Positions 1 through 64,000 of a stretch of 64,000 bases of DNA are shown here, piece after piece; positions within the stretch are counted from its first letter, which is position 1, and each line of letters begins with the position of its first letter. The DNA is from Spizellomyces punctatus DAOM BR117. Its lineage: Eukaryota. Both the position numbers and the translations under genes were made by a program. The notes under the pieces were generated by a model. That model did not search any database and was not told where the DNA came from. It saw only the letters and a list, made by a program, of their open reading frames with translations. The stretch is taken from NCBI GenBank assembly GCA_000182565.2, contig KQ257458.1; one strand, 5' to 3'.

Positions 1-1904
1 CTGTAGGCGAACGAGGATTCCGAACCACATCGTCCATAGAAAATACTCGGTTTACCATCGCTCTCAAGAATCCTGAGTAAATTGCGTGACAACATTGACT
101 TTTTGAAATTTGGATACATTCTTTGAAGAACTTCAGATGCTATTCCTGGTAGCGTTTTATCATTAAAGTCCACTGCGAGTTTCTCGGAGATCTCTCTTCT
201 TTTTGTAAAATTGTTGTCTAGACGTATTTCGTTTCCGCCTGGGAGGATTATATCTTTGACGCAACAATCGCTTCCTTTGCTAGAAATGACATTCCGAACC
301 TTAGGGATGACAAGGGTTTGTTTAATGTATTCTAGAAAGACACTTTCAATCAAGTGGCTTTCATTGAAATCTTTTAGTATGTACACACGATGTTTATCTG
401 ATTTGGTTGCTTCTTGCTCACAAATATCATCTACCGTCGATTTCAAGTCACAGTTTGTTTCAACAAAGATCCATTGAACATCCTTGCCGGGATTCTCTCT
501 CTCTACATCTGCACCGGGATCTTTCTTCTTCTTCTTCTTTTTGCTGACATCTACATTTTCAGACTGGATCATTTCAGCCTTTACCCGTTCGCGTAATGAT
601 TGCTGAAATTTCACATCATGTATCTCTGCGAAATGGTTATCATATACCCAACCATAAAGGGCTGGTAAAGTCCATTTAAACGCCCACTGATTACCTACAA
701 TCTTCTTCATTACCTCACCTTTCTGTTCGATAGATTCATTCGAACAATTGATACGAGCGATGAAGTTCCTGAGACAATCTATCATATAGTAGGATGCACC
801 ATAGCCTAATTTCATCAGTTCAAATGCCAGATTTGGCATATTCCGTGCGCTTGCTCCGTTGTCCAAAGACTCGATTCTAAGAGCATTCATGAGCCATTGG
901 TCATCCATAATCTCTCTACATCCTTTTCGATTTTGTGAACTATAGCCCCAGGTATGCCTGATGGCTTTAATCAAACAACGCCCCTGAGGAATTCCGTCAG
1001 GGTGTATGGGCATGCCATCTGTAAGATCCTTCTTTTCATCAAACAGTATCATATCTACAAGTTTTGCATCAGTCGTGACATCGATGACAGAGAACACATA
1101 TGTTTCAATGCGAATGAAGTCATTGTACTCGTCGTCTCTGTACATGGCAAGGCATCCGTCAGTTTCTTCATATTCCTCGATTAACTTTTGTGCTTTCTTA
1201 GGTGTCATTTTCCCGCGAACATTTTTGAAGACATGGTTACTTTGTTTACTCAGTGATTCCCGAAAGTGTGGAAAGTTTTTATCCTCTTCATGCAGAGGTT
1301 CTTGTCTTCCAAACACACCATGATTTTCTTCGAAATCATTCTCCTTTTGATCTATCTCATGCATCCAGTTACCTTTTTTCTGCCTACGAAGATCTTGTAC
1401 TTTTTTGTAACGATGATCCCTTGATCTGGCAAATCGGTCACCTTCCGTATATTCACGCTCACTATAAAATGGAGCCGTGTTCATCTCACACCAGTAAAGA
1501 AGATGTGTCCATTCGATTGCATAATCGGCTATTTGTTTTCTAGTGGCAGCGCCTTTCTCAGCGGCTTCCTTTCGCTTTTTAATAGCAGCCTGAGCCCTCT
1601 CTTGAATTTCTCTCATCTCGCGCTCTTCCGCTTCTTTATTAAGCCTTCTCGTCTCTCTGGCCTTTTCAGCAATAGCCTGCTTTTGAGCCTCAGTGCGTCT
1701 CGCTGCAGCAATTCTTTTTTCTCACTCAGATTGTAGGAATCTTGGTACTCGATGTATTTGAAGGTTCTCTAGTGCTTCTCGTCGTTTCTTAGTCCAGTTC
1801 TTACGTGAGAAGTTTCCAGAGACGATCTTCCGCATCATCTTCTCGAAAGGCTTCGAGTCTTCTTTTACGTTTCTGTTTGCGATTGGGTCAAAAATCAAAG
1901 ACAT
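1..1904 (-). pseudogene. Large viral ORF (>=634 codons, runs off the window), probably the N-terminal part of a protein-primed family B DNA polymerase/replicase; one in-frame TGA at 1722-1724
   Basis: Manual translation: the frame of ORF 1722..1904 continues with no further stop from 1721 to the window edge. It ends ...KLAVDFNDKTLPGIASEVLQRMYPNFKKSMLSRNLLRILESDGKPSIFYGRCGSESSFAY, which resembles the region before motif A in PLV PolBs. Catalytic motifs are not in the window. Confidence 0.5.
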
Positions 1905-1973
1905 AGTAAATAGAAATATATAGTGTTAAAAAATAAATATTTTCAAAGCTTTAAACGTATTTGTTCTTCGAAT

Positions 1974-2070
1974 GATCCCGGCGCAGAGCCATATCCCGGC
2001 GCAGAGCCATATGCCGGAAGGCATGCCGGCAGGCATGCCGGGCGCGGAGCGGCCAATCCCGGCAGGGATG
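1974..2070 (+). repeat. GC-rich mini-hairpin module cluster (intergenic copy)
   Basis: ATCCCGGCGCAGAGCCAT twice, then ATGCCGGAAGGC, ATGCCGGCAGGC, ATGCCGGGCGCGGAGCGGCCA and ATCCCGGCAGGGAT. Confidence 0.95.
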
Positions 2071-2071
2071 T

Positions 2072-2383
2072 TCATGCGAAGTGAGCAACTTTTACTGGAT
2101 CATCAGGAATAGCCACTTTTCGATTTATTTTAAAGCATCTCCGCTTAGGAGGAGGTGGTGGTTTTCGTATACATGGTAACTTTTCTATAGCATACATCTT
2201 TGAAATAGGCGATTCTGCTAACCCATGTATTATATTATGAATGTACGAGCACGAGACACCTAACCTGTTAGCAATCTCTATGGCTGCCCGATAGTCATTT
2301 ACAAATGTTCTAGAACCATCTTCTTCGATCTTGTATACCCTGTAGCGATCCTTCGTGTTTATCGATCCTGATTTGCGTCCCAT
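2072..2383 (-). CDS. Small basic helix-turn-helix (NUMOD1-like) DNA-binding protein, viral
   Basis: YRAAIEIANRLGVSCSYIHNIIHG fits an HTH/NUMOD1-like pattern; basic Pro-rich tail; AT-rich upstream region. Confidence 0.6.
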   Translation of the reverse strand: MGRKSGSINTKDRYRVYKIEEDGSRTFVNDYRAAIEIANRLGVSCSYIHNIIHGLAESPISKMYAIEKLPCIRKPPPPPKRRCFKINRKVAIPDDPVKVAHFA

Positions 2384-2665
2384 GTTAAAATATATTGTGT
2401 ATACAAAATATTATTTCTCTTTGTTTAAACGTGTGTGTTTATTAGCAAACGTTGTACAAAAGCTCTATAACAACGCCCCTACATGACGCTAAACAAAGGG
2501 ATATCTATGTACATTGTGCTACGAAACACCTTTACAGACTGTTTTTGTCGTTTTGTATTTTTTTTCTGGTTTTGTTGTTTCCATGTCTGTTCTTCAAACG
2601 GACGACATAATTTTTTTGTTGATTTCATGGATTTTTTAGCGTGTGTCAACGGTAATTGAAGAGAA

Positions 2666-3397
2666 TCAAGCAGCGGCGCTACTGCTTCCTACATCTGGAG
2701 GATTGATAACATCAGCATGGACAATGTCCTGATCGCTCACTTTAGCCTTGACGCTCTTTCTGCGCTTAGGGATGCTAGCTGCTATGAGTGCGTTAATCTG
2801 CATCTGCTGCTGCTCGATACGCTCCATGAGCATTTGCTCTAAATTAGCGGAATCCCCATCACGCTCAGGCTCAGGAAAGCCTGCCGGGATGCCTGCCGGC
2901 ATGCCTTCCGGCATATGGCTCTGCGCCGGGATATGGCTCTGCGCCGGGATATGGGTCTGCACCGGGCTTGACCGCTCCGCGCCTGGCATACTCTCTTTCT
3001 CGACACGTCTGCGTTTAGCCTTTTGTGGACTGTAATCGCTGTCATCGGCATCATCGGAATCGTCAGCATCAGATGAAGAACCAGAACTCAAGGTTTCACC
3101 ATCGGACTCTTCGAACTCTTCAAACTTCCTCTTTAACTTGAGAGATGAAGATTTCCGTTGAGTCTCTTCTCGCTTCTTCCGCTTTAGGAGTCGTCTCAGA
3201 TGACCTTTAAGTGATTCTAGCAACTCCTTGTCATCCTTATATATCTTCTGATTATCAGCCATATTTTCTAATAAACACTCGCTTTGCTCGAAGGTGAGAT
3301 CCTCTAGACCCATCTTGAGAGCACGACGCGCTATGGGATGTAGCAAGCCTCCTACAAAGTGCGTCACTTGCCCCCATTGACTCTTTGCAATGGACAT
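2666..3397 (-). CDS. Viral hypothetical protein with basic and acidic tracts and an in-frame GC-module insertion
   Basis: 243-aa ORF with an NLS-like basic stretch and a D/S-rich tract; IPAQSHIPAQSHMPEGMPAGIPAG is encoded by the GC repeat. Confidence 0.7.
   Translation of the reverse strand: MSIAKSQWGQVTHFVGGLLHPIARRALKMGLEDLTFEQSECLLENMADNQKIYKDDKELLESLKGHLRRLLKRKKREETQRKSSSLKLKRKFEEFEESDGETLSSGSSSDADDSDDADDSDYSPQKAKRRRVEKESMPGAERSSPVQTHIPAQSHIPAQSHMPEGMPAGIPAGFPEPERDGDSANLEQMLMERIEQQQMQINALIAASIPKRRKSVKAKVSDQDIVHADVINPPDVGSSSAAA
2880..2990 (-). repeat. GC-rich mini-hairpin module cluster inside a CDS, inverted relative to 1974-2070
   Basis: 2889-2950 is the exact reverse complement of 1975-2036 (62 bp). 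Confidence 0.95.
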
Positions 3398-3542
3398 GTT
3401 TCAAGTTCGGTTAGGTGTTTCAGAAAATGTAGCTATGTTTCAGATTCGGTTAGATGTTTCAGAATTATGGCGCGTGTTTCAGAACACGTATCTGATGTTT
3501 CAGATTCAGTTAAATGTTTCAAATCATACCTGATGTTTCAAA
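3397..3542. repeat. Array of eight phased TGTTTCA direct repeats (iteron/operator-like)
   Basis: Copies start at 3397, 3416, 3436, 3455, 3475, 3496, 3515 and 3534 (19-21 bp spacing), immediately upstream of the 2666..3397 gene. Confidence 0.85.
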
Positions 3543-3684
3543 CCCGTACTCGTGCTAATGGGAGAAAAGATACACCGAGTGCCTTTTTATGCCACCGGCT
3601 TGTACTCAGGGACGCCCTTCCGTTCAATGGAAAGAATCTTGGCATCCCTGCCGGCATAGTCTTGGCATTTCTTGGCGCCGTTTT

Positions 3685-3855
3685 TTAAACATAAACAACA
3701 CGCCTCACGACTCTTCCAGAACCGTAGCGTCGCTTACGTGTTGCTGCGGCTTTTCTAGCAGCGATGATGCGCCTGTTTCTTGCACGAGCAGCCGCTCTAA
3801 GTCCTTTATTCGGCATGGCCGATACGTTGACGAGTTTTCGATGTGTTTTTGTCAT
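3685..3855 (-). CDS. 56-aa Arg/Ala-rich basic protein, candidate genome-condensing core protein (not in the ORF track)
   Basis: Manual translation: MTKTHRKLVNVSAMPNKGLRAAARARNRRIIAARKAAATRKRRYGSGRVVRRVVYV*. It has no acidic residues, lies directly downstream of the MCP, and is preceded by TTTTTTCTAAGCT. Confidence 0.7.
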   Translation of the reverse strand: MTKTHRKLVNVSAMPNKGLRAAARARNRRIIAARKAAATRKRRYGSGRVVRRVVYV

Positions 3856-3917
3856 ATTCTTCTTGAGGCTTACCTAACCAAAGCTTAGAAAAAATCATCG
3901 TGGTTCCTGTTGTTGAA

Positions 3918-5306
3918 CTATGCTGGTAACAAGCGAACACCATCACGGTCGATGCGCATCTCATGGTCAGTTGTCCAGAAAACATGGAATGTCTTGTCCT
4001 TGAATGTCTGAATATAATCGGGGTTAGCCGTAGTACCATCCGCTAGAGTAGGGCTTGGAAAATCGGCTACTTCTGGAGGGTTGGGATATTGACTCACATT
4101 GATGAGAATACGCCCATCGGCTAGAGTATTCAAACCACCGCCGATCATATCTGGACTTTGCTTGAAATTTTGCCTCCATGACCAATGCTGTATCTTTTTG
4201 CCTGCTAGTGCCCATCCTTCCAAATCGGACATAGTGGGGGCAAATCGCACATCATTGAAATCTTTATTACGTTGGCTTAATGCATACATTTCAGGATCTA
4301 CAGTAGGTATAATATTAGTACCAGCACGAGCGGAACCGTTGGCAATCGCTTTTCCCTCAGGGAACCGCTGCGTACCCACCTGGATACTAACTGTTCTAAT
4401 CCCAGCATCTTCACTGAAATTCAATTTGTCTACATCAGTTCGAACATTGTCAGTTGTCACCAACATCAATGACGAAACAGAGGACTGCTCACCAGTCACA
4501 AGTGACAATTGCTGTACGCGACTGGCTTGCCCAGCAAACTCCTGACTCCACACAACTTGCATGGGGATGGTCAAGTATTCGTTGCTCTCCATTAGGCTAA
4601 GGATCTTGTTGTAGTATTCGGGTATGGGCTCGGCGAACTGGCAAATGAGTTCGTTCTGGACAATCTTGAATGAATCTATTCCTGTGGATGTGGGGAAAAT
4701 TTTGGCAAGTTCACTCTCTGCGGTCATCTCGACCTGGACACCACCTTTGACAAGACAGAGAGGGAAAGCCACTTCATTTTGAAAGAATGACAGTGATGAG
4801 CCAGTGACAGTGTATGCCCTGTTTTTAGCAACCACTGCTGAACGGTCGTTAGCCGCATCACTCGAATAATATTCACATTGCCCAAGATGTTGTTTGGTTT
4901 CCCACGATGTTAGAGCGTTTTCATGTGCGGTGAACAAATTATAATCATTGAGATCTTCGATGATCCTTCCATTAATAAGAACACTTTGGCGTTTCCATAC
5001 AGCATCTGTTCCTGATTGACATAGCCTGTGGGTTGCAGTGGCAGAAACGATTTCCTGTCTATTTGCATCAAGCCCTACGACACGATATTTATGTAAGGTT
5101 TCATTCACAAGCCAAAAACGCTTGTCATCGGCTATTTTAAAAGTGATTTTGCTGCCAAAGTTACAGTCACCCGATCCGTTGGTAGGCTCGAAGCGAACCT
5201 GACTAGATGGCTGAAAATTCAGCACAACCCCGTTCTTGGCATTGCGCTTATACGTAAAGACGTTTGGGACTCGTCGAACCTCAGTTACCTGAATTCCTGA
5301 AGACAT
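3918..5306 (-). CDS. Major capsid protein, double jelly-roll type (PLV-like)
   Basis: 462 aa and beta-rich. FEPTNG..NFGSKITFKIADDKRFW and AVWKRQSVLINGRIIEDLNDYN match the pattern of PLV MCP N-termini; adjacent to the ATPase and penton genes. Confidence 0.8.
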   Translation of the reverse strand: MSSGIQVTEVRRVPNVFTYKRNAKNGVVLNFQPSSQVRFEPTNGSGDCNFGSKITFKIADDKRFWLVNETLHKYRVVGLDANRQEIVSATATHRLCQSGTDAVWKRQSVLINGRIIEDLNDYNLFTAHENALTSWETKQHLGQCEYYSSDAANDRSAVVAKNRAYTVTGSSLSFFQNEVAFPLCLVKGGVQVEMTAESELAKIFPTSTGIDSFKIVQNELICQFAEPIPEYYNKILSLMESNEYLTIPMQVVWSQEFAGQASRVQQLSLVTGEQSSVSSLMLVTTDNVRTDVDKLNFSEDAGIRTVSIQVGTQRFPEGKAIANGSARAGTNIIPTVDPEMYALSQRNKDFNDVRFAPTMSDLEGWALAGKKIQHWSWRQNFKQSPDMIGGGLNTLADGRILINVSQYPNPPEVADFPSPTLADGTTANPDYIQTFKDKTFHVFWTTDHEMRIDRDGVRLLPA

Positions 5307-5338
5307 TGTGGTTTAACTTACACATCTAGAAAAAAAAA

Positions 5339-5365
5339 ACGTCACTTTTTAAGAAAAAGTGACAT
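5339..5365. terminator. AT-rich palindrome between the ATPase and MCP genes (candidate 3'-end hairpin)
   Basis: GTCACTTTTT-AAG-AAAAAGTGAC, a perfect 10-bp stem at 5341-5363. Confidence 0.5.
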
Positions 5366-5486
5366 CAAAAATTGTGCCTTTCGGAAAGGAGTTTGCTGTC
5401 CTAAATAGCCTGAACTCAGTCGGTGTAGCTTAACAAGTTACAATGGTTGTCAAAGCGAGGGGGTCAAAGGGGGACAGCCTATCCCC

Positions 5487-6158
5487 CTACAAAAAACCAA
5501 CTCTAAATGGTCTTTTCGAACTTTGTAGATTTATGTGCACAAAATGAAACGGTTTCTTTGTATTATCCATAACGAACTTTTCAAATACATCTTCAGGTAA
5601 AGCGAGAGATAAGCCTGATTCGATCATTTTCTTAAGTTCACTTTTCAAAGGTCTAAAAATGATCCAGTTCGTCGCATTGCTACGGACAGCGGGACTATTG
5701 TGATAAAAATATTGACTCGACAGGATGCAGGTGATTCCAGCATGTCTACCCCGTGTAGCCAACTCATCGAGTGACTTCTTATGTCCTTTCTGCATATTGT
5801 AGTCATCTATGATAAGAAGTAAATCTCGTTTTCTTCCGCTTCGAACAAATTCATAAAGTTGCTCTTCGTGTATAAAATTGAGTATTTCATTGGAAATCTT
5901 GTCAAATATATGAACCTTTTTGCTCGTTCTTAAAGGGTTCCAATTGGTGTCATGTGGATTTGGTGTGAATATTATGATATTCGAATACTGCTTCTTCAAG
6001 AACAATTTGCATATCACAGCAATGTTTAGCGTTTTACCGCTAAATCGAGCGCCATTGTATACGATAAAACCATACTTTCTAGGAAGCCGTGGATCTGTAT
6101 TATCCTTTATTCATCCAGAGACTTGACTAGGTAAGGGGGCAATTGTGATTGGCTTCAT
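5487..6158 (-). pseudogene. A32/FtsK-like DNA packaging ATPase with a premature TGA at codon 16 (6111-6113)
   Basis: From ATG 6158 it reads MKPITIAPLPSQVSG*IKDNTDPRLPRKYGFIVYNGARFSGKT (Walker A). Walker B is LLLIIDD, followed by the A32-type RGRHAGITCILSSQ and VRSNAT motifs. Confidence 0.9.
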
Positions 6159-6206
6159 TGCACTTGTTTTTTATTTGCTCTCTGTATCTATAATACATTA
6201 GAAGAA

Positions 6207-6950
6207 ATGAAAAAGTTGATTCTCGATAGCAACAGAGCGACGAACGGAAACAGGAATGAACCTAAATGGACTCTAGCCGAACCCATTGCATGTGATAAAA
6301 TTCGATACAATTCAATCATTTTGCCCCTTTCGTGGGACATAGTAAACGACAAGAACAATATTGTCTCCTTTTATGATGCTGGGATGGGTAATGCTGCAAG
6401 GACTTTCGTTATACCTCCTGGTACTTACTCTCCAGATGATTTAGTGGATGCACTGACTGCTGGATTCAACTCTACAGGGACGCAAGCATACACTGTAGAA
6501 TACAATCATATAAACAATCAAATCACAGTGACCGCGGGTACAACACCATTCAAAGTTCTCTACCCTCAAACCACAGCAAGCAAACTGCTCGGATTAGTTC
6601 AGACGCAGCAATCTGACCCTGGGAGATCAATAACTTTTGCGAATCCAATCGATTTGACAGGTGTTAAGATGGTGCTCGTAGCCTCATCTAACATAAGGTC
6701 AAATGATGTCATTTATGCAGGCGCAGATGATTTAAATATCATTGCCTCTATTCCGGTGTCGCAAGAAATTGAAACTGTCCTATGTGTGCAGAATTATTTT
6801 GACACCGACTTCATTGACACAGAGTCTGGCCTTGTTAGTACGATCGACATCCGTTTGCTTGATGCAGAAACATTGCTACCCTTGGATCTACAGGGCAAAG
6901 GGTTCACTTTAGTTCTCGATTGTCATTCCTCCGGCTTTGCAGATGATTAA
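6207..6950 (+). CDS. Minor capsid (penton-like single jelly-roll) protein
   Basis: LILDS at the N-terminus, IPPGTYSPDDL, SKLLGL, IIASIPV and C-terminal IDIRLLD...LDLQG.GFTLVL are typical of PLV/virophage/NCLDV minor capsid proteins. Confidence 0.85.
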   Translation: MKKLILDSNRATNGNRNEPKWTLAEPIACDKIRYNSIILPLSWDIVNDKNNIVSFYDAGMGNAARTFVIPPGTYSPDDLVDALTAGFNSTGTQAYTVEYNHINNQITVTAGTTPFKVLYPQTTASKLLGLVQTQQSDPGRSITFANPIDLTGVKMVLVASSNIRSNDVIYAGADDLNIIASIPVSQEIETVLCVQNYFDTDFIDTESGLVSTIDIRLLDAETLLPLDLQGKGFTLVLDCHSSGFADD

Positions 6951-6977
6951 TTTTTTTTCATTTGGAACATGTAAAAG

Positions 6978-7295
6978 ATGTTGCGTCAAAAATTCGCAAA
7001 CTTTCTCTCAAGTGCAAAAAACTTTGGTCTTAGAGCGCTGAACAGTTATAACAAAGTTAACAACGGTATTAGACAATTTGTTGCCCATGCTGGACAAGCC
7101 AAAGATATCTATGGGAAAGTTCATCAATCTCTTGTCCATGACGAATCTGTACCCGTCAAAGTAAGAGAGACAATTTCATGAGGACGAGGCTATATCGATG
7201 ATCTCCATAAAGGTCTAGGGTGGGGCTATGAGATTCAACAAAATTTTGATTCAGCCTTAAGGAAATCGCTTCCTGTTGAATTAGCGGGGTATTAA
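6978..7295 (+). pseudogene. Small viral protein with an amphipathic N-terminus; in-frame TGA at 7179-7181
   Basis: The frame continues after the TGA as GRGYIDDLHKGLGWGYEIQQNFDSALRKSLPVELAGY* to TAA 7293-7295, which abuts a hairpin. Confidence 0.65.
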
Positions 7296-7319
7296 TGCTA
7301 CTTTTAGAAAAAGTAGCGT
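7295..7319. terminator. AT-rich palindrome between two convergent stop codons
   Basis: ATGCTACTTTT-AGA-AAAAGTAGCGT fills the gap between TAA 7295 and the stop of the opposite-strand gene at 7319. Confidence 0.6.
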
Positions 7320-7579
7320 CAAATGATTTCATTCAAGTCATCACTGTAAAGAGGATTTTCATGAATAATAACATATTCGTTCCAGTTAATACCCCCCGCA
7401 TCAGCGTCTGGGATGATGGTTTCCTTACTGTATGCTAATGCCGGCTCAGGCATGCGAGGTTCCTCCAGTTCTCTTATAATTCGAGAAAGAACTGTTTCCA
7501 TTTCTTGCCCTTCATTCCTTTCAGCCAACTTCTTCCTCAAACGCTCTTGTATCCGTTCCTTCCTTTGCTGAGACGACAT
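7319..7579 (-). CDS. Viral hypothetical protein (MSSQQRKERIQERLRKKLAERN...)
   Basis: Likely start is ATG 7579 after an A-rich leader; divergent from the 7629 gene. Confidence 0.6.
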   Translation of the reverse strand: MSSQQRKERIQERLRKKLAERNEGQEMETVLSRIIRELEEPRMPEPALAYSKETIIPDADAGGINWNEYVIIHENPLYSDDLNEII

Positions 7580-7628
7580 TCTTCTTTTTTTTAATAATAC
7601 TATATAGTAAAATACAGAATAGAACGAT

Positions 7629-8606
7629 ATGTCTGTTGCCGAATTAGTAAAACTACTACAGCAAGGTAACACTGATGTAACTGCTTACAACTCTGAGCAG
7701 GTTGAACGTGATGTGTTCTGGAAAGAAAAAAGAAAATGGGTTGACTCAAAGTTACCTACAGGCTATTTCAAGCACCCGCTGTTAAACAAGTATCGTTCAT
7801 TTGGTAAGGTTGATACACAATTTGTCAGTGACCCATACTATATTGAAATTGATAATAGACGTTTTGGTGAACTGAGAGATGAAAATGGACGCTCTTTGAA
7901 TCCTGATACATTTCGTCCCATTGTGTCTGATGCAGAACTCAAACAGATGCGGGAGGGTCGTACCCGGATGAATGCTCCGAGTGCTAATCAAGAAACTAGG
8001 TATCCGATAAACCACGGTAGTGAAGGATACAAAAATGACATAGATTTGATTGCACGCATCCGACGAATGCGCGAAGGTTATGAAGAGTTTATAAAAGAGG
8101 AAAAACGTAAGGAATTGGCTGACATACAGCGTTTCCGCTCTTCACATGGTATTCACAATCCTGGGGAGAGTTTGCTAGAAACAACTGGCTTGGGCACTAG
8201 GGGTACTGATATTTCTGCCTCAAGAGATGAATACAACATGCAACGTGGCGTGATACGACCTACTCCTGCTTTGTCTGAGAACATCTTTTATGAGGAAGGA
8301 GGCACGCCACCTACACAATTAGTTCTACATAGGCGATCTGAATCACCAACCTCAGGCTTACCATCACTAGCGCCGATGGATGACTCACCATCTCCATCAT
8401 CATCTGCATTTGACTTCACAACAATGCAGCCATCGCCAAGGCTTCACGAGAGGAGAAACCCGAGAGAATCATCCTTGCAGGAAGTTTACAATCCAAGAAC
8501 CGGTAATTGGATTAGAAAAAATGGTAAGGTACACAAGGAACTTAAGAAAGAGTGGGCAAGTAATTCTTATAAGATACCATCATCATGGACAAAAGAACCT
8601 CGCTAA
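7629..8606 (+). CDS. Viral hypothetical protein with a C-terminal NPxTG motif (2-cysteine-adaptor-like)
   Basis: 325-aa ORF; VYNPRTGNWIRKNGKVHKEL resembles the NPxTGRxI module of nucleocytovirus and PLV proteins. Confidence 0.65.
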   Translation: MSVAELVKLLQQGNTDVTAYNSEQVERDVFWKEKRKWVDSKLPTGYFKHPLLNKYRSFGKVDTQFVSDPYYIEIDNRRFGELRDENGRSLNPDTFRPIVSDAELKQMREGRTRMNAPSANQETRYPINHGSEGYKNDIDLIARIRRMREGYEEFIKEEKRKELADIQRFRSSHGIHNPGESLLETTGLGTRGTDISASRDEYNMQRGVIRPTPALSENIFYEEGGTPPTQLVLHRRSESPTSGLPSLAPMDDSPSPSSSAFDFTTMQPSPRLHERRNPRESSLQEVYNPRTGNWIRKNGKVHKELKKEWASNSYKIPSSWTKEPR

Positions 8607-8645
8607 GCGTATTTGGGTTTTTTTATTTTCTATTTACAAGCTAAA

Positions 8646-9473
8646 ATGCCTAAAAAAAAGGAATCTATGCCGGCGCAGAGCCAAATGCCGGCAGGCATGC
8701 CTGACATTACAGATGAAGAACAAAGTTTGAATGATGATGATGAAACTAATGACGATGATCATCAAGACTATGTTCAAGAACTTGTAAACAAATATGCCGG
8801 CGCAGAGCCTAATACCGGAGAGGTCAATGCCAGCGCTCCCAAAAAACGAACTGCATCAGAGAAGCAGCGAGCACATTTAGAAAAATCCCGAGAAAAGGCT
8901 CTTCAGGTTAGACGAGAACTCGCCGCCAAGAGAAAAGAAGAGAGAGAACTAGAAAAGAAGAGAAAAGAGGAGGAGAGGATTCTTGCTAAGGCCGAGGCTC
9001 TTAGGGTGGAACAGGAAAAACATGTCGAGGCTAGGCTCCGCGCTGAGGAGGACTTACAAAATACTTCATATAGTCACAAGACTAAAAAAAGAATTAAAAC
9101 GCCGATACCAAAAAAAAGATGGAAGATTGTAGTTGAGGAATCGTCAGACGAAGAAGAAGATGATTCTTCAGATGATTATGAGGAAGTTGTCAAAGTCATC
9201 AAGAAAAAGAGAAATCGCCCCGTTCACCACACTCGCGCAGATGTAGTCCGTTTTAAAAATGGACATGAGTATCCCGGCGCAGAGCCATATGCCGGCAGGC
9301 ATGTCGGGCACGGAGTGGCCAATCCCGGCAGGGATCCCGGCGCAGAGCCATATGCCGGCAGGCATGCCGGGCACGGAGTGGCCTATCCCGGCAGGGATCC
9401 CGGCGCAGAGCCATATGCCGGAAGGCATATCATGCGTACCAAACCACCATCGATCTTTGATGACATTGTATAG
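8646..9473 (+). CDS. Viral charged coiled-coil protein with GC-module insertions
   Basis: ATG at 8646; SEKQRAHLEKSREKALQVRRE followed by an E/K/R coil; 21-aa C-terminal repeats encoded by the 63-bp repeat. Confidence 0.75.
   Translation: MPKKKESMPAQSQMPAGMPDITDEEQSLNDDDETNDDDHQDYVQELVNKYAGAEPNTGEVNASAPKKRTASEKQRAHLEKSREKALQVRRELAAKRKEERELEKKRKEEERILAKAEALRVEQEKHVEARLRAEEDLQNTSYSHKTKKRIKTPIPKKRWKIVVEESSDEEEDDSSDDYEEVVKVIKKKRNRPVHHTRADVVRFKNGHEYPGAEPYAGRHVGHGVANPGRDPGAEPYAGRHAGHGVAYPGRDPGAEPYAGRHIMRTKPPSIFDDIV
9271..9428 (+). repeat. 63-bp tandem repeat (about 2.5 units) built from the GC mini-hairpin modules
   Basis: Units start at 9271, 9334 and 9397 and encode (D/Y)PGAEPYAGRHxGHGVAxPGR. 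Confidence 0.95.
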
Positions 9474-9531
9474 ACCAAATGTCGGCATGCAATTCATTTT
9501 CTAAGCTATGATGATATAAAGGAATAAGAAG

Positions 9532-12500
9532 ATGCCTTTGCCTAATAGCATTCAAGGCACATATACGGTTCGAAGAAATTTAGAAGTCCTAGATAATTTC
9601 AAGTCCGGAAAAGTTAAAGCCAATTCTATCTATGGAGAGAGCCTACGGAATAAAGATGGTATAGTCACTATACTCGATTTGGATAGTCAAATGCCTAGTC
9701 TCTCCATTCAGAAAAATAAAGGTAAATATACCATCTCTCTTGCCGAGACAACTTATGTTTTTCCATTAATTGATGATGAACATGATGTCAGGCTTGTAAC
9801 AGACGATACTCTGCTTATAACAGAAGACGGCTTATCTGTTAAACCAGAGACACTCCTGCAACCTCTCTATAGGGCTCCCGACTCACGAACAGTAAGCCTA
9901 AACATTGATGATGATGAACTAAAAGTTGAGGATGAAAAATTAACAGTCATTCCTTATAACTATGATTTTCCACTCTACAGGGATGCCGAATCACGTACGG
10001 TTGGTTTACAAGCAGATGATACTTTGCTTATAACTGAAAATGGTCTATCCGTCAATTTCCCTGCTCCTGAGACGCTGAAAAAGCCGTTGTATCGTGACCA
10101 GAGTGTCCTTGGAATCAAACTTCATAAAAGTCTAAAGGTTAATAGTTCAGATGAACTCGAAACAAACTCAAGCCAACTGTTCAAAGCATTTGGGGCTATA
10201 AAGACATCCAGCGGTGCGGATATGCTGTTAGACATCGGGTCTTCATGGCTCAACTTTGGATTTGGTAGTCTGACCGAAATGACTAATGTGTTAGGAGAGG
10301 TAGACACCACAGCAATACGCTTAATGGTCGATTCTTCGACATTCAGTCAAGCAGGGTCTCGCTTGAGCCTAAAGTCGCCTGGCTACGAACAAATCCTGTA
10401 TGGGAATCTAACATACGGTTTTTCAGGAAGTCCTTCATTCACCTATTCAACAACACTTTCAGAGTTGCGAGTTCCTAACGTGAAGTTGACCGGAACGATG
10501 CCAGCCTTTGGAGACTCATATGTGGTTTCAAAGGGTTATATGTCCAACTTTTTCGTAGGGTCTCAAACAGGCGCGGTTGCTATAGGGCCCGAATTTTCAA
10601 ATCGAAGAGAAGTCGGAGTACTTGTTGACAACCAAACCATACGAATCATTGGAAATCAACTTGTTTCAGGTTTGATTTTCCAGGATTTTAATGGAGTTTC
10701 GATTCGGGCAGGGACTACTAACGATGTAGTCTTGAGTTTGAAGTGTGAAGCCGGTTCTTGTCTCCAAATGGTGAAAGCGGATACCATTAAAGATGTGCTT
10801 ACTTGCTCAAATGGAGTTGAGCGACTCCAGAACGATATACAGTTGAGTTTGAAATGTGATGCTAATTCAGGGCTTGCAATGTCAGGTCGTGATACAATCC
10901 GCGATACTTTTACAGCATCTCAAGGAGTAACTCGAGTGGGCAACGATTTCAGATTATCTCTTACGGCACAAGGTCCCGACTTAACCCTCAATAATGGTGT
11001 TCTCAGTTCGAACATCGCCGCGGGAATCGGACTCCAGAAAAATGGTGCCGTTTTATCAGCGAATCTACGTGGAATAAATGGTGTCAGTGTTTCGGGAGAC
11101 CTGATTTCGTGTTCGCTTACAGGAAGCGATACCGTTCTCCGAGTTGGTGATATGCTGAAAGGGAATTATATTGGCTTGACAAACTCGTATGGAAGTATCG
11201 TAGTTGTGGGTAACACGATACAGTATAATATGATTCCTCCACAATTCATTAGTAACAGTCCGAATCTTATAATCACAGGAAGTTATCCTATATACAATTT
11301 TACCATCATAGACCCAACTCCACTTTCGAAACAGAAAGATACTGATAATACGGAACAAAGTGATACCGCTGAAGTGTTGAAAACTGATGTTCCGGGAGGA
11401 AATGTGGTTGTTCTTTCTGGCGCAACTCCGTTGACCACAATTCCGTTCCCTTCAATGGTATCACCACCATTAACAGTTCCCCTTGCTGTAAATTCGATTC
11501 TTCCAATTGTCTCGACGTTCCCTTGGGGAATGGTCTTTGGTGGTGAACGCCAGCGAAAAGTAGAAAGAGATGGTGAGGGAAATCCAATACTCGATGGAGA
11601 AGGGAATCCTATATATGAACCGGCTGACCCGGTAACAGGTCAACCACCTTTAGAGCCCGGCTCGAATGTTGCAATTGCATCTGACCCCATCGGAGGGTGC
11701 ACACATCTCTTGTTTGATACGCCTTCATGTTATCAAGGTATCAAATATGAGTACCCTCAGCAAGCAATCAACCTCTCGATGCTAAGGGATTACGATGATG
11801 AAGTCATCAAGCCTTGGGTTGGAAGTCAGATTACGAATTTGACATCGAATAATGTTACATTTGGAGGAAACATCAGCGGTAAACTAATCAGCGGAACCAG
11901 ATTGAGTATTGCTCCGGGAGTGACAGGCAGTTCTGCCGTTTCAACATATTCCACATTCGATGGGGCTAAGAGTACTTGGTTTGGTCTTGACGGAATGGGA
12001 TTTTTAGGCTATAATCCAGGTGCATCAACATGGCTCGGTGCTCAAGATTCATCAATGTTTATTTTTGCATGCGCGGGGAGTACGCCGAATCTTGGGCTCC
12101 GAATCGACACCAATGGTTCGTCAACATTTGGTAAAAACTTAACGGTTGCCGAGGGCGATTTTACCATTGGCACTGCTGTTAACGGGTTGCGTTCTCTTGT
12201 GATTCGTAACACAAGTACTGGAAACAACGCTTGCCCTATTTTGTTTCTCACCAGCGCGACTGGAGTCGCTCCGATATTCCTTAATGGACCAGGTCGAACG
12301 GTCGATGGTGGAGCGAACACTTTAACGGTACGCAATGACTGTGGGTCTGTTCGCGTGCAAGCGCTAGGCGCAAAAGGGTTGAGCATTGCTGGAACAAGTG
12401 GCAACATTTCACTGGATAGCACCACCGTATCAACTTCTCCAATAACAGGCGCCTTTGTTTGTCCAGGAGGAGTTGGTATTGGAAAAGATGTATTTGTCGG

Positions 12501-15205
12501 TGGTAATATCTTTGCGTCCACGAATCTGAAAGTTGCTACAGAATCATTCGTTACGACAGCCGTTGCTTCAAAGCAGAACACATCCCCTTTGCTCGATGCA
12601 ATCAGTGGCTTGTCACCTACACCTAATACCTTCATCATGGGAACGGCTGGAGGTTTCAATGTGACACCTGTTTCTTCAATTCTAGGTGGATACCAACCTA
12701 TTCTAACGAATTCCTCAGCGCTCAATATCTCTTCTCTTACAACAAGCGGCTCAATAATTGTAAATGGCGCCTCTGATATTGTGTTCCATGTTGATAACAT
12801 CGGAAATGGATTGATGACAGGAGGACTGCTTGTCGAGGATGATTTGAATGTAGGAGGCATGATTTACCTTGGAGGTGTCGAGGTAGCCAGCCAACAGTTT
12901 GTTATTGCTAATACAAATCCTATTAGTCAGTCCTTATCTTCACTTCAAACCACTGTCACAAACAACAACAATTCCCTAACGACAGCACTTGCATCGAAGC
13001 AACCCATGAATAGCACGACAAACTCTATCTACACAATGACTGTCCAGCCTGACAGTTGGCTATATTCATCTGGGGGAACGAGTTTCGAGAATGTAACAAG
13101 CGCTCAAGTGAAATCTATCCTCGATGTTGCAACAAATGCTAATGTTAGTTCACTCCTTTCTGGGAAGCAAAGTAGCATAACAACTTCAACAAATTTGTCT
13201 CTGGCAAGTCTCACTGCAAATGGTTATTTAAGCATTGTGAATGCCGCCAATCCAACATACATGTCACTAGTCAACACGGCATCTAATGTGACTTGGGGTC
13301 TTCGAGTGGCTGGTTCTTCAGCAGATGGCTCTAATCCTGCCGGTGGTTTTGGTATAAATTGTTTGTACAATAATGTCGGTTATCTTTTCAAGATTTCTAA
13401 TACAGGAATAACCCAAGTTACATGCACAACAGATTCGACATCCTCTTCTACAGGTGCGCTTCAGGTCTCTGGTGGTATGGGTATTTCCAAGAATCTTTAT
13501 GTTGGAGGAGCCTGTACTCCAATAATGTGAAGGTTGCGACAGAATCATTTGTAACTANNNNNNNNNNNNNNNNNNNNNNNNNNNNNNNNNNNNNNNNNNN
13601 NNNNNNNNNNNNNNNNNNNNNNNNNNNNNNNNNNNNNNNNNNNNNNNNNNNNNNNNNTTCAAAAACAGGCTTCAAGTCCTTACTTGATTCTATAAGTGGC
13701 TCGTCCTCTCAGCAAATTCATTTATCGTTGGAAATCCTACTACTACCTTTGCAGTGAAAACACCTAGTGAAGTAAGGTCTATTCTAGGTATTACAGATGT
13801 TGACCTATCGGGTAAGCAGAATGCAAGTCCCTTGCTTGATTCCATTGCATCGATGTCACCTATGAGCAATATGTTTGTTATGGGAGATGATGTAAATGGA
13901 TTTGTTCTCGAAAATGATACTACAGTCCGAAGTATCTTGAACATTGTTGACTACGCACCAGACATATCAGCACTACAAGCGAACGTCTCTACATTGCAAG
14001 GGAACGTCTCTACATTACAAGCGAATGTCTCTACATTACAATCGAGTATCTCAACAAAACAAGATGTTCTCACAAACAGTAGTCCATTATCGGTGGCAGC
14101 CATCATTTCCAACGATACCGCTGATTCAACATCACCCATCACTGGAGCACTTCAAGTGAAGGGTGGAGCAGGAATCGCTAAGAAACTATGGGTTTCTGGT
14201 GCACAAATGACCGTCCAAAATACTAACTATAGTGTTGGACAAACCAATACCCTCATGTTTTCACACGCAACGCAAAATATATGTTCTATACAATCCTATT
14301 TGCCTGGTAGTAACAATGTAGACCTGAATTTCTATGTCGGACAAAACAACGCATCTATTCAAAGTATGTCGCTTAATGGAGCAACCGGAAATGCTTATTT
14401 TGATAGAGATGTCATCATCGGAAACACCAGTGTAAATGCTTTAAGAAGCATTCAGGTCAAGAATGTAGACACAGGAACAAATGCTTGTTCGATTTTGTAT
14501 CTAACTGCATCCGGTGGTTCGTCTGTTCTTTTTATGAATGGAAGTAATCGTTCAGTTGATGGAGCGCAGAATTGTTTGACTCTTCGTAATGACGTGGGTG
14601 CCTTGCGCCTTCAATCTCAGGGAGCAAAAGGTATTTACGTTTATCCTAACACAGGTAATGTCGTTGTTGAAAGCACCACTCCAGCGTTATTGAGTACAAC
14701 TGGCGCTTTGGTGGTTGCAGGTGGACTTGCGGTCGGTGCCCATGTCGTATCAGGTGGAAACCTTTATGCAAATACAGCGGTCTACGCTAATGGACAAAAA
14801 TGTGCGACTGAACAATGGGTCTCTACACAAGTACAAGCCTTCCCTAAGATTCAGGTGTTCAAGATGCTAACTAAAGATGTAATCACAACTGGTAGCGGAA
14901 CAAAGACATTCTATGTTTCTACAGCCGGCCGGGCATTGATACGCTATACCATCAACTTGCATGGCACCAATAATGCAGGAGGAACGCTCAATGTGTATCT
15001 AGGAACTAATGCCGGTTCGATGCCGTCAGTCTTTTCCAGTGATTTTAACTATAATGCTGGAGTGAACAGAACAATTTATGCCTCATTCATCGTGTCGGGT
15101 TTAGTTCCTGATGTAGCATATTTTACCAATTTTTCAGCAGTAAATGCAGCACCGGACATAAGTGCAGACGTAACAATTATAGAGATTACGGAACTTGGTG
15201 CTTAG
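9532..15205 (+). CDS. Very large fibre/spike-like protein, probably one gene interrupted by an assembly gap and frameshifts at the contig ends
   Basis: ORFs 9532..13530 and 13754..15205 share repeated modules (SKQxxSPLLDxIS; STSPITGA...GGxGIxK; LRS..RN..TG.NAC.IL.LT...DG..N.LT.RND.G). Beta-spiral-like repeats lie at the N-terminus. KVATESFVT continues in another frame at ~13510-13557. Confidence 0.7.
13558..13657. other. Assembly gap (100 N)
   Basis: Run of N. Confidence 1.
13972..14042 (+). repeat. 21-bp tandem repeat encoding LQANVST heptads (coiled-coil stalk)
   Basis: Translates as ALQANVSTLQGNVSTLQANVSTLQSS. Confidence 0.85.
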
Positions 15206-15256
15206 AACTCGAACGAGTGCCGTTATTAAAAAAAATGAAGCTATGAAGACATAAAA

Positions 15257-15565
15257 ATGCAGCGCGCGGACATTGCTGGTCATTCAGTTTTCAATATAAG
15301 AGATGCTGTAAAGGGCGACATGGATAAATTTTGGAAATTTTGTGAAAGTATGTTAAGAGGGGACAAGAGCAGGGTAATTCTCTATTTACCCCAAACACCT
15401 GAAAATGAACATATCTTTCAAGAGATTCTCTCCATCATCCACTTGAAGAAACTCGACCAATTATGCTTCAAGCGTAGTGGTTATCTCGCTATTCTCAACA
15501 ATTTTGTATTGTTGGGTCATTCGAGAAACGAACGGCTGTTTTTTTTAGAGATGAGAGTCAAATAG
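15257..15565 (+). CDS. Viral hypothetical protein
   Basis: 102-aa ATG-started ORF with an A-rich leader, tightly packed with the next ORF. Confidence 0.6.
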   Translation: MQRADIAGHSVFNIRDAVKGDMDKFWKFCESMLRGDKSRVILYLPQTPENEHIFQEILSIIHLKKLDQLCFKRSGYLAILNNFVLLGHSRNERLFFLEMRVK

Positions 15566-15566
15566 A

Positions 15567-15962
15567 ATGCATTTCATATCCGTACGGTCTACCAAAGACG
15601 ACTTTATAACCATGTTTGATGACCTACATCAAGGATCATTCAAAAACATGATCAAAGACTTCTCTGATATTCTACAAACGAAGCAATTCTCGCTGTCATT
15701 TCAAGACCCTACATTATCTGATACAAACCATAATGGCTTCATAAATTATTCGTCTATAGCATTTTTCAGAAATCGAAAGCATCTTATCACCATAAACCTG
15801 AAAACCCTAATGCCTGTCATCAAGGATCCTACGCTAGATAAAAGGGCGATCTGCAAATGCATATTGCAGCATCAGGAAACTCTATTGGACATGGATGACC
15901 ACATTATGAATGTGGGGAAAGAATACGCTCAGTTGAAGAATATTGCTTCTAAAGGTACTTAA
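15567..15962 (+). CDS. Viral hypothetical protein
   Basis: 131-aa ORF starting 1 nt after the previous stop. Confidence 0.6.
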   Translation: MHFISVRSTKDDFITMFDDLHQGSFKNMIKDFSDILQTKQFSLSFQDPTLSDTNHNGFINYSSIAFFRNRKHLITINLKTLMPVIKDPTLDKRAICKCILQHQETLLDMDDHIMNVGKEYAQLKNIASKGT

Positions 15963-15988
15963 AATGCACGCTGAATAATCTTCCACTC

Positions 15989-16369
15989 ATGATAATAAAA
16001 ATGCGCATTTCGATGCGTTGCGATACTTGTACAGGCTTTAGAGAATATCAACTCTGCATATGTCTGAAATGCGCTGTGTATTCCTGCTATGAATGTTTGG
16101 ATAAACTAAAAAACTATTCGCATGGTCGAAATCATGCTATCGTTCATCATGATTGTCAACAGTACATATCTACTGCTTTCGCCGCTCGCCGTGCTGGCAT
16201 CCCTGCCGGGATTGGACGCTCCGCGCCCGGCATGCATGAAGAAAGAAAACGAAATCCCAGGGCTACATGTAAAAAAGTAGCATCAAAAGCGGCGGAAGAT
16301 GCCGGGCGCGGAGCGGCCAATCCCGGCTGGTATGCCTCGAAGGTAATGTTGAGATGGGATGAGTTCTGA
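15989..16369 (+). CDS. Viral Cys-rich (zinc-finger-like) protein with GC modules in its 3' half
   Basis: CDTC..CICLKC..SCYEC..HHDC; an inverted pair of GC modules at ~16196-16233 and ~16298-16336. Confidence 0.5.
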   Translation: MIIKMRISMRCDTCTGFREYQLCICLKCAVYSCYECLDKLKNYSHGRNHAIVHHDCQQYISTAFAARRAGIPAGIGRSAPGMHEERKRNPRATCKKVASKAAEDAGRGAANPGWYASKVMLRWDEF

Positions 16370-16602
16370 CGCCTGAGTTGCCTACATGAAATATGCAACC
16401 AGTTTTTCAGCAGGAAACCAACGAGGCCATTTAAACAGATGCATATTTCTATTTAGTTCTATCTTTTTCATCAATTGAACCAAATTTATACAGCTTTTTC
16501 CCAAAAATCATGGAGTGTATTTTGTGTCCCCCCTCTTTTCTCATAAAAATGCTATGTAGGGAGAACATGTAGCAAGAGCTTCCGTTCTTCGCCGTTCTGT
16601 GA

Positions 16603-17700
16603 CCACTTGCAGCACCCCATGGCAGAGAAATCTTGAAGGAGTTCCTAGCCCAGAAGGGAGCTTAATCTTAAAGTGGGGGAGTGTGACAGAATTCTTCTGT
16701 CAGTGCTATGGTTATACTGGTTAGATGTGGTTCCAAACTAGTGGTCACATGACTTTGCTGATGGTGTCAGCATTCATTTGACCAGAATTAGATAAATAAG
16801 CAGATTTAGCCATTTCTGGCTAAATTAGATGAGTATCCTGACACACTAGCATCTGCCCCTTTTAATCAAGTGGCATAGTGTATTTAGGATGACTTGTCTC
16901 ACTTGTGATTGGCTATAAATGGTGCAATAGGCTGACAAATAGTTTAGGATGACATGTACAAGATCTGATTGGGTAGTTAGGATATAGCATTTGTCAGCCC
17001 CTTTGTCTATAAAAAGAGGACCTCTCTGAGGCCCCTCAAAGGAGGAAAATAACAAGTAGTAACCAACTCTTCCCTAGTTTTCTGTTGTCTTCTTGTCCCT
17101 GCTAGCCTGTTACAATGAGTCTGGATCACAGGTGAGCGGCCTTGCGTTGGTGAGTGTTTGACTGGCATCATTCTCAGTTTTGTGAAGTCTGTTTCTGAAA
17201 TGAGAGAAAAGGTTTCCGAGTAGCTACCTGAGTGGATCTTGGTTTGCACAAGGGTTTCAGTATGACTGAATAAGGTTTTCAGCTGAATTTGAGAGGGGAA
17301 GGCACTTCGTCGTGCTTCTCCACCATGTAACAGATTTTTTTGTTGGTAGACTATGGTAAAGACAACTTGGGTCTCCTAGCAGGTTGTGTAGGTGTCCGTA
17401 CTAGGAATCATAGTCTCCGAATCCTTTCTTTGGGTGTCGATAGCAAATTGGGGGTGAGAGGCAAGGAGAATTGGTTAGTTGTGAACTGAGCAGGATTTAG
17501 AGGCTTCAGTGCAGGTGATCAGGCCGTTGAAGCACTCTGTTAGGTTCCTGTTAACCTAAGATTGGAGTTGAGAAGCTAGTTGTGGGGATTTAGTGTCACT
17601 ATGGCTTCTGCCCCTGACTTATTCTATTGAATACATCCTTTTTATACAAGATTTTTTGGATAAACTGTTAAACTAAACTAAACTAATGGGTGCCACTGCA
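16603..17700 (+). mobile_element. Degenerate Gypsy/chromovirus-like LTR retrotransposon remnant (pol tail, PPT, LTR, PBS, 5' leader)
   Basis: A ...HGREILKEFLAQKGA* tail (chromodomain-end-like) is followed by the purine tract AAAGTGGGGGAG, the LTR, a PBS-like GGTGAGCGGCCT, and a possible truncated gag start near 17685. Confidence 0.6.
16682..17130 (+). repeat. Long terminal repeat (449 bp)
   Basis: TGTGA...TCACA inverted termini and TATAAAA at 17008; no CpG found by eye. Confidence 0.65.
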
Positions 17701-18821
17701 CCGCAACTGATTTATTGGTGGCGGTACTGATCTCTTCCTTTTCCGCACTAGCTCGGGCCTCCACAGGTTGTACGAGGCAGGCTGAAATCTAATGCACCAA
17801 TTGCCATCCTCGAACCGGTTTTTTCGGTCGCGGTAACCCAATCGGTGGAGTTGGTCACGCGATTCGTGCTTCCCGCGTGGCTGACTCGCGATCTCTCAAA
17901 GACGTCCTCGTCGTTACAGGCATGATGATTGGAATAGAAAAATGGATGAAAACCTGGGAAATGGGCAGAGAAGGCGGGTTTATATAGAAATATGACAACT
18001 GCGCATTGGACCCGTTTTTCAATGGTGGAGCAACTGCAGAATCAATCATTTATTGCCGCACATATTGGACCCGTTTTTTTGTTTATCTTCGTGAGGTTCA
18101 CAATAAATGTGGTTAATTCAACTGGCTGCAATGCTCCGTGGCACTGACATTTCTATTTTCCCACATTCGAGTGTGGCGCAGTGGGATTGGTCATCAGGTC
18201 CCGCTTGTGAAGTGGTCAACAACAAGCGAACAAACGAGAACTGGCGTGCTGAACATTTTTGAAGGCCTTTTGATTTTCTTTGAACCTAAACTGTAAACCT
18301 CATCGGGATACGATAGGATAACCACAGAAACCTCCCAACCGACGATACGTCACGAAAATGTCGGCCTTAAAATACCTGCGAGCCCGCTTTACCGTGTTTT
18401 CCCATGTTCACCGATACAAGGGTGTCAATGGTGGAGTGCGCAAGTTGAAATGCTGGTTTAGGAGAAGTTGGATGAGCGGGTATCTATGACGGGAGGAGCT
18501 TGGAAGGAACTTGTCTTGGAAGAGGATAGTCAACAAGGGATGAATGTATTGAGCATGGTGCATCAACAGGGCCGTTCAAGGGAATGTGTAAATATGGTAT
18601 CAGCAATCAATTATGATATTAAATTCTATGGTACTTCCACAGATTGGTCTCATTCACTACAAGAAGGCTGATTCTGAGTGTTACTACGATATACCGTTCA
18701 CATCAAAACCTCATTTCTAAATCGCCACACTGGGATATAAATGACCTTCTTTCGGGTTATCGTTTACACAAGACGGTATCCTCATCTTATACTGATGGGA
18801 GATGCCTGGTGCATATTACTT

Positions 18822-19813
18822 CTATGCAACTTTAACCTGTCCACCAATAGCAACTTCCTCACCGACTGGTCCAATCCGGGCCGTTGAACTACTGCTCCTT
18901 CTCAACCCAATCTTTTCCAAAAATGAATTCTTGCGTCTTGGCATAGGAGTCATTGGAGCTGCGCGCAGTTCTTCCCCTTTCTTGTCCTCTTCCGAGTTGG
19001 ATGCGCGGCGACTCTTTTTCAATAGTGATCTCTGGTGTCTGACAGGTGCCGGGGTAGAGGGCGTCGTCAATGTAGGCGATCGTGGACGCTTGGCAGGGAG
19101 GGAGCCTACTGTATCTGTTTCGGTTTCTGGCAGTGTATTTTCTGTTGTAGTTCGATCAAGACTTGCTGGTGGTTTTATCTGGCCCGTCGAAGCGAGTTTG
19201 ATGAAGCGGGGGTAACTCCCCAATCGAAGCATATCGTACACTTTGTCCATGACTGCATCCAAAACACCAGGGTAGACCGCACCCTTATCGTCAATCTCTG
19301 CCACAATACGCTTCCTAACTGCACCATTGATGTTCAGCTCCTGGTCAGCGCCAGGCGTCAAGAAAGTAGCAACAAGTATTTTCAGCTTCTGTTGCAGTAC
19401 AGCATGGTCCGAGGGTGACAGTACTATATCTGCCAGACTGGCCCGTGAATGGCGACGAAGGCTTGGAATAGACCCCGTTGTGGATTCTGAAGACACGGAG
19501 CGACGGTGTATTTCGGAATCATTCTGTCGCTGATTGGCAGCAACGTAACTGGAGTATATTTGGCTAGCTTCTTTCCGATATTCAGACGCAAGAAGCCAGA
19601 ATGAGAGATTTTCTGAAGTGTGTTCCGATTTGAGAAAACGCTTTTAAGAATTAAAGAAAACACCAAAGTCAATTCAACAAGATAACAAGGGGGGATCACA
19701 TTAAACCAAAGCAAACCAACCTCAAAGTCTTGCAACGAGTAAGGTGTTTGCGCCTCGTTGTTCAAAATCGTTCTTAAATGCACCCGAACCGCAGACGATG
19801 TTCTCAATGTCAT
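18822..19813 (-). CDS. RGS-domain (regulator of G-protein signalling) protein, one intron
   Basis: PYSLQDFE / RFLKSEHTSENLSFW...FLTPGADQELNI...VYDMLRLGSYPRF. Confidence 0.85.
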
Positions 19814-20588
19814 GGCTTCAAAAGCTCAATTTTCCACCTCAGTTGGAAGAAATTAAACGCACAGCGCTTTATAGTTCCAACCCTCCGATCGACCAACGCT
19901 TGAATTGTCAAATGGATTCCGACAGTTTCCATTGAAAATAACAAGCCCATCCACATCCCATGGTCCTATGCTGTAAATACAAAGGAGACACAAAGCTAGA
20001 ATTAGTCCAGCTTGACCGCAACATGTTGAAAAACAAGACATTGTGTAAAATGAGGCGTCATTGAATATAATGCCCATGTTTGCAAATCATTTCTTGTTTA
20101 GCTTTACATCTCTATAGGATTTAATTTTGCATTAAGGTTCTATTTTTGGTGACGCTTAAAAGTGAAAGCGCTCAAAGTATCCATGGAAAGAAAGAGGGTT
20201 TGAACATGGGGTCCCATATCCAATGACTATTGAAAGCTGTATTTGGCAGTGGGTTGTGAATAAGCATCAATGGCTGACCGGCGTGGAAAGTCAGATGTGT
20301 GTTCAGGATCCGTCAATTGCTTGCTATTGCTTGCTTTAGCATAAACTTAACGCACGAGACGCGTCGAACACCCCTTGTTGAATTGGCATTCTCGCCTAAC
20401 GATCTATGATAGAAACTAGAAGAATGACAATGAAAACACGTCTGGCAAAGTGCATTATATGCATTATTCAAATCATTCAACCATCATAGGGGAAATGTAC
20501 AATTACGTTAAATTAAAAAGGCCAATGTACAGCTACAAGAAACTAAAAAAAGCATCCACAAGAAGGCACTAAATAAATACGACTTTTA

Positions 20589-21361
20589 TCACATTCCACA
20601 AATGCCAGTTACCCTAATGGCATTGACGCTTTCGACAGGAACACATTGTTCATCTTCCATATCCATCATATCTGCTTCCAAAGGATCGTCAACTATCACC
20701 GCGCTCTCCGATTTGGGTTGGGTGTACACAGGGAGACACCAAGGAGAGGCAAGGGTAGACGCAAAAGTATCGGTTGGTCCTTGTGGGCGCCGAACAACAG
20801 TGTTGGCATCTTGGACAAGAGAATTAAGGAGAGATGTCGTCGGTGAAGATGAAGAATCCGCGGGAGCGTAGGCCTGGAATACTGCAACCGAAGGACGCTT
20901 GGGGCGGTGCTGCAGAATGAAAGGGAGGAGGACGAGGAGCGAGCGGTTAGACACGGTCGTATGGATTACGGAACTCCAGTGGAAATCCATGGCGTGCGCC
21001 CAACATGGGAGAAAAACGCTTGTCTTGTCCAATTGGCTTTCCGAGAAAAAAAAAAAGAAAAAGAAAGAAACACCATCAGCAGATCGCGCTCTCAATACCC
21101 TACCTCATCTGTATCCTCATCATCACTATCACACCCGCCTTTTCGCTTTTTATTAGACATCATACCAGCTTGAGTCCAAGGTTCAGCAGCAGGGGCAAAG
21201 AGACTGTTGTTGACGAACGGGGCAGGGTTGAATTGGGAAACATTGGACGTGCCCTGTGATGGGAAAAGATAGGGATGTGGATGGGTTTGCGACTCGGCTG
21301 CTGGGGCAGACCCCACAATCGCAGGATGAGGTAAAGGAGAAGGATAGATTAAGCTCTCCAT
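20589..21361 (-). CDS. Hypothetical low-complexity protein, probably one intron
   Basis: ORF 21092..21361 joins the 3' part of ORF 20589..21095 through plausible GT-AG sites. Confidence 0.5.
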
Positions 21362-21881
21362 ATCAAATTGCTTTGAAGGGGAAAATGCCGAGGTGATCTC
21401 TAGAGATCACCATGAAAACTCGGAGATCAGCAACCGTGACCCCGATATACTCGTTGAAAATCACATCCATCGCTCTACCTTTGCTGCCAAAATATTCCAA
21501 CACGTTTCGTACGATGGATAATCCACAAAGAAATCACAACCGACGTGGGAGAAACGCAGCAGCGAGGAAAGGAAGGGAAAAGGGTGGAGGGGGATCTTTA
21601 TATAAGCTAGACGATGATAAATGGGAATGTTCAGATTATTTCATTTATGGCATGAAGGGAGGTGGGCGCGGCAGTGCACGCGATCTGATTGGACAATCAT
21701 GGAAAGGGACAGGAGTGGCGGTTACTATTCGTGGAAACAAACAAAATGCAATTTATGCGAGAGGAGCGAGTATCGAACGGCTGAGTGTTCCAGAGCTTGC
21801 CATTTTTGGGGATATCGTTGAAAGTTCAGACGGCACACACCTCGCACAAAAGCAACGCTGGCAAAGTGACTGCGCATAATA

Positions 21882-23209
21882 ATGTATGCCATGGCAACAT
21901 CCCCTGCATCCTTCGTCGTCGCCATCCCGGCGTCGTCGCAGAGTTGGATCGCGTCGACTCATCTTCTCGCGTCGCACGGGGCAGTGGCAACCATGGAGTC
22001 GTCTTTCCTCTCTCAGCTGCGTTCTATTCCCATCAAGTCGGTGGTGTCCATATCTCTGTACTTTTTAACGTTTGGTGCATGTCTTACCATTGCCCTATCC
22101 CGAGCGCTGAGATCACTACCTTACACGATCGCCGCGTGGATATACACCCCTATAGCTCTCGCCTCCTTGTATATTACTTGGACCGAAATTTTCAAATTCA
22201 TCGAAAATGACTACCAAACCTTTGGGGGCAATAGTACCTTGACCGACTACTTGACCGAGAGCGACTGGTTCGACGCGGCATATGTGGCGGTGACGCGCAA
22301 CCCCGATGGTTGGTGGTGGAGCGTTCAGTTGTTGAATGTCGCCGCCGTTATTGTTGCCCTTATTTGGAGTGAGGGTGTACATCATTGGGCTCGGAAAACC
22401 GTCAAGGGGGGGCCGGGATTGATTAGAGCAGGTCTTGGTAGCGCTCTGGCCTACGTTTTGCTGGGATTTTTGGGCGCCATGAGTGTTTGCTTTGCTTCCT
22501 TTTTGGTGCAAAGAAGTGTGATAGAAAGTAAGTTATTCTCACTTCTCGATCTCGCAGTGTACTCATCTGTTGACTCACGTTTTCAGGAACCTACGTACTA
22601 AAGTCATCTCCTCGACTCACGCCTAGCGTCTTCCTTCTCTTTGGATTCTACGTTCTAGGAGTAGCCTATACGCCCTATATCGAACCATCTTCCGTGCTGT
22701 TTGGAGTCAATCTAAAGCTCCTTCATCTTGCTCTACTTCTGCCCGTCTTGGGCGCGGCTGGACCAGTTTTGATTCACAGGCCAAAGACAATCACATCCAC
22801 CACAAACCTGTCAAGCCAAAAAGGCATCGAAAGTTTGTACACCTTCTTGGCGATTGCAAACCTAGTCTCCTACGGTTTCGCGACGTACCAGCGTTGGCAA
22901 GACTGGAGCGGTCTCAACGTTCCGGAAATCCTGCAGAGACAGGCCGATGCTGTGTACGATAACCCGTGTCAAGTGAGCATCACTGCGGACCTTGCATTCT
23001 CCGGCCTGATTGCCGTACTATTCCTCGCTAGCGAAGTCCGGAAAGGTGTTAAGGCGGGCCTGGTTGCACCTCTTCACGGTTTCTTGGTAGTCTTTGGGGG
23101 GATGATCGCTTCGCCGATTGTTGGAATCGCGGTGGTGCTACCTGCGTTTTTGGCATGGCGTGAAGGGTGGGTTAGGAAGGAAGTAGGTGCCAAGAGCAAA
23201 GCAGCATAA
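21882..23209 (+). CDS. Multi-pass membrane protein of unknown function, spliced
   Basis: Hydrophobic ORFs 21882..22601 and 22694..23209 are linked by an intron near 22528-22587. Confidence 0.7.
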
Positions 23210-23696
23210 GAGCGGCATTATTTAGTGCCACATGTTTTCTGTTGTTGTTTGTTGTTCTTTATAGTTGGATACCGTTGTAGAGTGTATTGTATTTGAGATG
23301 CGGTAAAAATATTACTGTGAGGTAACCGAGATCAGTGAGGTAGCCTCAATGTATGACGCAGAGCAGTAGTTGCCGCGAGATCTTGTCCAAGTGCAACACA
23401 GGTCGAAAATATCCCCTTACTGGTCTTTGGAGTCCTGTTTCGTACTTTAGGTGTCATCAGGGCAAAGTATCGATTGTATCGGGGCATGTCCCCTTTGTAA
23501 AGAAACACCAACCATGGGCGAAGGACAGATTGGACAAGGCATGGAGCTTACGTCACGCGTATTCATGCTCACAAGAACGCGCATCGCGACCATCACCTTT
23601 GAAGTCGAGCCTGCCTCGCAATTGGCAAAAACACAATCCCGACACCATCCCCAGCAAACGCAAACAACTACACTGTAAACAGACACTTTAAAGAAT

Positions 23697-25443
23697 ATGA
23701 CTGCTATATTCAACGAAGGGAACATGGACGTTGGTGGAAATCATCGGATTGAGCCTGATGTATGAGCATTTTTTCGCAACCCCCGTCGGCGCATTTCCAA
23801 CTTTTCTACTTCGATCACCTATTATAGCATGAAGGCTTATCCTACCACAAATGGTACAATATACCATGCGCCGATCTTCTTGCAGCATCGAAACAGCAGT
23901 TGGTGGTGATTCCCGGGGATGTATCTGTTGAGCAAGCTTGCGAGGTAGGTGTGTTTTTCGAATATAAAGCAACAGGAGATGATTCAACGGTTCTTTTCAG
24001 ACTTTGATTAAGAATGGGATTTCGTCTGCGCCTGTTTGGGATAAGGTAGGTAGGGATACGGCAAACCGTTTCGGTTAATGGCGCCCGGAAACGCTGGTAG
24101 ACAGCTCAGCGTGATTCATTGGCAGGAACGGAGCACTTTTGTGGGAATGTTTGACTACCGGTAAGATCATACAGTCACATCAAATCTGCAACCGTTAGCA
24201 TAACACCTTTCCCCCGACAGGGACGTGGTCACCTATGTGCTAATAGGACTAAGCAAAGACGCACCTCTCGACGATTCAACACCGATGGAGCTGAAAGAGT
24301 TGGTAAAACGGGCACGTGCACATCAACCCGTTCCAGCAAAGCTTGCAGCAGGTATTCTATCGCAATGGTCTTTTATAAATATTACCTGTGCCGCCTGATA
24401 ACCTTGTTTATCAGATATCTCACACAAAAACCCGTTTTATTCCGTCATGGAGGAAACACCCCTTTTGCAAGTCGTAAGTTGAGAGTTCTACATCTTCAGC
24501 TTGTTTATACTATCCTCAAACTTTGTCGATCGGCATTAGGCAGATCTTTTCTCCAAGGGAATTCACCGTGTCGCAGTGAGGGACGGGGAATTGAGAGGCA
24601 TTATTTCACAGAGCACTGTTATTCAATATTTGTACAATAATGTAGGTGCTTCTTGTTCTCCAGTTGCACAGTAATGACGGACTCAAGCTGTGTTGCACTC
24701 TATTCCACTAGTTGAAGCTGTTTCCGGATGTTCAGCAAATCTTTGCTAAACCGGTACGTTGGATGAGTACACAAACATAACTACACACATTCTGGTTAAT
24801 TACGGTTCTCGTGTATGATAGTTACGCGAACTGGGTCTGGGTAGCAAATCCGTCGTTGCAGTCGACGCGCAAACAACCGTCCTGGAAGCCTTGAAAATCA
24901 TGGGTAACCTTCGACTATCTCTCCTTCGCGCATATACCATTATCTTACAAATTCCTTCTAGCCAAAAATGATGTGTCTTCTTTAGCCGTATTGAACGACA
25001 GTGGTGGCATCGTGGCGAATTTGAGCATGTCAGACATCAAATGGGTCATGCGATCATTTCGGTTTAATTTGCTCTGGGAGACTTGTTTGCATTTTGTTGG
25101 GTTCATTGATTCCGAACAGGTAAGGTCTACATATCGCGGATCATATGAATTCATACTAATAACACTTCGTTCGGACCAGGGCCTGATGGACGGGAAGGTA
25201 CACATCCCTTTCTCTACCGCACAAGTAGCAGTTGCTCACTAAACACTCTTGCCATAGGACAAGCTTCCTGTCTTTGACGTTCTTGAAACATCAACATTAG
25301 GCTATGCTGTTGGGAAGATGGTAGCAACACGCGCACACCGCGTCTGGGTTGTGGAGCGGGCGGGCGGACCACCTGTGTCGGTGGTGACGTTGACGGATGT
25401 ATTTAGGGTGATTACGCCAGCAGATAAGATGGAGGAAGAATGA
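23697..25443 (+). CDS. CBS-domain protein, Sds23/AMPK-gamma-like, many short exons
   Basis: Exons read TLIKNGISSAPVWD, GIHRVAV..GIISQSTV, DVSSLAVL..VANLSMSDIK and KMVATRAHRVWVV..VVTLTD. Confidence 0.85.
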
Positions 25444-25712
25444 GCTTTTGTTTTTTCTGATTTGGGGAGAGAGTGGAGTTTGATGGTTTTCGGGGGCAAT
25501 CGGCCTTCTATTCCGAGGGAAAACAGGTGATTGTGTCGATGAGCAGCATACCAGTCATGAAAACGTTTCCCAAGGATAACGTGGTTGTGTAAATTTGATA
25601 TTCCATCCGTAAACTTGTAAACTTGGGTTGGCACGGTTATTCCGCTGGTGGATATCTTCATCTCTCTATATTCGATTGAACTATCAATCCCATTAATGGT
25701 CGAAATCATCTA

Positions 25713-26412
25713 CTATATGCCAGTTTCTGCAGTTTGCGCCTCCAATTTTTCAACTTCTATTTCCTCCAAGTACTTCTGATCCGCCTGGTCGGCAATAATT
25801 GCCCGTTCACGCTCCGTCAACCCTGGTCGTCCATAGCCAAGCTTTTCCAGATTTCGCTGCATTGAAACAAAAATGCAATCAGCCTACATGATCACTCAAA
25901 TACAATCCTCACACGTATCAGAAAAGTACCTGTTGAATTTGGAAGCACTTTTTAAACGCCTTATTCTTCTCAGAACAAAGAGAAGACCTCTCCATCCACG
26001 ACCCATTCCTTAAACAGTCAGCATATGCCCAATTTAGATCCGCACAATTATTTCTTGCAGTGATCTGCAGCGCATGCGGGGCGAGTTTGTGGGCTACAGC
26101 TGAGGCCAGTGCTTCGCGTTCCTCTTGAATAATTTTTTGGAGACAGTCCCGTTCGGCAGGGGTAGTAGGAGGACCAGGAAGAGGGTGGTAAGGATTTTCC
26201 CATACTTCGGGGGCAATGTGAATTTTCTCTGCTACGGGATCAGATCTTGGTATTGTTGGCGTAGGTTCCTCAGGTTGCGGCCGGCTGGTGGTGGGTTTTG
26301 AGGAGAGGCCAAGGGAGCGGAGAGTCCAATTCCATGCGGACGACAAAGTGGACGGCTGGGATGTGCTAGTCGTATTCTCGCGGTCTACCCGCGCATCGTC
26401 CTGTAGTGTCAT
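25713..26412 (-). CDS. Small conserved-looking protein with paired Cys helices, one intron
   Basis: ARNNCADLNWAYADC..GSW..R..LC..KNKAFKKC, then exon RNLEKLGYGR. Confidence 0.6.
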
Positions 26413-26800
26413 TATGCAGTAATGGAATGATCTTCCGAAACCATATTCGCAGTGGGATCTCCGTTCAGGTTGTTGCCATGTCACCAAACTCTAATGTAAT
26501 GTTACACAAGCGCGCGTGACGGACAAGCCGCCACGGGATTTCGATCCCCTGTTGCTTATTCCTGCTATCCCCCATAAACTTTGGGCCATTTCTAGAGTAT
26601 TCTCAATAAGGGTACGGGTGAGTGATGATGATATACTAGCTGTGGTGAGATAGTGATTGAACGCTGACTTGGTCTTGTTTCTCTTGCTCGCAGCCTTCAT
26701 CGTGGTGTCCATTTTGGTATAACACGCGCCGTCCCACTGGAGTCCGACCCCAAAACTCGCATTTGACAGCGAGGAGACAAACCCGAATTTATCCCTTAAA

Positions 26801-27973
26801 ATGTCCAAAGTAATGGAGAAGGTCCGGTTCATCTTCCGGACGTTCATCTTTGTCGTTATCATGGACTGTTCCGCCGCGTCTATCAATCTCGTACAATACC
26901 CGTCCCTCATTCTCTCCCTCGTCTCACGCCACCTCTACCGACGATACATCCAATTTACACAGGCCATGTTTGGCTCCTTGATCGTACTGCTGACATATCT
27001 TTTTACACCTGTGGAGATTGTTGTAACCGGCAATCATAGACATCTGGATAAAGATGCCACTGCGGTCATCATGGCCAATCATCAGATCTACAGCGATTGG
27101 TGGTGGCTGTGGATTTTGGCGTGGAAGAGGAATGCGCATGGAAGTTTAAAGATTATTCTAAAAGAGTCTTTGAAGTTTTTGCCCGTATTTGGTACGTTTT
27201 GGGTGTAAACCACGACCACGGATCTCTGTACTGATCCCGTTTTATTTCTAGGTTGGGGAATGCAATTCTTCGAGTTTATCTTCCTCGCTCGTAAATGGGC
27301 TCTGGACCGAGTTACTATGTCAAAAATCCTTCATCGCTCGCTTCGCGACAAACTTCCAGTCTGGTTGGTCATCTTTCCCGAAGGCACTATCATTACTGAC
27401 GACACGAAAGAAAAGTGCCGTGCCTATGCCAAGAAGATGGATATCCCCGATGATCCACAACATGTCCTCATACCAAAATCGACTGGCCTATACTTTTGTC
27501 TCAAAAATCTCCAACCCGCCGCCACCCATCTATGGGATATCACAATGGGTTATCAGGGACTAGATGGAAAGCAAACCCCCTACGAAGTCTATAGTCTGAG
27601 TCGAGTCTTTTTTGAAGCCAAGGGTCCTGAGCGTGTTCACATGCACGTCCAAAAATTCCCTGTAAAAGATCTTCCGGGCTTCAACGAAGCGGCGACAATG
27701 AATACAAGAGATGACGAAAAAATGGATCGTTCTGAAGTCGAAAGCAAGAAGGACGAAGACCGCTCAGAGCAGTTTAGTCTCTGGCTTCGGAAGCGGTTCT
27801 TAGAAAAGGACGAGTTGATGGCTGAATTTTACAAGAACGGCCAATTTAGTGACGACGGTGATGAGCCTTTGATTATTCGGCCTGTGCCTACGCTCGCTGA
27901 CTGGGCATCTTTGGCGGGTGTCCTGAGTCTTGGGACGGGAGTGGCTATTACCCTTTGGAATTGGTGGATATGA
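26801..27973 (+). CDS. Lysophospholipid acyltransferase (PlsC family; lysocardiolipin/Cst26-like), one intron
   Basis: NHQIYSDW, LKIILKESLK.LPV.GWGM, FIFLARKW and FPEGT motifs. Confidence 0.92.
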
Positions 27974-28285
27974 AATTACTCGACTAGAGATGAATGTGTA
28001 GGGTACACTGTAGCACGTCGAAATGATATCGTATGTTTGAATAGCCAATTTTATATATACGGGAAAGTTAGACCTCTTTAACGTGCCCTCGTGCGGATAC
28101 GCTTTGCCAGCGTAGTCATTTTCAAGGCAGGAATATAAAGCTGTTTGCGGGACTCTTAAAGGTTTCTTTGATCCCACTGTTGATCGTCGCTTACGCGAAT
28201 TGGAAGGATGAATAACATCACGTGATCCTGACAGATGAACGTCGACTTCTTGCCCAGGTGCGCTGGTGATCTGCAGGTTGAAAGC

Positions 28286-30096
28286 ATGCCAGGGCCCCCG
28301 GTACCATACCAGCCATCACGTCATGATACCTATCTTACCGACACACCAACAGACCCCCTCCCCGTCAAAACTGTAAGATCCCTTTCCGCCAACCGACCGT
28401 CTGCAACAATCCGCCAGGCCTTCACCGGCAATTCACCGTCCGTCGAGCGTTATGAAAAGCTCAACCGAGTTGGAGAAGGAACCTACGGTATTGTTTATCG
28501 TGCGCGCGACAAAGCTTCGGGTACAATAGTCGCCTTAAAGCGAATACGGATGGAACAGGAGCAAGAGGGGTTACCTCTGAGTTCCTTAAGGGAGATATCT
28601 CTTTTAAAGAGCTTGAGGCACGAGAATGTTGTGAGCGTCTTGGATGTGGTTGTTGGAAATGGCTTGGGTAGGCTATTTTCTTAGCGTTTCGGCTGATGGA
28701 AAGTAACTAAGATCTGACATGAAATCCCCGATCTAGACAACATATTTATGGGTAGGTGGTGGATTTCGAATGGTTGATGTAGAGTATGAGTAATTCATGC
28801 TGGACATTGCGATCTGCACTTGAGTAATGGAATATTGTGAACAGGTATGCAAATGTAGTTTCCCGCGGTTGTCTTGGAACTCTATTTAATCCTTGCTTCA
28901 GGACATGGGTAACTTAATGGATAATGTCATCAACAAAGGGCCACATCCTGGGTACAGAGAAGCTGAAGGTAAACTCTGCCGGTCAATGCATACCGAGTGT
29001 TCTTGGGTGGCTTCTGATACTTAGTTGTATTACAGTGAAGTGTCTCATGTCGCAACTCTTGACAGGACTGGGTATGTGGTCGCATATCGAGTCAAGTGCT
29101 TGTACATGAGTACTTATACTTTACAGCATACCTGCATGATAATTATATTATTCACAGGTGCGTGCCTACATGCCTTTCAAATGTTATCTACTTTCTATGT
29201 TGACGATACCTGATGATTTTCATCTTGACATATATAACTGCAGAGACCTAAAATTATCCAACCTATTGCTGACGTCGAGTGGGATACTGAAAATTGGTGA
29301 GTGGGCAACAAAGATGCCAGAAACGTCTCATTTGGCACTTAATGTCACTGACTGAATCTCATATACTAGCGGACTTTGGACTTGCACGTAAATTCGGGAC
29401 ACCTGTCCGGCCGATGACACCTAAAGTAGTAACACTTTGGTACCGTGCACCGGAATTGCTGTTTGGTGAAAAGTCGTACACAACCGCAATCGACATGTGG
29501 TTGGTTGATTTGTTGGTAACTATCGATGTTCAAATGCTAACGTACTCCACAGGGCGGTAGGATGCATTTTCGGTGAGCTCATTCGAGCCAAACCTCTGCT
29601 ACCAGGCAAAGTCGAACAACAACAGCTTGATCTCATCTGCCGCCTATTGGGGACCCCGAACGCCCGAATCTGGCCCGGCTTTGATAAGCTTCCTTACGCC
29701 AAATCGGTGAAACTCCCGTCCATTCCGTACGATGATATTGCCGGCCAATTTAGCGAACAAAAAGAGTCTGTACGTAAACTCTTGAAAAGCTTGTTAACGT
29801 ATTACCCTTCAAGCCGCCTCACGGTTCACGAAGCGCTACGCCACGATTACTTTCGAGAGAGTCCGCCAGCGTGTGCGCCCGTGTTGTTGCCAACATACCC
29901 CGAGCTTCGAACAGAGGAGTATGCGCGAAATCCACGTAACAATGACCGGAAGCGACCCAGAGTGGAGGATCGTGATGTTAGCAGAGTCCGACGGAGTCGC
30001 GGACAGCTGGATCCATCCATTTTAACAAGAGCGAGAGAGGAGGAGGAAGAACTAGAATTGGGTGTTCCTGCTTATCAACAATTCCGGTTTTCGTGA
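28286..30096 (+). CDS. CDK10: Cyclin-dependent kinase, CDK10 (PISSLRE)-like, multi-exon
   Basis: [30 protein letters not shown] and [22 protein letters not shown]. Confidence 0.85.
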
Positions 30097-30359
30097 TATT
30101 GCATCCTATATTTGTAAATATACCGTGGTTAAGACTAGTGGGTGGCACAGCAAGTTCCAATCTCTCAGCCGTCAATCTTTCCATCCCCGATGATCTCTTT
30201 TGCGTGGTTTAACTCAGAGCGCTTTTGGTTCGTGGTATGACTGCCACTGCTGCAAACTGTCGGCACTCTACACACCTGCGAAGTCTCGCTTTTCCTCCTT
30301 CGTTTGTTGTGATAGATTGTTCACCATCACTGCCATTCATAACAACGCGATTCAGAACA

Positions 30360-32128
<1,769 letters not shown>

Positions 32129-32574
32129 ATTAACTAGCGAACAGAGTGGGAACTAGTTAACAGATGTTAGATGATGTCAAATGGGTGGTTGCATTCTGCA
32201 TTCATATAAATCAATCATTTAACCACAATGCGGAAACTCTAAAAGTGTGGTGTGGACTTGTCGTGGTTTTTGCGGGCTTGACGGGAAGGAACAAGTGGTG
32301 CATGAATTTATAAACTTTTTGAACGACGTATCTTGTCGTTTGTTCTTGTGTTCCAAATGTGACTTCAGTTACTTGTAATGTGATCCACCAGCGGCTAAAC
32401 TCGTCCCACCGTTCAACGTTCGCCCCTTGCGACGATTGCCTACGTTGGGGGACAGAAGTGTGACGCGGATGAATGTTCGCGTCACGCGTCTCACCCGCTT
32501 CGGCTATAAAGTACACTCACTTTCCTACAACGACTCATTACCATCCATCACCACACACCCCAACAACCCAAAGA

Positions 32575-33293
32575 ATGACCGTTGAAATCGAGACGCTCCC
32601 CCCACCAACCCTCTGGACCCGCTACGTCCTTGCGCTCCAAACCCACCCAGTACTTACAAAAGCCAGTACCAGCGCAACGCTCAATGCCCTCCAAGAACTA
32701 CTTGCATCACGTATAGCAGGAAGCGATGCACGGCTTGCCCGTCAAAAAGCGGCCAAGATGGCCGCATATGGATTTTTTGTGAGTGGACCGTTGGGGCATT
32801 ACCTATATCAAGGGTTGGATAAGGCTTTCAAGGACAAGACTGGTGCGGGATGGTCAATCTTGAAGCTTTTGGTTAGCAATTTGGTCATTGCGCCTATTCA
32901 GAATGCTGGTGAGTGTGCAGTGACTTTCCGCTTTGGGGTTTGGTATGTGGTTAATGTGGTTGCTCTTCCAGTCTACCTCGCGGCAATGGCGTACATTGCG
33001 GGAGCAGGCATTCCAGGCATTCTGCAAACCCTAAAAACCCGTCTACTTGGAGTCATGAAAATGACATGGCTCATCTTCCCATCTGTTCAGATCATTGCGT
33101 TCAAGGTAAATTTAAGCAGACTAATTTGTTCTCTGATATGTTACTCACCCAAAATTGCTCACAGTACCTCAGCCAAGAACTCTGGCTTCCCTTTTTCAAT
33201 CTCGTTGCATTCGTATTTGGGACCTACATTAATGTTGTAACAAAGTTGGCTGCCGAGAAAAAGAAGGGTGTTACGGGTGGGAAGGATTTGTAG
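32575..33293 (+). CDS. Mpv17/PMP22-family membrane protein, two introns
   Basis: Y..L..HPVLTKA.TSA, YGFFVSGPLGHY and QELWLPFFNLVAF.FGTYIN. Confidence 0.88.
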
Positions 33294-33549
33294 ATTTGGG
33301 TCGATCTTTGATAGTCTATTTCATTTTAAATAAAAATGATGATGCACGTTGGGACGAGAAACTGGATACTGGTGTGCCTGTGCTGTTGAAGTATTTCAAA
33401 GCAGTCTTGCGAAAGAAGCCTGCTCTATCAAAGACCTGGTGAATTGGAGGATGAATTGAATCCCACGGTCAAGATCACGTGAAATCGATCCAACTCAACG
33501 AAGATGAATCCCCTTGCCAACCCCAAGAGATCATCCAAACCCATGAACC

Positions 33550-35184
33550 ATGTCCAGATCACATAACCCCCGGTGCTATTTTGATATAGAAATTGCGGGA
33601 CAGAAGGGTGAGTTGGAATATGTGTGAATCTTCAATTGGCAGGTCATCTGTTTCCGTACCCAGTCTGATCTTGTTCCATTCCCTTGTCACCAGCCGGGAG
33701 AATCGTCTTCGAACTCTTTGCAGACGAAGTCCCAAAGACCGCGGAAAACTTTCGGTATGGCAAGGACGTTCCCTTATTTGGCAGGCATTCCATTAACCCG
33801 GCGTAATGAGCAGCGCACTATGCACTGGTGAACGCGGAAGAAGCGCCAAAAGTGGCGCAACATTGCACTATAAAGGCTCGGCCTTTCATAGAGTCATTCA
33901 AGACTTTATGCTCCAGGGCGGGGATTTCACGAATGGAGATGGAACTGGCGGGGAAAGTATTTATGGGAGCCAATTTCCGGATGAGAGTTTTAAGCGGAAA
34001 CATGATGTCGAATTTTTGCTATCAATGGCAAACCGAGGTCCCAATACGTGAGTATTGGTGCGATAGTTCTGTATCTCTTGGTGATTTTGCGATTAAGATT
34101 TGGGCGATTTAGAAACGGATCTCAATTCTTCATCACCTGCGCTCCGACGCCGCATCTGGACGGAAAGCATGTGGTGTTTGGAAGGGTAGTCAGTGGTCAA
34201 GACATTGTGCGCAAAATCGAGGTGCTGCCCACTGATAGAAAAGACCGACCCCACGATAAAGTCATCATCGCTAATAGTGGAGAGCTGGAACGTGTCGTTA
34301 CGAAGCGACGACCATCGGATCGGGACGCTACTGCTGAAACAAAACGGAGAAGGTCGCTCACCCCTTCTTCGTCGTCCTCTTCATCATCATCAGAAGAGGA
34401 ACGAAGACGTAAGAAGAAAACCAAATCTAAAAAACGGCGACGCAGATCGCCCTCCACTTCTTCCGAATCATCTTTATCGTCCTCCGAATCAAGCTCCCCT
34501 TCATCATCGTCCGAAGAGGAACGAAGCAAAAAGCGAAAAAAGGCAAAGAAGAAGAAGAAGAAGCAAAGTAAACAGAAGGAAGAATCCAAATCCATTGAGG
34601 AATCTCAAACCGTTGAAGAGTACGTTGGCATTGCTCCACCTGAGGAGATCAACGGTCCAAGGTCGTGGCTGGACCGTAGCGGTGGCAAGCATAACAATGA
34701 GCGAAGACAGTTGGTTAACGCCGACTTAACAAATCGGCATGGGTTTGAGAGGAGAGATAAGGATGGTCGCATTGTAAAGGGGCGGGGAATGATGGTACGT
34801 CAGGACGTCCTTTTGTTCAAGCCGCATGTTTAATCATCTTATATGACACAGCGATACCGACGAGAAAACGAAGGGTATCCACGGTACCACGATCAGCGCT
34901 CCCGTGACAGACATGACTCGTATCGTCGAGATGATCGGGACCTGCGTGAACGCATTGAGCACCGTCGCGAACGAAGAGATCAAGATGAGCCGAGTCGCAG
35001 CCAAGTTGTAGTTGTCGAGCGCAAACCCGAGAGACGAGATGGCGATTCAGGAGAGGAAAATGGGCATCGGGAGCAGAATGGGACTGAACAGGGCGAACGA
35101 GAAATGGAGGCAGATCACGATGGTGATGATGCACCTCTACAGGATTTGGGGGAGGTGGACGCTGAAAAAATGACGGAAGAGTGA
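33550..35184 (+). CDS. Cyclophilin (peptidyl-prolyl isomerase) with an R/S/K-rich tail, PPIG-like
   Basis: [39 protein letters not shown] and [18 protein letters not shown]. Confidence 0.92.
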
Positions 35185-35400
35185 GCCTTTAGGCCTGTGT
35201 GAATTGATTTGAATAATAAGATACAATAGTTCTGTAGTCCTTTCGATCGCTGATCATAGAGTTTTCCATGCAACAATGCATGCTAGTCAAACGTTCATGT
35301 ATTCATCAAAATCACTCATAAAGCAGGTGAGGTAAAACAAATCACAAATCAAATATCAAAAAAACACAGCGACAAAACAACAGATATGATGGCATAATAT

Positions 35401-36211
35401 CTATACAGGTGCCACTTCCGAAGAAGCCAAAATGACTGCCTGCATTCTCTTTGCGCGAACAAAGTCGGCATTCGCACGCTAAACCAAAAGGAATATGTCA
35501 GTAACTGTTGACGTCAATGCTTTATCGACAATCACAACATACCAGAATAACAAAGAACCCAACAAACATCATCAAATACGCCACCCAATCATTCTCCACT
35601 TTTACTTCCTCGCGCTCTTTCTCAGTCTCATTTTCATACTGAATCATCTCATCTGTCGACCGAGTCTTGATATAAAATCCATACCGAATGAGGGTAATAC
35701 CAAATCCACAGCGAGACCCTGCCCTTGCGGCATGGGTAGTCGCTAGCATCGCCGTAAGGAGGAAACCAATGAAGTCAAATGACATGGATACGAGCATGTT
35801 GACGATGAAGGTAAAAAAGTCTCCTACGGGCAGACCTGCAAAACGAGTTGAGCGCTCATGAAAATTTGACATTGAATACGGAAAGGCCAACCTACCCTCA
35901 ATAAGCACTTCCCCGTCCTCAGCGAACCCACTAGATATCACAGTCGTCTCATAGTAAGAAGGTACAGGGTCATGCGCAACTTCCGCATACGAAGGTGGCT
36001 CGAGCTCTTGGTACGTCTTGCCTTCTGGTTTGGCAGACACCTCGGGCTTTGCGCTCAAGTTTGCAAATACCCCGTCGTTTCCTCTTATGAGAGGTGCATG
36101 GGCGCGGGTAGGAGGGGTTGAGGAGGAGGTGTCGGGTTCTTGTGGAGGCTGCTGGGGAGTGGCAGACGTACTTTCTTCCTCGGCTTCTGGGACTCGCTCG
36201 TAGTTGGGCAT
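35401..36211 (-). CDS. BSD2: Bsd2/NDFIP-like Nedd4-family adaptor, spliced
   Basis: NDGVFANLSAKP, PPSY, VPSYYETT and GLPVG..F..NMLVSMSFDFIGFLLT.ML..THAA.AGS..G.GITLI.YG. Confidence 0.85.
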
Positions 36212-38268
36212 TTTTCCCGTTGAACAAATCTATCGCACTCTTTAACCCTAATAAAACTTGAACAGAGACCGAATAACAGACCAAGCGAGAAGTAGAAACG
36301 AGATGGTAGTAAAAAAGAGATTGTAGCCACTAGTTATTTTGAAACCTAAAAATAGCCCTGCAAAGGTTGACAAATAGCTACAAGTCCAACTGAGACGGCG
36401 TCCCCGAAGAATCCACTACAGCCACTGCACTCGATTGTACAAGTGCATTCGAGTGCGCTCATACGTAAGCAGAGCGGATGACTGTGTCTCATGGGAAATT
36501 GCTATAACGTTCATGCAGGGAACAATATATTGATGATAATGTTCAGTAGATCGTGAAAGATGCAACTAGTCCTGATAGGGAAAATGACAAAAATGGACAA
36601 AACGCATAGCCAAGTGTCCCGAAACAGAAAACGTCTCGCAGTCTCAAAAAACTGGGGCATTAATCACGGAAATCAATCTATCACAGGTCTCTTCAGAGTA
36701 CGCAGCATTCACTAGTTTGGTCATATTTCTGATGATGCATCCACTTATATTCGTAAGAAAACATACACAGCTTAACATTTTATTATAATATCTAGATTAA
36801 GGCTTTAGGGTCCAAGAGTGTCACCGGCGGGAGAGGGGGGAATTCGGTCTCGCAGGAAATGAACGCCGAGGAAAATCGTTCAGACGATGACGGAAAAAGA
36901 CGCCACGAAGAGCCCAAAAAAGGGGGTAGAAGGGATTCAAAACGTAAAAAAAAGCCGCGGTTCTCGCAGAAAACAAACGCCGAGGAAAAAGGTGAAACCG
37001 ATGGCGTAGGAGGGCAGCATGAACATACAAGGAAAAAGAGGACAAAAAGGTGGTCGTATACGTCCAAAAGTAATGTCGATGTTGATGCACCCGATTTGAC
37101 ACTGGACGTTGCTGCCTTTTCATTGCGGAACGTCAAATTCATGACCCCGTGGACATTTCGCCCAGGTACTCAACTGGAATCGTAAAGGGACAGGGCTGCC
37201 TACTCTGCTTAAGCCGACCGAAGTCAGGAACCCGCAGGTTTGGGACCTGTCACGCAGGTCCGATAACCATAATTGGTGCAGACTCTTTCTCAAAACCAAT
37301 TCAAATGGAAAAAAAGAGCGGCTGGGGCCGATGGTACACGATTCGGGGCTAACCAAATGCCCAACCCGTCAGGGTGCAGCGTGACTCTGGGAACCACCCT
37401 TTCCAAACAGCAACATCGCATGATTTGGGAACCCCGAAAACTCACCTTACTGTGTCTTTGCTTGACGCGGTGGAGAGCGGATGCGCGAGCCAGATGTTGG
37501 TACAGCAAGTGCCAAGTCAGGTTAAACTGCGGACGACGGAGGTGGTGAAGAATGGTGTTGCGGGAAAGTCCATCCGTGGGAAATTTGGTGATGAGTAGGG
37601 TTGGTGGGAACGCGCGTTGAACGCGGTTAGAAGATTGCAATATAGCTGTCCCAATTAGGCTAGATTACAAGCACGTGAGTAACTAACCCTTTCTATGACT
37701 GTGCCGAGTCTTCCTGGCGCTGCACTCGAGTGCACAAGTGCATTCTACTGGGCTAATACGTAAGCGGAGCAGGTAACTTGTGGGCTTTTGCTTGCGGAGT
37801 CGAGGGGATCTGCCGTATTGGCCGTCCTATTTACGCTCTTAACAATATGGATTTTTGGATTGCATTAAGAATATTTGGGGCATTACCCTTAATGAAATTA
37901 CAAGAACCTAACAGCAATTCCCGTATTGATGTCAGCAGAATGGACATGATACGCTATCCGCGGCTGACACAACCAGATGTTGCTGCAAAGAATAGATAAA
38001 AGGTCCACCGTTCCCCATTTGACACCCCATGCGGCTTTGAGAACGGGGGGCTTGACGTTCCCGCTTCAGAGACCGGTGTCATCCGTGTAAATGTCGTCAC
38101 TCTCCCACATGTATGCAAGTGCACGTCATCAGCAGCTGGATCGTCTTAAAGCTTGTCCAGTCTCTTCTGCTTTCGTTACTTTCCAGACCAGTTATCTCCA
38201 CCGTATCAACAGAGAATCCATTTCACTTTGAGTTATAAAATCTAATTGTTACTCTACGCATCAGAGTC

Positions 38269-39987
38269 ATGACAAGCAGAGGCCAGGTAAGGAATGGATT
38301 AATCGTTCACGAGGCACAGACTGTGAGTTAACCAAAAATCTGCCCATATTCTCATTCCCATGCCCCTCCACATTAGAAGGTGCCACCTACCAAAACCAAA
38401 GCCCATGTCGGGAGTGCAGAGCAAGCTGGTCCAGCTGGTACCCTCGCTGGAGCGGTTGTCGAAGAGTATGCTACTCAAGCGACCAAGTTAGGCCCCGCGA
38501 CCATGGGAACTACCACAGCTGCATATGAGCCGGTTGCGACTACCCCGGTTGTAGGGCAAGGTGTGGGTGGTATGGCGGGAAAGCAGCCTGCAGGCGGCAT
38601 GCATACGGAGACTGTCATCGCACCAGCAGCCCACGGTGCCCCAGATGTACCTCATGTTCATACCGGTGCAAGAAAAGCGCAAGGTCCTACCGGAACGACC
38701 AGGAGCGCTGGTCAGAAGACCGCGGATACGACCAAGCACGCCGTTCATACCGGGTCGGAATTGGCAGGTAAAGCAACACAAGGAACCACGGAAACTGTGA
38801 AAACCGCTGGCCAGCAGGCTAGAGATACGACGAAAGGTGCCGTTCAAGCAGGATCGGAGATGAGTGCAAAGACAGCAAAAGCGGCCACCGATACTGCCAA
38901 GAATGCCGGACAGCAAGCAAAGGATACCACTAAAAATGTCGCTCAAACTACTGCCAATGTCGCCAGCGAAACAGCGCAACTCGCAGCCAATACTGAGAAA
39001 CAAACCGTAGAGGCTACTAAAAGTGCCGCTCAAGCCGGTACCGAATTGGCTGGAAAGACAGCACGCGCTGCGACCGATTCTGCCCTCAACGTCGGTCAGA
39101 AGGCGATTGATACCACCAAGGGCGCAGCTACTACTACAGCAGACGTTGTCAGTGGAACTGCGAAGGCTGCAACCGATACGGCCGTGAACCTCGGGCAAAA
39201 GGCCGTTGACACCACCAAAGAAGCCGGTGCAAAGACAATGGATGTGACCTCCGGGGCTGTTCAAGCAGCGGCCGACATCGCTGGACGGACCACCGAAGCT
39301 GTGACGGACACCGCCAAGGGTGCTGCTCAAACTGCCTCCGAAGCTGCAAGCAAAGCAACCGGTGCCACAGTCAGTGCTGCACAATCGACGGCTGAAGCTG
39401 CATCTGACGTTGCCGGCAAAGCTGCTGGAGCTACAGTGGAAACCGCACGTCAGGCCACGACTGCCGCTCAGGAAGCCGCCGCTGCCACCGCCGAGACCGC
39501 CGGGAAAGCTGTCCAGAGCACCAGCGAAACCGTTGGCTCCGCCTATACCCACGGTAAAGAACGTGCCGCCGAAGAAGTCCATACCGTCCTAGAAACGACT
39601 AAAGGCATTGTCGGAGGAACCATTAAGACTGTGGAGCACGCCGCTGAGGCCGTTGTAAGCACCGCTGCTGCTGCTGCCGGTGCCGCCGCAGGTGCAGCCA
39701 AAGGTGTCGCTCAGAAAACAGCCGGAGCGGCGATGGGCGTTGTTGGTGGGACCGTGGAAATGGCGAAATCAGTTGTCGGAATGGGTGCGGCCTCTACCGA
39801 AGCCGTTGCCGAGGCGGTTAGTGAAGAGAAACAGGAAATAGTTGGCGATGCTAAGGCGCTGAAGGAGGGACTCAAAGCTCCCGAGGCTGAAACGACGCAC
39901 AAAAAGATTGTACAGCATGTTGCAGATGAGCATGGGAATGTGAGGGAAGTTGTGGTTACCGGTGGTGGAGCTGAAAAGGAGGAATGA
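38269..39987 (+). CDS. Ala/Thr-rich 11-mer repeat protein (group 3 LEA-like)
   Basis: Short first exon 38269-38286; repeats such as TAKAATDTAKN and AGQQAKDTTKN. Confidence 0.75.
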
Positions 39988-40282
39988 ACAGAAGCTCATC
40001 TTGCGTTGCGCCTGTTACACATTGGAAGGCAATGTGATTTAGTGTAGTTGATAGTATCCGTGCTTTCATTCTGGCGTATATCAGTGGCATATTCCGCTTT
40101 TGCATAATTTTCATGTACATGGGGTCTTTCGTAAATATTGAAATATGATTTCTCTTAAAAAGATGTAAATCCCGAAGATGACCCAACCCAAGGGCGCGCG
40201 ACGCGGGCCTAAGCGGACGCATAAGCATTGACGTGTGTGGTAAAACACGATATTAGGAACGTGCTTTCCTCCCTACTTCTTC

Positions 40283-41375
40283 TTGTACCTGCAAGAGAAG
40301 ATCAACCAACTCATGCTCGCTTCCCCATCCTTCCACCGCAGCACCTCTGCATCCTCGTCCTCATCCTCAGATCTTCCTCTCAACACAACCCTGCTCGATC
40401 CAGCAGACAACGTTTATCTCGACAGCAGCGGCCAACTATGGCGCAAATCTCCAACCGGTCCAGCTGATCTTCTGTCCCCCTCCGAAGCGGAAACAGTCCG
40501 CAACGCACTGCGAAAGAAAATGCTAGGAAATATTCTTCGCGACGTTGAGCGATATGACTTGTTGATTGGACCTGGATTTCCTGGTGCTGGACCAGCTCTA
40601 GCCGTAGAACCAGACCAATCTTTGTCTATGACTCCATTCCAATCTCACCCGCTCGAATCCCCACAACCATCCCCAACAGACTTGACCCCCGATTACCTAG
40701 ATCATCTCCTAACCCTTACGCCCTCCCAACTAATGCACGAATTCCGCCATGTACCATCCATCGGCACTCTCTTGGAGCGCGTTCTGCCGTCCCGTCCAAC
40801 GGCATTTGTCGTGAAGAACGTTGTATCGTTGGCAGTTAAGGGGCTACCACGCTTCATGAGACGTTGGGTTCCGAAACTGAATAAGGATGACACAGAGGAG
40901 GCTATTTTGAGAAGACGATTGATGGAGCTGCGAAATTTGATTTTGAGAAATGGGGTTGGGGGGAAGGAAGATAGATATTCAATGTGAGTGAGCCGACTTT
41001 GTACTCGTAACGTTGATCATATCCGTTTTCTAACATTGCGTATTCACCAGACCAGAAAACCCATCCCTCGCACCTCCACCCCCTCCTCCGCCTCCACCAC
41101 CCCCACCACCGCCGCAAACACCGTCATGTAAACCACCTCGCCCACCAAGCACCCCACCATCCTCCAAAAAGTCACCCAGTTACCCAACTCTTACCCACGA
41201 GCTCCAATCACATCCCCCGGCCCTCCGAACTATCCCCGGCCTTCAACGTACTCCTGGGGGCACGCCTCTTCGCCGCATGTCGCCAACCAAACACCAAATT
41301 ATTACCGTAGAAGATGTACTTCATGCGGCTTTGAGAAAGAAGTTTGGGAATATTCGAGAGGATGACGATTGGTGA
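40283..41375 (+). CDS. Proline-rich protein with a PRR11/MTFR-like C-terminus; start uncertain
   Basis: Last exon has a poly-Pro run, then LQRTPGGTP...VLHAALRKKFGNIREDDDW*. Confidence 0.6.
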
Positions 41376-41768
41376 TTTTTTTTTTTTTTTTTTGGTGTAT
41401 CATATTATCAAAAGAGAAATTGTCAAAAGATGTACAATCTCTTTCAAAGAGCGGCATGAATGGAGAAACCGAAAAAGGCTGCTATGAATTACTTCGAAGG
41501 TGGTTATGGTGTCATATTGCTAGGCTCTGAATGGGATTTATGTTTTCATGCAGAATGGAGCACCGATCAGACTAGCAAAAGATAGTGTGTACAGGACATG
41601 ATGTTAACCATGAATTCACCAGTAAGGACAAGAAGAATTGCAAAGAGGAAGAGGATCCAGAATTGTTCTATTTACATCAGTGAAATCTATACAAGTGCTA
41701 TGCAATTGACGCTACCTACCCTATCTAACTGTGCAAAATACCAGCCCACGCACACGACCACGGCCACA

Positions 41769-44355
41769 CTAACCACCTCCCAAAATGCTTTCCAGAATAT
41801 CTGCAATTTTCTTCTCCAACTCCCGTTCCGCAGCCCTGCAAACTGCCTTTCTAATTAGTGGCGCCAAGAGTCTTCCCATGGGACCATGTAAAGTGAGTTC
41901 AGCGTGTGAAGGAGGAATCGTTGCTTTGATTTTCATGGCAGCCGTGTGGGTGGCCGTTGGTGGTGCATAACGGATGTATAGGGATAAACCTGGGCCACCA
42001 ACCTGAAGTAACATTTATGATTAAAATGAGAAATGAAAGCTCAGTTGACGATGAATGCATAACGTACCACCCCATCGACACTGCCAGACCATGTCCAAGG
42101 CAGAATACGAGTCAAGAAACTTCCAGACGATGGATATCCCTCAGCACCTTTCTTGGCGGGAACAGAGGCAACAACGCATCTGACTCCCTCAAATTTGACC
42201 TGCGTCCCCTTCACCAACGCATCTATTTCCGGCCTCGCGTTGTGATGGCCATCGCTGCCTAACCCAGTGGTACTTTGCTCCACTTGTCCCCATCGAACAC
42301 CGACCCGCACATCAGCCGGGCAAAGGTTAGCTGTGGCGACTATAATGGGATCCAAAACAGTGACTTCGATTCCCCTGGCTGTGAAGGTAAAGGGTGGCAC
42401 TGGAATGTACTTGTATCGCATTAACAGGCTCGGAAGGACGGCATTTTTAAAGTCTTTATGAAGGGCAGTGAGGTGACGATGCCGGGATGATAGTGACCTG
42501 AAGATGGTTGAGACGGCGAAGACGAGTTAAAAGGTACTCTGATGCATGCTCACCCCTTTCCAAAGACGGCGGACCATAACCGATCCGTCCAAAGAGCGAC
42601 TTCCTTTCTGTACTCATCCTTCCTAAATCCCATCACAATCTTATGCAATTCACAAGCGAACTCTTTCCCGTCGGGGTCATTCAACACTTGGCGTACAGCT
42701 TTAACAATGGATTGTGTATCAGGCACAGATTCATTACTTGCTGGTGTATAAGGATCCGTTCCAGGGGAGACTGTGGAGTCAGCTTCCACAAAAGCGCGGA
42801 GGGTGGTCACGAGAGCTGGGAAGGCTGGAGACTTTCGGAGACGAGAGAAAATGTCAAGCAGCGGGGAAAGCGGCGTGTTCGTGATGCGCTCCATGAGAAT
42901 CTGAATTAACGATTAGACCTGTCCAGAACGTTTGCGTCATGCAACCAAACACATACTTTGACATTCTCTCCAGTGACTTTGAACTTCCTTTCCATCTCAG
43001 CGCTCTTAATCTTTTGCAATTGGCTCTTCCGTCTGCTCACATATCTTTCCCCAAACTGTATCAACCCTGCAATCGCCTGACGATACTTGTCATGGTACCG
43101 TAACTCAGAAACGACTTCTTGGAGTTTAGCATCCAGCTCCGACTCGTCTGCATCCCATTTTGAGCGCAACACCTTTGCGGTAAAGGTAAGGAAGGATCGA
43201 TGGGAACGATGTGATCGAGTGGATCCTGGAGTTGATACTGGAGGTATGTTTGGAACGGGGGGCGCATACTCTGCAGCCGATGCGATGGCAGCATGTGATG
43301 AGCTTTGGGACGTGCGGTGGAAAGTTGGCGTTGATAGTTGAAGAGGTCGGTTGTAATGAATTGCAGAGCTAACTACAGAGTCGACTAATGGATTCCGCTT
43401 CAAAACATTCTCAATGGGTTCGCCACTGATCTCTCCAACCAGATTCGTTGGCGCCTCGAAAAACTCATCTTCGTCCGACACTGGGGAAGGTAGTTCGTAG
43501 CGGCGTGCTGGACTATGATGATCAGCAACTATTCCTTCATCCGACACTGTCACACTGGAAATATCGTCCTTCCTGTCGTTCATCTCGTCGGCGCCCTTCT
43601 GAATGATCTCGGTAACGCAGGCGTGAAGAACCTCGGAAAGGTCCAACAGAAGCAAACGGAAATGTCCACTTGTAAGCAACAGTGCGAATATAGTACGTAC
43701 ATGTTGAAGAGCTACAAAGATAGGTGAGCGATCAAAGAGCAAGCCACGGATTATTCAATCACCTACCTTCTCTTCCAGGGTGCTCCTCCTTTACTACCGA
43801 ATTTCGTCGTAGTTCTCGGCTTCGCCTAGATATCAAGCGCCTTCTGTTGTCCCACATCTGTCTTAACCTTTTTCTTTTGGATAACGAGCCGGCAGAAAAC
43901 AAGCTCTCAGGCCGGTCATGCCCCGGGCGCGCAGAGCTCCTAGTATCAACGCTGCACCGCAACGTTTCAGATTCCACCACTGCAATTGTCTCGTTCAATA
44001 AGTCCTTTCCCAGCTCCTTTATCATCTCCAAACACGTCCTCAATAAATCATCTCTAGTCTTTTCTGCAAAATACTTGCGTAAAGCGACCAACAGGCCCCT
44101 ACACTGGACTACAACTCGCTTCCCACCAGGGCTCACAGTCTCTGGGATGTCAGTCAACGTCGAGTGGAAGCGTGCTAAGAGGCCATCCACTTCTACATAC
44201 GGAGGTAACGTTCGCCCTCGGTACATTTGAAGGAGGGTTTCGAGAGGGCCCCATGCTTGCGCTGCAATGGCAACACCCTGCTCATGAGGTGGGAGCGATG
44301 TTTCCCGGACAGCGTAGCGAGCCCTTCTCCTGGAGGACTTTTTGAGGAGGTGCAT
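41769..44355 (-). CDS. Hypothetical multi-exon protein (helical N-terminal part, beta-rich C-terminal part)
   Basis: Chain of minus-strand ORFs (43759..44355, 42906..43742, 42550..42894 and downstream) with GT-AG gaps. Confidence 0.55.
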
Positions 44356-45055
44356 GTGCCAGCGTGTCCGCCGTCTTCACTAGTATAAAACGTATACAAA
44401 TTGCATAGAAGGTAACTTATTGACAAGACTGGCCTTGCCTTTCAAAATTCCGACGTTCCTGCCCAGCCACATATTACGTTTCATATCACGTGACATGCGA
44501 TATTCGATATTCCAAAAATAAATACCCCGCAAAGTTTTAGGGCAGTCAACAATCCAGTTACGAAAACGAGATTCAGGAATACATGGCATCAACGCAATTG
44601 GGGTGTGCTCTGAACTGATACAATTTCACCCAATTTCTATGAATGTAGCATTCTTTCTTGACATGATCGTTGAAGCCGAATATGTCATATTGATCAGACA
44701 ACATTGTCCTGCCATCCGTTTGTTGCGTCAAAATTCCATAGCATTAGCTCATGTACGTTATCAAAGTAATGCAATCTTTTGCATGACGGTTGTAACTTCG
44801 GAACCAGTTGACCCGGAATATCGGCATCCACCCATTCGGAACGTTTGGTTTCAGTTGGAACCATGGTAAACACCTGTTTTAACATCAAAAGCGCGGCGTT
44901 TCTAATGCCGGGGAGCGACGGTGAGACAAACATTTCGATCGGCTGAAATTTCGATTTCAAATCCTTCATGACGATGAATGCTTTAAAAGGTCGTCGATTC
45001 TCGTTGCCCTTCCCTCCTACCCATGCATCGTATCTTCCATTCACAAAAGTTCAAA

Positions 45056-46506
45056 ATGTCACTTTTATTCTCTCCCATCCAAGTCGGCGATATGCAGCTG
45101 AAGCACCGTGTCGTCATGGGGCCGATGACGAGGTCCAGATCGCCTGGAGTATGTATTTCCGTTTAGATCTTCTTACTTTTCGTTGACAATCTCCTAACAT
45201 GAAACTCTTTAAAGGAAGTTGCCAATGACTTGAATGCAGAGTACTACGCACAGGTTGGTTTGTCTGCAAAGCAAGCAAAATTGAATATATGCGTTCTCAT
45301 ACATGGGAATGACACTCCAGCGGGCCACTGACGGCGGGCTCATCATTAGCGAAGGAACCAGCTGCTCTGTTACGGCAAAAGGATGTATGTTCTGATTCAA
45401 GACTTTTGCTTGTGAACGCTGGTCACGTGCTTATGCCCTTTGCAGATGAACATGTCCCTGCTTGTCTTACGGAAGAACAAGCCAAGGGATGGAAGAAATC
45501 CACGGATGCCGTTCATGCAAAGGGTGGATACATTTACGCGCAACTCTGGTAGGTTCCTGCAAGTCCCATACGATGGTATCGATCAACGACAACTCATTCT
45601 GTACATTAGGCACGTTGGGAGGGCATCCACAGCGAAACTGCAACCAGACAACAAACCTCCTGTCTCAGCGTCTGATCTCCCCACAAAGGGAAAGGACAAG
45701 CCCCGCTCATTGACGGTTGAGGAAATCAAGTTCATTGTCTCTGAATATAAGCTCAGCACTCGCCGTGCCCGTGAGGCCAACTTTGACGGTATTGAGATTC
45801 ACGCTGCCCATGGCTACTTGATCGATCAGTTCCTCCAAACTTCATCCAACAAGCGTACCGATCAATACGGCGGATCCATTGAAAATCGGGCGCGGTTCCT
45901 TTTTGAAGTCCTTGAAGCTTGCTTGTCTGAGCTCCCTGCATCAAAGGTTGCTATCCGGTTGTCACCCTACATGAATGGACAGGACGTGAGCGACGAGAAC
46001 CCGAAGGCGCTTTTTACATACGTTATCTCCCGATTGGCCAAATACAAGTTGTCATGTAAGAGCACTGGAGCATCTCTGTTGTTGTAAAAGAAGCAAGCCT
46101 AATCATTACCATATCTATAGACGTCCAACTTACAGAACCCGTGTGGGGAGCATGGAAACCTGGTCCTCCCCACTCCCAATCCAAACTCAACGAATTCGCT
46201 GGTCTCCTTCAATCCCCCACCAAGCTCATCCTTACCGGCGGTTACACACTTGAGACCGCTGAACAGGCCCTTCAAGAAGGTCGAGGGGATTTGATCGGTT
46301 TCGCCCGTCCCTTCATTACCAATCCCGATTTCGTGGACCGATTGCGCAATGCTTATGAATTGACTCCTTACCAGGATTTTAAAAAGTACTATGGTGGCGG
46401 TGCGGAGCAGTACACCGATTGGGAGGACTATGTGACTTTGGAGGCCAAGAGGAAGAAGGAAAAGAGTGGGCAGGAGCAGGCTGGTGCTGGTGCATCGCAT
46501 CTATAG
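45056..46506 (+). CDS. Old Yellow Enzyme family NADH:flavin oxidoreductase, multi-exon
   Basis: LKHRVVMGPMTRSR, GLIISEG, FDGIEIHAAHGYLIDQFL..SN.RTDQYGGSIENR.RF and FARPFITNPD. Confidence 0.95.
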
Positions 46507-47477
46507 GCGATCGTAGAGCTACTTAGAGAAATCTGATGATATGTTTCCAATGATATTTTTTATATATTTGAAACCTGCACACAGCATAATATTTTACGAA
46601 GTAGTTCAATCCACAGTCAACCACGATGCTTTGGTTAGAATCCACATGGGCTAAATCTAGTAGGCTCGCTCATACCAAACACAATTCCAATCGCGGATTA
46701 CTAGCTTCTGTTGTTTGGACTTGGGTTGGGGGTCCTGCTCAATAATAACTTGAGAAGGAATGAAAAACCTGCCAAAAGATGTATTGAATCGGGGCTGCAT
46801 GGCCAACCAAATGCAGTACAAGTTAGATTTCATGGCATTTAAGAACACTCTATCCATCCACGTGAAGGTAGTGCATTACTCAATTAGGCGTCCAAAGAAG
46901 CGACATCGAGGAGATCCGTGGAGGTCATCGAAAAAGTGATGCAGCTTATCAATCGATTGATGAACAGAGGGACTGATCGCAATTATCATTGTTAGCCGCG
47001 ATCATTCGAGGAAAGCTGTGGAGCACGAAAAATCCGGCGTGTCATAACTCTTACCCACGTATAGTCTTCATCTAATGCCTAATGCATTGTTTCTGCATCA
47101 CATGCGGGATTGGATTCTGTTTAATCGGACTATGGTGAAGCAAACCATCTAAAGAAACGGGAGATTTATTCACGAAATCCACATAAATTCTAATCCTGCT
47201 TGTTTGCAAAAGGGATCGTGAGGGAGCCGAACAGATGGCCAAAATAAGTGATAGAACGCCAAAACGGGTCTCGATGCTGTTAATGACAGCAACGCATGTC
47301 ATGACATGGCAAACGTCACAAGTGGACCCCAATGACTGGAAGCTTCACTGAAGACATCGTACAAAGAAGAGTAGCTTCGCGAAGGTAATTGTGTTTCTTC
47401 CAATCCTGATGAATTTCTCATTGTACAGAACGGTACAATCCTTTCTAACACACCCAGAGCATTATTGTCCCCTATAC

Positions 47478-48218
47478 ATGAACGGTCAGACCAACGAAGC
47501 AGAAAAAAAGCCGCAAGACATGAAAGCAACTTCACCTGTACCGACTCAATTGGTTCGCATTCGACCGTATTCCACCGCCGTTCGAGTTCCTAGAAAGAAT
47601 CTTGAGCGTAGCGGTTACTTTCGAGCGCATGCGGATTTTGCTCAACAAGCCGACGGAGAGCAGCCCCCCATTAAAGACATTGAAGTTAAACCGCCGGATT
47701 CACTAAGAGTCCTTGATTGCCTTGCGTACCTCTCCGGCCACAAACTTCCAGCTTATTGCTTTGAAGGAAGTAACTGGATGAGCATGCTGAGGAATGCTGA
47801 CTATCTGCAAATTGATGAGCTTTTGACCATGTGTTATCAGAGGTATGACTGGAGACTGCGAGCTCCAAGCAGCTTACATTGAATTAAAACAACAGATTAC
47901 AGCTTCTGGAACGAATGGAAGACAACAATCAAAAACCCTAGTTTCAAACACACTACGATTCCTATTATCCATATTGAGAAAATTCTGGATATCAAAACTA
48001 ATCCGTCCTCTATCGAGAAGGCAGAGGTAATGCTCGAATGGGCCAACGCGCCCAACTTTCGTGACCAGGAGCCTATATACAAGCTTGTTCGAAATCACTG
48101 TACCGATGCGACATGGACTCGAATGGGTGTGCGCACTCTTGCTCAACGCTTCAAGGATACGCTTACTCAAATTGTACCAGCGGATACATGGTTGCAAATG
48201 GTGCTGAAGAGAGAATAA
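47478..48218 (+). CDS. Hypothetical BTB/POZ-like protein, spliced; 3' end uncertain
   Basis: VRVPRKNLERSGYFRA...LAYL...MLRNADYLQIDELLTMC pattern. Confidence 0.5.
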
Positions 48219-48793
48219 TACTTAGGAGTATAGGAAGTCCGTGTTCTCCCTCATACCATCGAAACTACCGCAAGCTAACATCTTGAATCCTCTACTCAGG
48301 ATCAATTGTGTTCGCGAAACATATTGCTTGTTGGATGAGAGATTGGGATGAGAGGATATGGTGACATGAGCCCGATTAACTGGTTATGGAGCACTTGAGC
48401 GATGGAAATGGAAATGGAGACATATGCTTTTTGCAGGAACGATATAACATTGCGGCTGATTACATGATGGAGTTGTAAAGCAAATAGCATCTTCCAATAG
48501 CAAGATTGAATGTAATGTAAACAAAAGATAATCTCATGCTAGCCGCTGACCCCCACGGCCTTTCAAGGATTGTTTATGCCCATTTACTGCGGGTCGCAAC
48601 AAACGCCAGCGACGGATTGAGGCGTGGCCGCGTGGGGGCGTGACGTGAGCACTGCCGCCAGCGATCATTGCTATAGCAACAGTCCATCTGTATCGCGGAT
48701 TGCTCAGCCACGAGGAAAGGAAGTGAATGGTTATTTATTCAAGGGTAGGTAGTCCACCTCCTCCTTCACGGGCTGTCCTGCGATAACTTCAAA

Positions 48794-50911
48794 ATGGATA
48801 GCAAGACGTCAGTTATCCCTGTTGCGTGCGTTGTGTACAGAAGCTCGGGTTCAGGGACAGTAGTTGTCTTGTGGTTGCCTGGACCCTTCACCATCGCCGA
48901 TGTGAGGTCCTCCCTGAAACGAAGTGCTGGGGTCAATAGTATGAAGGGAATGGATTTGTACCGAGTCGCTCAACCCTCTGTACCCATTACGGCTACCAAG
49001 GTACTGGATGGGGTATTTAAAGACGACGCATTCCGACGAGAAGGTGCCATTATACGCTTGGCCGACGATTACGCAACATTATCGAGTGTCTTTCAGGGCA
49101 GCGTAGCTAACCAAGACGCCCAGGATGCCGATCTTTTGGTGAATATGATTGCGGTTGTACTTGATGAGCCTCGTCCTGAAAATGACGCCGACGAATATGC
49201 GTCTGCCGCACCACCACCTGCATACGACGATCCTTCGCATGTGTCCTCGTTCGAGACATCGTCCTCTACCGCATACGCCCCAATTTCCTCGTCATCGCAT
49301 CTATCGACTTCAATTCCACAACAGTTTCCCATAGCTGGGGCTGCTCATTTGTCATCGCAACCCGGCCAATATGTGCATGCACATGCATCTTACCAAGGAT
49401 TATCAGAAGGTTCTACCAGCGTGCAATCCGTTGAGACTCCCCACAGAGCATCCTACGCACCTTCTCCATCGCCGGTGCCTTTGCGTATCCAGTCAGCCCA
49501 AGGAGCATCATACGCGCCTTCTCCATCGCCGATCCCTTTGCACGTGCAGCACATGCAGTCAAGCCAGAGATTTTCGCAGCTCTCCTCAATAGCTTCACCG
49601 ACTCCATCAAACGTAGCCTCCAATCGCTCTTCGTACGTTCCTTCGTCCAACTATGAACTACGGGACGAGGTAACGGTCGTTGAGCCTGAGCGGGTATTAC
49701 CGGTTGTGGTACAGCCAAATATTCCACCAAAAGACACGTCTGCTGCATATGCAATCAAAGAAGTCTCGCCCACCAAATCAAACAAGAAGAAAATTACGTT
49801 GATAGCAGTTATTCTGTTGCTTGTGGTGGCGATAGCCCTACTAGTACCGGGACTCCTGGGCAAGTTCAGCAAGTCCTCATCGGAATCGAACGATACCGCT
49901 CCGAAAAGTGGGCTATTTAGCTTTGGAGCTGTAGAAGCAGTGGGCATCGCGGATGGGATCGCTAATGAAGATTCAGCATTCCTTATGCTGAGTCAGGATG
50001 ATAAGTGGCTGTTCTATCCCTCAAATAACGGACAGGTCATCAGAGCCGACTCCGGAACCGGCAGTGTAGTCTATACATACTCGAGCGCCAACTGCACGAA
50101 GCCAGGAGAATTCAACATGTATACGCCACCGGACTATTCAACCTTCCTCTACACGTGCCATGGAGCAGCGAATCGGACGCAAGTCCTTCAGTTCAACATT
50201 TTAACCGGTGCTTTACTTCGTACGTACAATGCAAACGCAGAAACTGTCTCGGCTCCAACTTTTGCATCCAGTGGATTCCTGTATGCAACAATGTCACGTA
50301 TGGGTACCTTGGTTAATGGATCGCCAGGCTCCATTACCGACATCGTCAAATGGTCTCCGAACAGTCCTGACGTCCGGATCATCTCTCCGCCAGCCAACTT
50401 GAGCGTTCTCGCGGACCAAGTATATTTTCCCCTCAGCGATCCTCGGTACGGTTACATTGGAGTAGACTATGCCGGCGGTGTACCAGGCGTCCTACGTCTA
50501 GATACGCAAACGGATACGTTCTCTTGGGATTACGTGTATACCAGTCCAGAACCACACATGGGGATCAAGGGACTTGCCGTGACGCCCAATGGACGCTACT
50601 TGTATTCAACAGTGGGAACTAGCTCAGTTGTACAGTGGGATATTACTACCAAGCAGATCAGACACTTCTTCAATACGAACCACGGACGGATTACCGGGAT
50701 GGGCACTTCACCCGACTCGAGTACCTTGATCACTTTTGGTACCGATTTTATATTCAGAGCTTGGAGCGTGGAAGATGGGAAGCTTCTTGACAAATATGTT
50801 GTAGGAACAGGCGTGCTTGATTATAGCCTGACGTCTGACGGCCGGACCTTGTACATGGTTACAGCCGATAAGAAGATTTCACGGGTGCATTTGAAAGTCA
50901 AAGGGCAATGA
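48794..50911 (+). CDS. Single-pass membrane protein: Crinkler-like N-terminal header, PY motif, transmembrane helix, WD40/YVTN-like beta-propeller
   Basis: 705-aa single exon; TM helix ITLIAVILLLVVAIALLVPGLL; blades such as GLAVTPNGRYLYS and SPDSSTLITFGTDFIFRAWSV. Confidence 0.75.
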   Translation: MDSKTSVIPVACVVYRSSGSGTVVVLWLPGPFTIADVRSSLKRSAGVNSMKGMDLYRVAQPSVPITATKVLDGVFKDDAFRREGAIIRLADDYATLSSVFQGSVANQDAQDADLLVNMIAVVLDEPRPENDADEYASAAPPPAYDDPSHVSSFETSSSTAYAPISSSSHLSTSIPQQFPIAGAAHLSSQPGQYVHAHASYQGLSEGSTSVQSVETPHRASYAPSPSPVPLRIQSAQGASYAPSPSPIPLHVQHMQSSQRFSQLSSIASPTPSNVASNRSSYVPSSNYELRDEVTVVEPERVLPVVVQPNIPPKDTSAAYAIKEVSPTKSNKKKITLIAVILLLVVAIALLVPGLLGKFSKSSSESNDTAPKSGLFSFGAVEAVGIADGIANEDSAFLMLSQDDKWLFYPSNNGQVIRADSGTGSVVYTYSSANCTKPGEFNMYTPPDYSTFLYTCHGAANRTQVLQFNILTGALLRTYNANAETVSAPTFASSGFLYATMSRMGTLVNGSPGSITDIVKWSPNSPDVRIISPPANLSVLADQVYFPLSDPRYGYIGVDYAGGVPGVLRLDTQTDTFSWDYVYTSPEPHMGIKGLAVTPNGRYLYSTVGTSSVVQWDITTKQIRHFFNTNHGRITGMGTSPDSSTLITFGTDFIFRAWSVEDGKLLDKYVVGTGVLDYSLTSDGRTLYMVTADKKISRVHLKVKGQ

Positions 50912-51284
50912 TCTGGATTTGTTGTTTCGGTTTTGGAGGTGGAGATAGATATATGTATATATTTATCGGTCCGTTTGTGCAGCTGGTCTGTAGGAAACTA
51001 GATGAGGGTCTGGCGAGATTGACGGACATTGTTGGCAGTTTTCATATTGTGCAATTTTTATCCTTAAATAGAAACCATGTTAGAGTTCTTTAAATATTTT
51101 GAAAGCAACTCATCACACACTGTGTACACTATTTGAAAGAGTGGATATGGGTGTTCGGCTCCATTAAAGCATGAGGTAGAATTGAGAAATAGGCGAAACC
51201 GTGAATGCGGAACTCCCCAGCGATAATCAGAAAAAAATGGTATTATTAAAAAAAAAAAAAAGGAATTTACACATGGGACGAGTG

Positions 51285-53133
51285 TCAACTCAGACCCAAG
51301 CCCTTTCGCAGCCAACCCCACCGACTCTCGCCACCAACATCCCATGTCTTTGCTCGTCCAGCAGGTAAGCCCGTTTTGAAGGCTCCCCGCCAAGTCTTTT
51401 CACCAGGTCCACTCCAATCTTCGCCAAGTACAACAAGCATTTGTCGGACAACGTCCATGAAGGACAATGCTGAGGTGCTTGACCCAGATCGACGACGTTC
51501 ATCGGCGGGTGATGGAACAGTCGACCAGCTCTTGCTTTTCCACTTTCGGCTACTAGTCGAGCCAGAGGGATCGGCGCCTAGAACGGTCGTTACGGTATTC
51601 TTTAGAGCGTTGACCCACTCTCTCCTTTCGCAGTCTGTTATGCCAATATGGCCGTTCAAAGCGTTCCGCTGGAAAATGGTCAGAACCCGTCCCAACGCAA
51701 CGGCAGGAACGACGGGAGAAACTCCGTATATCTTGGTCAGGTAGGGTATGTGACGTGGACGAAGTGTGGCACCACGGTCAATAAACTCGAGTATCACTCC
51801 CCAAGGTCCCTGATTCGAATACCTCTCTACAAGATCAGTTTGTCGGAAATCATCCGATTCAGGCCATCCGTCCCACCGCAGATGTGACTCATTTGCACTA
51901 GCGTTTCTAAACATTCGCTTCCATCTCTGTCCCAGTTCCGATACCCAGACCAACAAGTCATCAAAGCACTTTACTGAAAAGGCATGACCTGCACCATATC
52001 GTCCTACAACCCAACGCCAAACTGGGACAGGATTGGATTGCTCAAAGCATCGTGTGGCGTACGGCAGTGCGTATACGTTGGCAGGATGAAACAGAATCGT
52101 CTTCATTAGTGAGTCAGGAACATCAAAGGTTGACACTATGTGTTCAACGGTTTCGGGATAGAAGCCGTGCGACGATGGACCAAAGTAATCTCGCAGCACT
52201 TGATGCGCACATGAAAGAAGGAGAGGTTTAGGGACGTAGTTCTTAAGGGCCATGAGAATGCACGGTGTGGGACAATCCCGCAGTTGGGAGAGAACTACTT
52301 GTCGTGAGAGTGAGAAACCGCGCTTGATATACTCTGGTAGCAGTTCTGGGGCTTTGTCGCGGTTCTTTGACGATGAGAGTAGTTGACGCATAAAGGTGTC
52401 GTTGATTGCACGAGGATCCATTCCATTTTGATGTATAAGGACATCGAGAATGGATATATCGGCTTGGAGAAGTTGGTAGAGACGAATTGTTGCAGTTGGC
52501 GTCACTGTTTCTAATGGCACAAAATAAAAGCTCGAAATGAGCTCTCGAACTTGACCCAGATGTTGCTCAAGGTCGTTCGTAAGAGACTCAAATGCCATGA
52601 TGTCGTCCGTAGACTGAAAGTCTGTACTCCATCCATAAGTCATGTAAGCCTCTTCAAGAATAAAACTCTCCAAGTACGGAAGCTTTGAATCGTTCTTGTG
52701 ATGACGAACGAGCTGTTGAGCAAAAAATCGAGGGACACGCGCACCGCCTCGAATCATTAACTTTACAAGCTGCGGATCTTGGCGCAGCAGGCGGTGATGA
52801 TGTGTGTACGCTTGGTAGAGGGCGAGAGGCACGCCATACTTTCCATAGAGGCATGCACACCGAACATGGCGATCACTAAGGAGTCCGTGGGTTGCTCGGC
52901 TTGCTGCCGAGAAAGGGGCAAGGTCGGGAAGGTAAGATACAATTCGAGCCCAGATCTTGTTGAAATGAAAGAATTAGATCCAGCATACAAAAGACGCGAT
53001 GAAGGCAGGTTCCTTATGTACCTCTGTCGGCAGATCCTTCAACTCTCGTCCAGGTTTTTTCCTGGGCGGCGTCTTGAATTTTTGCTTTATATCGGCATTG
53101 ATAATCATGTCTCTACTACTGGCAAACACCATC
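51285..53133 (-). CDS. Hypothetical helical protein; 5' exons uncertain
   Basis: 515-aa ORF 51285..52832 plus probable upstream exons including LKDLPTE. Confidence 0.55.
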
Positions 53134-54432
53134 TGCACATTGGTGTGGTTGTGTTTATGATGAGCATGTTTGCGAATTCCGCGTCCTTGTGTCCCAACTG
53201 ATTGATCTCCACATCCGGATGATCCCTTGACCTTGCGTGATGCTGATGGGGAGGAAGACGAAGAGAAGGAGAATGGCTTAAAAGCTGTGTGAAACCAAAA
53301 AGAATCTTGTGAGGAAGTGAATGTCGCGAAATTCACATGGGCGAAAACTCACCGATAGAAGGCATGACAGCAAATGAGGTGAATTTGGGGTGTGACAGAT
53401 GCTGTCTGATTTTTATGTAACTTGCAAGCAGTGGAAGAACGGATTTCCCATACAGGGAACGCAGCAGGGTTTTCGGGTGCGCGATAGACGCTCGGAAGTG
53501 ACGTTTGCTTTTTTGATCCGTCCTTTTAGTTGCGTCCTTGTTCTTAAATGGAATTCCCAAGACGCAAACCTAAACTGCTCCGCACGCTTAAAATCTTAAA
53601 TTGTATTTCGTATTAACACGGCCTCCGCCCCCAGAACCCCTCCGTTATTTGGTTATTTGGGCGCTCTTGCTTCCTTGGCTTCCCTCGCTTTGCTTTGCTG
53701 CTCCTCCTTGACCCTTCCCTCCGTCCCCCTGCCGTTTGGACACACTGTACGCTCTGTCCAAAAACTATTTCAGGGAGGGCGTCATGCGCATTTACATTCA
53801 GAAGGGCATGTGACTCAAAGGAGGCTGTGTGATCTGAGGGCGCAGTCATGGGATGAATAAGCTTTTAAAGCAACAACCATCCCTCATTAATTTCAACTTG
53901 TCCTTAACGGGGGCAGTTGCACAGAAGTTTAAGAGTTGGAACCTCCGAATGCTTGTTGCTTACGGCTGTGTTGCATCCCATCCATGTGCTGAGAGGTTCA
54001 GTTTGCTTTCGAAACTGCTGTTTGGGCCTTTGGGACCGTTCCAAATGTCACCCATCCCTCCTTTGACTGTGCAACACTCGGGAGGGAAAAACATTTGTGT
54101 GCCCTGCCAAGTTTTTTAGGGCGCCTTGCCGTCAAGGAGCTGTTCGACACGGAGGACAAGTCACTTGTTATTCTTTATTTGTAAATGACTTGGCAGGAAT
54201 TGACTGCGGCGGGCCAACACACAAGGGAAAACGGCTGCATGCCAACGTGCCAAAAACAACCATTTGCATGTGTTGTCGTAGGTGATGGATGCCAAAATCA
54301 GTTATTTTTGTTGACGAAGCGGCAGGCATCAAAGGAAAAGTTGTATCCACACACACGCGGTCAAGGTCGGGGACCGCGCCCTAAAGTGTGTTGAAAATGG
54401 ATTTCAGGCTTCTTTGCCTCTCGTCTTCAACA

Positions 54433-54505
54433 GGGGAATTAGCTCAAATGGTAGAGCGCTCGCTTAGCATGCGAGAGGCACGGGGATCGATACCCCGATT
54501 CTCCA
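54433..54505 (+). tRNA. tRNA-Ala: tRNA-Ala (anticodon AGC)
   Basis: GGGGAATTAGCTCAAATGGTAGAGCGCTCGCTTAGCATGCGAGAGGCACGGGGATCGATACCCCGATTCTCCA forms a cloverleaf; a T-run follows downstream. Confidence 0.97.
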
Positions 54506-55760
54506 CATGACTTGAGTGAATTAAAGTAATTTTTTTTTCTTATTCGATATTGTTCGACTATACCGCTGTTTTTGGATTGGACATTGTATAGCCCATCTCA
54601 TATGAATACCACGGTGTTCATGATGCAAATCCAGCTCCAAAAAACACTAGCAACCGCTTTGCCCCAGCTCGTCCAATAACCTCTACAAGCTCCTCCTCCC
54701 TTGCATTCACCAATCGCTCTACCGCTACATATAAAAACACCGAGTTGGATCAACACGTCCCAACACGTAATCAAACATGGTCCACGTACTTTCAAACCTC
54801 TTTAACAGCTCTCCAGCCTTAACATCTCCTACCCCGGGACACGTCTTGACTGTCTGCAACAACGTCTGAGCATACGTGGGATCCTTTGTTTTATTTTTGA
54901 TACTCGTTAGAGAAGACGGTTTTGGCGGGCGATGTTCTTGATGTGCCTGAGATCCATTACATCAACATCAATGCATTTAACGAGAAACATTTGCAGTCTT
55001 ACTACGTACGAGTCGAGCCAAAAACCTCGCTCCCTCAACAGCACTGCCAACCGGTAACACATTGATACCGCACTCAACAGCAACCTTCCATTGTATCTGT
55101 GTCCATACTGGTGTTGAAGGCTTGTTGATAATCAACACGGATCGACTGTGCTAGCACGTATCCATAAGATACCAATTCAAATATCACATAGCCCAAACTG
55201 CTCACAACCAACCTTTTTCAACCGACAACAAACATCTTTGATAACTGTATCCCAATCTTCATCAAAAGATCCGATCCAACACCCCGCAAACCCTTGCGAT
55301 ATGATAAAATCCACTGGAAGCGTCTCACACATGGTTCGTACGTATACTATCACAAGGAGTGGGTAATCGATCACTGCTCTATTTCAAAGTAAATGAGACT
55401 CACGGTTCTTTGGTAATTGTTCAAGCCCTTTGGCAAAGTCGCTGCCTGTTAGGCTTGGCGAAATGAGAATGTAGGGAACATGCGCCATGTGGTGGTTTCT
55501 GAGAGCTGCAAGGCTAGATATCAAATAAACTCAAGACTGTGGAAAGGCCGACTCTGACTGTGGTTTTATTGGGGACATGCAGTGGGCAGTGGACATTTCA
55601 ACGACTTTTTCGTAACAGTTTTTGTTTGTGTCAGCATGTCCGACATTCTGGATCTTGAATCAACTGCACAGCCACATGCACAAGGTTGCGGATATGTACG
55701 GAACGGAACCCAAGCAGCATAATCATTTTCAATCCGTCATTATACACAACACAGTAACTT

Positions 55761-58700
55761 TTATTCACCCTTCTCCCCTTCCTCCCTCTTTCTCCCCTCT
55801 CTCTCCCCCCTCTGACCCACCCCAGTCCATCCCTCAAGTTCATTCATGAAATGTCTAAAACTGGGCAGTGTTACTCGATCATCCAACCCAGGAGGGCCAC
55901 CGACCTGAGGAGACGCTGCCCGCGGCGGATTCTGAGATGCTGTCATAGACGGCGGAACAGACGACGCTCGCTCTTGAGCGCGTTCTCTAGACCTCGACCG
56001 TTCGCGCTCCACGTCGTGATGATGGCTGGAGGAAGCAGAAGGGGTTGACGGTCGGTACGGGTCTCTTGGCACATGGGGTGAGTATCCAATTGGCAGCATG
56101 GGCGAAAAGGAATGCGGTTGGGGTTGTGGTTGATGGGGGTGGTGTTGATGTTGGGCAAAAATTTGACCGGCAGTTGGCTGGTTAGCATACCGCGCCGGAA
56201 CAACGTATCCGACCTGTCGATCATACAACGACGATGACGGACGTCGTTGATCGTCTCGTGTTGATTCTGACGGGCGACTACTCGGCGGTGGCTGCTGTTG
56301 TGACTGTTGCTGCTGCTGCTGAGACGGTGCTATGGACACTGGGACATAATGGACTTGGCCACTTCCAGCACCGGTCGCAACAGGCACGGATGCAGAGGTT
56401 ACGTAGGTTGTATAACCAGGGATAACAGGACCATACCGCGTCACATATCCTCGAGGAGGCATGCCTTGCAACGGTCCAGGACCTTCTTGTCCAGTAGGAG
56501 TTGATGCCCGATGAGGTTGCCCAGAAGGTTGCCCAAATCCACCAAGACTCGCTCTTCGTTGTGCAATATAACTGTTCAAATAAGGCGTGGGGGTGCTTGG
56601 CGCACTGCCAGGATAGTTATTCCCAGGGCCGGTCGTCAGGCGACCAGGAAAATTACCAGAAGCTTGGGGTGAAGCCGAAGTGGTCACCGTACCAGGAGTG
56701 CTTCTCGTCCCATTTGCTGTTGAAGCAACCGGCACAGAATTCGATGGCGGCGTACCCATTGTAGTGAATCCCAAGTGCTGTCCTTGCATGTGTGTCAGCA
56801 ACGTCAGAGGGCCTATTGTGTTTGACATGACTCCCCCAAATTGCTGAGTCGGGTGCATGTAAGCTGATGGGTGCGAATGCTGCGATGGCCGGCTGCTGTA
56901 AGCATGATCAGAGGTTGTCGGGCTGATGCCAGCTCCCGACGCACCCGACGTCGTGCTACCGCCGGTCCGTCCAGTGCTTTCGAGCTTTTCAAGTCCTTGT
57001 TTGCTTGGCCGACGACTTCTGCTGGTACCGGATGCTTGCCTTGTGTGACTCTCTGCTTCGGATGGTCTCAAATGTGTCGCGCCCTGCTGTAAAAGTTCAA
57101 CGGATCGGCTTAACAAACTGTGAAGACCCGGTTTTCCAGCACCAGGCGGTTGTCCTAGTTCCGTAGCGTCCAACGCTACCGACGATAAACGTGCACCTTC
57201 AGTCTCCACCGTTGGAATACCAACCTCTTCCATGCCTGAGAGTCCCAACGATATCAACGACATGGCAGCGTCCTGTCGGCTCACATTTTCCTCCACACCG
57301 CCGAGAGCTGCCACTCCGCTTCCTTGCCGCCTTCGCTGCACAAGAGTGTCTTCTCCCAGCAATCCATTTGCATCGTCAGATTTTCCTTTCCCTTTCTCCT
57401 TTCCCACCAACCGCGGCATCGCAGCAGTTCCCCCAGCAGCTGTCTTCTCCTTTTCTTTTTGTATTCGACTTTTCCTTGTTTGTGCTCCTTTCCGTCCAGC
57501 GGCTCTCTTCTTCTGCTTGTCTTTAACCGCATCATACTCCTCCTCGAAAATGGCCAGCTCCCTCAACCTTGACGCGGGTGGTTGTAAACGGGGAATCTTA
57601 AACGGAAATTCGGACGGCATGTCCTCAAGAGAGGATACAATCTCTCGTACAGACAAGACAAATTCGGGATCATCTCCACGCGGTTTTTCAGTATCGTTTG
57701 GACTCGACTGCGTTGCTTCTCGGTCACGGAGTTGAGATATTACATCATCAAAAGATTCAATAGCCGAAACAGTATCTGAAGTCTCCTTCTCATCCACATC
57801 CATCGCATCCTGATCGAATTCGCTATCATCAGTACTTCTTGGTCGTTTTGGAGCCTTTGCAACCCGCTCTTCGACCGCCTCATCATACCAAACTTTCAGC
57901 TGCTTCATTCTCGTTGCAATTTTTTGCTGGAGCCACAACGTCCGGGCTATAACTATATGCGACTCTTGATCCAATGCGTTAGATGCACCAATTACGCTAT
58001 GTCGCCAGAAATCCATTAGAAACCGGTCATAGTCTGAATCGAGAAACATCCGTCGTGCAGAGTCGACGCCACACGCAGATGCCTGTCCAAGGTACACTTG
58101 TCTAGATTCGTTCAGGGCCATTTGCAGAGATCGATGGATTTCTCGTAACACATTTCCGTTCATATATCCCTGTTCTCTGATTCCCACGGGTATCCGCATT
58201 CCGGTGAGATCAGAGTGATAAACGAGATCTCTGTAGAAGGGGACCGGGTTGTCTTCAGGATAGGGAGGATATATTTCGTCAGTCTTGAGGATACCTTCGC
58301 TTGTTTGGAGACCAGCTCTGTAAGCGACGATGGCGTGTATTGGTGCTTTCAGGGGTTCACCCGGAGCCGCACGGAGAATATTTGGTAAGAGACGATTCGG
58401 ATTGTTTGATGAAGCAACTGAGACCAGTAGACCAATGCCTTCTGGAATCAACGTCTGAAGAAATGCTTGCTTTGTAATGTCTTGGCACGTTGGTTGCAAG
58501 GGTCGGGATGGATCATTGCTGTGCAAGTCACATTGATTATTGTTGAAGTCTGGCACGATAATAGTAGCTTCCTTACCTCCTATACCATCCAACACATTCC
58601 AGATCCGATTCGTGAAACTTTGCAACTGCTTGTTTAATTGATACTGGATCTTCTACAACTTTTCCTTGGAGCAGTTCTAGCACTTGTCTAAGTGATAAAA

Positions 58701-59195
58701 TGTCAGCACCATCGTCCAGTACTTTTTGTATTAAAAATTCGCAGCAATGCGAACGCACCGTTCGGCAGCAAAGAAACTGGAAACGTGGCAGACAACTTTC
58801 CACTGATGGCCCTTCCCTCTAGGTCTTGGTACCTTCATTGGTATCCAACTTCCACCCAAGAATCCAGTGACATCATATCGTGTATCGCTATAGGCTTGAT
58901 TCAACAGAGCTGTATATACCGACTTGTCCAAAACGACAACGAGTTGCGCGTCCTGGCTGCAGCACATCAGTTATCAGGACAGGTACAGATCGATGGCCAA
59001 TTTAAGGCTAAAATGACGTTGTTCATCTACGTACCCTGCAGCAGGCTGCTCAAGAAGAGAAACGGGGACTCGCCGAGAGGCTTCTGATATGCCACTCAGT
59101 GGGACCCATTCTGGTGGCCAATCAGCTGGTCGTGTTATGGGAGGCACAGGATCCAAAGGAAGGGGAAGTCTGTTGAGAGCGAGCGGTTGCGACAT
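55761..59195 (-). CDS. MPN/JAB-like domain protein with a degenerate JAMM motif and a long disordered tail
   Basis: Spliced reading: YDVTGFLGGSW...EDPVSIKQAVAKF..ECVGWYR / SNDPSRPLQPTCQDITKQAFLQ..IGLLVS, then the 55761..58625 ORF. Confidence 0.6.
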
Positions 59196-59935
59196 GGTGT
59201 TTAACACACAATAGTAATGCGTTGTGGAGTCGCTATATCTGTCGTACGCAAGGCATTGCCAGCAAAGATCTCGTTTGTTGGTGGTGCAAAGAGAAATTCC
59301 AAGCCCGACGCATCTTGTCCCTCTGTTGCCATGCAACGACCACGCGGGTTTGGCACAGCCATGTTCACCACGAAAAGTTCACCACGCGCTCAACCTTCAC
59401 TTGAAACCCTTTTTTGACAGCTGAGAGTCAAAAGCAATGTTTGTAAAGGCGGGTCACCGCTGATGCTAAACGGCAAAAGACAAGCTAGATCCGTTTAAGG
59501 ACGTTCATAAACTCAATGATCGATGAGGTGATTCATCCGCAATCCGCAGGAGAATACCCGACCCGACGGGCTAAAGACACTCGATATCTATGGGGATACG
59601 CAAAAGGTTGAAAATCCAAATCGATGGCAAGTGTGTGCGTTTGAGGAAATCCAACGTTCGTAGGCCAAACAATCGTCGTAAAGAAGAAGAGCAAATAATC
59701 ATCATGTGATCGGTAGAATGGAAATAGTCGATGAAAAGTCATTTGTTTTTATTTGGATTTCAAAATTCATTTTGGCTGCTTCGGCTCTACTTTTTTGCAA
59801 GAAACTTTTTTTTATCTAAACTTGCGATGGGGACACACCACCGCCGTCAAGTTTCGCAGACTTTCTTCCTTGCGTTGGAGGCTTTAGAAGGAGAGTGCGA
59901 GAGCGTCCTCCCCGACTTGCCTTTCGCAAAGCAAG

Positions 59936-61815
59936 ATGCCCGTGGGCCATGGTCCTCTCCGCTATCTAGTCATACGCGCGTTGGCGTTTGCCATCGACTG
60001 TATCGCACCAGTCTCCATTGCATATACCTTGTACGCTCTTGTAAATCACTACAACGGCACACGACATGGCATTGTATTTGACGGCACATGGACGAACGTG
60101 TTCTATACCATGTTGCTTCCGATATGGTTTGTTTTTGAAACAGCTTTCTATGTGTGGATGCTATGGCAGAGACAAAGGTTTCAGGCCATGAAGGATGTGC
60201 CGGGTTTGGACAATGATAGGAGGTACTTTGACTTGCTCCTCCAGAGTGCATGAGGCATTCTCATTGATTATCTTGGCGCTGTATTAAACAGGCGCTTTAT
60301 GTTTGGACGAATGCTCAAAACGATATCGCAGAGAAGATTCCCGCATTTCTTGGCGACTCAATTCATGTGGAAGGATTGTTACACACAACTGACTAGCGAG
60401 GAGATTGAAGAAGTCTACATGGACAATGTCAAAGAATGGTGACTATCTGCTTCATTGCAATTAGCGTTGGAAGCGTCGGCAAAGCTGGAGCTGAATTTTG
60501 CCTGATAGGGCTGCGTGGGCATTCTTCTCCAAGCCATCCTGGAAACACGTCCTCGAGTCACCCAATGGCAAACAGCTCGCGTTGGAAGGAGAGGAAATGA
60601 TAGATAACATGGCTTTTCGGAAAGGAATCGTCTTTCAAGAAGGTTACAATGAGAAGATCAGGTTAGAGCACTGCTCCGATGTCGAGGTGAATTGAGTAGC
60701 AAATGACTGATCTCCTTCTTAGAACGGTAACCATCTCCTACAACCCGGTGGAAGCCTTCCCCAAACCGCTTCTCCTGTATGCTGTGGTTGCTCTACTCGA
60801 ATTTGGCGCTCGTTGCATTTTTCGGATGCTCGGATTCCAGCGATACCCCGCCCACCGCACGGATTTGGCACCGGATATGCCCGAACGGGGAATTACATAT
60901 TGGTTGAGGATGCCAAAAGGGAATACCGTCGATGCTCGACGAAGGAGAAAAAGAGAAGAGTCGGACTTGCCCATTGTGTTTATACACGTACGTACGCATG
61001 AATCTGGCGTTCGAATTTAAATTGACAATCGACATATCTGCAGGGACTGGGAGGCGGTCTCTGGTGCTATCTCAAGTTCATCGGCAAACTCTGGTGGACC
61101 CAATCGGCACGCCCCATCTACCTTGTTGAACTTCCCCACGTTAGCATGAGGCTTGTCCAATCTTCACCAGATCCGGACACGACTGTCCGTGAACTTGTGG
61201 CTATGCTACGCCGCCATGCACATGATTCTGCCACATTCATTGGCCATTCCCTTGGATCGGCTTACGTTGCATACATGATCAACCATACCAAAGCCGTCGC
61301 CGGAGTTGTCATGATAGATCCTGTCTGCTTTAACATTTATGACGCAAATTTGTTATATAATTTCGTACATCGTCGGCCAGGTGCCGGAGGGAAACCACTA
61401 AAAGCCAACGAGTTTTTGGTATATTGGTTGGTGTCCAGGGAGCTGTACATTTCTCAGTGGATTTCGAGACGTAAGTTCTGTTTCTGTTTCAGTCGATTAG
61501 AATGATCATTGATTATTGTCTTTAGAGTTTCTCTGGTACCGCGCACACTGCCTGACATCATCACTCCCTTCGTCGGCGCACATCTTTCTTGCGGGCAAGG
61601 ACAACATTATCGACACGAGTACCGTAAAAACGTACCTTGACGACCATGATGCATCATATACATACTACGAGAATCTAGATCACGCACAATTTCTCCTTTC
61701 AGAAAAGATTGAATGGGAAATTGTGGATAAGATTGGCTCCGTTTGTAAAAATGCCGCAAAAGAATGGGGACGAAAGTCTGGTGCGGACAGACGGAGGAGG
61801 AGGATGAGGCGGTAG
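59936..61815 (+). CDS. Membrane-anchored alpha/beta hydrolase, multi-exon
   Basis: PIVFIH/GLGGG, ELPHVSMRL, GHSLG, IDPVCF and LDHAQFL. Confidence 0.88.
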
Positions 61816-62455
61816 GGCCCCTCAGCGAAACTTACTGGAAACATGTTAGGGCTTGTTGGTAGCGTAGATATCTGATACTATTATTATATTTTCCTTTGGC
61901 ATTCCATGACGAGGGCACTCGCGCACAGACATGTACAAACAATTCGTAGAGACCAAGATCTGCATTCAATATATAAAAAAATAAACCTCTAAAAATGCTC
62001 GTTTTTGCATTTGTTACTCTATCAAGAATGTTTTTTAAAAGTTCCAACTCACGCGTGTTCATTTTTATTTTGATCATCCCGATATAGAACGCGATATGGC
62101 CACCTGTGTAGCAATGTGTTGTCCGCAAAGCGGCGAACTCGTTGCGGGAGGGGAACACGCACAGTTGAAACCTCAAATTGGGAACGATGGCCGCTCTAAA
62201 AAAATCGTTCAATCGAGGGTCCCCCCGAATGAGAGCGATTACGACGCCTACGGTGGGACCCTGACAGCAAGTTGAACCCTGTATAGACCAGTCTTGTAGG
62301 AGCAAAGAGTTGGCAACCCAAGTTGGCACTTTGTTCGTTGATCACAAATTTAGACTGCAGAGCATGCCTGGGATGAGCTGACACTCCCTTCTTATGATCT
62401 CACTTGTCGTCTTTCCCAATGTTTCTCCTCACTGTTTGATCAAACATCTGCAATT

Positions 62456-63722
62456 ATGGCGAGTAAAGTCGAGGATTCATGGTGCGATTGGAGAGGTAGA
62501 TATGAACTACGGTTATGGTGTGTTTGGCGGATCTGTATCCTGTATCTAATGGCAGCTTGTTATGTGCAGTTCAAATATATCACTGTCACTATTCGAACTT
62601 GTGGCGGATCTTCTTTTGCAGTACGTCTCGCCTTGCTACCCGCCTTTTTTCCCTGAAAACTCATAAACCTTCTCTTCTTTCATAGTCATGTCCACCATGT
62701 GCTTTACTGTCGCCGCTATCGGAATCTACATACTCTACAGAAAAATCTGCGTCAATGGAGGGAGGTTTTTCAATGTCATCGAAGGATGGAAACAGCCAAG
62801 ACCTTTTGAATGTTTTATTTTGTGGATGACTGTCTCTTGTCTGGGGCATGGGATCTACGGGGTGCTGATTTTGGTGGATGTACTGAAGAGCGAGGCAAAC
62901 AAAGAGTTCTGGGTGGGTTTGCAAACGCTTCTTGCTTTATGGGAACATTTGGCACAGGGCTGACGAGCTTTATTATCAACCCGACAGCAAAGCTGGCCCT
63001 GGAACGCCGCGCAAGTGGCAGTCGTCCTCTACTTCTTCGGTATTCTCCATGCGACACCGGCGCTTGATATAAAATCGACGGCAAGCACGGAACCTCAAGC
63101 CCTTCCTTCCTCCCGCACCATGTCCATTCTAACCACCTTATTCACTGCCGTACCCGCCGCGGTCCTCACTCTCCTCAGTGTCCTCTCTGGTTTCGCAAGA
63201 GATCAAAAGTGGACTCATGCCCAAGATGCGCTCTTGATCCTCACCCTCACAGTTTGGGCTCTTGTCTGCATCGCAACGGCTCTGGCAGTCGGATATTCTG
63301 GTAGTAGGCTTATCAACCTGATAAAGTCCGCCATTCCTCTCCTTCCAAGTTCCAGTACACAAATCAGGCTCACCAGAACAGCCCGCAAGGTCTACTTGTT
63401 AACAGGATGGATCGTGATCAAATTGTGCATCTACGCTGCCGCACTGCTGCTTTTTGCCGGTTTTCGGGAACGGATCCTCGAAAACGCCCCATTGTCGATT
63501 TTCCTTGCGGGGTGTTGGTGGTTGTGTCTGCCATCCGGTCTTTTGGTCGTTTTTATAGTGGCGCTGGTCGTGTGAGTATCTAATTCTTCGATTGTGGTTA
63601 ATGCTTTAGATCTAACTGTACTCTTTCCTAGCTCTCATCAGACGCACAGAGTTTCTGATTCATCCTCATCATTCAAGTTTCCGTTCGACATGCAGAGTCA
63701 ACCCGCATCGGATCCATCGTGA
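62456..63722 (+). CDS. Multi-pass (7TM-like) membrane protein, spliced
   Basis: Hydrophobic ORFs 62688..62963 and 63015..63575 linked by GT-AG introns; last exon ends at TGA 63720-63722. Confidence 0.65.
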
Positions 63723-64000
63723 ACGTCATGGTAGCGAGTAACAACCATACTGGGTTGGACTCGGCCATCACATACAAAGCATCCTCCACCATGTTACCAA
63801 CAAATTGCCATCATGGGACAGGGGCATCCGCACCGCCGACTACCCTCAGCGCACATCAAGCGCAAAGTGGGTATACCTGCACACGAAAATGGAAGACCTT
63901 TCCATGTTTTGCCGCTCCTCCCGGCTCCATGATTTCATATATAGTCATTTTTTTTGCTCCTCCTAATCTGACCGATTCTATACAGAATCATAGATGGAGT

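What the first reader, a model, noticed from the sequence alone, without database searches (positions are those of the whole stretch)
1722..7181. Three viral genes each broken by a single in-frame TGA, consistent with CpG-methylation decay
Seen: replicase-like ORF (QSE*EKR, 1722-1724), ATPase (SG*IKD, 6111-6113, upstream of Walker A) and small protein (TIS*GRG, 7179-7181). All three stops are TGA at positions where Arg fits, and the frames are otherwise intact. Repeat copies also differ by CpG transitions (GCGCGGAGCGG versus GCACGGAGTGG). Established: 5mC deamination converts CGA to TGA. Inference: the host methylates and mutationally disarms this provirus at an early stage, since many CpGs remain. 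UGA recoding is less likely because other viral ORFs appear to end in TGA and no readthrough context is shared.
Basis: partly seen in the sequence, partly recalled or inferred. Interest (0 to 1): 0.72.

Follow-up and report, generated by a model that had tools for sequence, protein, structure and literature searches.

The report
CpG-decayed stop codons in chytrid provirus
An integrated polinton-like virus in a chytrid fungus genome has three genes each cut by one TGA stop, and comparison with sister copies shows these fit a wider pattern of C-to-T changes at CpG sites, the usual scar of DNA methylation on silenced repeats.

Summary
Window 1-16.6 kb is an integrated polinton-like ("MELD") virus in a Spizellomycetales chytrid, most likely Spizellomyces punctatus. 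Single in-frame TGAs interrupt three genes:
- the replicase (1722-1724, minus strand);
- the A32-type packaging ATPase (6111-6113, minus strand);
- a 105-aa protein (7179-7181, plus strand).

All three lie inside coding sequence that homologues conserve. At those positions homologues read R in the nearest sister, K/R/S/L, and K/R, never a stop.

TGA ends 5 of 14 viral ORFs and 6 of 12 long host ORFs, so recoding is unlikely.

The CpG-decay reading is supported:
- 45 CGA codons remain against 233 other codons that a transition can turn into a stop, so three of three at CGA has P about 0.003.
- Capsid genes of two sister copies in the same genome differ from the window at 12 transition sites. 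All 12 are window CpG against sister TpG/CpA (8% expected).
- An outgroup sides with the window at 5 of 5 testable positions.
- The adjacent multi-copy repeat shows the same bias, 23 of 30.
- RNA reads are almost absent over the element.
- Published nanopore data place 5mC on Spizellomyces transposons.

Not shown: methylation of this locus, and the homologues' codons at DNA level. This is a new example of a known process.

The parts
3..1904 (-). N-terminal 634 aa of the viral replicase. The gene runs off the window start. Full-length relatives carry a superfamily-1 helicase domain beyond this point.
   Evidence: ORF. Pfam gives no hit for the window part. Of 6 homologues scanned (761-1382 aa), 5 (999-1382 aa) carry AAA_30/AAA_19 domains at about residues 820-1070, and 2 of these also UvrD_C_2 near 1243-1294. 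Residues 23-130 are 85% identical to the N-terminus of a named pPolB-type gene, SPPG_05488.
1722..1724 (-). In-frame TGA number 1 (QSE*EKR).
   Evidence: The aligned residue is R in the nearest sister, and K once and Q four times in more distant homologues.
3918..5306 (-). Putative major capsid protein, 462 aa, intact.
   Evidence: ORF. No Pfam, PHROG or PDB sequence hit. Nearest Atlas clusters are viral, and some carry DJR-like or Capsid_N families, which is a lead only. Two sister copies at 99% and 97% identity are annotated in S. punctatus.
5487..6158 (-). A32/FtsK-type genome-packaging ATPase, 223 codons.
   Evidence: Pfam PF04665 Pox_A32, 28.5 bits against a cut-off of 22.8. It is 81-84% identical to proteins that include 'FtsK [Powellomyces chytrid fungus MELD virus 1]'.
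6111..6113 (-). In-frame TGA number 2 (VSG*IKD), codon 16, upstream of Walker A.
   Evidence: Seven full-length homologues read K, K, K, R, K, S and L here. A run X2 contig piece covering 5855-6235 shows 0 other letters.
6207..6950 (+). Putative minor capsid or penton protein, 247 aa, intact.
   Evidence: ORF. The only hit is a sub-threshold Pfam match to DUF5901. The role is inferred from its position beside the ATPase.
6978..7295 (+). Small conserved protein, 105 codons, function unknown.
   Evidence: ORF. Two homologues of 103-104 aa are 72-75% identical and span the whole length.
7179..7181 (+). In-frame TGA number 3 (TIS*GRG), codon 68.
   Evidence: The two homologues read K and R here. 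A run X1 contig piece covering 6867-7775 shows 0 other letters.
7629..8606 (+). 325-aa viral protein with a weak 2-cysteine adaptor match, intact.
   Evidence: Sister copies SPPG_07209 (99%) and SPPG_09280 (89%) are.
9532..15205 (+). Fibre-like gene or genes: 9532-13530 and 13700-15205. They are separated by a frame change near 13510 and a 100-N gap at 13558-13657.
   Evidence: Sister SPPG_08558 (589 aa) reads across the junction in one ORF.
16614..18075 (.). Multi-copy, transcribed host repeat that abuts the right end of the provirus. The window copy has decayed at CpG sites.
   Evidence: Read depth is about 10-20 times that of the flank, and loose ends sit at 16614 and about 17920-18075. CpG observed/expected is 0.54. 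Of 30 sites where the window has T/A and other copies have C/G, 23 are CpG sites.
1975..2067 (.). One of six sites carrying GC-rich 63-nt modules. The others are at 2884-2966, 8666-8701, 9270-9459, 16193-16238 and 16299-16336.

Best explanation
The first 16.6 kb of the window is an endogenous polinton-like (MELD-type) dsDNA virus integrated in a chytrid chromosome. It is one of several closely related copies in that genome. The copies are transcriptionally silent. Like the host's other repeats they are probably CG-methylated, so they accumulate C-to-T transitions at CpG far faster than any other change.

In the window copy, three such hits most likely converted Arg CGA codons to TGA. This truncates the replicase at codon 61, the packaging ATPase at codon 16 and a small conserved protein at codon 68. 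The copy therefore can no longer replicate or package on its own. Its capsid, penton and most other genes are still intact, and its CpG content is barely reduced, so the decay is young.

Shown here:
- the three stops;
- sense residues at these positions in homologues;
- normal use of TGA as a terminator;
- the CpG-specific spectrum among sister copies and in the adjacent repeat;
- near-absence of RNA reads.

Inferred:
- CGA as the ancestral codon;
- 5mC on this locus;
- deamination as the chemistry.
For: Viral identity:
- Pfam Pox_A32 scores above its cut-off.
- The ATPase is 81-84% identical to proteins that include one named FtsK of Powellomyces chytrid fungus MELD virus 1.
- Replicase homologues carry a superfamily-1 helicase domain.

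Host:
- Fungal-type genes lie from 18.8 kb onward.
- The window's proteins lie on a contig of the same length as a contig that holds named S. punctatus proteins.

The stops interrupt conserved coding sequence. The aligned residues are R in the nearest sister, then K four times with R, S and L once each, then K and R.

TGA is a normal terminator:
- 5 of 14 viral ORFs end in TGA.
- 6 of 12 long host ORFs end in TGA. One of them has a 705-aa product that is in the protein collection letter for letter.

CpG specificity:
- Three of three nonsense hits fall on CGA, against 48 of 324 transition routes to a stop, P = 0.003.
- The capsid proteins of two same-genome sister copies differ from the window at 18 residue positions. 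All 12 transition-type differences have a window CpG codon (CGN, TCG, GCG, ACG) facing the TpG/CpA-encoded residue in the sister. Only 74 of 926 non-synonymous transition sites are of that kind, P = 7e-14. The 12 become 11 events if the shared R399H is counted once.
- A Powellomyces outgroup fragment has the window's residue at 5 of 5 alignable positions.
- In the abutting repeat, among the 40 best-supported read differences, the window has T/A against C/G at 30 sites. Of these, 23 are CpG sites, P = 1e-8. None of the 7 opposite-direction differences is at CpG.

Silence: raw RNA reads of the same species label give depth 0-0.44 over the element, against 12-140 over the next 1.3 kb.

Literature: in Spizellomyces '5mC is confined to transposons' (PMC12695648, passages read).
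Against: - No homologue DNA could be obtained. CGA, one transition away, is preferred over AGA, one transversion away, only on spectrum grounds. At sites 2 and 3 most homologues have Lys, not Arg.
- CpG observed/expected in the element (0.89) does not differ from host DNA (0.92). Composition alone therefore gives no sign of methylation.
- In the capsid gene and the 325-aa gene the window lineage shows only one CpG loss of its own, I98 where both sisters have V. Three hits in 48 CGA codons is more than that low rate predicts. Either decay is uneven along the element, or some stops predate the copies' separation.
- Methylation of this locus was not measured.
- Read support at the three codons could not be read out. 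The read-laying table showed only the 40 best-supported of 528 differences, all of them in the repeat. For site 1 the only listed contig piece (1540-1974) has 8 other letters at unknown places.
- The contigs that confirm sites 2 and 3 may come from the same sample as the assembly.
Confidence: 0.78

Rival explanations
1. The spectrum is the same, but it is produced by an active, duplication-triggered, RIP-like cytosine hypermutation that targets CpG in multi-copy DNA. Under this reading it is not slow spontaneous deamination of maintained 5mC.
For: - The element is multi-copy in this genome.
- In the capsid gene the per-site rate at CpG is 12 of 148. At other non-synonymous transition sites it is 0 of 1704, a ratio above about 45 at the 95% bound. 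From recall, that is steeper than the roughly tenfold CpG excess typical of vertebrate genomes.
- The adjacent repeat copy lost 23 CpGs in about 1.4 kb.
Against: - Counts are small and come only from non-synonymous sites.
- Classical RIP prefers CpA (recalled). Here only 2 of 18 window-T sites are followed by A, and 14 are followed by G.
- RID-type enzymes are described for Ascomycota (review PMC13297926, passages read). Their presence in this host was not tested.
- CpG content of the element is nearly intact, unlike heavily RIPed DNA.
Confidence: 0.12
2. The TGAs are not lesions. They are read through or recoded (selenocysteine, Trp, or programmed readthrough), so the three genes remain functional.
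For: - All three stops are the same codon, TGA, and each gene has only one.
- Whether sister copies share them is unknown.
Against: - TGA terminates 5 of 14 viral ORFs and 6 of 12 long host ORFs.
- Every homologue that spans the sites has a sense residue there: 7 for the ATPase, 2 for the small protein, and 6 well-aligned ones for the replicase. None has Cys or Trp at the aligned position.
- The downstream contexts differ (TGA-GAA, TGA-ATA, TGA-GGA). None has the C after the stop that, from recall, favours readthrough.
- Almost no RNA covers the element.
Confidence: 0.03
3. The stops are sequencing or assembly errors, or chance point mutations unrelated to CpG, for example AGA to TGA transversions.
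For: - An assembly gap and a nearby frame change show the assembly is imperfect in this element.
- Lys dominates at sites 2 and 3 in homologues, so the ancestral codon is not proven.
Against: - Contig pieces from two runs reproduce sites 2 and 3 with 0 other letters.
- Three independent errors all creating TGA at Arg/Lys positions is improbable.
- The surrounding sister-copy spectrum is CpG-dominated.
- Transversions are absent among the near-identical capsid copies outside one divergent patch at residues 419-433.
Confidence: 0.07

Closest known systems
Powellomyces chytrid fungus MELD viruses 1 and 4 (Starrett et al. 2021, PMC8502044; passages read)
   Same: - The packaging ATPase is 82% and 74% identical.
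- The paper describes MELD viruses from a Powellomyces dataset with fibre-like genes, and either PolB or other replicases that include a superfamily-1 helicase. The window's replicase homologues match that description.
   Different: - The window element is integrated in a chromosome of a different chytrid and carries three nonsense codons.
- The searched passages of the paper contain no mention of stop codons or TGA.
Integrated polinton-like virus of Spizellomyces punctatus (Bellas and Sommaruga 2021, PMC7805220; passages and supplement passages read)
   Same: Same host species (inferred) and the same general kind of element: an integrated PLV inside a large contig.
   Different: - The supplement passages tie that paper's group to SPPG_00926 and SPPG_00927. 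The window family's annotated sister genes are SPPG_07208, 07209, 00318, 09280 and 08558, so this appears to be another lineage.
- Decay by CpG transitions does not appear in the passages I read.
5mC silencing of endogenous giant viruses and adintovirus-like elements in Amoebidium (Sarre et al. 2024, PMC11244446; passages read)
   Same: The host is a unicellular opisthokont, CG methylation marks endogenous dsDNA viral insertions, and the insertions are transcriptionally silent.
   Different: - That study measured methylation directly. Here it is inferred from the mutation spectrum.
- The words 'deamination', 'stop codon' and 'pseudogen' do not occur in that paper's main text, so the mutational consequence shown here is not its subject.
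CpG decay of methylated repeats and endogenous retroviruses in vertebrates (textbook knowledge, recalled)
   Same: CGA to TGA nonsense mutations and R to C/H/Q, T to M, A to V and S to L replacements dominate the divergence between copies.
   Different: The host is an early-diverging fungus in which 5mC is reported as sparse and confined to transposons. The element is a capsid-encoding dsDNA virus, not a retroelement.

Membership tests
Polinton-like / MELD virus (integrated) | A32/FtsK-HerA type genome-packaging ATPase | tested here: met
   PF04665 scores 28.5 bits against a cut-off of 22.8. The protein is 82% identical to a protein named FtsK of Powellomyces chytrid fungus MELD virus 1.
Polinton-like / MELD virus (integrated) | Double jelly-roll major capsid protein | tested here: inconclusive
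   There is no Pfam, PHROG or PDB sequence hit. The AlphaFold model has mean pLDDT 29.5 and was not used. Atlas neighbours are viral clusters, some with DJR-like or Capsid_N families on 10-24% of members, which is a lead only.
Polinton-like / MELD virus (integrated) | Replication module (pPolB, or a helicase or primase replicase) | tested here: met
   The window part itself has no Pfam hit. Five of six scanned homologues carry superfamily-1 helicase domains C-terminal to the matched region. In this copy that part lies outside the window.
Polinton-like / MELD virus (integrated) | Terminal inverted repeats and target-site duplication at both ends | not testable with these tools
   The left end lies beyond the window start and no genome is held. 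The right end lies between 16456 and 16614.
5mC-driven CpG decay of a silenced repeat | Nonsense codons are TGA at ancestral CGA | tested here: inconclusive
   At protein level the aligned residue is R in the nearest sister at site 1 and K/R at sites 2 and 3. No homologue DNA was found.
5mC-driven CpG decay of a silenced repeat | Divergence between copies is dominated by CpG to TpG/CpA | tested here: met
   In the capsid gene, 12 of 12 transition differences are of this kind, against 8% expected. The outgroup supports the direction at 5 of 5 positions. In the adjacent repeat the count is 23 of 30.
5mC-driven CpG decay of a silenced repeat | CpG depletion of the element relative to host DNA | tested here: not met
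   Observed/expected is 0.89 against 0.92, and 0.54 in the adjacent repeat. This is compatible only with very young decay.
5mC-driven CpG decay of a silenced repeat | The locus carries CG methylation | not testable with these tools
   The only support is the literature statement that 5mC is confined to transposons in Spizellomyces (PMC12695648).
5mC-driven CpG decay of a silenced repeat | Transcriptional silence | tested here: met
   RNA raw-read depth is 0-0.44 over 1-16675 and 12-140 over 17343-18676. About 6% of one run was read.
UGA recoding (selenocysteine, code 4 or 10, programmed readthrough) | TGA is not used as an ordinary terminator, or is conserved at the site in homologues | tested here: not met
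   TGA ends 5 of 14 viral ORFs and 6 of 12 host ORFs. All homologues that span the sites have sense residues there, none of them Cys or Trp.
Ascomycete-type RIP | C-to-T changes preferentially at CpA | tested here: not met
   In the repeat, 14 of 18 window-T sites are followed by G and 2 by A. In the capsid gene, 12 of 12 differences are at CpG.

The most novel reading that the evidence does not exclude
Chytrid fungi may have a copy-number-triggered CpG hypermutation defence. It would be functionally RIP-like but CpG-specific, and it would act on endogenous capsid-encoding dsDNA viruses as soon as they reach several copies. It would knock out replication and packaging genes first, while capsid genes are still intact. 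The steep CpG to non-CpG ratio is compatible with this: 12 of 148 against 0 of 1704 sites in the capsid gene. So is the near-normal CpG content.
Probability: 0.12. Interest if true: 0.6.

Novelty: new member of a known kind. Interest (0 to 1): 0.38.

Why it matters
Polinton-like viruses are known in chytrid genomes, and 5mC is known on chytrid transposons. How these fungi neutralise integrated dsDNA viruses has not been described in the papers I could search.

This locus and its sister copies give a clean, datable case. The copies are near-identical, and almost their only differences are CpG transitions. Three of those transitions already abolish replication and packaging genes.

It offers a tractable system for testing whether CG methylation silences and erodes endogenous viruses in fungi. 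From the papers' passages, the host is transformable, and nanopore methylomes and ChIP data exist for it. The same was shown for silencing, though not for erosion, in Amoebidium. The process itself is textbook, so the surprise is modest.

Tried and rejected
- **Whole genome.** None is held for this window, so sister loci could not be aligned as DNA.
- **DNA relatives.** Four scans found nothing usable:
  - IMG/VR with the ATPase alone: no match.
  - IMG/VR with the ATPase alignment: one locus, L001, 24% identity.
  - Metagenomes with the alignment: no match.
  - Metagenomes with the capsid protein: L002, 46% over 28 residues.
- **Earlier findings of this scan.** Nothing was found by place or by sequence.
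- **Sequencing-run index.** No RNA holder was listed.
- **Reads at the three codons.** The read-laying output showed only the 40 best-supported of 528 differences, all in the 16.8-17.9 kb repeat.
- **Copy number from depth.** ChIP read depth was judged unreliable as a copy-number measure.
- **Family searches.** Pfam and PHROGs gave nothing above threshold for 12 of 14 viral ORFs.
- **Replicase fragment.** The Atlas and PDB sequence searches gave nothing.
- **Capsid protein.** The PDB sequence search gave nothing. Its AlphaFold model was too poor (pLDDT 29.5), so no fold search was run.
- **Intron hypothesis for the ATPase stop.** By eye on the sequence, the only GT...AG span across the TGA is 28 nt. 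That is too short and not a multiple of three, so it was rejected.
- **CpG observed/expected as a methylation signal.** It shows no difference from the host.
- **Missing ATPase annotation.** The absence of annotated ATPase proteins from sister copies was considered as evidence that they share the stop. This was rejected because the window's intact penton gene is not annotated either.

Full report
**What is there**

Window 1 to about 16.6 kb has lower G+C (0.40-0.45) than the rest (0.45-0.56). It is packed with ORFs on both strands.

- The ORF at 5487-6158 (minus strand) matches Pfam Pox_A32 above its cut-off. It is 81-84% identical to six full-length proteins, one of them named 'FtsK [Powellomyces chytrid fungus MELD virus 1]'. 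It is 74% identical to the FtsK of MELD virus 4.
- Next to it lie a 462-aa putative capsid gene (3918-5306, minus strand), a 247-aa putative penton gene, a 105-codon gene, fibre-like genes (9532-15205) and several small ORFs.
- The capsid assignment is a lead only. There is no family or PDB hit, the fold model failed (pLDDT 29.5), and the Atlas neighbours are viral clusters that partly carry DJR or Capsid_N families.
- The ORF that runs off the window start (3-1904, minus strand) has no Pfam hit. Its relatives of 999-1382 aa carry superfamily-1 helicase domains further downstream. This matches the 'S1H' replicases that Starrett et al. describe for MELD viruses (PMC8502044, passages).
- From 18.8 kb onward the window holds fungal-type genes: RGS, cyclophilin, old-yellow-enzyme and WD40 proteins.
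- Exact look-ups place the window's proteins on a contig of 1,037,365 bp. Named Spizellomyces punctatus DAOM BR117 proteins lie on a contig of that same length. Sister copies at 89-99% identity are annotated on at least three other contigs.

The element is therefore an endogenous polinton-like virus, one of several related copies in a Spizellomycetales chytrid.

**The observation**

The three TGAs are real and in frame. Each sits inside coding sequence that homologues conserve on both sides.

- Site 1: FLQSE[R]EKRIAAARR in SPPG_05488, which is 85% identical over 108 residues. More distant helicase replicases have K once and Q four times at this position.
- Site 2: PLPSQVSG[K/R/S]IKDKTDPRLPRKY in seven homologues.
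- Site 3: VVS[K/R]GRGYI in two homologues.

In the ATPase no ATG lies between the stop and Walker A, so the stop cannot be bypassed by a later start.

**Recoding is unlikely**

- TGA ends 5 of 14 viral ORFs and 6 of 12 long host ORFs. One of those host ORFs has a 705-aa product that is in the protein collection letter for letter.
- No homologue has Cys or Trp at the sites.
- The three downstream contexts differ.

**Is it CpG decay?** Four lines of evidence point the same way.

1. *Codon counts.* The viral ORFs keep 45 CGA, 117 CAA, 73 CAG and 43 TGG codons. Three of three nonsense hits at CGA has P = 0.003 if all transitions are equal.

2. *Sister copies.* The capsid proteins SPPG_07208 and SPPG_00318 are 99% and 97% identical to the window's.
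   - Mapping each difference onto the window's codons gives 4 of 4 and 8 of 14 differences as window CpG (CGN, TCG, GCG, ACG) against the residue encoded after a C-to-T or G-to-A change: R to H/C/Q, S to L, A to V, T to M.
   - The other six differences cluster in residues 419-433 of one copy. They are transversions or multi-step changes.
   - Only 74 of 926 possible non-synonymous transitions in this gene are of the CpG kind, so 12 of 12 has P = 7e-14. R399H is shared by both sisters, so the 12 may represent 11 events.
   - A Powellomyces fragment used as outgroup has the window's residue at all five alignable positions: 134, 155, 312, 327 and 399. The sisters are therefore the derived ones.
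   - The near-identical copy of the 325-aa gene adds one CpG loss in the sister, one in the window (I98, where both sisters have V) and one other transition.
   - The more distant copies (89-91%) also show many transversions, as expected for different viral strains.

3. *The abutting repeat.* The 16.6-18.1 kb repeat has 10-20 times the read depth of its flank and CpG observed/expected of 0.54.
   - Among the 40 best-supported read differences, the window copy has T/A where the other copies have C/G at 30 sites. Of these, 23 are CpG sites, against a background of 26%, P = 1e-8.
   - None of the seven opposite-direction differences is at CpG.

4. *Silence.* Raw RNA reads of the same species label are nearly absent over the element, at depth 0-0.44. 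They give 12-140 just outside it.

**What argues for caution**

- No DNA of any homologue could be fetched. CGA is therefore inferred, and most homologues have Lys at sites 2 and 3.
- CpG content of the element (0.89) is the same as the host's (0.92). That fits only very young decay.
- In the capsid and 325-aa genes the window lineage shows just one CpG loss of its own. Three hits among 48 CGA codons is then somewhat many. Decay may be uneven along the element, or some stops may be older than the split of the copies. I could not find out whether sister copies share the stops.
- Read-level confirmation is partial. Contig pieces from two runs reproduce sites 2 and 3 with no differences. The piece over site 1 has eight differences at unknown positions. 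The per-site table did not reach these codons.
- Methylation of the locus was not measured.

**Mechanism**

The most likely sequence of events is this.
1. The virus integrated and spread to several copies.
2. The copies were silenced together with the host's repeats and CG-methylated.
3. 5mC deamination then produced CpG-to-TpG changes far faster than any other substitution.
4. In this copy, three of those changes created stops in the replicase, the packaging ATPase and a small conserved protein.

A RIP-like active process that targets CpG in duplicated DNA would leave the same marks and is not excluded. The CpG to non-CpG ratio in the capsid gene exceeds about 45 at the 95% bound. Classical CpA-biased RIP is excluded.

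**Comparison and novelty**

- Integrated PLVs in S. punctatus (PMC7805220) and MELD viruses of Powellomyces (PMC8502044) are in print.
- So is 5mC silencing of endogenous dsDNA viruses in Amoebidium (PMC11244446).
- A 2026 preprint speculates that methylation could suppress endogenous PLVs (10.64898/2026.06.19.733378, passages).
- My four literature searches and the passages I read turned up no description of CpG-transition decay or nonsense codons in chytrid PLVs.

This is a new example of a well-known process. It is useful as a test system but not very surprising.

Noticed in passing
window 16614-18075: A multi-copy repeat abuts the provirus. DNA read depth is 10-20 times that of the flank, and it is strongly transcribed on both strands. 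It has no Rfam match and no long ORF. CpG observed/expected is 0.54. Its kind (solo LTR, non-autonomous transposon or other) was not determined, nor whether the virus integrated beside it by preference.
   Followed up: partly
window 1975-2067, 2884-2966, 8666-8701, 9270-9459, 16193-16238, 16299-16336: GC-rich, partly palindromic 63-nt modules (ATCCCGGCGCAGAGCCATATGCCGG...GGCCAATCCCGGCAGGG) occur at six places in both orientations. Most lie inside ORFs, where they encode PAGMPAG- or PGAEPYAGRHAGHG-type repeats. One low-depth contig in run X1 joins 9269 to 16299, which suggests a 7-kb deletion variant or recombination between modules.
   Followed up: partly
window 13440-13700: The fibre gene changes frame near 13510, about 50 nt before a 100-N assembly gap at 13558-13657. 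A sister copy, SPPG_08558, reads through the junction in one ORF. The two fibre ORFs are probably one gene. The lesion may be real or an assembly artefact.
   Followed up: partly
window 1515-1838 (minus strand): The first approximately 108 residues of the helicase-type replicase are 85% identical to the N-terminus of a pPolB-type gene, SPPG_05488. That gene lies on a contig of the same length as the one holding the window's proteins. The rest of the two proteins is unrelated. A shared N-terminal module is thus attached to different replicases in related elements.
   Followed up: partly
sister capsid protein P0014, residues 419-433: A short patch (PTLADGTTA against EKL-EGDTP, plus Q433P) holds all six non-CpG differences of this copy. 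It could be a local indel pair, a recombination tract or a gene-model artefact.
   Followed up: no
window 38380-39987: A 535-aa Ala/Thr/Gly-rich repetitive ORF lies in the window's most GC-rich stretch (0.556), with a long antisense ORF across it. It was not examined.
   Followed up: no
window 54433-54506: A tRNA-Ala(AGC) gene. It is the only Rfam or ARAGORN hit in the window.
   Followed up: no

What the first reader, a model, noticed from the sequence alone, without database searches (positions are those of the whole stretch)
1..16600. Near-complete endogenous Polinton-like virus in a fungal (chytrid-like) chromosome
Seen in sequence: a compact intronless block of at least 16 kb with a full virion module (MCP, A32-type ATPase, penton, giant fibre, basic core-like protein) and a replicase-like ORF, joined to ordinary spliced fungal genes. 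Established: MCP plus minor capsid plus A32 ATPase defines Preplasmiviricota (Polintons, PLVs, virophages), and dsDNA viruses are poorly known in fungi. Inference: no adenain/Ulp1-type protease or retroviral integrase is visible, which favours a PLV over a classical Polinton or virophage, though these genes may lie left of the window. I cannot tell whether this particular copy has been reported.
Basis: partly seen in the sequence, partly recalled or inferred. Interest (0 to 1): 0.9.

Follow-up and report, generated by a model that had tools for sequence, protein, structure and literature searches.

The report
Broken, silent Polinton-like virus in chytrid
The left 16.6 kb of the window is an integrated Polinton-like virus in chytrid fungus DNA, of a kind already reported in this species, and this copy has broken core genes and shows almost no RNA in the one data set examined.

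Summary
The block at 1-16.6 kb is real. It is gene-dense and no introns were needed to read its ORFs. GC is 42.6% against 47.9% in the host part. It carries an A32-type packaging ATPase (Pfam above cut-off), a 462-aa capsid-protein candidate, a modular fibre gene of about 1,900 codons, and the first 634 codons of a large replicase. Full-length relatives of that replicase end in a Pif1/RecD-type SF1 helicase. The proteins match Spizellomyces punctatus. The ATPase is 76-85% identical to 7 relatives, two of them named 'Powellomyces chytrid fungus MELD virus' proteins.

The Polinton-like virus (PLV) reading is supported, but it is not new. Bellas and Sommaruga (2021) reported an integrated PLV in S. 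punctatus, and Starrett et al. (2021) assembled related genomes from Powellomyces.

'Near-complete' needs qualifying. The ATPase (codon 16) and the replicase (codon 61) each carry an in-frame TGA. The fibre is cut by a frameshift and a 100-N gap. RNA-seq depth is at most 0.21 per strand across the block, against 45-99 next door.

The penton call rests on a sub-threshold hit. The left end, integrase and terminal repeats lie outside the window. A GC-rich palindromic repeat confined to the element is a side observation.

The parts
3..1904 (-). First 634 codons of the replicase gene (start ATG at 1904-1902). Full-length relatives are 970-1382 aa and carry a Pif1/RecD-type SF1 helicase, and one also carries a C-terminal HNH. 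There is an in-frame TGA at 1724-1722 (codon 61). The helicase part lies left of the window.
   Evidence: tblastn of P0013 residues 1-636 onto 1904..30 gives 72% identity, reading through the stop.
1975..2070 (+). Intergenic cluster of the GC-rich palindromic repeat. It is the left arm of a 67-nt, 99% complementary inverted repeat whose partner is 2884-2950.
2072..2383 (-). orf103, a small basic protein (pI 9.9) with a weak helix-turn-helix hint. It is enclosed by the 67-nt inverted repeat.
   Evidence: HTH_19 E 0.016, below cut-off.
2666..3397 (-). orf243, a Ser/Asp-rich protein of unknown function. The GC-rich repeat lies in frame at about 2870-2990.
3685..3855 (-). A 56-codon strongly basic ORF directly downstream of the capsid gene (pI 12.0 and K+R 33%, computed on residues 2-56). 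It is a candidate DNA-condensing or core protein.
   Evidence: The function is inferred from composition and position only.
3918..5306 (-). Major capsid protein candidate, 462 aa, intact ORF.
   Evidence: The fold was not tested.
5487..6158 (-). A32/FtsK-type packaging ATPase gene with Walker A GARFSGKT and Walker B LLLIIDD. An in-frame TGA at 6113-6111 (codon 16) lies upstream of Walker A, and no in-frame ATG follows before Walker A.
6207..6950 (+). 247-aa acidic protein (pI 4.4), divergently placed beside the ATPase. It is a candidate minor capsid (penton) protein.
   Evidence: DUF5901 E 0.0023, below cut-off; no solved relative. Assigned by size and position, not shown.
7319..7576 (-). orf85, acidic, function unknown.
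7629..8606 (+). orf325, function unknown, with a weak C-terminal 2-cysteine adaptor hint.
   Evidence: 2C_adapt 19.3 bits against 22; no solved relative.
8646..9473 (+). orf275, a highly charged Lys/Glu-rich protein. It has repeat copies near its start and three tandem 63-nt (21-aa) GC-rich repeat units at 9271-9459.
9532..15205 (+). Fibre gene region. It comprises fibre1 (9532-13530, 1332 aa), a frame change inferred near 13505-13515, the N gap at 13558-13657, a 1-nt difference at 13699, and fibre2 (13754-15205, 483 aa). It is probably one gene of about 1,900 codons built of repeated modules with a trimeric coiled-coil segment.
   Evidence: (table 4: +C at 13699 in 3 of 3 reads).
15257..16369 (+). 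Three small ORFs of 102, 131 and 126 aa. The last is Cys/His-rich. Its C-terminal part holds an inverted pair of the GC-rich repeat (16196-16233 / 16299-16336) that folds as a long hairpin.
   Evidence: (dG -49.7 kcal/mol, z -8.3, 0 of 200 shuffles as good).
16370..16613 (.). AT-rich non-coding right end of the element. The true terminus lies somewhere in this stretch.
   Evidence: The last repeat copy ends at 16336. The dispersed repeat starts near 16614 (table 7).
16614..18010 (.). Flanking dispersed repeat that is not part of the virus. DNA depth is about tenfold that of the flanks, it is transcribed on both strands, and CpG o/e is 0.48. It has no other copy in the window and no Rfam match.

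Best explanation
This is the right-hand 16.4-16.6 kb of an endogenous Polinton-like virus in nuclear DNA of the chytrid Spizellomyces punctatus. It belongs with the published 'S. punctatus group' of PLVs and the Powellomyces 'MELD viruses'.

As a virus it would work as follows (inferred). A capsid protein and a penton protein build a small icosahedral shell. A long trimeric, modular fibre sits at the vertices. An A32/FtsK-type ATPase packs the linear dsDNA. A large replicase with a C-terminal Pif1/RecD-type SF1 helicase copies the genome. Integration functions, if any, lie left of the window.

This copy is a decaying, transcriptionally quiet fossil rather than a competent provirus. The ATPase and the replicase each carry a premature in-frame TGA, and the fibre reading frame is interrupted. 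With two nonsense changes in 14 kb of coding DNA, the decay is recent, on the order of 0.3% neutral divergence.
For: Shown:
- Host and family. The capsid candidate has 12 relatives in the word-indexed search. All 10 that carry a name are Spizellomycetales (S. punctatus SPPG_07208 at 99%, SPPG_05487, Gaertneriomyces, Powellomyces, Geranomyces).
- ATPase. It scores above the Pfam Pox_A32 cut-off and hits PHROG terminase large subunit at E 3e-8. Its 7 relatives are 76-85% identical, and two are named 'FtsK [Powellomyces chytrid fungus MELD virus 1 / 4]' on contigs of 21,205 and 18,610 bp.
- Capsid family. A profile of 8 chytrid-type sequences finds 73 proteins at E<=1e-3 among 1.84 billion representatives, most of them 400-470 aa. 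hhalign of the chytrid set against 27 of these gives probability 99.8%, E 1e-29, over 394 columns. Of 51 family members scanned, 4 hit Pfam Capsid_N (best E 0.001, sub-threshold) and 1 hits DJR-like_dom. The two Capsid_N hitters seen individually, P0033 and P0053, match at residues about 85-200. The language-model neighbours are viral clusters, some carrying Capsid_N, Capsid_NCLDV or DJR-like_dom on 10-24% of members. In the tree the 6 chytrid-type sequences form one clade (100/100), sister to 4 environmental proteins (100/99).
- Replicase. 7 relatives were found, and the four scanned show AAA_30, AAA_19, UvrD_C_2, Viral_helicase1 and HNH in various combinations. Profile hits to solved Pif1, RecD and Dda helicases reach E 1.8e-13.
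- Damage. TGA replaces K (4), R (1) or S (1) of the 7 ATPase relatives, with 1 ambiguous. TGA sits at replicase codon 61 where P0013 and P0015 have Q. TGA is also used as an ordinary terminator in the element.
- Copy number. ChIP DNA reads give a summed depth of 6-17 over most of the block, against 9.3-9.6 in host bins 18677-20000.
- Expression. RNA-seq raw reads (about 6 in 100 of the run) give at most 0.21 per strand in all 25 bins of 1-16675, against 44.9/98.6 at 17343-18009.

From papers (passages only): an integrated PLV in S. punctatus and its MCP group; PLV-type SF1 helicase replicases; Powellomyces genomes with fibre genes and varied replicases, S1H in virus 4.
Against: - No structure was obtained, so the double and single jelly-roll folds are untested. 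Three profile searches of solved structures gave no capsid match.
- The penton call is sub-threshold.
- The junction with host DNA is not bridged by any read or contig seen. It runs through a roughly tenfold dispersed repeat, so an assembly join through that repeat is conceivable.
- DNA depth falls to about 1.4-3.8 at 10.0-14.0 kb and 1-1.3 kb. This could mean the assembly there is a mosaic or differs from the sequenced culture, though ChIP bias would also explain it.
- The reality of the two TGA codons rests on the assembly. No contrary base was among the 40 difference rows shown, but 166 rows were not shown.
- Silence is shown for one RNA run only.
- No related locus could be fetched for synteny.
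Confidence: 0.85

Rival explanations
1. It is an intact, latent provirus. On this reading the two TGA codons and the fibre frameshifts are assembly errors or strain differences, or are read through. The element could then still produce particles, for instance when induced or when a giant virus infects.
For: - All other ORFs are open, including a 1332-aa one.
- One fibre frameshift is contradicted by reads: +C at 13699 in 3 of 3 reads.
- The sequence next to the N gap is evidently of low quality.
- Several fixed single-base differences between the window and the run were seen at 6314, 8921, 14239, 14908 and 15159.
- Both breaks are the same codon, TGA.
Against: - No difference at 6111-6113 appears among the rows shown, although summed depth there is about 12 and rows with 8-10 reads were shown.
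- No S. punctatus ATPase protein appears among the 7 relatives, as expected if gene callers could not model it.
- TGA terminates four other ORFs of the element, plus the fibre1 ORF, whose TGA is read here as a product of the frameshift.
- RNA depth is near zero.
Confidence: 0.08
2. It is a mis-scaffolded or contaminating free virus genome, joined to the chromosome through the dispersed repeat at 16.6-18.0 kb.
For: - The junction lies exactly at a roughly tenfold repeat, and a contig of run X1 enters that repeat at 16614 from unrelated sequence (table 7).
- There is an N gap inside the block.
- Powellomyces relatives were assembled as separate 10-21 kb contigs.
Against: - DNA depth over most of the block equals that of the single-copy host flank in an independent run.
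- The cluster representative lies on a 605,312-bp contig.
- Bellas and Sommaruga state that the fungal element is integrated in the middle of a large contig (passage). Which copy they mean is not known.
- Premature stops fit a resident copy better than a replicating virus.
Confidence: 0.04
3. It is a classical Polinton/Maverick or a virophage whose pPolB, rve integrase and cysteine protease lie left of the window.
For: The left end is missing, so these genes cannot be excluded. Starrett et al. report that some Powellomyces genomes carry a PolB (passage).
Against: - The replicase seen here is the SF1-helicase type, and it already occupies the left edge. Its relatives are up to 1,382 aa.
- No protease, rve or PolB family was hit in the 17 window ORFs or ORF segments scanned.
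- The capsid family's nearest relatives are environmental proteins of about 410-470 aa. No scanned member hit any Pfam capsid family other than Capsid_N and DJR-like_dom.
Confidence: 0.03

Closest known systems
Integrated PLV of Spizellomyces punctatus and the 'S. punctatus group' of PLVs (Bellas and Sommaruga 2021, PMC7805220; placed among the Aquintoviricetes-like PLVs in their 2026 preprint)
   Same: Same host species. Same kind of element: MCP plus A32 ATPase, integrated in a large contig. The capsid family here also has many environmental relatives.
   Different: It is not known whether this is the same copy. The paper reports one element, whereas the protein searches show at least two capsid loci (SPPG_07208 and SPPG_05487, on different contigs) and a third replicase locus (SPPG_03309). 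No chitinase, reported in 52% of group members, was hit in the visible part. The premature stops and the silence are not mentioned in the passages read.
Powellomyces chytrid fungus MELD viruses 1-6 (Starrett et al. 2021, PMC8502044)
   Same: The ATPase is 83% and 76% identical to those of viruses 1 and 4. A vertex-fibre gene is present. The paper describes an SF1-helicase replicase for virus 4. Genome sizes of 18.6-21.2 kb fit a block of at least 16.4 kb that lacks its left end.
   Different: Those were assembled as free contigs from reads, whereas this one sits beside host genes. I could not fetch their DNA, so gene order and the presence of the GC-rich repeat were not compared.
Tlr1-like SF1 helicase / inactivated protein-primed PolB fusion replicases of PLVs, Tlr1 elements and transpovirons (Krupovic, Yutin and Koonin 2016, PMC5499653)
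   Same: Both are large proteins with an unannotated N-terminal region of some 450+ aa followed by a C-terminal SF1 helicase.
   Different: The PolB-like middle domain was not detected by Pfam or by the solved-structure profile search here. It also lies mostly outside the window. One relative (P0013) additionally has a C-terminal HNH domain.
Classical Polintons/Mavericks and virophages
   Same: All share the capsid, penton and A32-type ATPase morphogenesis logic.
   Different: No pPolB, rve integrase or adenain-type protease was seen in the visible part.

Membership tests
Polinton-like viruses (PLV; S. punctatus group) | Double jelly-roll major capsid protein | tested here: inconclusive
   Full-length homology to a large environmental family (73 hits; hhalign 99.8%). 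Capsid_N hits are sub-threshold in 4 of 51 members and DJR-like_dom in 1 of 51. Language-model neighbours are viral.
Polinton-like viruses (PLV; S. punctatus group) | A32/FtsK-HerA type genome-packaging ATPase | tested here: met
   Pox_A32 at 28.9 bits against a cut-off of 22.8. Walker A and B motifs are visible. The gene is nonetheless interrupted by TGA at codon 16.
Polinton-like viruses (PLV; S. punctatus group) | Minor capsid (penton) protein with a single jelly roll | tested here: inconclusive
   Only DUF5901 at 17.3 bits against a cut-off of 26.4. No solved relative. The Atlas does not hold the sequence. No homologues or model were obtained.
Polinton-like viruses (PLV; S. punctatus group) | Helicase-type replicase (SF1 or SF3) instead of pPolB plus rve integrase | tested here: met
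   The window ORF is 38-77% identical to 7 proteins of 970-1382 aa that carry Pif1/RecD-type domains. The helicase domain of this copy itself lies outside the window.
Polinton-like viruses (PLV; S. punctatus group) | No adenain-type maturation protease | tested here: met
   No peptidase family was hit in the 17 window ORFs or ORF segments scanned. This holds for the visible part only. A Cys...His motif in the replicase N-terminal region is an unverified lead.
Polinton-like viruses (PLV; S. punctatus group) | Terminal inverted repeats, target-site duplication and an integrase or recombinase | not testable with these tools
   The left end lies outside the window and no whole genome is held. No related loci were found.
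Polinton-like viruses (PLV; S. punctatus group) | MCP falls in the published S. punctatus-group protein cluster | not testable with these tools
   The group's sequences and accession numbers are in supplementary tables, which were closed. The link rests on the shared host species and the tool-given protein names.
Polinton / Maverick | [quoted passage not shown] | tested here: not met
   No such Pfam family was hit in any scanned ORF of 1-16.4 kb. The left part was not seen.
Virophage (Lavidaviridae-type) | Virophage-type MCP and cysteine protease | tested here: not met
   No protease hit was found. No scanned capsid-family member hit a Pfam capsid family other than Capsid_N and DJR-like_dom.

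The most novel reading that the evidence does not exclude
The GC-rich palindromic repeat confined to the element may be a mobile mini-element that spreads within the virus genome. Its modules are about 22 and 30 nt long. It occurs at five sites, in both orientations, once in intergenic DNA and otherwise in frame inside three ORFs. It includes a 67-nt, 99% inverted pair around orf103 and a 38-nt hairpin pair near the right end. On this reading it inserts in frame into viral genes, which would make it a eukaryotic-virus counterpart of Rickettsia palindromic elements or of the GC-rich hairpin elements of fungal mitochondria (both comparisons recalled, not tested).
Probability: 0.2. Interest if true: 0.5.

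Novelty: already known. Interest (0 to 1): 0.3.

Why it matters
DNA viruses of true fungi are still poorly known, and S. punctatus is a laboratory chytrid. A mapped PLV copy there is a useful reference point, especially now that giant viruses of zoosporic fungi have been described (PMC13533422, passages) and PLVs are suspected to interact with giant viruses.

The discovery itself is already in print, though. It also adds evidence that the copy is nearly silent in one RNA data set, a hint that the genome holds at least three related loci, and the element-specific palindromic repeat.

Tried and rejected
No model was made, so no fold search was possible.
- Complex prediction with two copies of the capsid candidate returned 'no answer' at score 0.00 and did not use my alignment. 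This is no evidence either way.
- Related loci: 6 scans of viral contigs and 2 of metagenome contigs with capsid or ATPase queries found none. One search failed because the alignment had no conserved stretch. The repeat motif has 0 exact matches in viral contigs.
- No whole genome is held.
- Sequencing-run search: no RNA holder was listed. The RNA evidence used comes only from laying raw-read run X17.
- TGA recoding was rejected as the likely cause of the in-frame stops, because TGA terminates four other ORFs plus the fibre1 ORF.
- RIP-like or CpG-decay signature: CpG o/e is 0.89 in the element against 0.92 in the host, so there is no signal.
- The OTU-like protease idea for the replicase N-terminal region (motifs GRCLIKA ... 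NHFAEI; the resemblance is recalled) got no Pfam or solved-structure support.
- No tRNA or Rfam family lies at the junction.
- No PLV-like fragments occur elsewhere in the window.
- Searches for DUF5901 and PF19254 in papers returned 0 papers.

Full report
**What is there.** The first 16.4 kb of the window is packed with long ORFs on both strands. Stop-to-stop ORFs of at least 100 aa cover 91% of 1-16400 against 73% of 18011-64000. GC is 42.6% against 47.9%, and CpG o/e is alike at 0.89 and 0.92. To the right lie ordinary eukaryotic genes. Seven of 10 long ORFs hit Pfam families such as RGS, acyltransferase, cyclophilin and WD40, each as a partial match, as expected of exons. A contig of run X7 skips 80 nt at 19640->19721 with GT..AG ends on the minus strand, inside the RGS gene. 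A 100-N gap lies at 13558-13657.

**Whose DNA.** The 462-aa ORF 3918-5306(-) is 99% identical to the representative of a cluster named S. punctatus SPPG_07208 (contig of 605,312 bp). It has 11 further relatives. The 9 of these that carry names all belong to Spizellomycetales: a second S. punctatus locus SPPG_05487, Gaertneriomyces, Geranomyces, and several Powellomyces hirtus proteins on 10-16 kb contigs. No whole genome is held for the window.

**Packaging ATPase.** ORF 5487-6110(-) matches Pfam Pox_A32 above the curated cut-off (28.9 bits against 22.8, E 1e-6; 24.1 bits for the shorter ORF). It also matches a PHROG annotated as terminase large subunit (E 3e-8). Seven relatives of 223-230 aa are 76-85% identical. 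Two of them are named 'FtsK [Powellomyces chytrid fungus MELD virus 1]' and '... virus 4', on contigs of 21,205 and 18,610 bp.

The relatives start about 16-23 residues earlier than the window's open frame. In the window, an ATG at 6158 opens the same frame, and the 16th codon is TGA (6113-6111). At that position the relatives have K (4), R (1) or S (1), with one ambiguous. No in-frame ATG lies between the TGA and the Walker A motif. As assembled, the gene is therefore broken.

**Capsid protein.** Pfam finds nothing for the window protein itself. A profile of 8 chytrid-type sequences, scored against 1.84 billion representatives, finds 73 proteins at E<=1e-3 (25 at <=1e-10). Most are 400-470 aa, and those looked up come from environmental contigs of up to about 21 kb.

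I aligned 51 sequences: the window, 5, and 45 of the 73. Of these 51, 4 hit Pfam Capsid_N (best E 0.001, below the cut-off) and 1 hits DJR-like_dom (E 0.019). No other family recurs. The two Capsid_N hitters seen individually, P0033 and P0053, match at residues about 85-200, which is the expected N-terminal position.

A profile-profile comparison of the chytrid set with 27 environmental members gives probability 99.8%, E 1e-29, over 394 columns. In a maximum-likelihood tree the 6 chytrid-type rows form one clade (100/100), sister to 4 environmental proteins (100/99). Two of those 6 rows are unnamed Logan proteins that I grouped by similarity only.

The ESM Atlas neighbours of this protein (0.98) and of its paralogue (0.95) are viral clusters. 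A few of them carry Capsid_N, Capsid_NCLDV or DJR-like_dom on 10-24% of members. These are leads, not proof. Three profile searches of solved structures gave no capsid hit.

Bellas and Sommaruga state that GenBank hits were confirmed as MCPs by HHpred (passage). I cannot tell whether that includes this very gene.

**Replicase.** The ORF at the left edge is longer than listed. Aligned with 7 relatives (38-77% identical, 970-1382 aa), it starts at the ATG at 1904 and carries an in-frame TGA at 1724-1722 (codon 61), where P0013 and P0015 have Q. tblastn of P0013 aligns residues 1-636 to 1904..30 straight through the stop.

Of the four relatives scanned with Pfam, three carry AAA_19, two carry UvrD_C_2, two carry Viral_helicase1, one carries HNH, and all four carry AAA_30. 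The family profile hits solved Pif1, RecD and Dda helicases down to E 1.8e-13. This is the large SF1-helicase replicase type described for PLVs, Tlr1 elements and transpovirons (PMC5499653, passages). The helicase domain of this copy lies outside the window. A third S. punctatus locus (SPPG_03309, another contig) encodes a 46% identical paralogue.

**Fibre.** Fibre1 (9532-13530, 1332 aa) and fibre2 (13754-15205, 483 aa) share modules, with 43% identity over 177 aa (E 1e-33). Fibre2 residues 45-113 resemble the trimeric coiled coil of the P22 tail needle gp26 (E 4e-5).

Just before the gap, the expected continuation of the module ('...LYSNNVKVATESFVT') stands in another frame than fibre1. After the gap the module continues in that frame and then shifts again near 13699. 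At 13699 the DNA reads carry an extra C (3 of 3 reads), which restores continuity. The region is therefore most likely one gene of about 1,900 codons. It has one frameshift of unknown reality, a gap, and one assembly or strain error. Starrett et al. note fibre genes in the Powellomyces genomes (passages).

**Other ORFs.**
- The 'penton' 6207-6950 is acidic and well placed, but it has only a sub-threshold DUF5901 hit (17.3 bits against 26.4) and no solved relative.
- A 56-codon ORF directly after the capsid gene is extremely basic, with pI 12.0 computed on residues 2-56.
- The remaining ORFs have no credible family.
- No integrase, PolB, protease or chitinase family was hit in the visible part.

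**Reads.** ChIP-seq DNA reads (X18) give summed depths of 6-17 across most of the block, like the single-copy host bins at 18.7-20 kb (9.3-9.6). The element is thus present at about host copy number in an independent culture. Depth falls to 1.4-3.8 at 10.0-14.0 kb and 1-1.3 kb, and contigs of run X1 are absent at 10.7-14.0 kb and 1-2.0 kb. I cannot separate ChIP bias from sequence divergence, so I draw no conclusion from this.

RNA-seq raw reads (X17, about 6% of the run) give at most 0.21 per strand in all 25 bins of 1-16675. The neighbouring bins give 44.9/98.6 at 17343-18009 and 11.9/17.7 at 18010-18676. The block is essentially silent in that sample.

The stretch 16614-18010 has about tenfold DNA depth, many variant positions, transcription on both strands and CpG o/e of 0.48. 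It is a dispersed repeat sitting exactly between virus and host genes.

**Age of the damage (inference).** In the element's 14,049 coding bases, 4.3% of possible point changes create a stop. Two nonsense codons therefore suggest some 47 neutral substitutions, or about 0.3% divergence, with a wide Poisson range. Inactivation would be recent.

**Prior knowledge.**
- Bellas and Sommaruga (2021, PMC7805220; 2019 preprint) report one PLV integrated in a large contig of S. punctatus. They define an 'S. punctatus group' of 27 PLVs, 52% of which carry a chitinase (passages).
- Their 2026 preprint notes A32-like ATPases in presumed viral regions of many chytrid genomes (abstract and section 7).
- Starrett et al. 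(2021, PMC8502044) assembled six 'MELD virus' genomes from one Powellomyces data set (passages).
- Two other papers cite the S. punctatus group (passages).
- Coordinates of the published element are in supplements I could not open, so I cannot say whether it is this copy or the SPPG_05487 locus.

**Side observation.** A GC-rich repeat occurs only inside the element. The 22-nt module (pattern CCGGCGCAGAGCCATATGCCGG) has 10 matches with up to 3 mismatches, and a 30-nt module has 5. All lie between 1978 and 16326, none in the 47 kb of host DNA, with 0 expected by chance. Copies lie in intergenic DNA (1975-2070) and in frame inside orf243, orf275 (three tandem 63-nt units) and orf126.

Two arms of 67 nt (1975-2041 and 2884-2950) are 99% complementary and enclose orf103. 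A 38-nt inverted pair at 16196-16336 folds with dG -49.7 kcal/mol and z -8.3. The motif has no exact match in the viral contig collection. Whether these are mobile in-frame insertions could be tested against the paralogous loci.

**Verdict.** This is a real endogenous PLV of a published kind in a published host. This copy is damaged and quiet. The fold-level proof, the left end and the junction proof are still missing.

Noticed in passing
window 1975-2070, 2870-2990, 8667-8819, 9271-9459, 16193-16336: A GC-rich palindromic repeat family is confined to the viral block (10 and 5 matches of two modules, 0 in the host part). It lies in intergenic DNA and in frame within three ORFs, in both orientations. 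No exact match was found in viral contigs.
   Followed up: partly
window 1975-2041 and 2884-2950: A 67-nt inverted repeat, 99% complementary, encloses a 976-bp cassette holding orf103, a small basic protein with a weak helix-turn-helix hint. It looks like a recent duplication or an invertible or transposable cassette.
   Followed up: no
window 16614-18010: A dispersed repeat of about 1.4 kb directly flanks the virus. DNA depth is about tenfold, there are many variant sites, it is transcribed on both strands, and CpG o/e is 0.48. It has no long ORF with a family, no Rfam match and no second copy in the window.
   Followed up: partly
window 10000-14000 and 1-1334: DNA read depth (X18) drops to about 1.4-3.8 at these stretches. 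Contigs of run X1 are missing at 10.7-14.0 kb and 1-2.0 kb. The rest of the element matches host depth. The cause is undetermined.
   Followed up: no
window 600-1300 (replicase residues about 200-430): The replicase N-terminal region has conserved Cys and His motifs (GRCLIKA ... YDNHFAEI) shared by most of the aligned relatives. They are reminiscent of a papain/OTU-type protease (recalled resemblance). No Pfam or solved-structure support was found.
   Followed up: partly
proteins P0028 and P0036 (named): Two very long Brassica napus 'hypothetical proteins' (2,071 and 4,110 aa) match profile positions 179-241 of the capsid family in 19 and 12 repeated stretches (E 1.6e-17 and 8.8e-14). This could be a tandem repeat derived from a capsid gene fragment or a compositional artefact.
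   Followed up: no
window 15954->17336, 16193->16227, 14712->14846: Contigs of run X1 join these points, with 9 other letters between in the first case. They may be variant copies of the element or contig artefacts at repeats.
   Followed up: no
window 38377-39987: A locally GC-rich stretch (0.556 over 38-40 kb) has long open frames on both strands (536 aa on + and 366 aa on -). The + ORF has no Pfam hit.
   Followed up: no
window 54433-54506: A single tRNA-Ala(AGC) gene, far from the element. No tRNA lies at the virus-host junction.
   Followed up: yes
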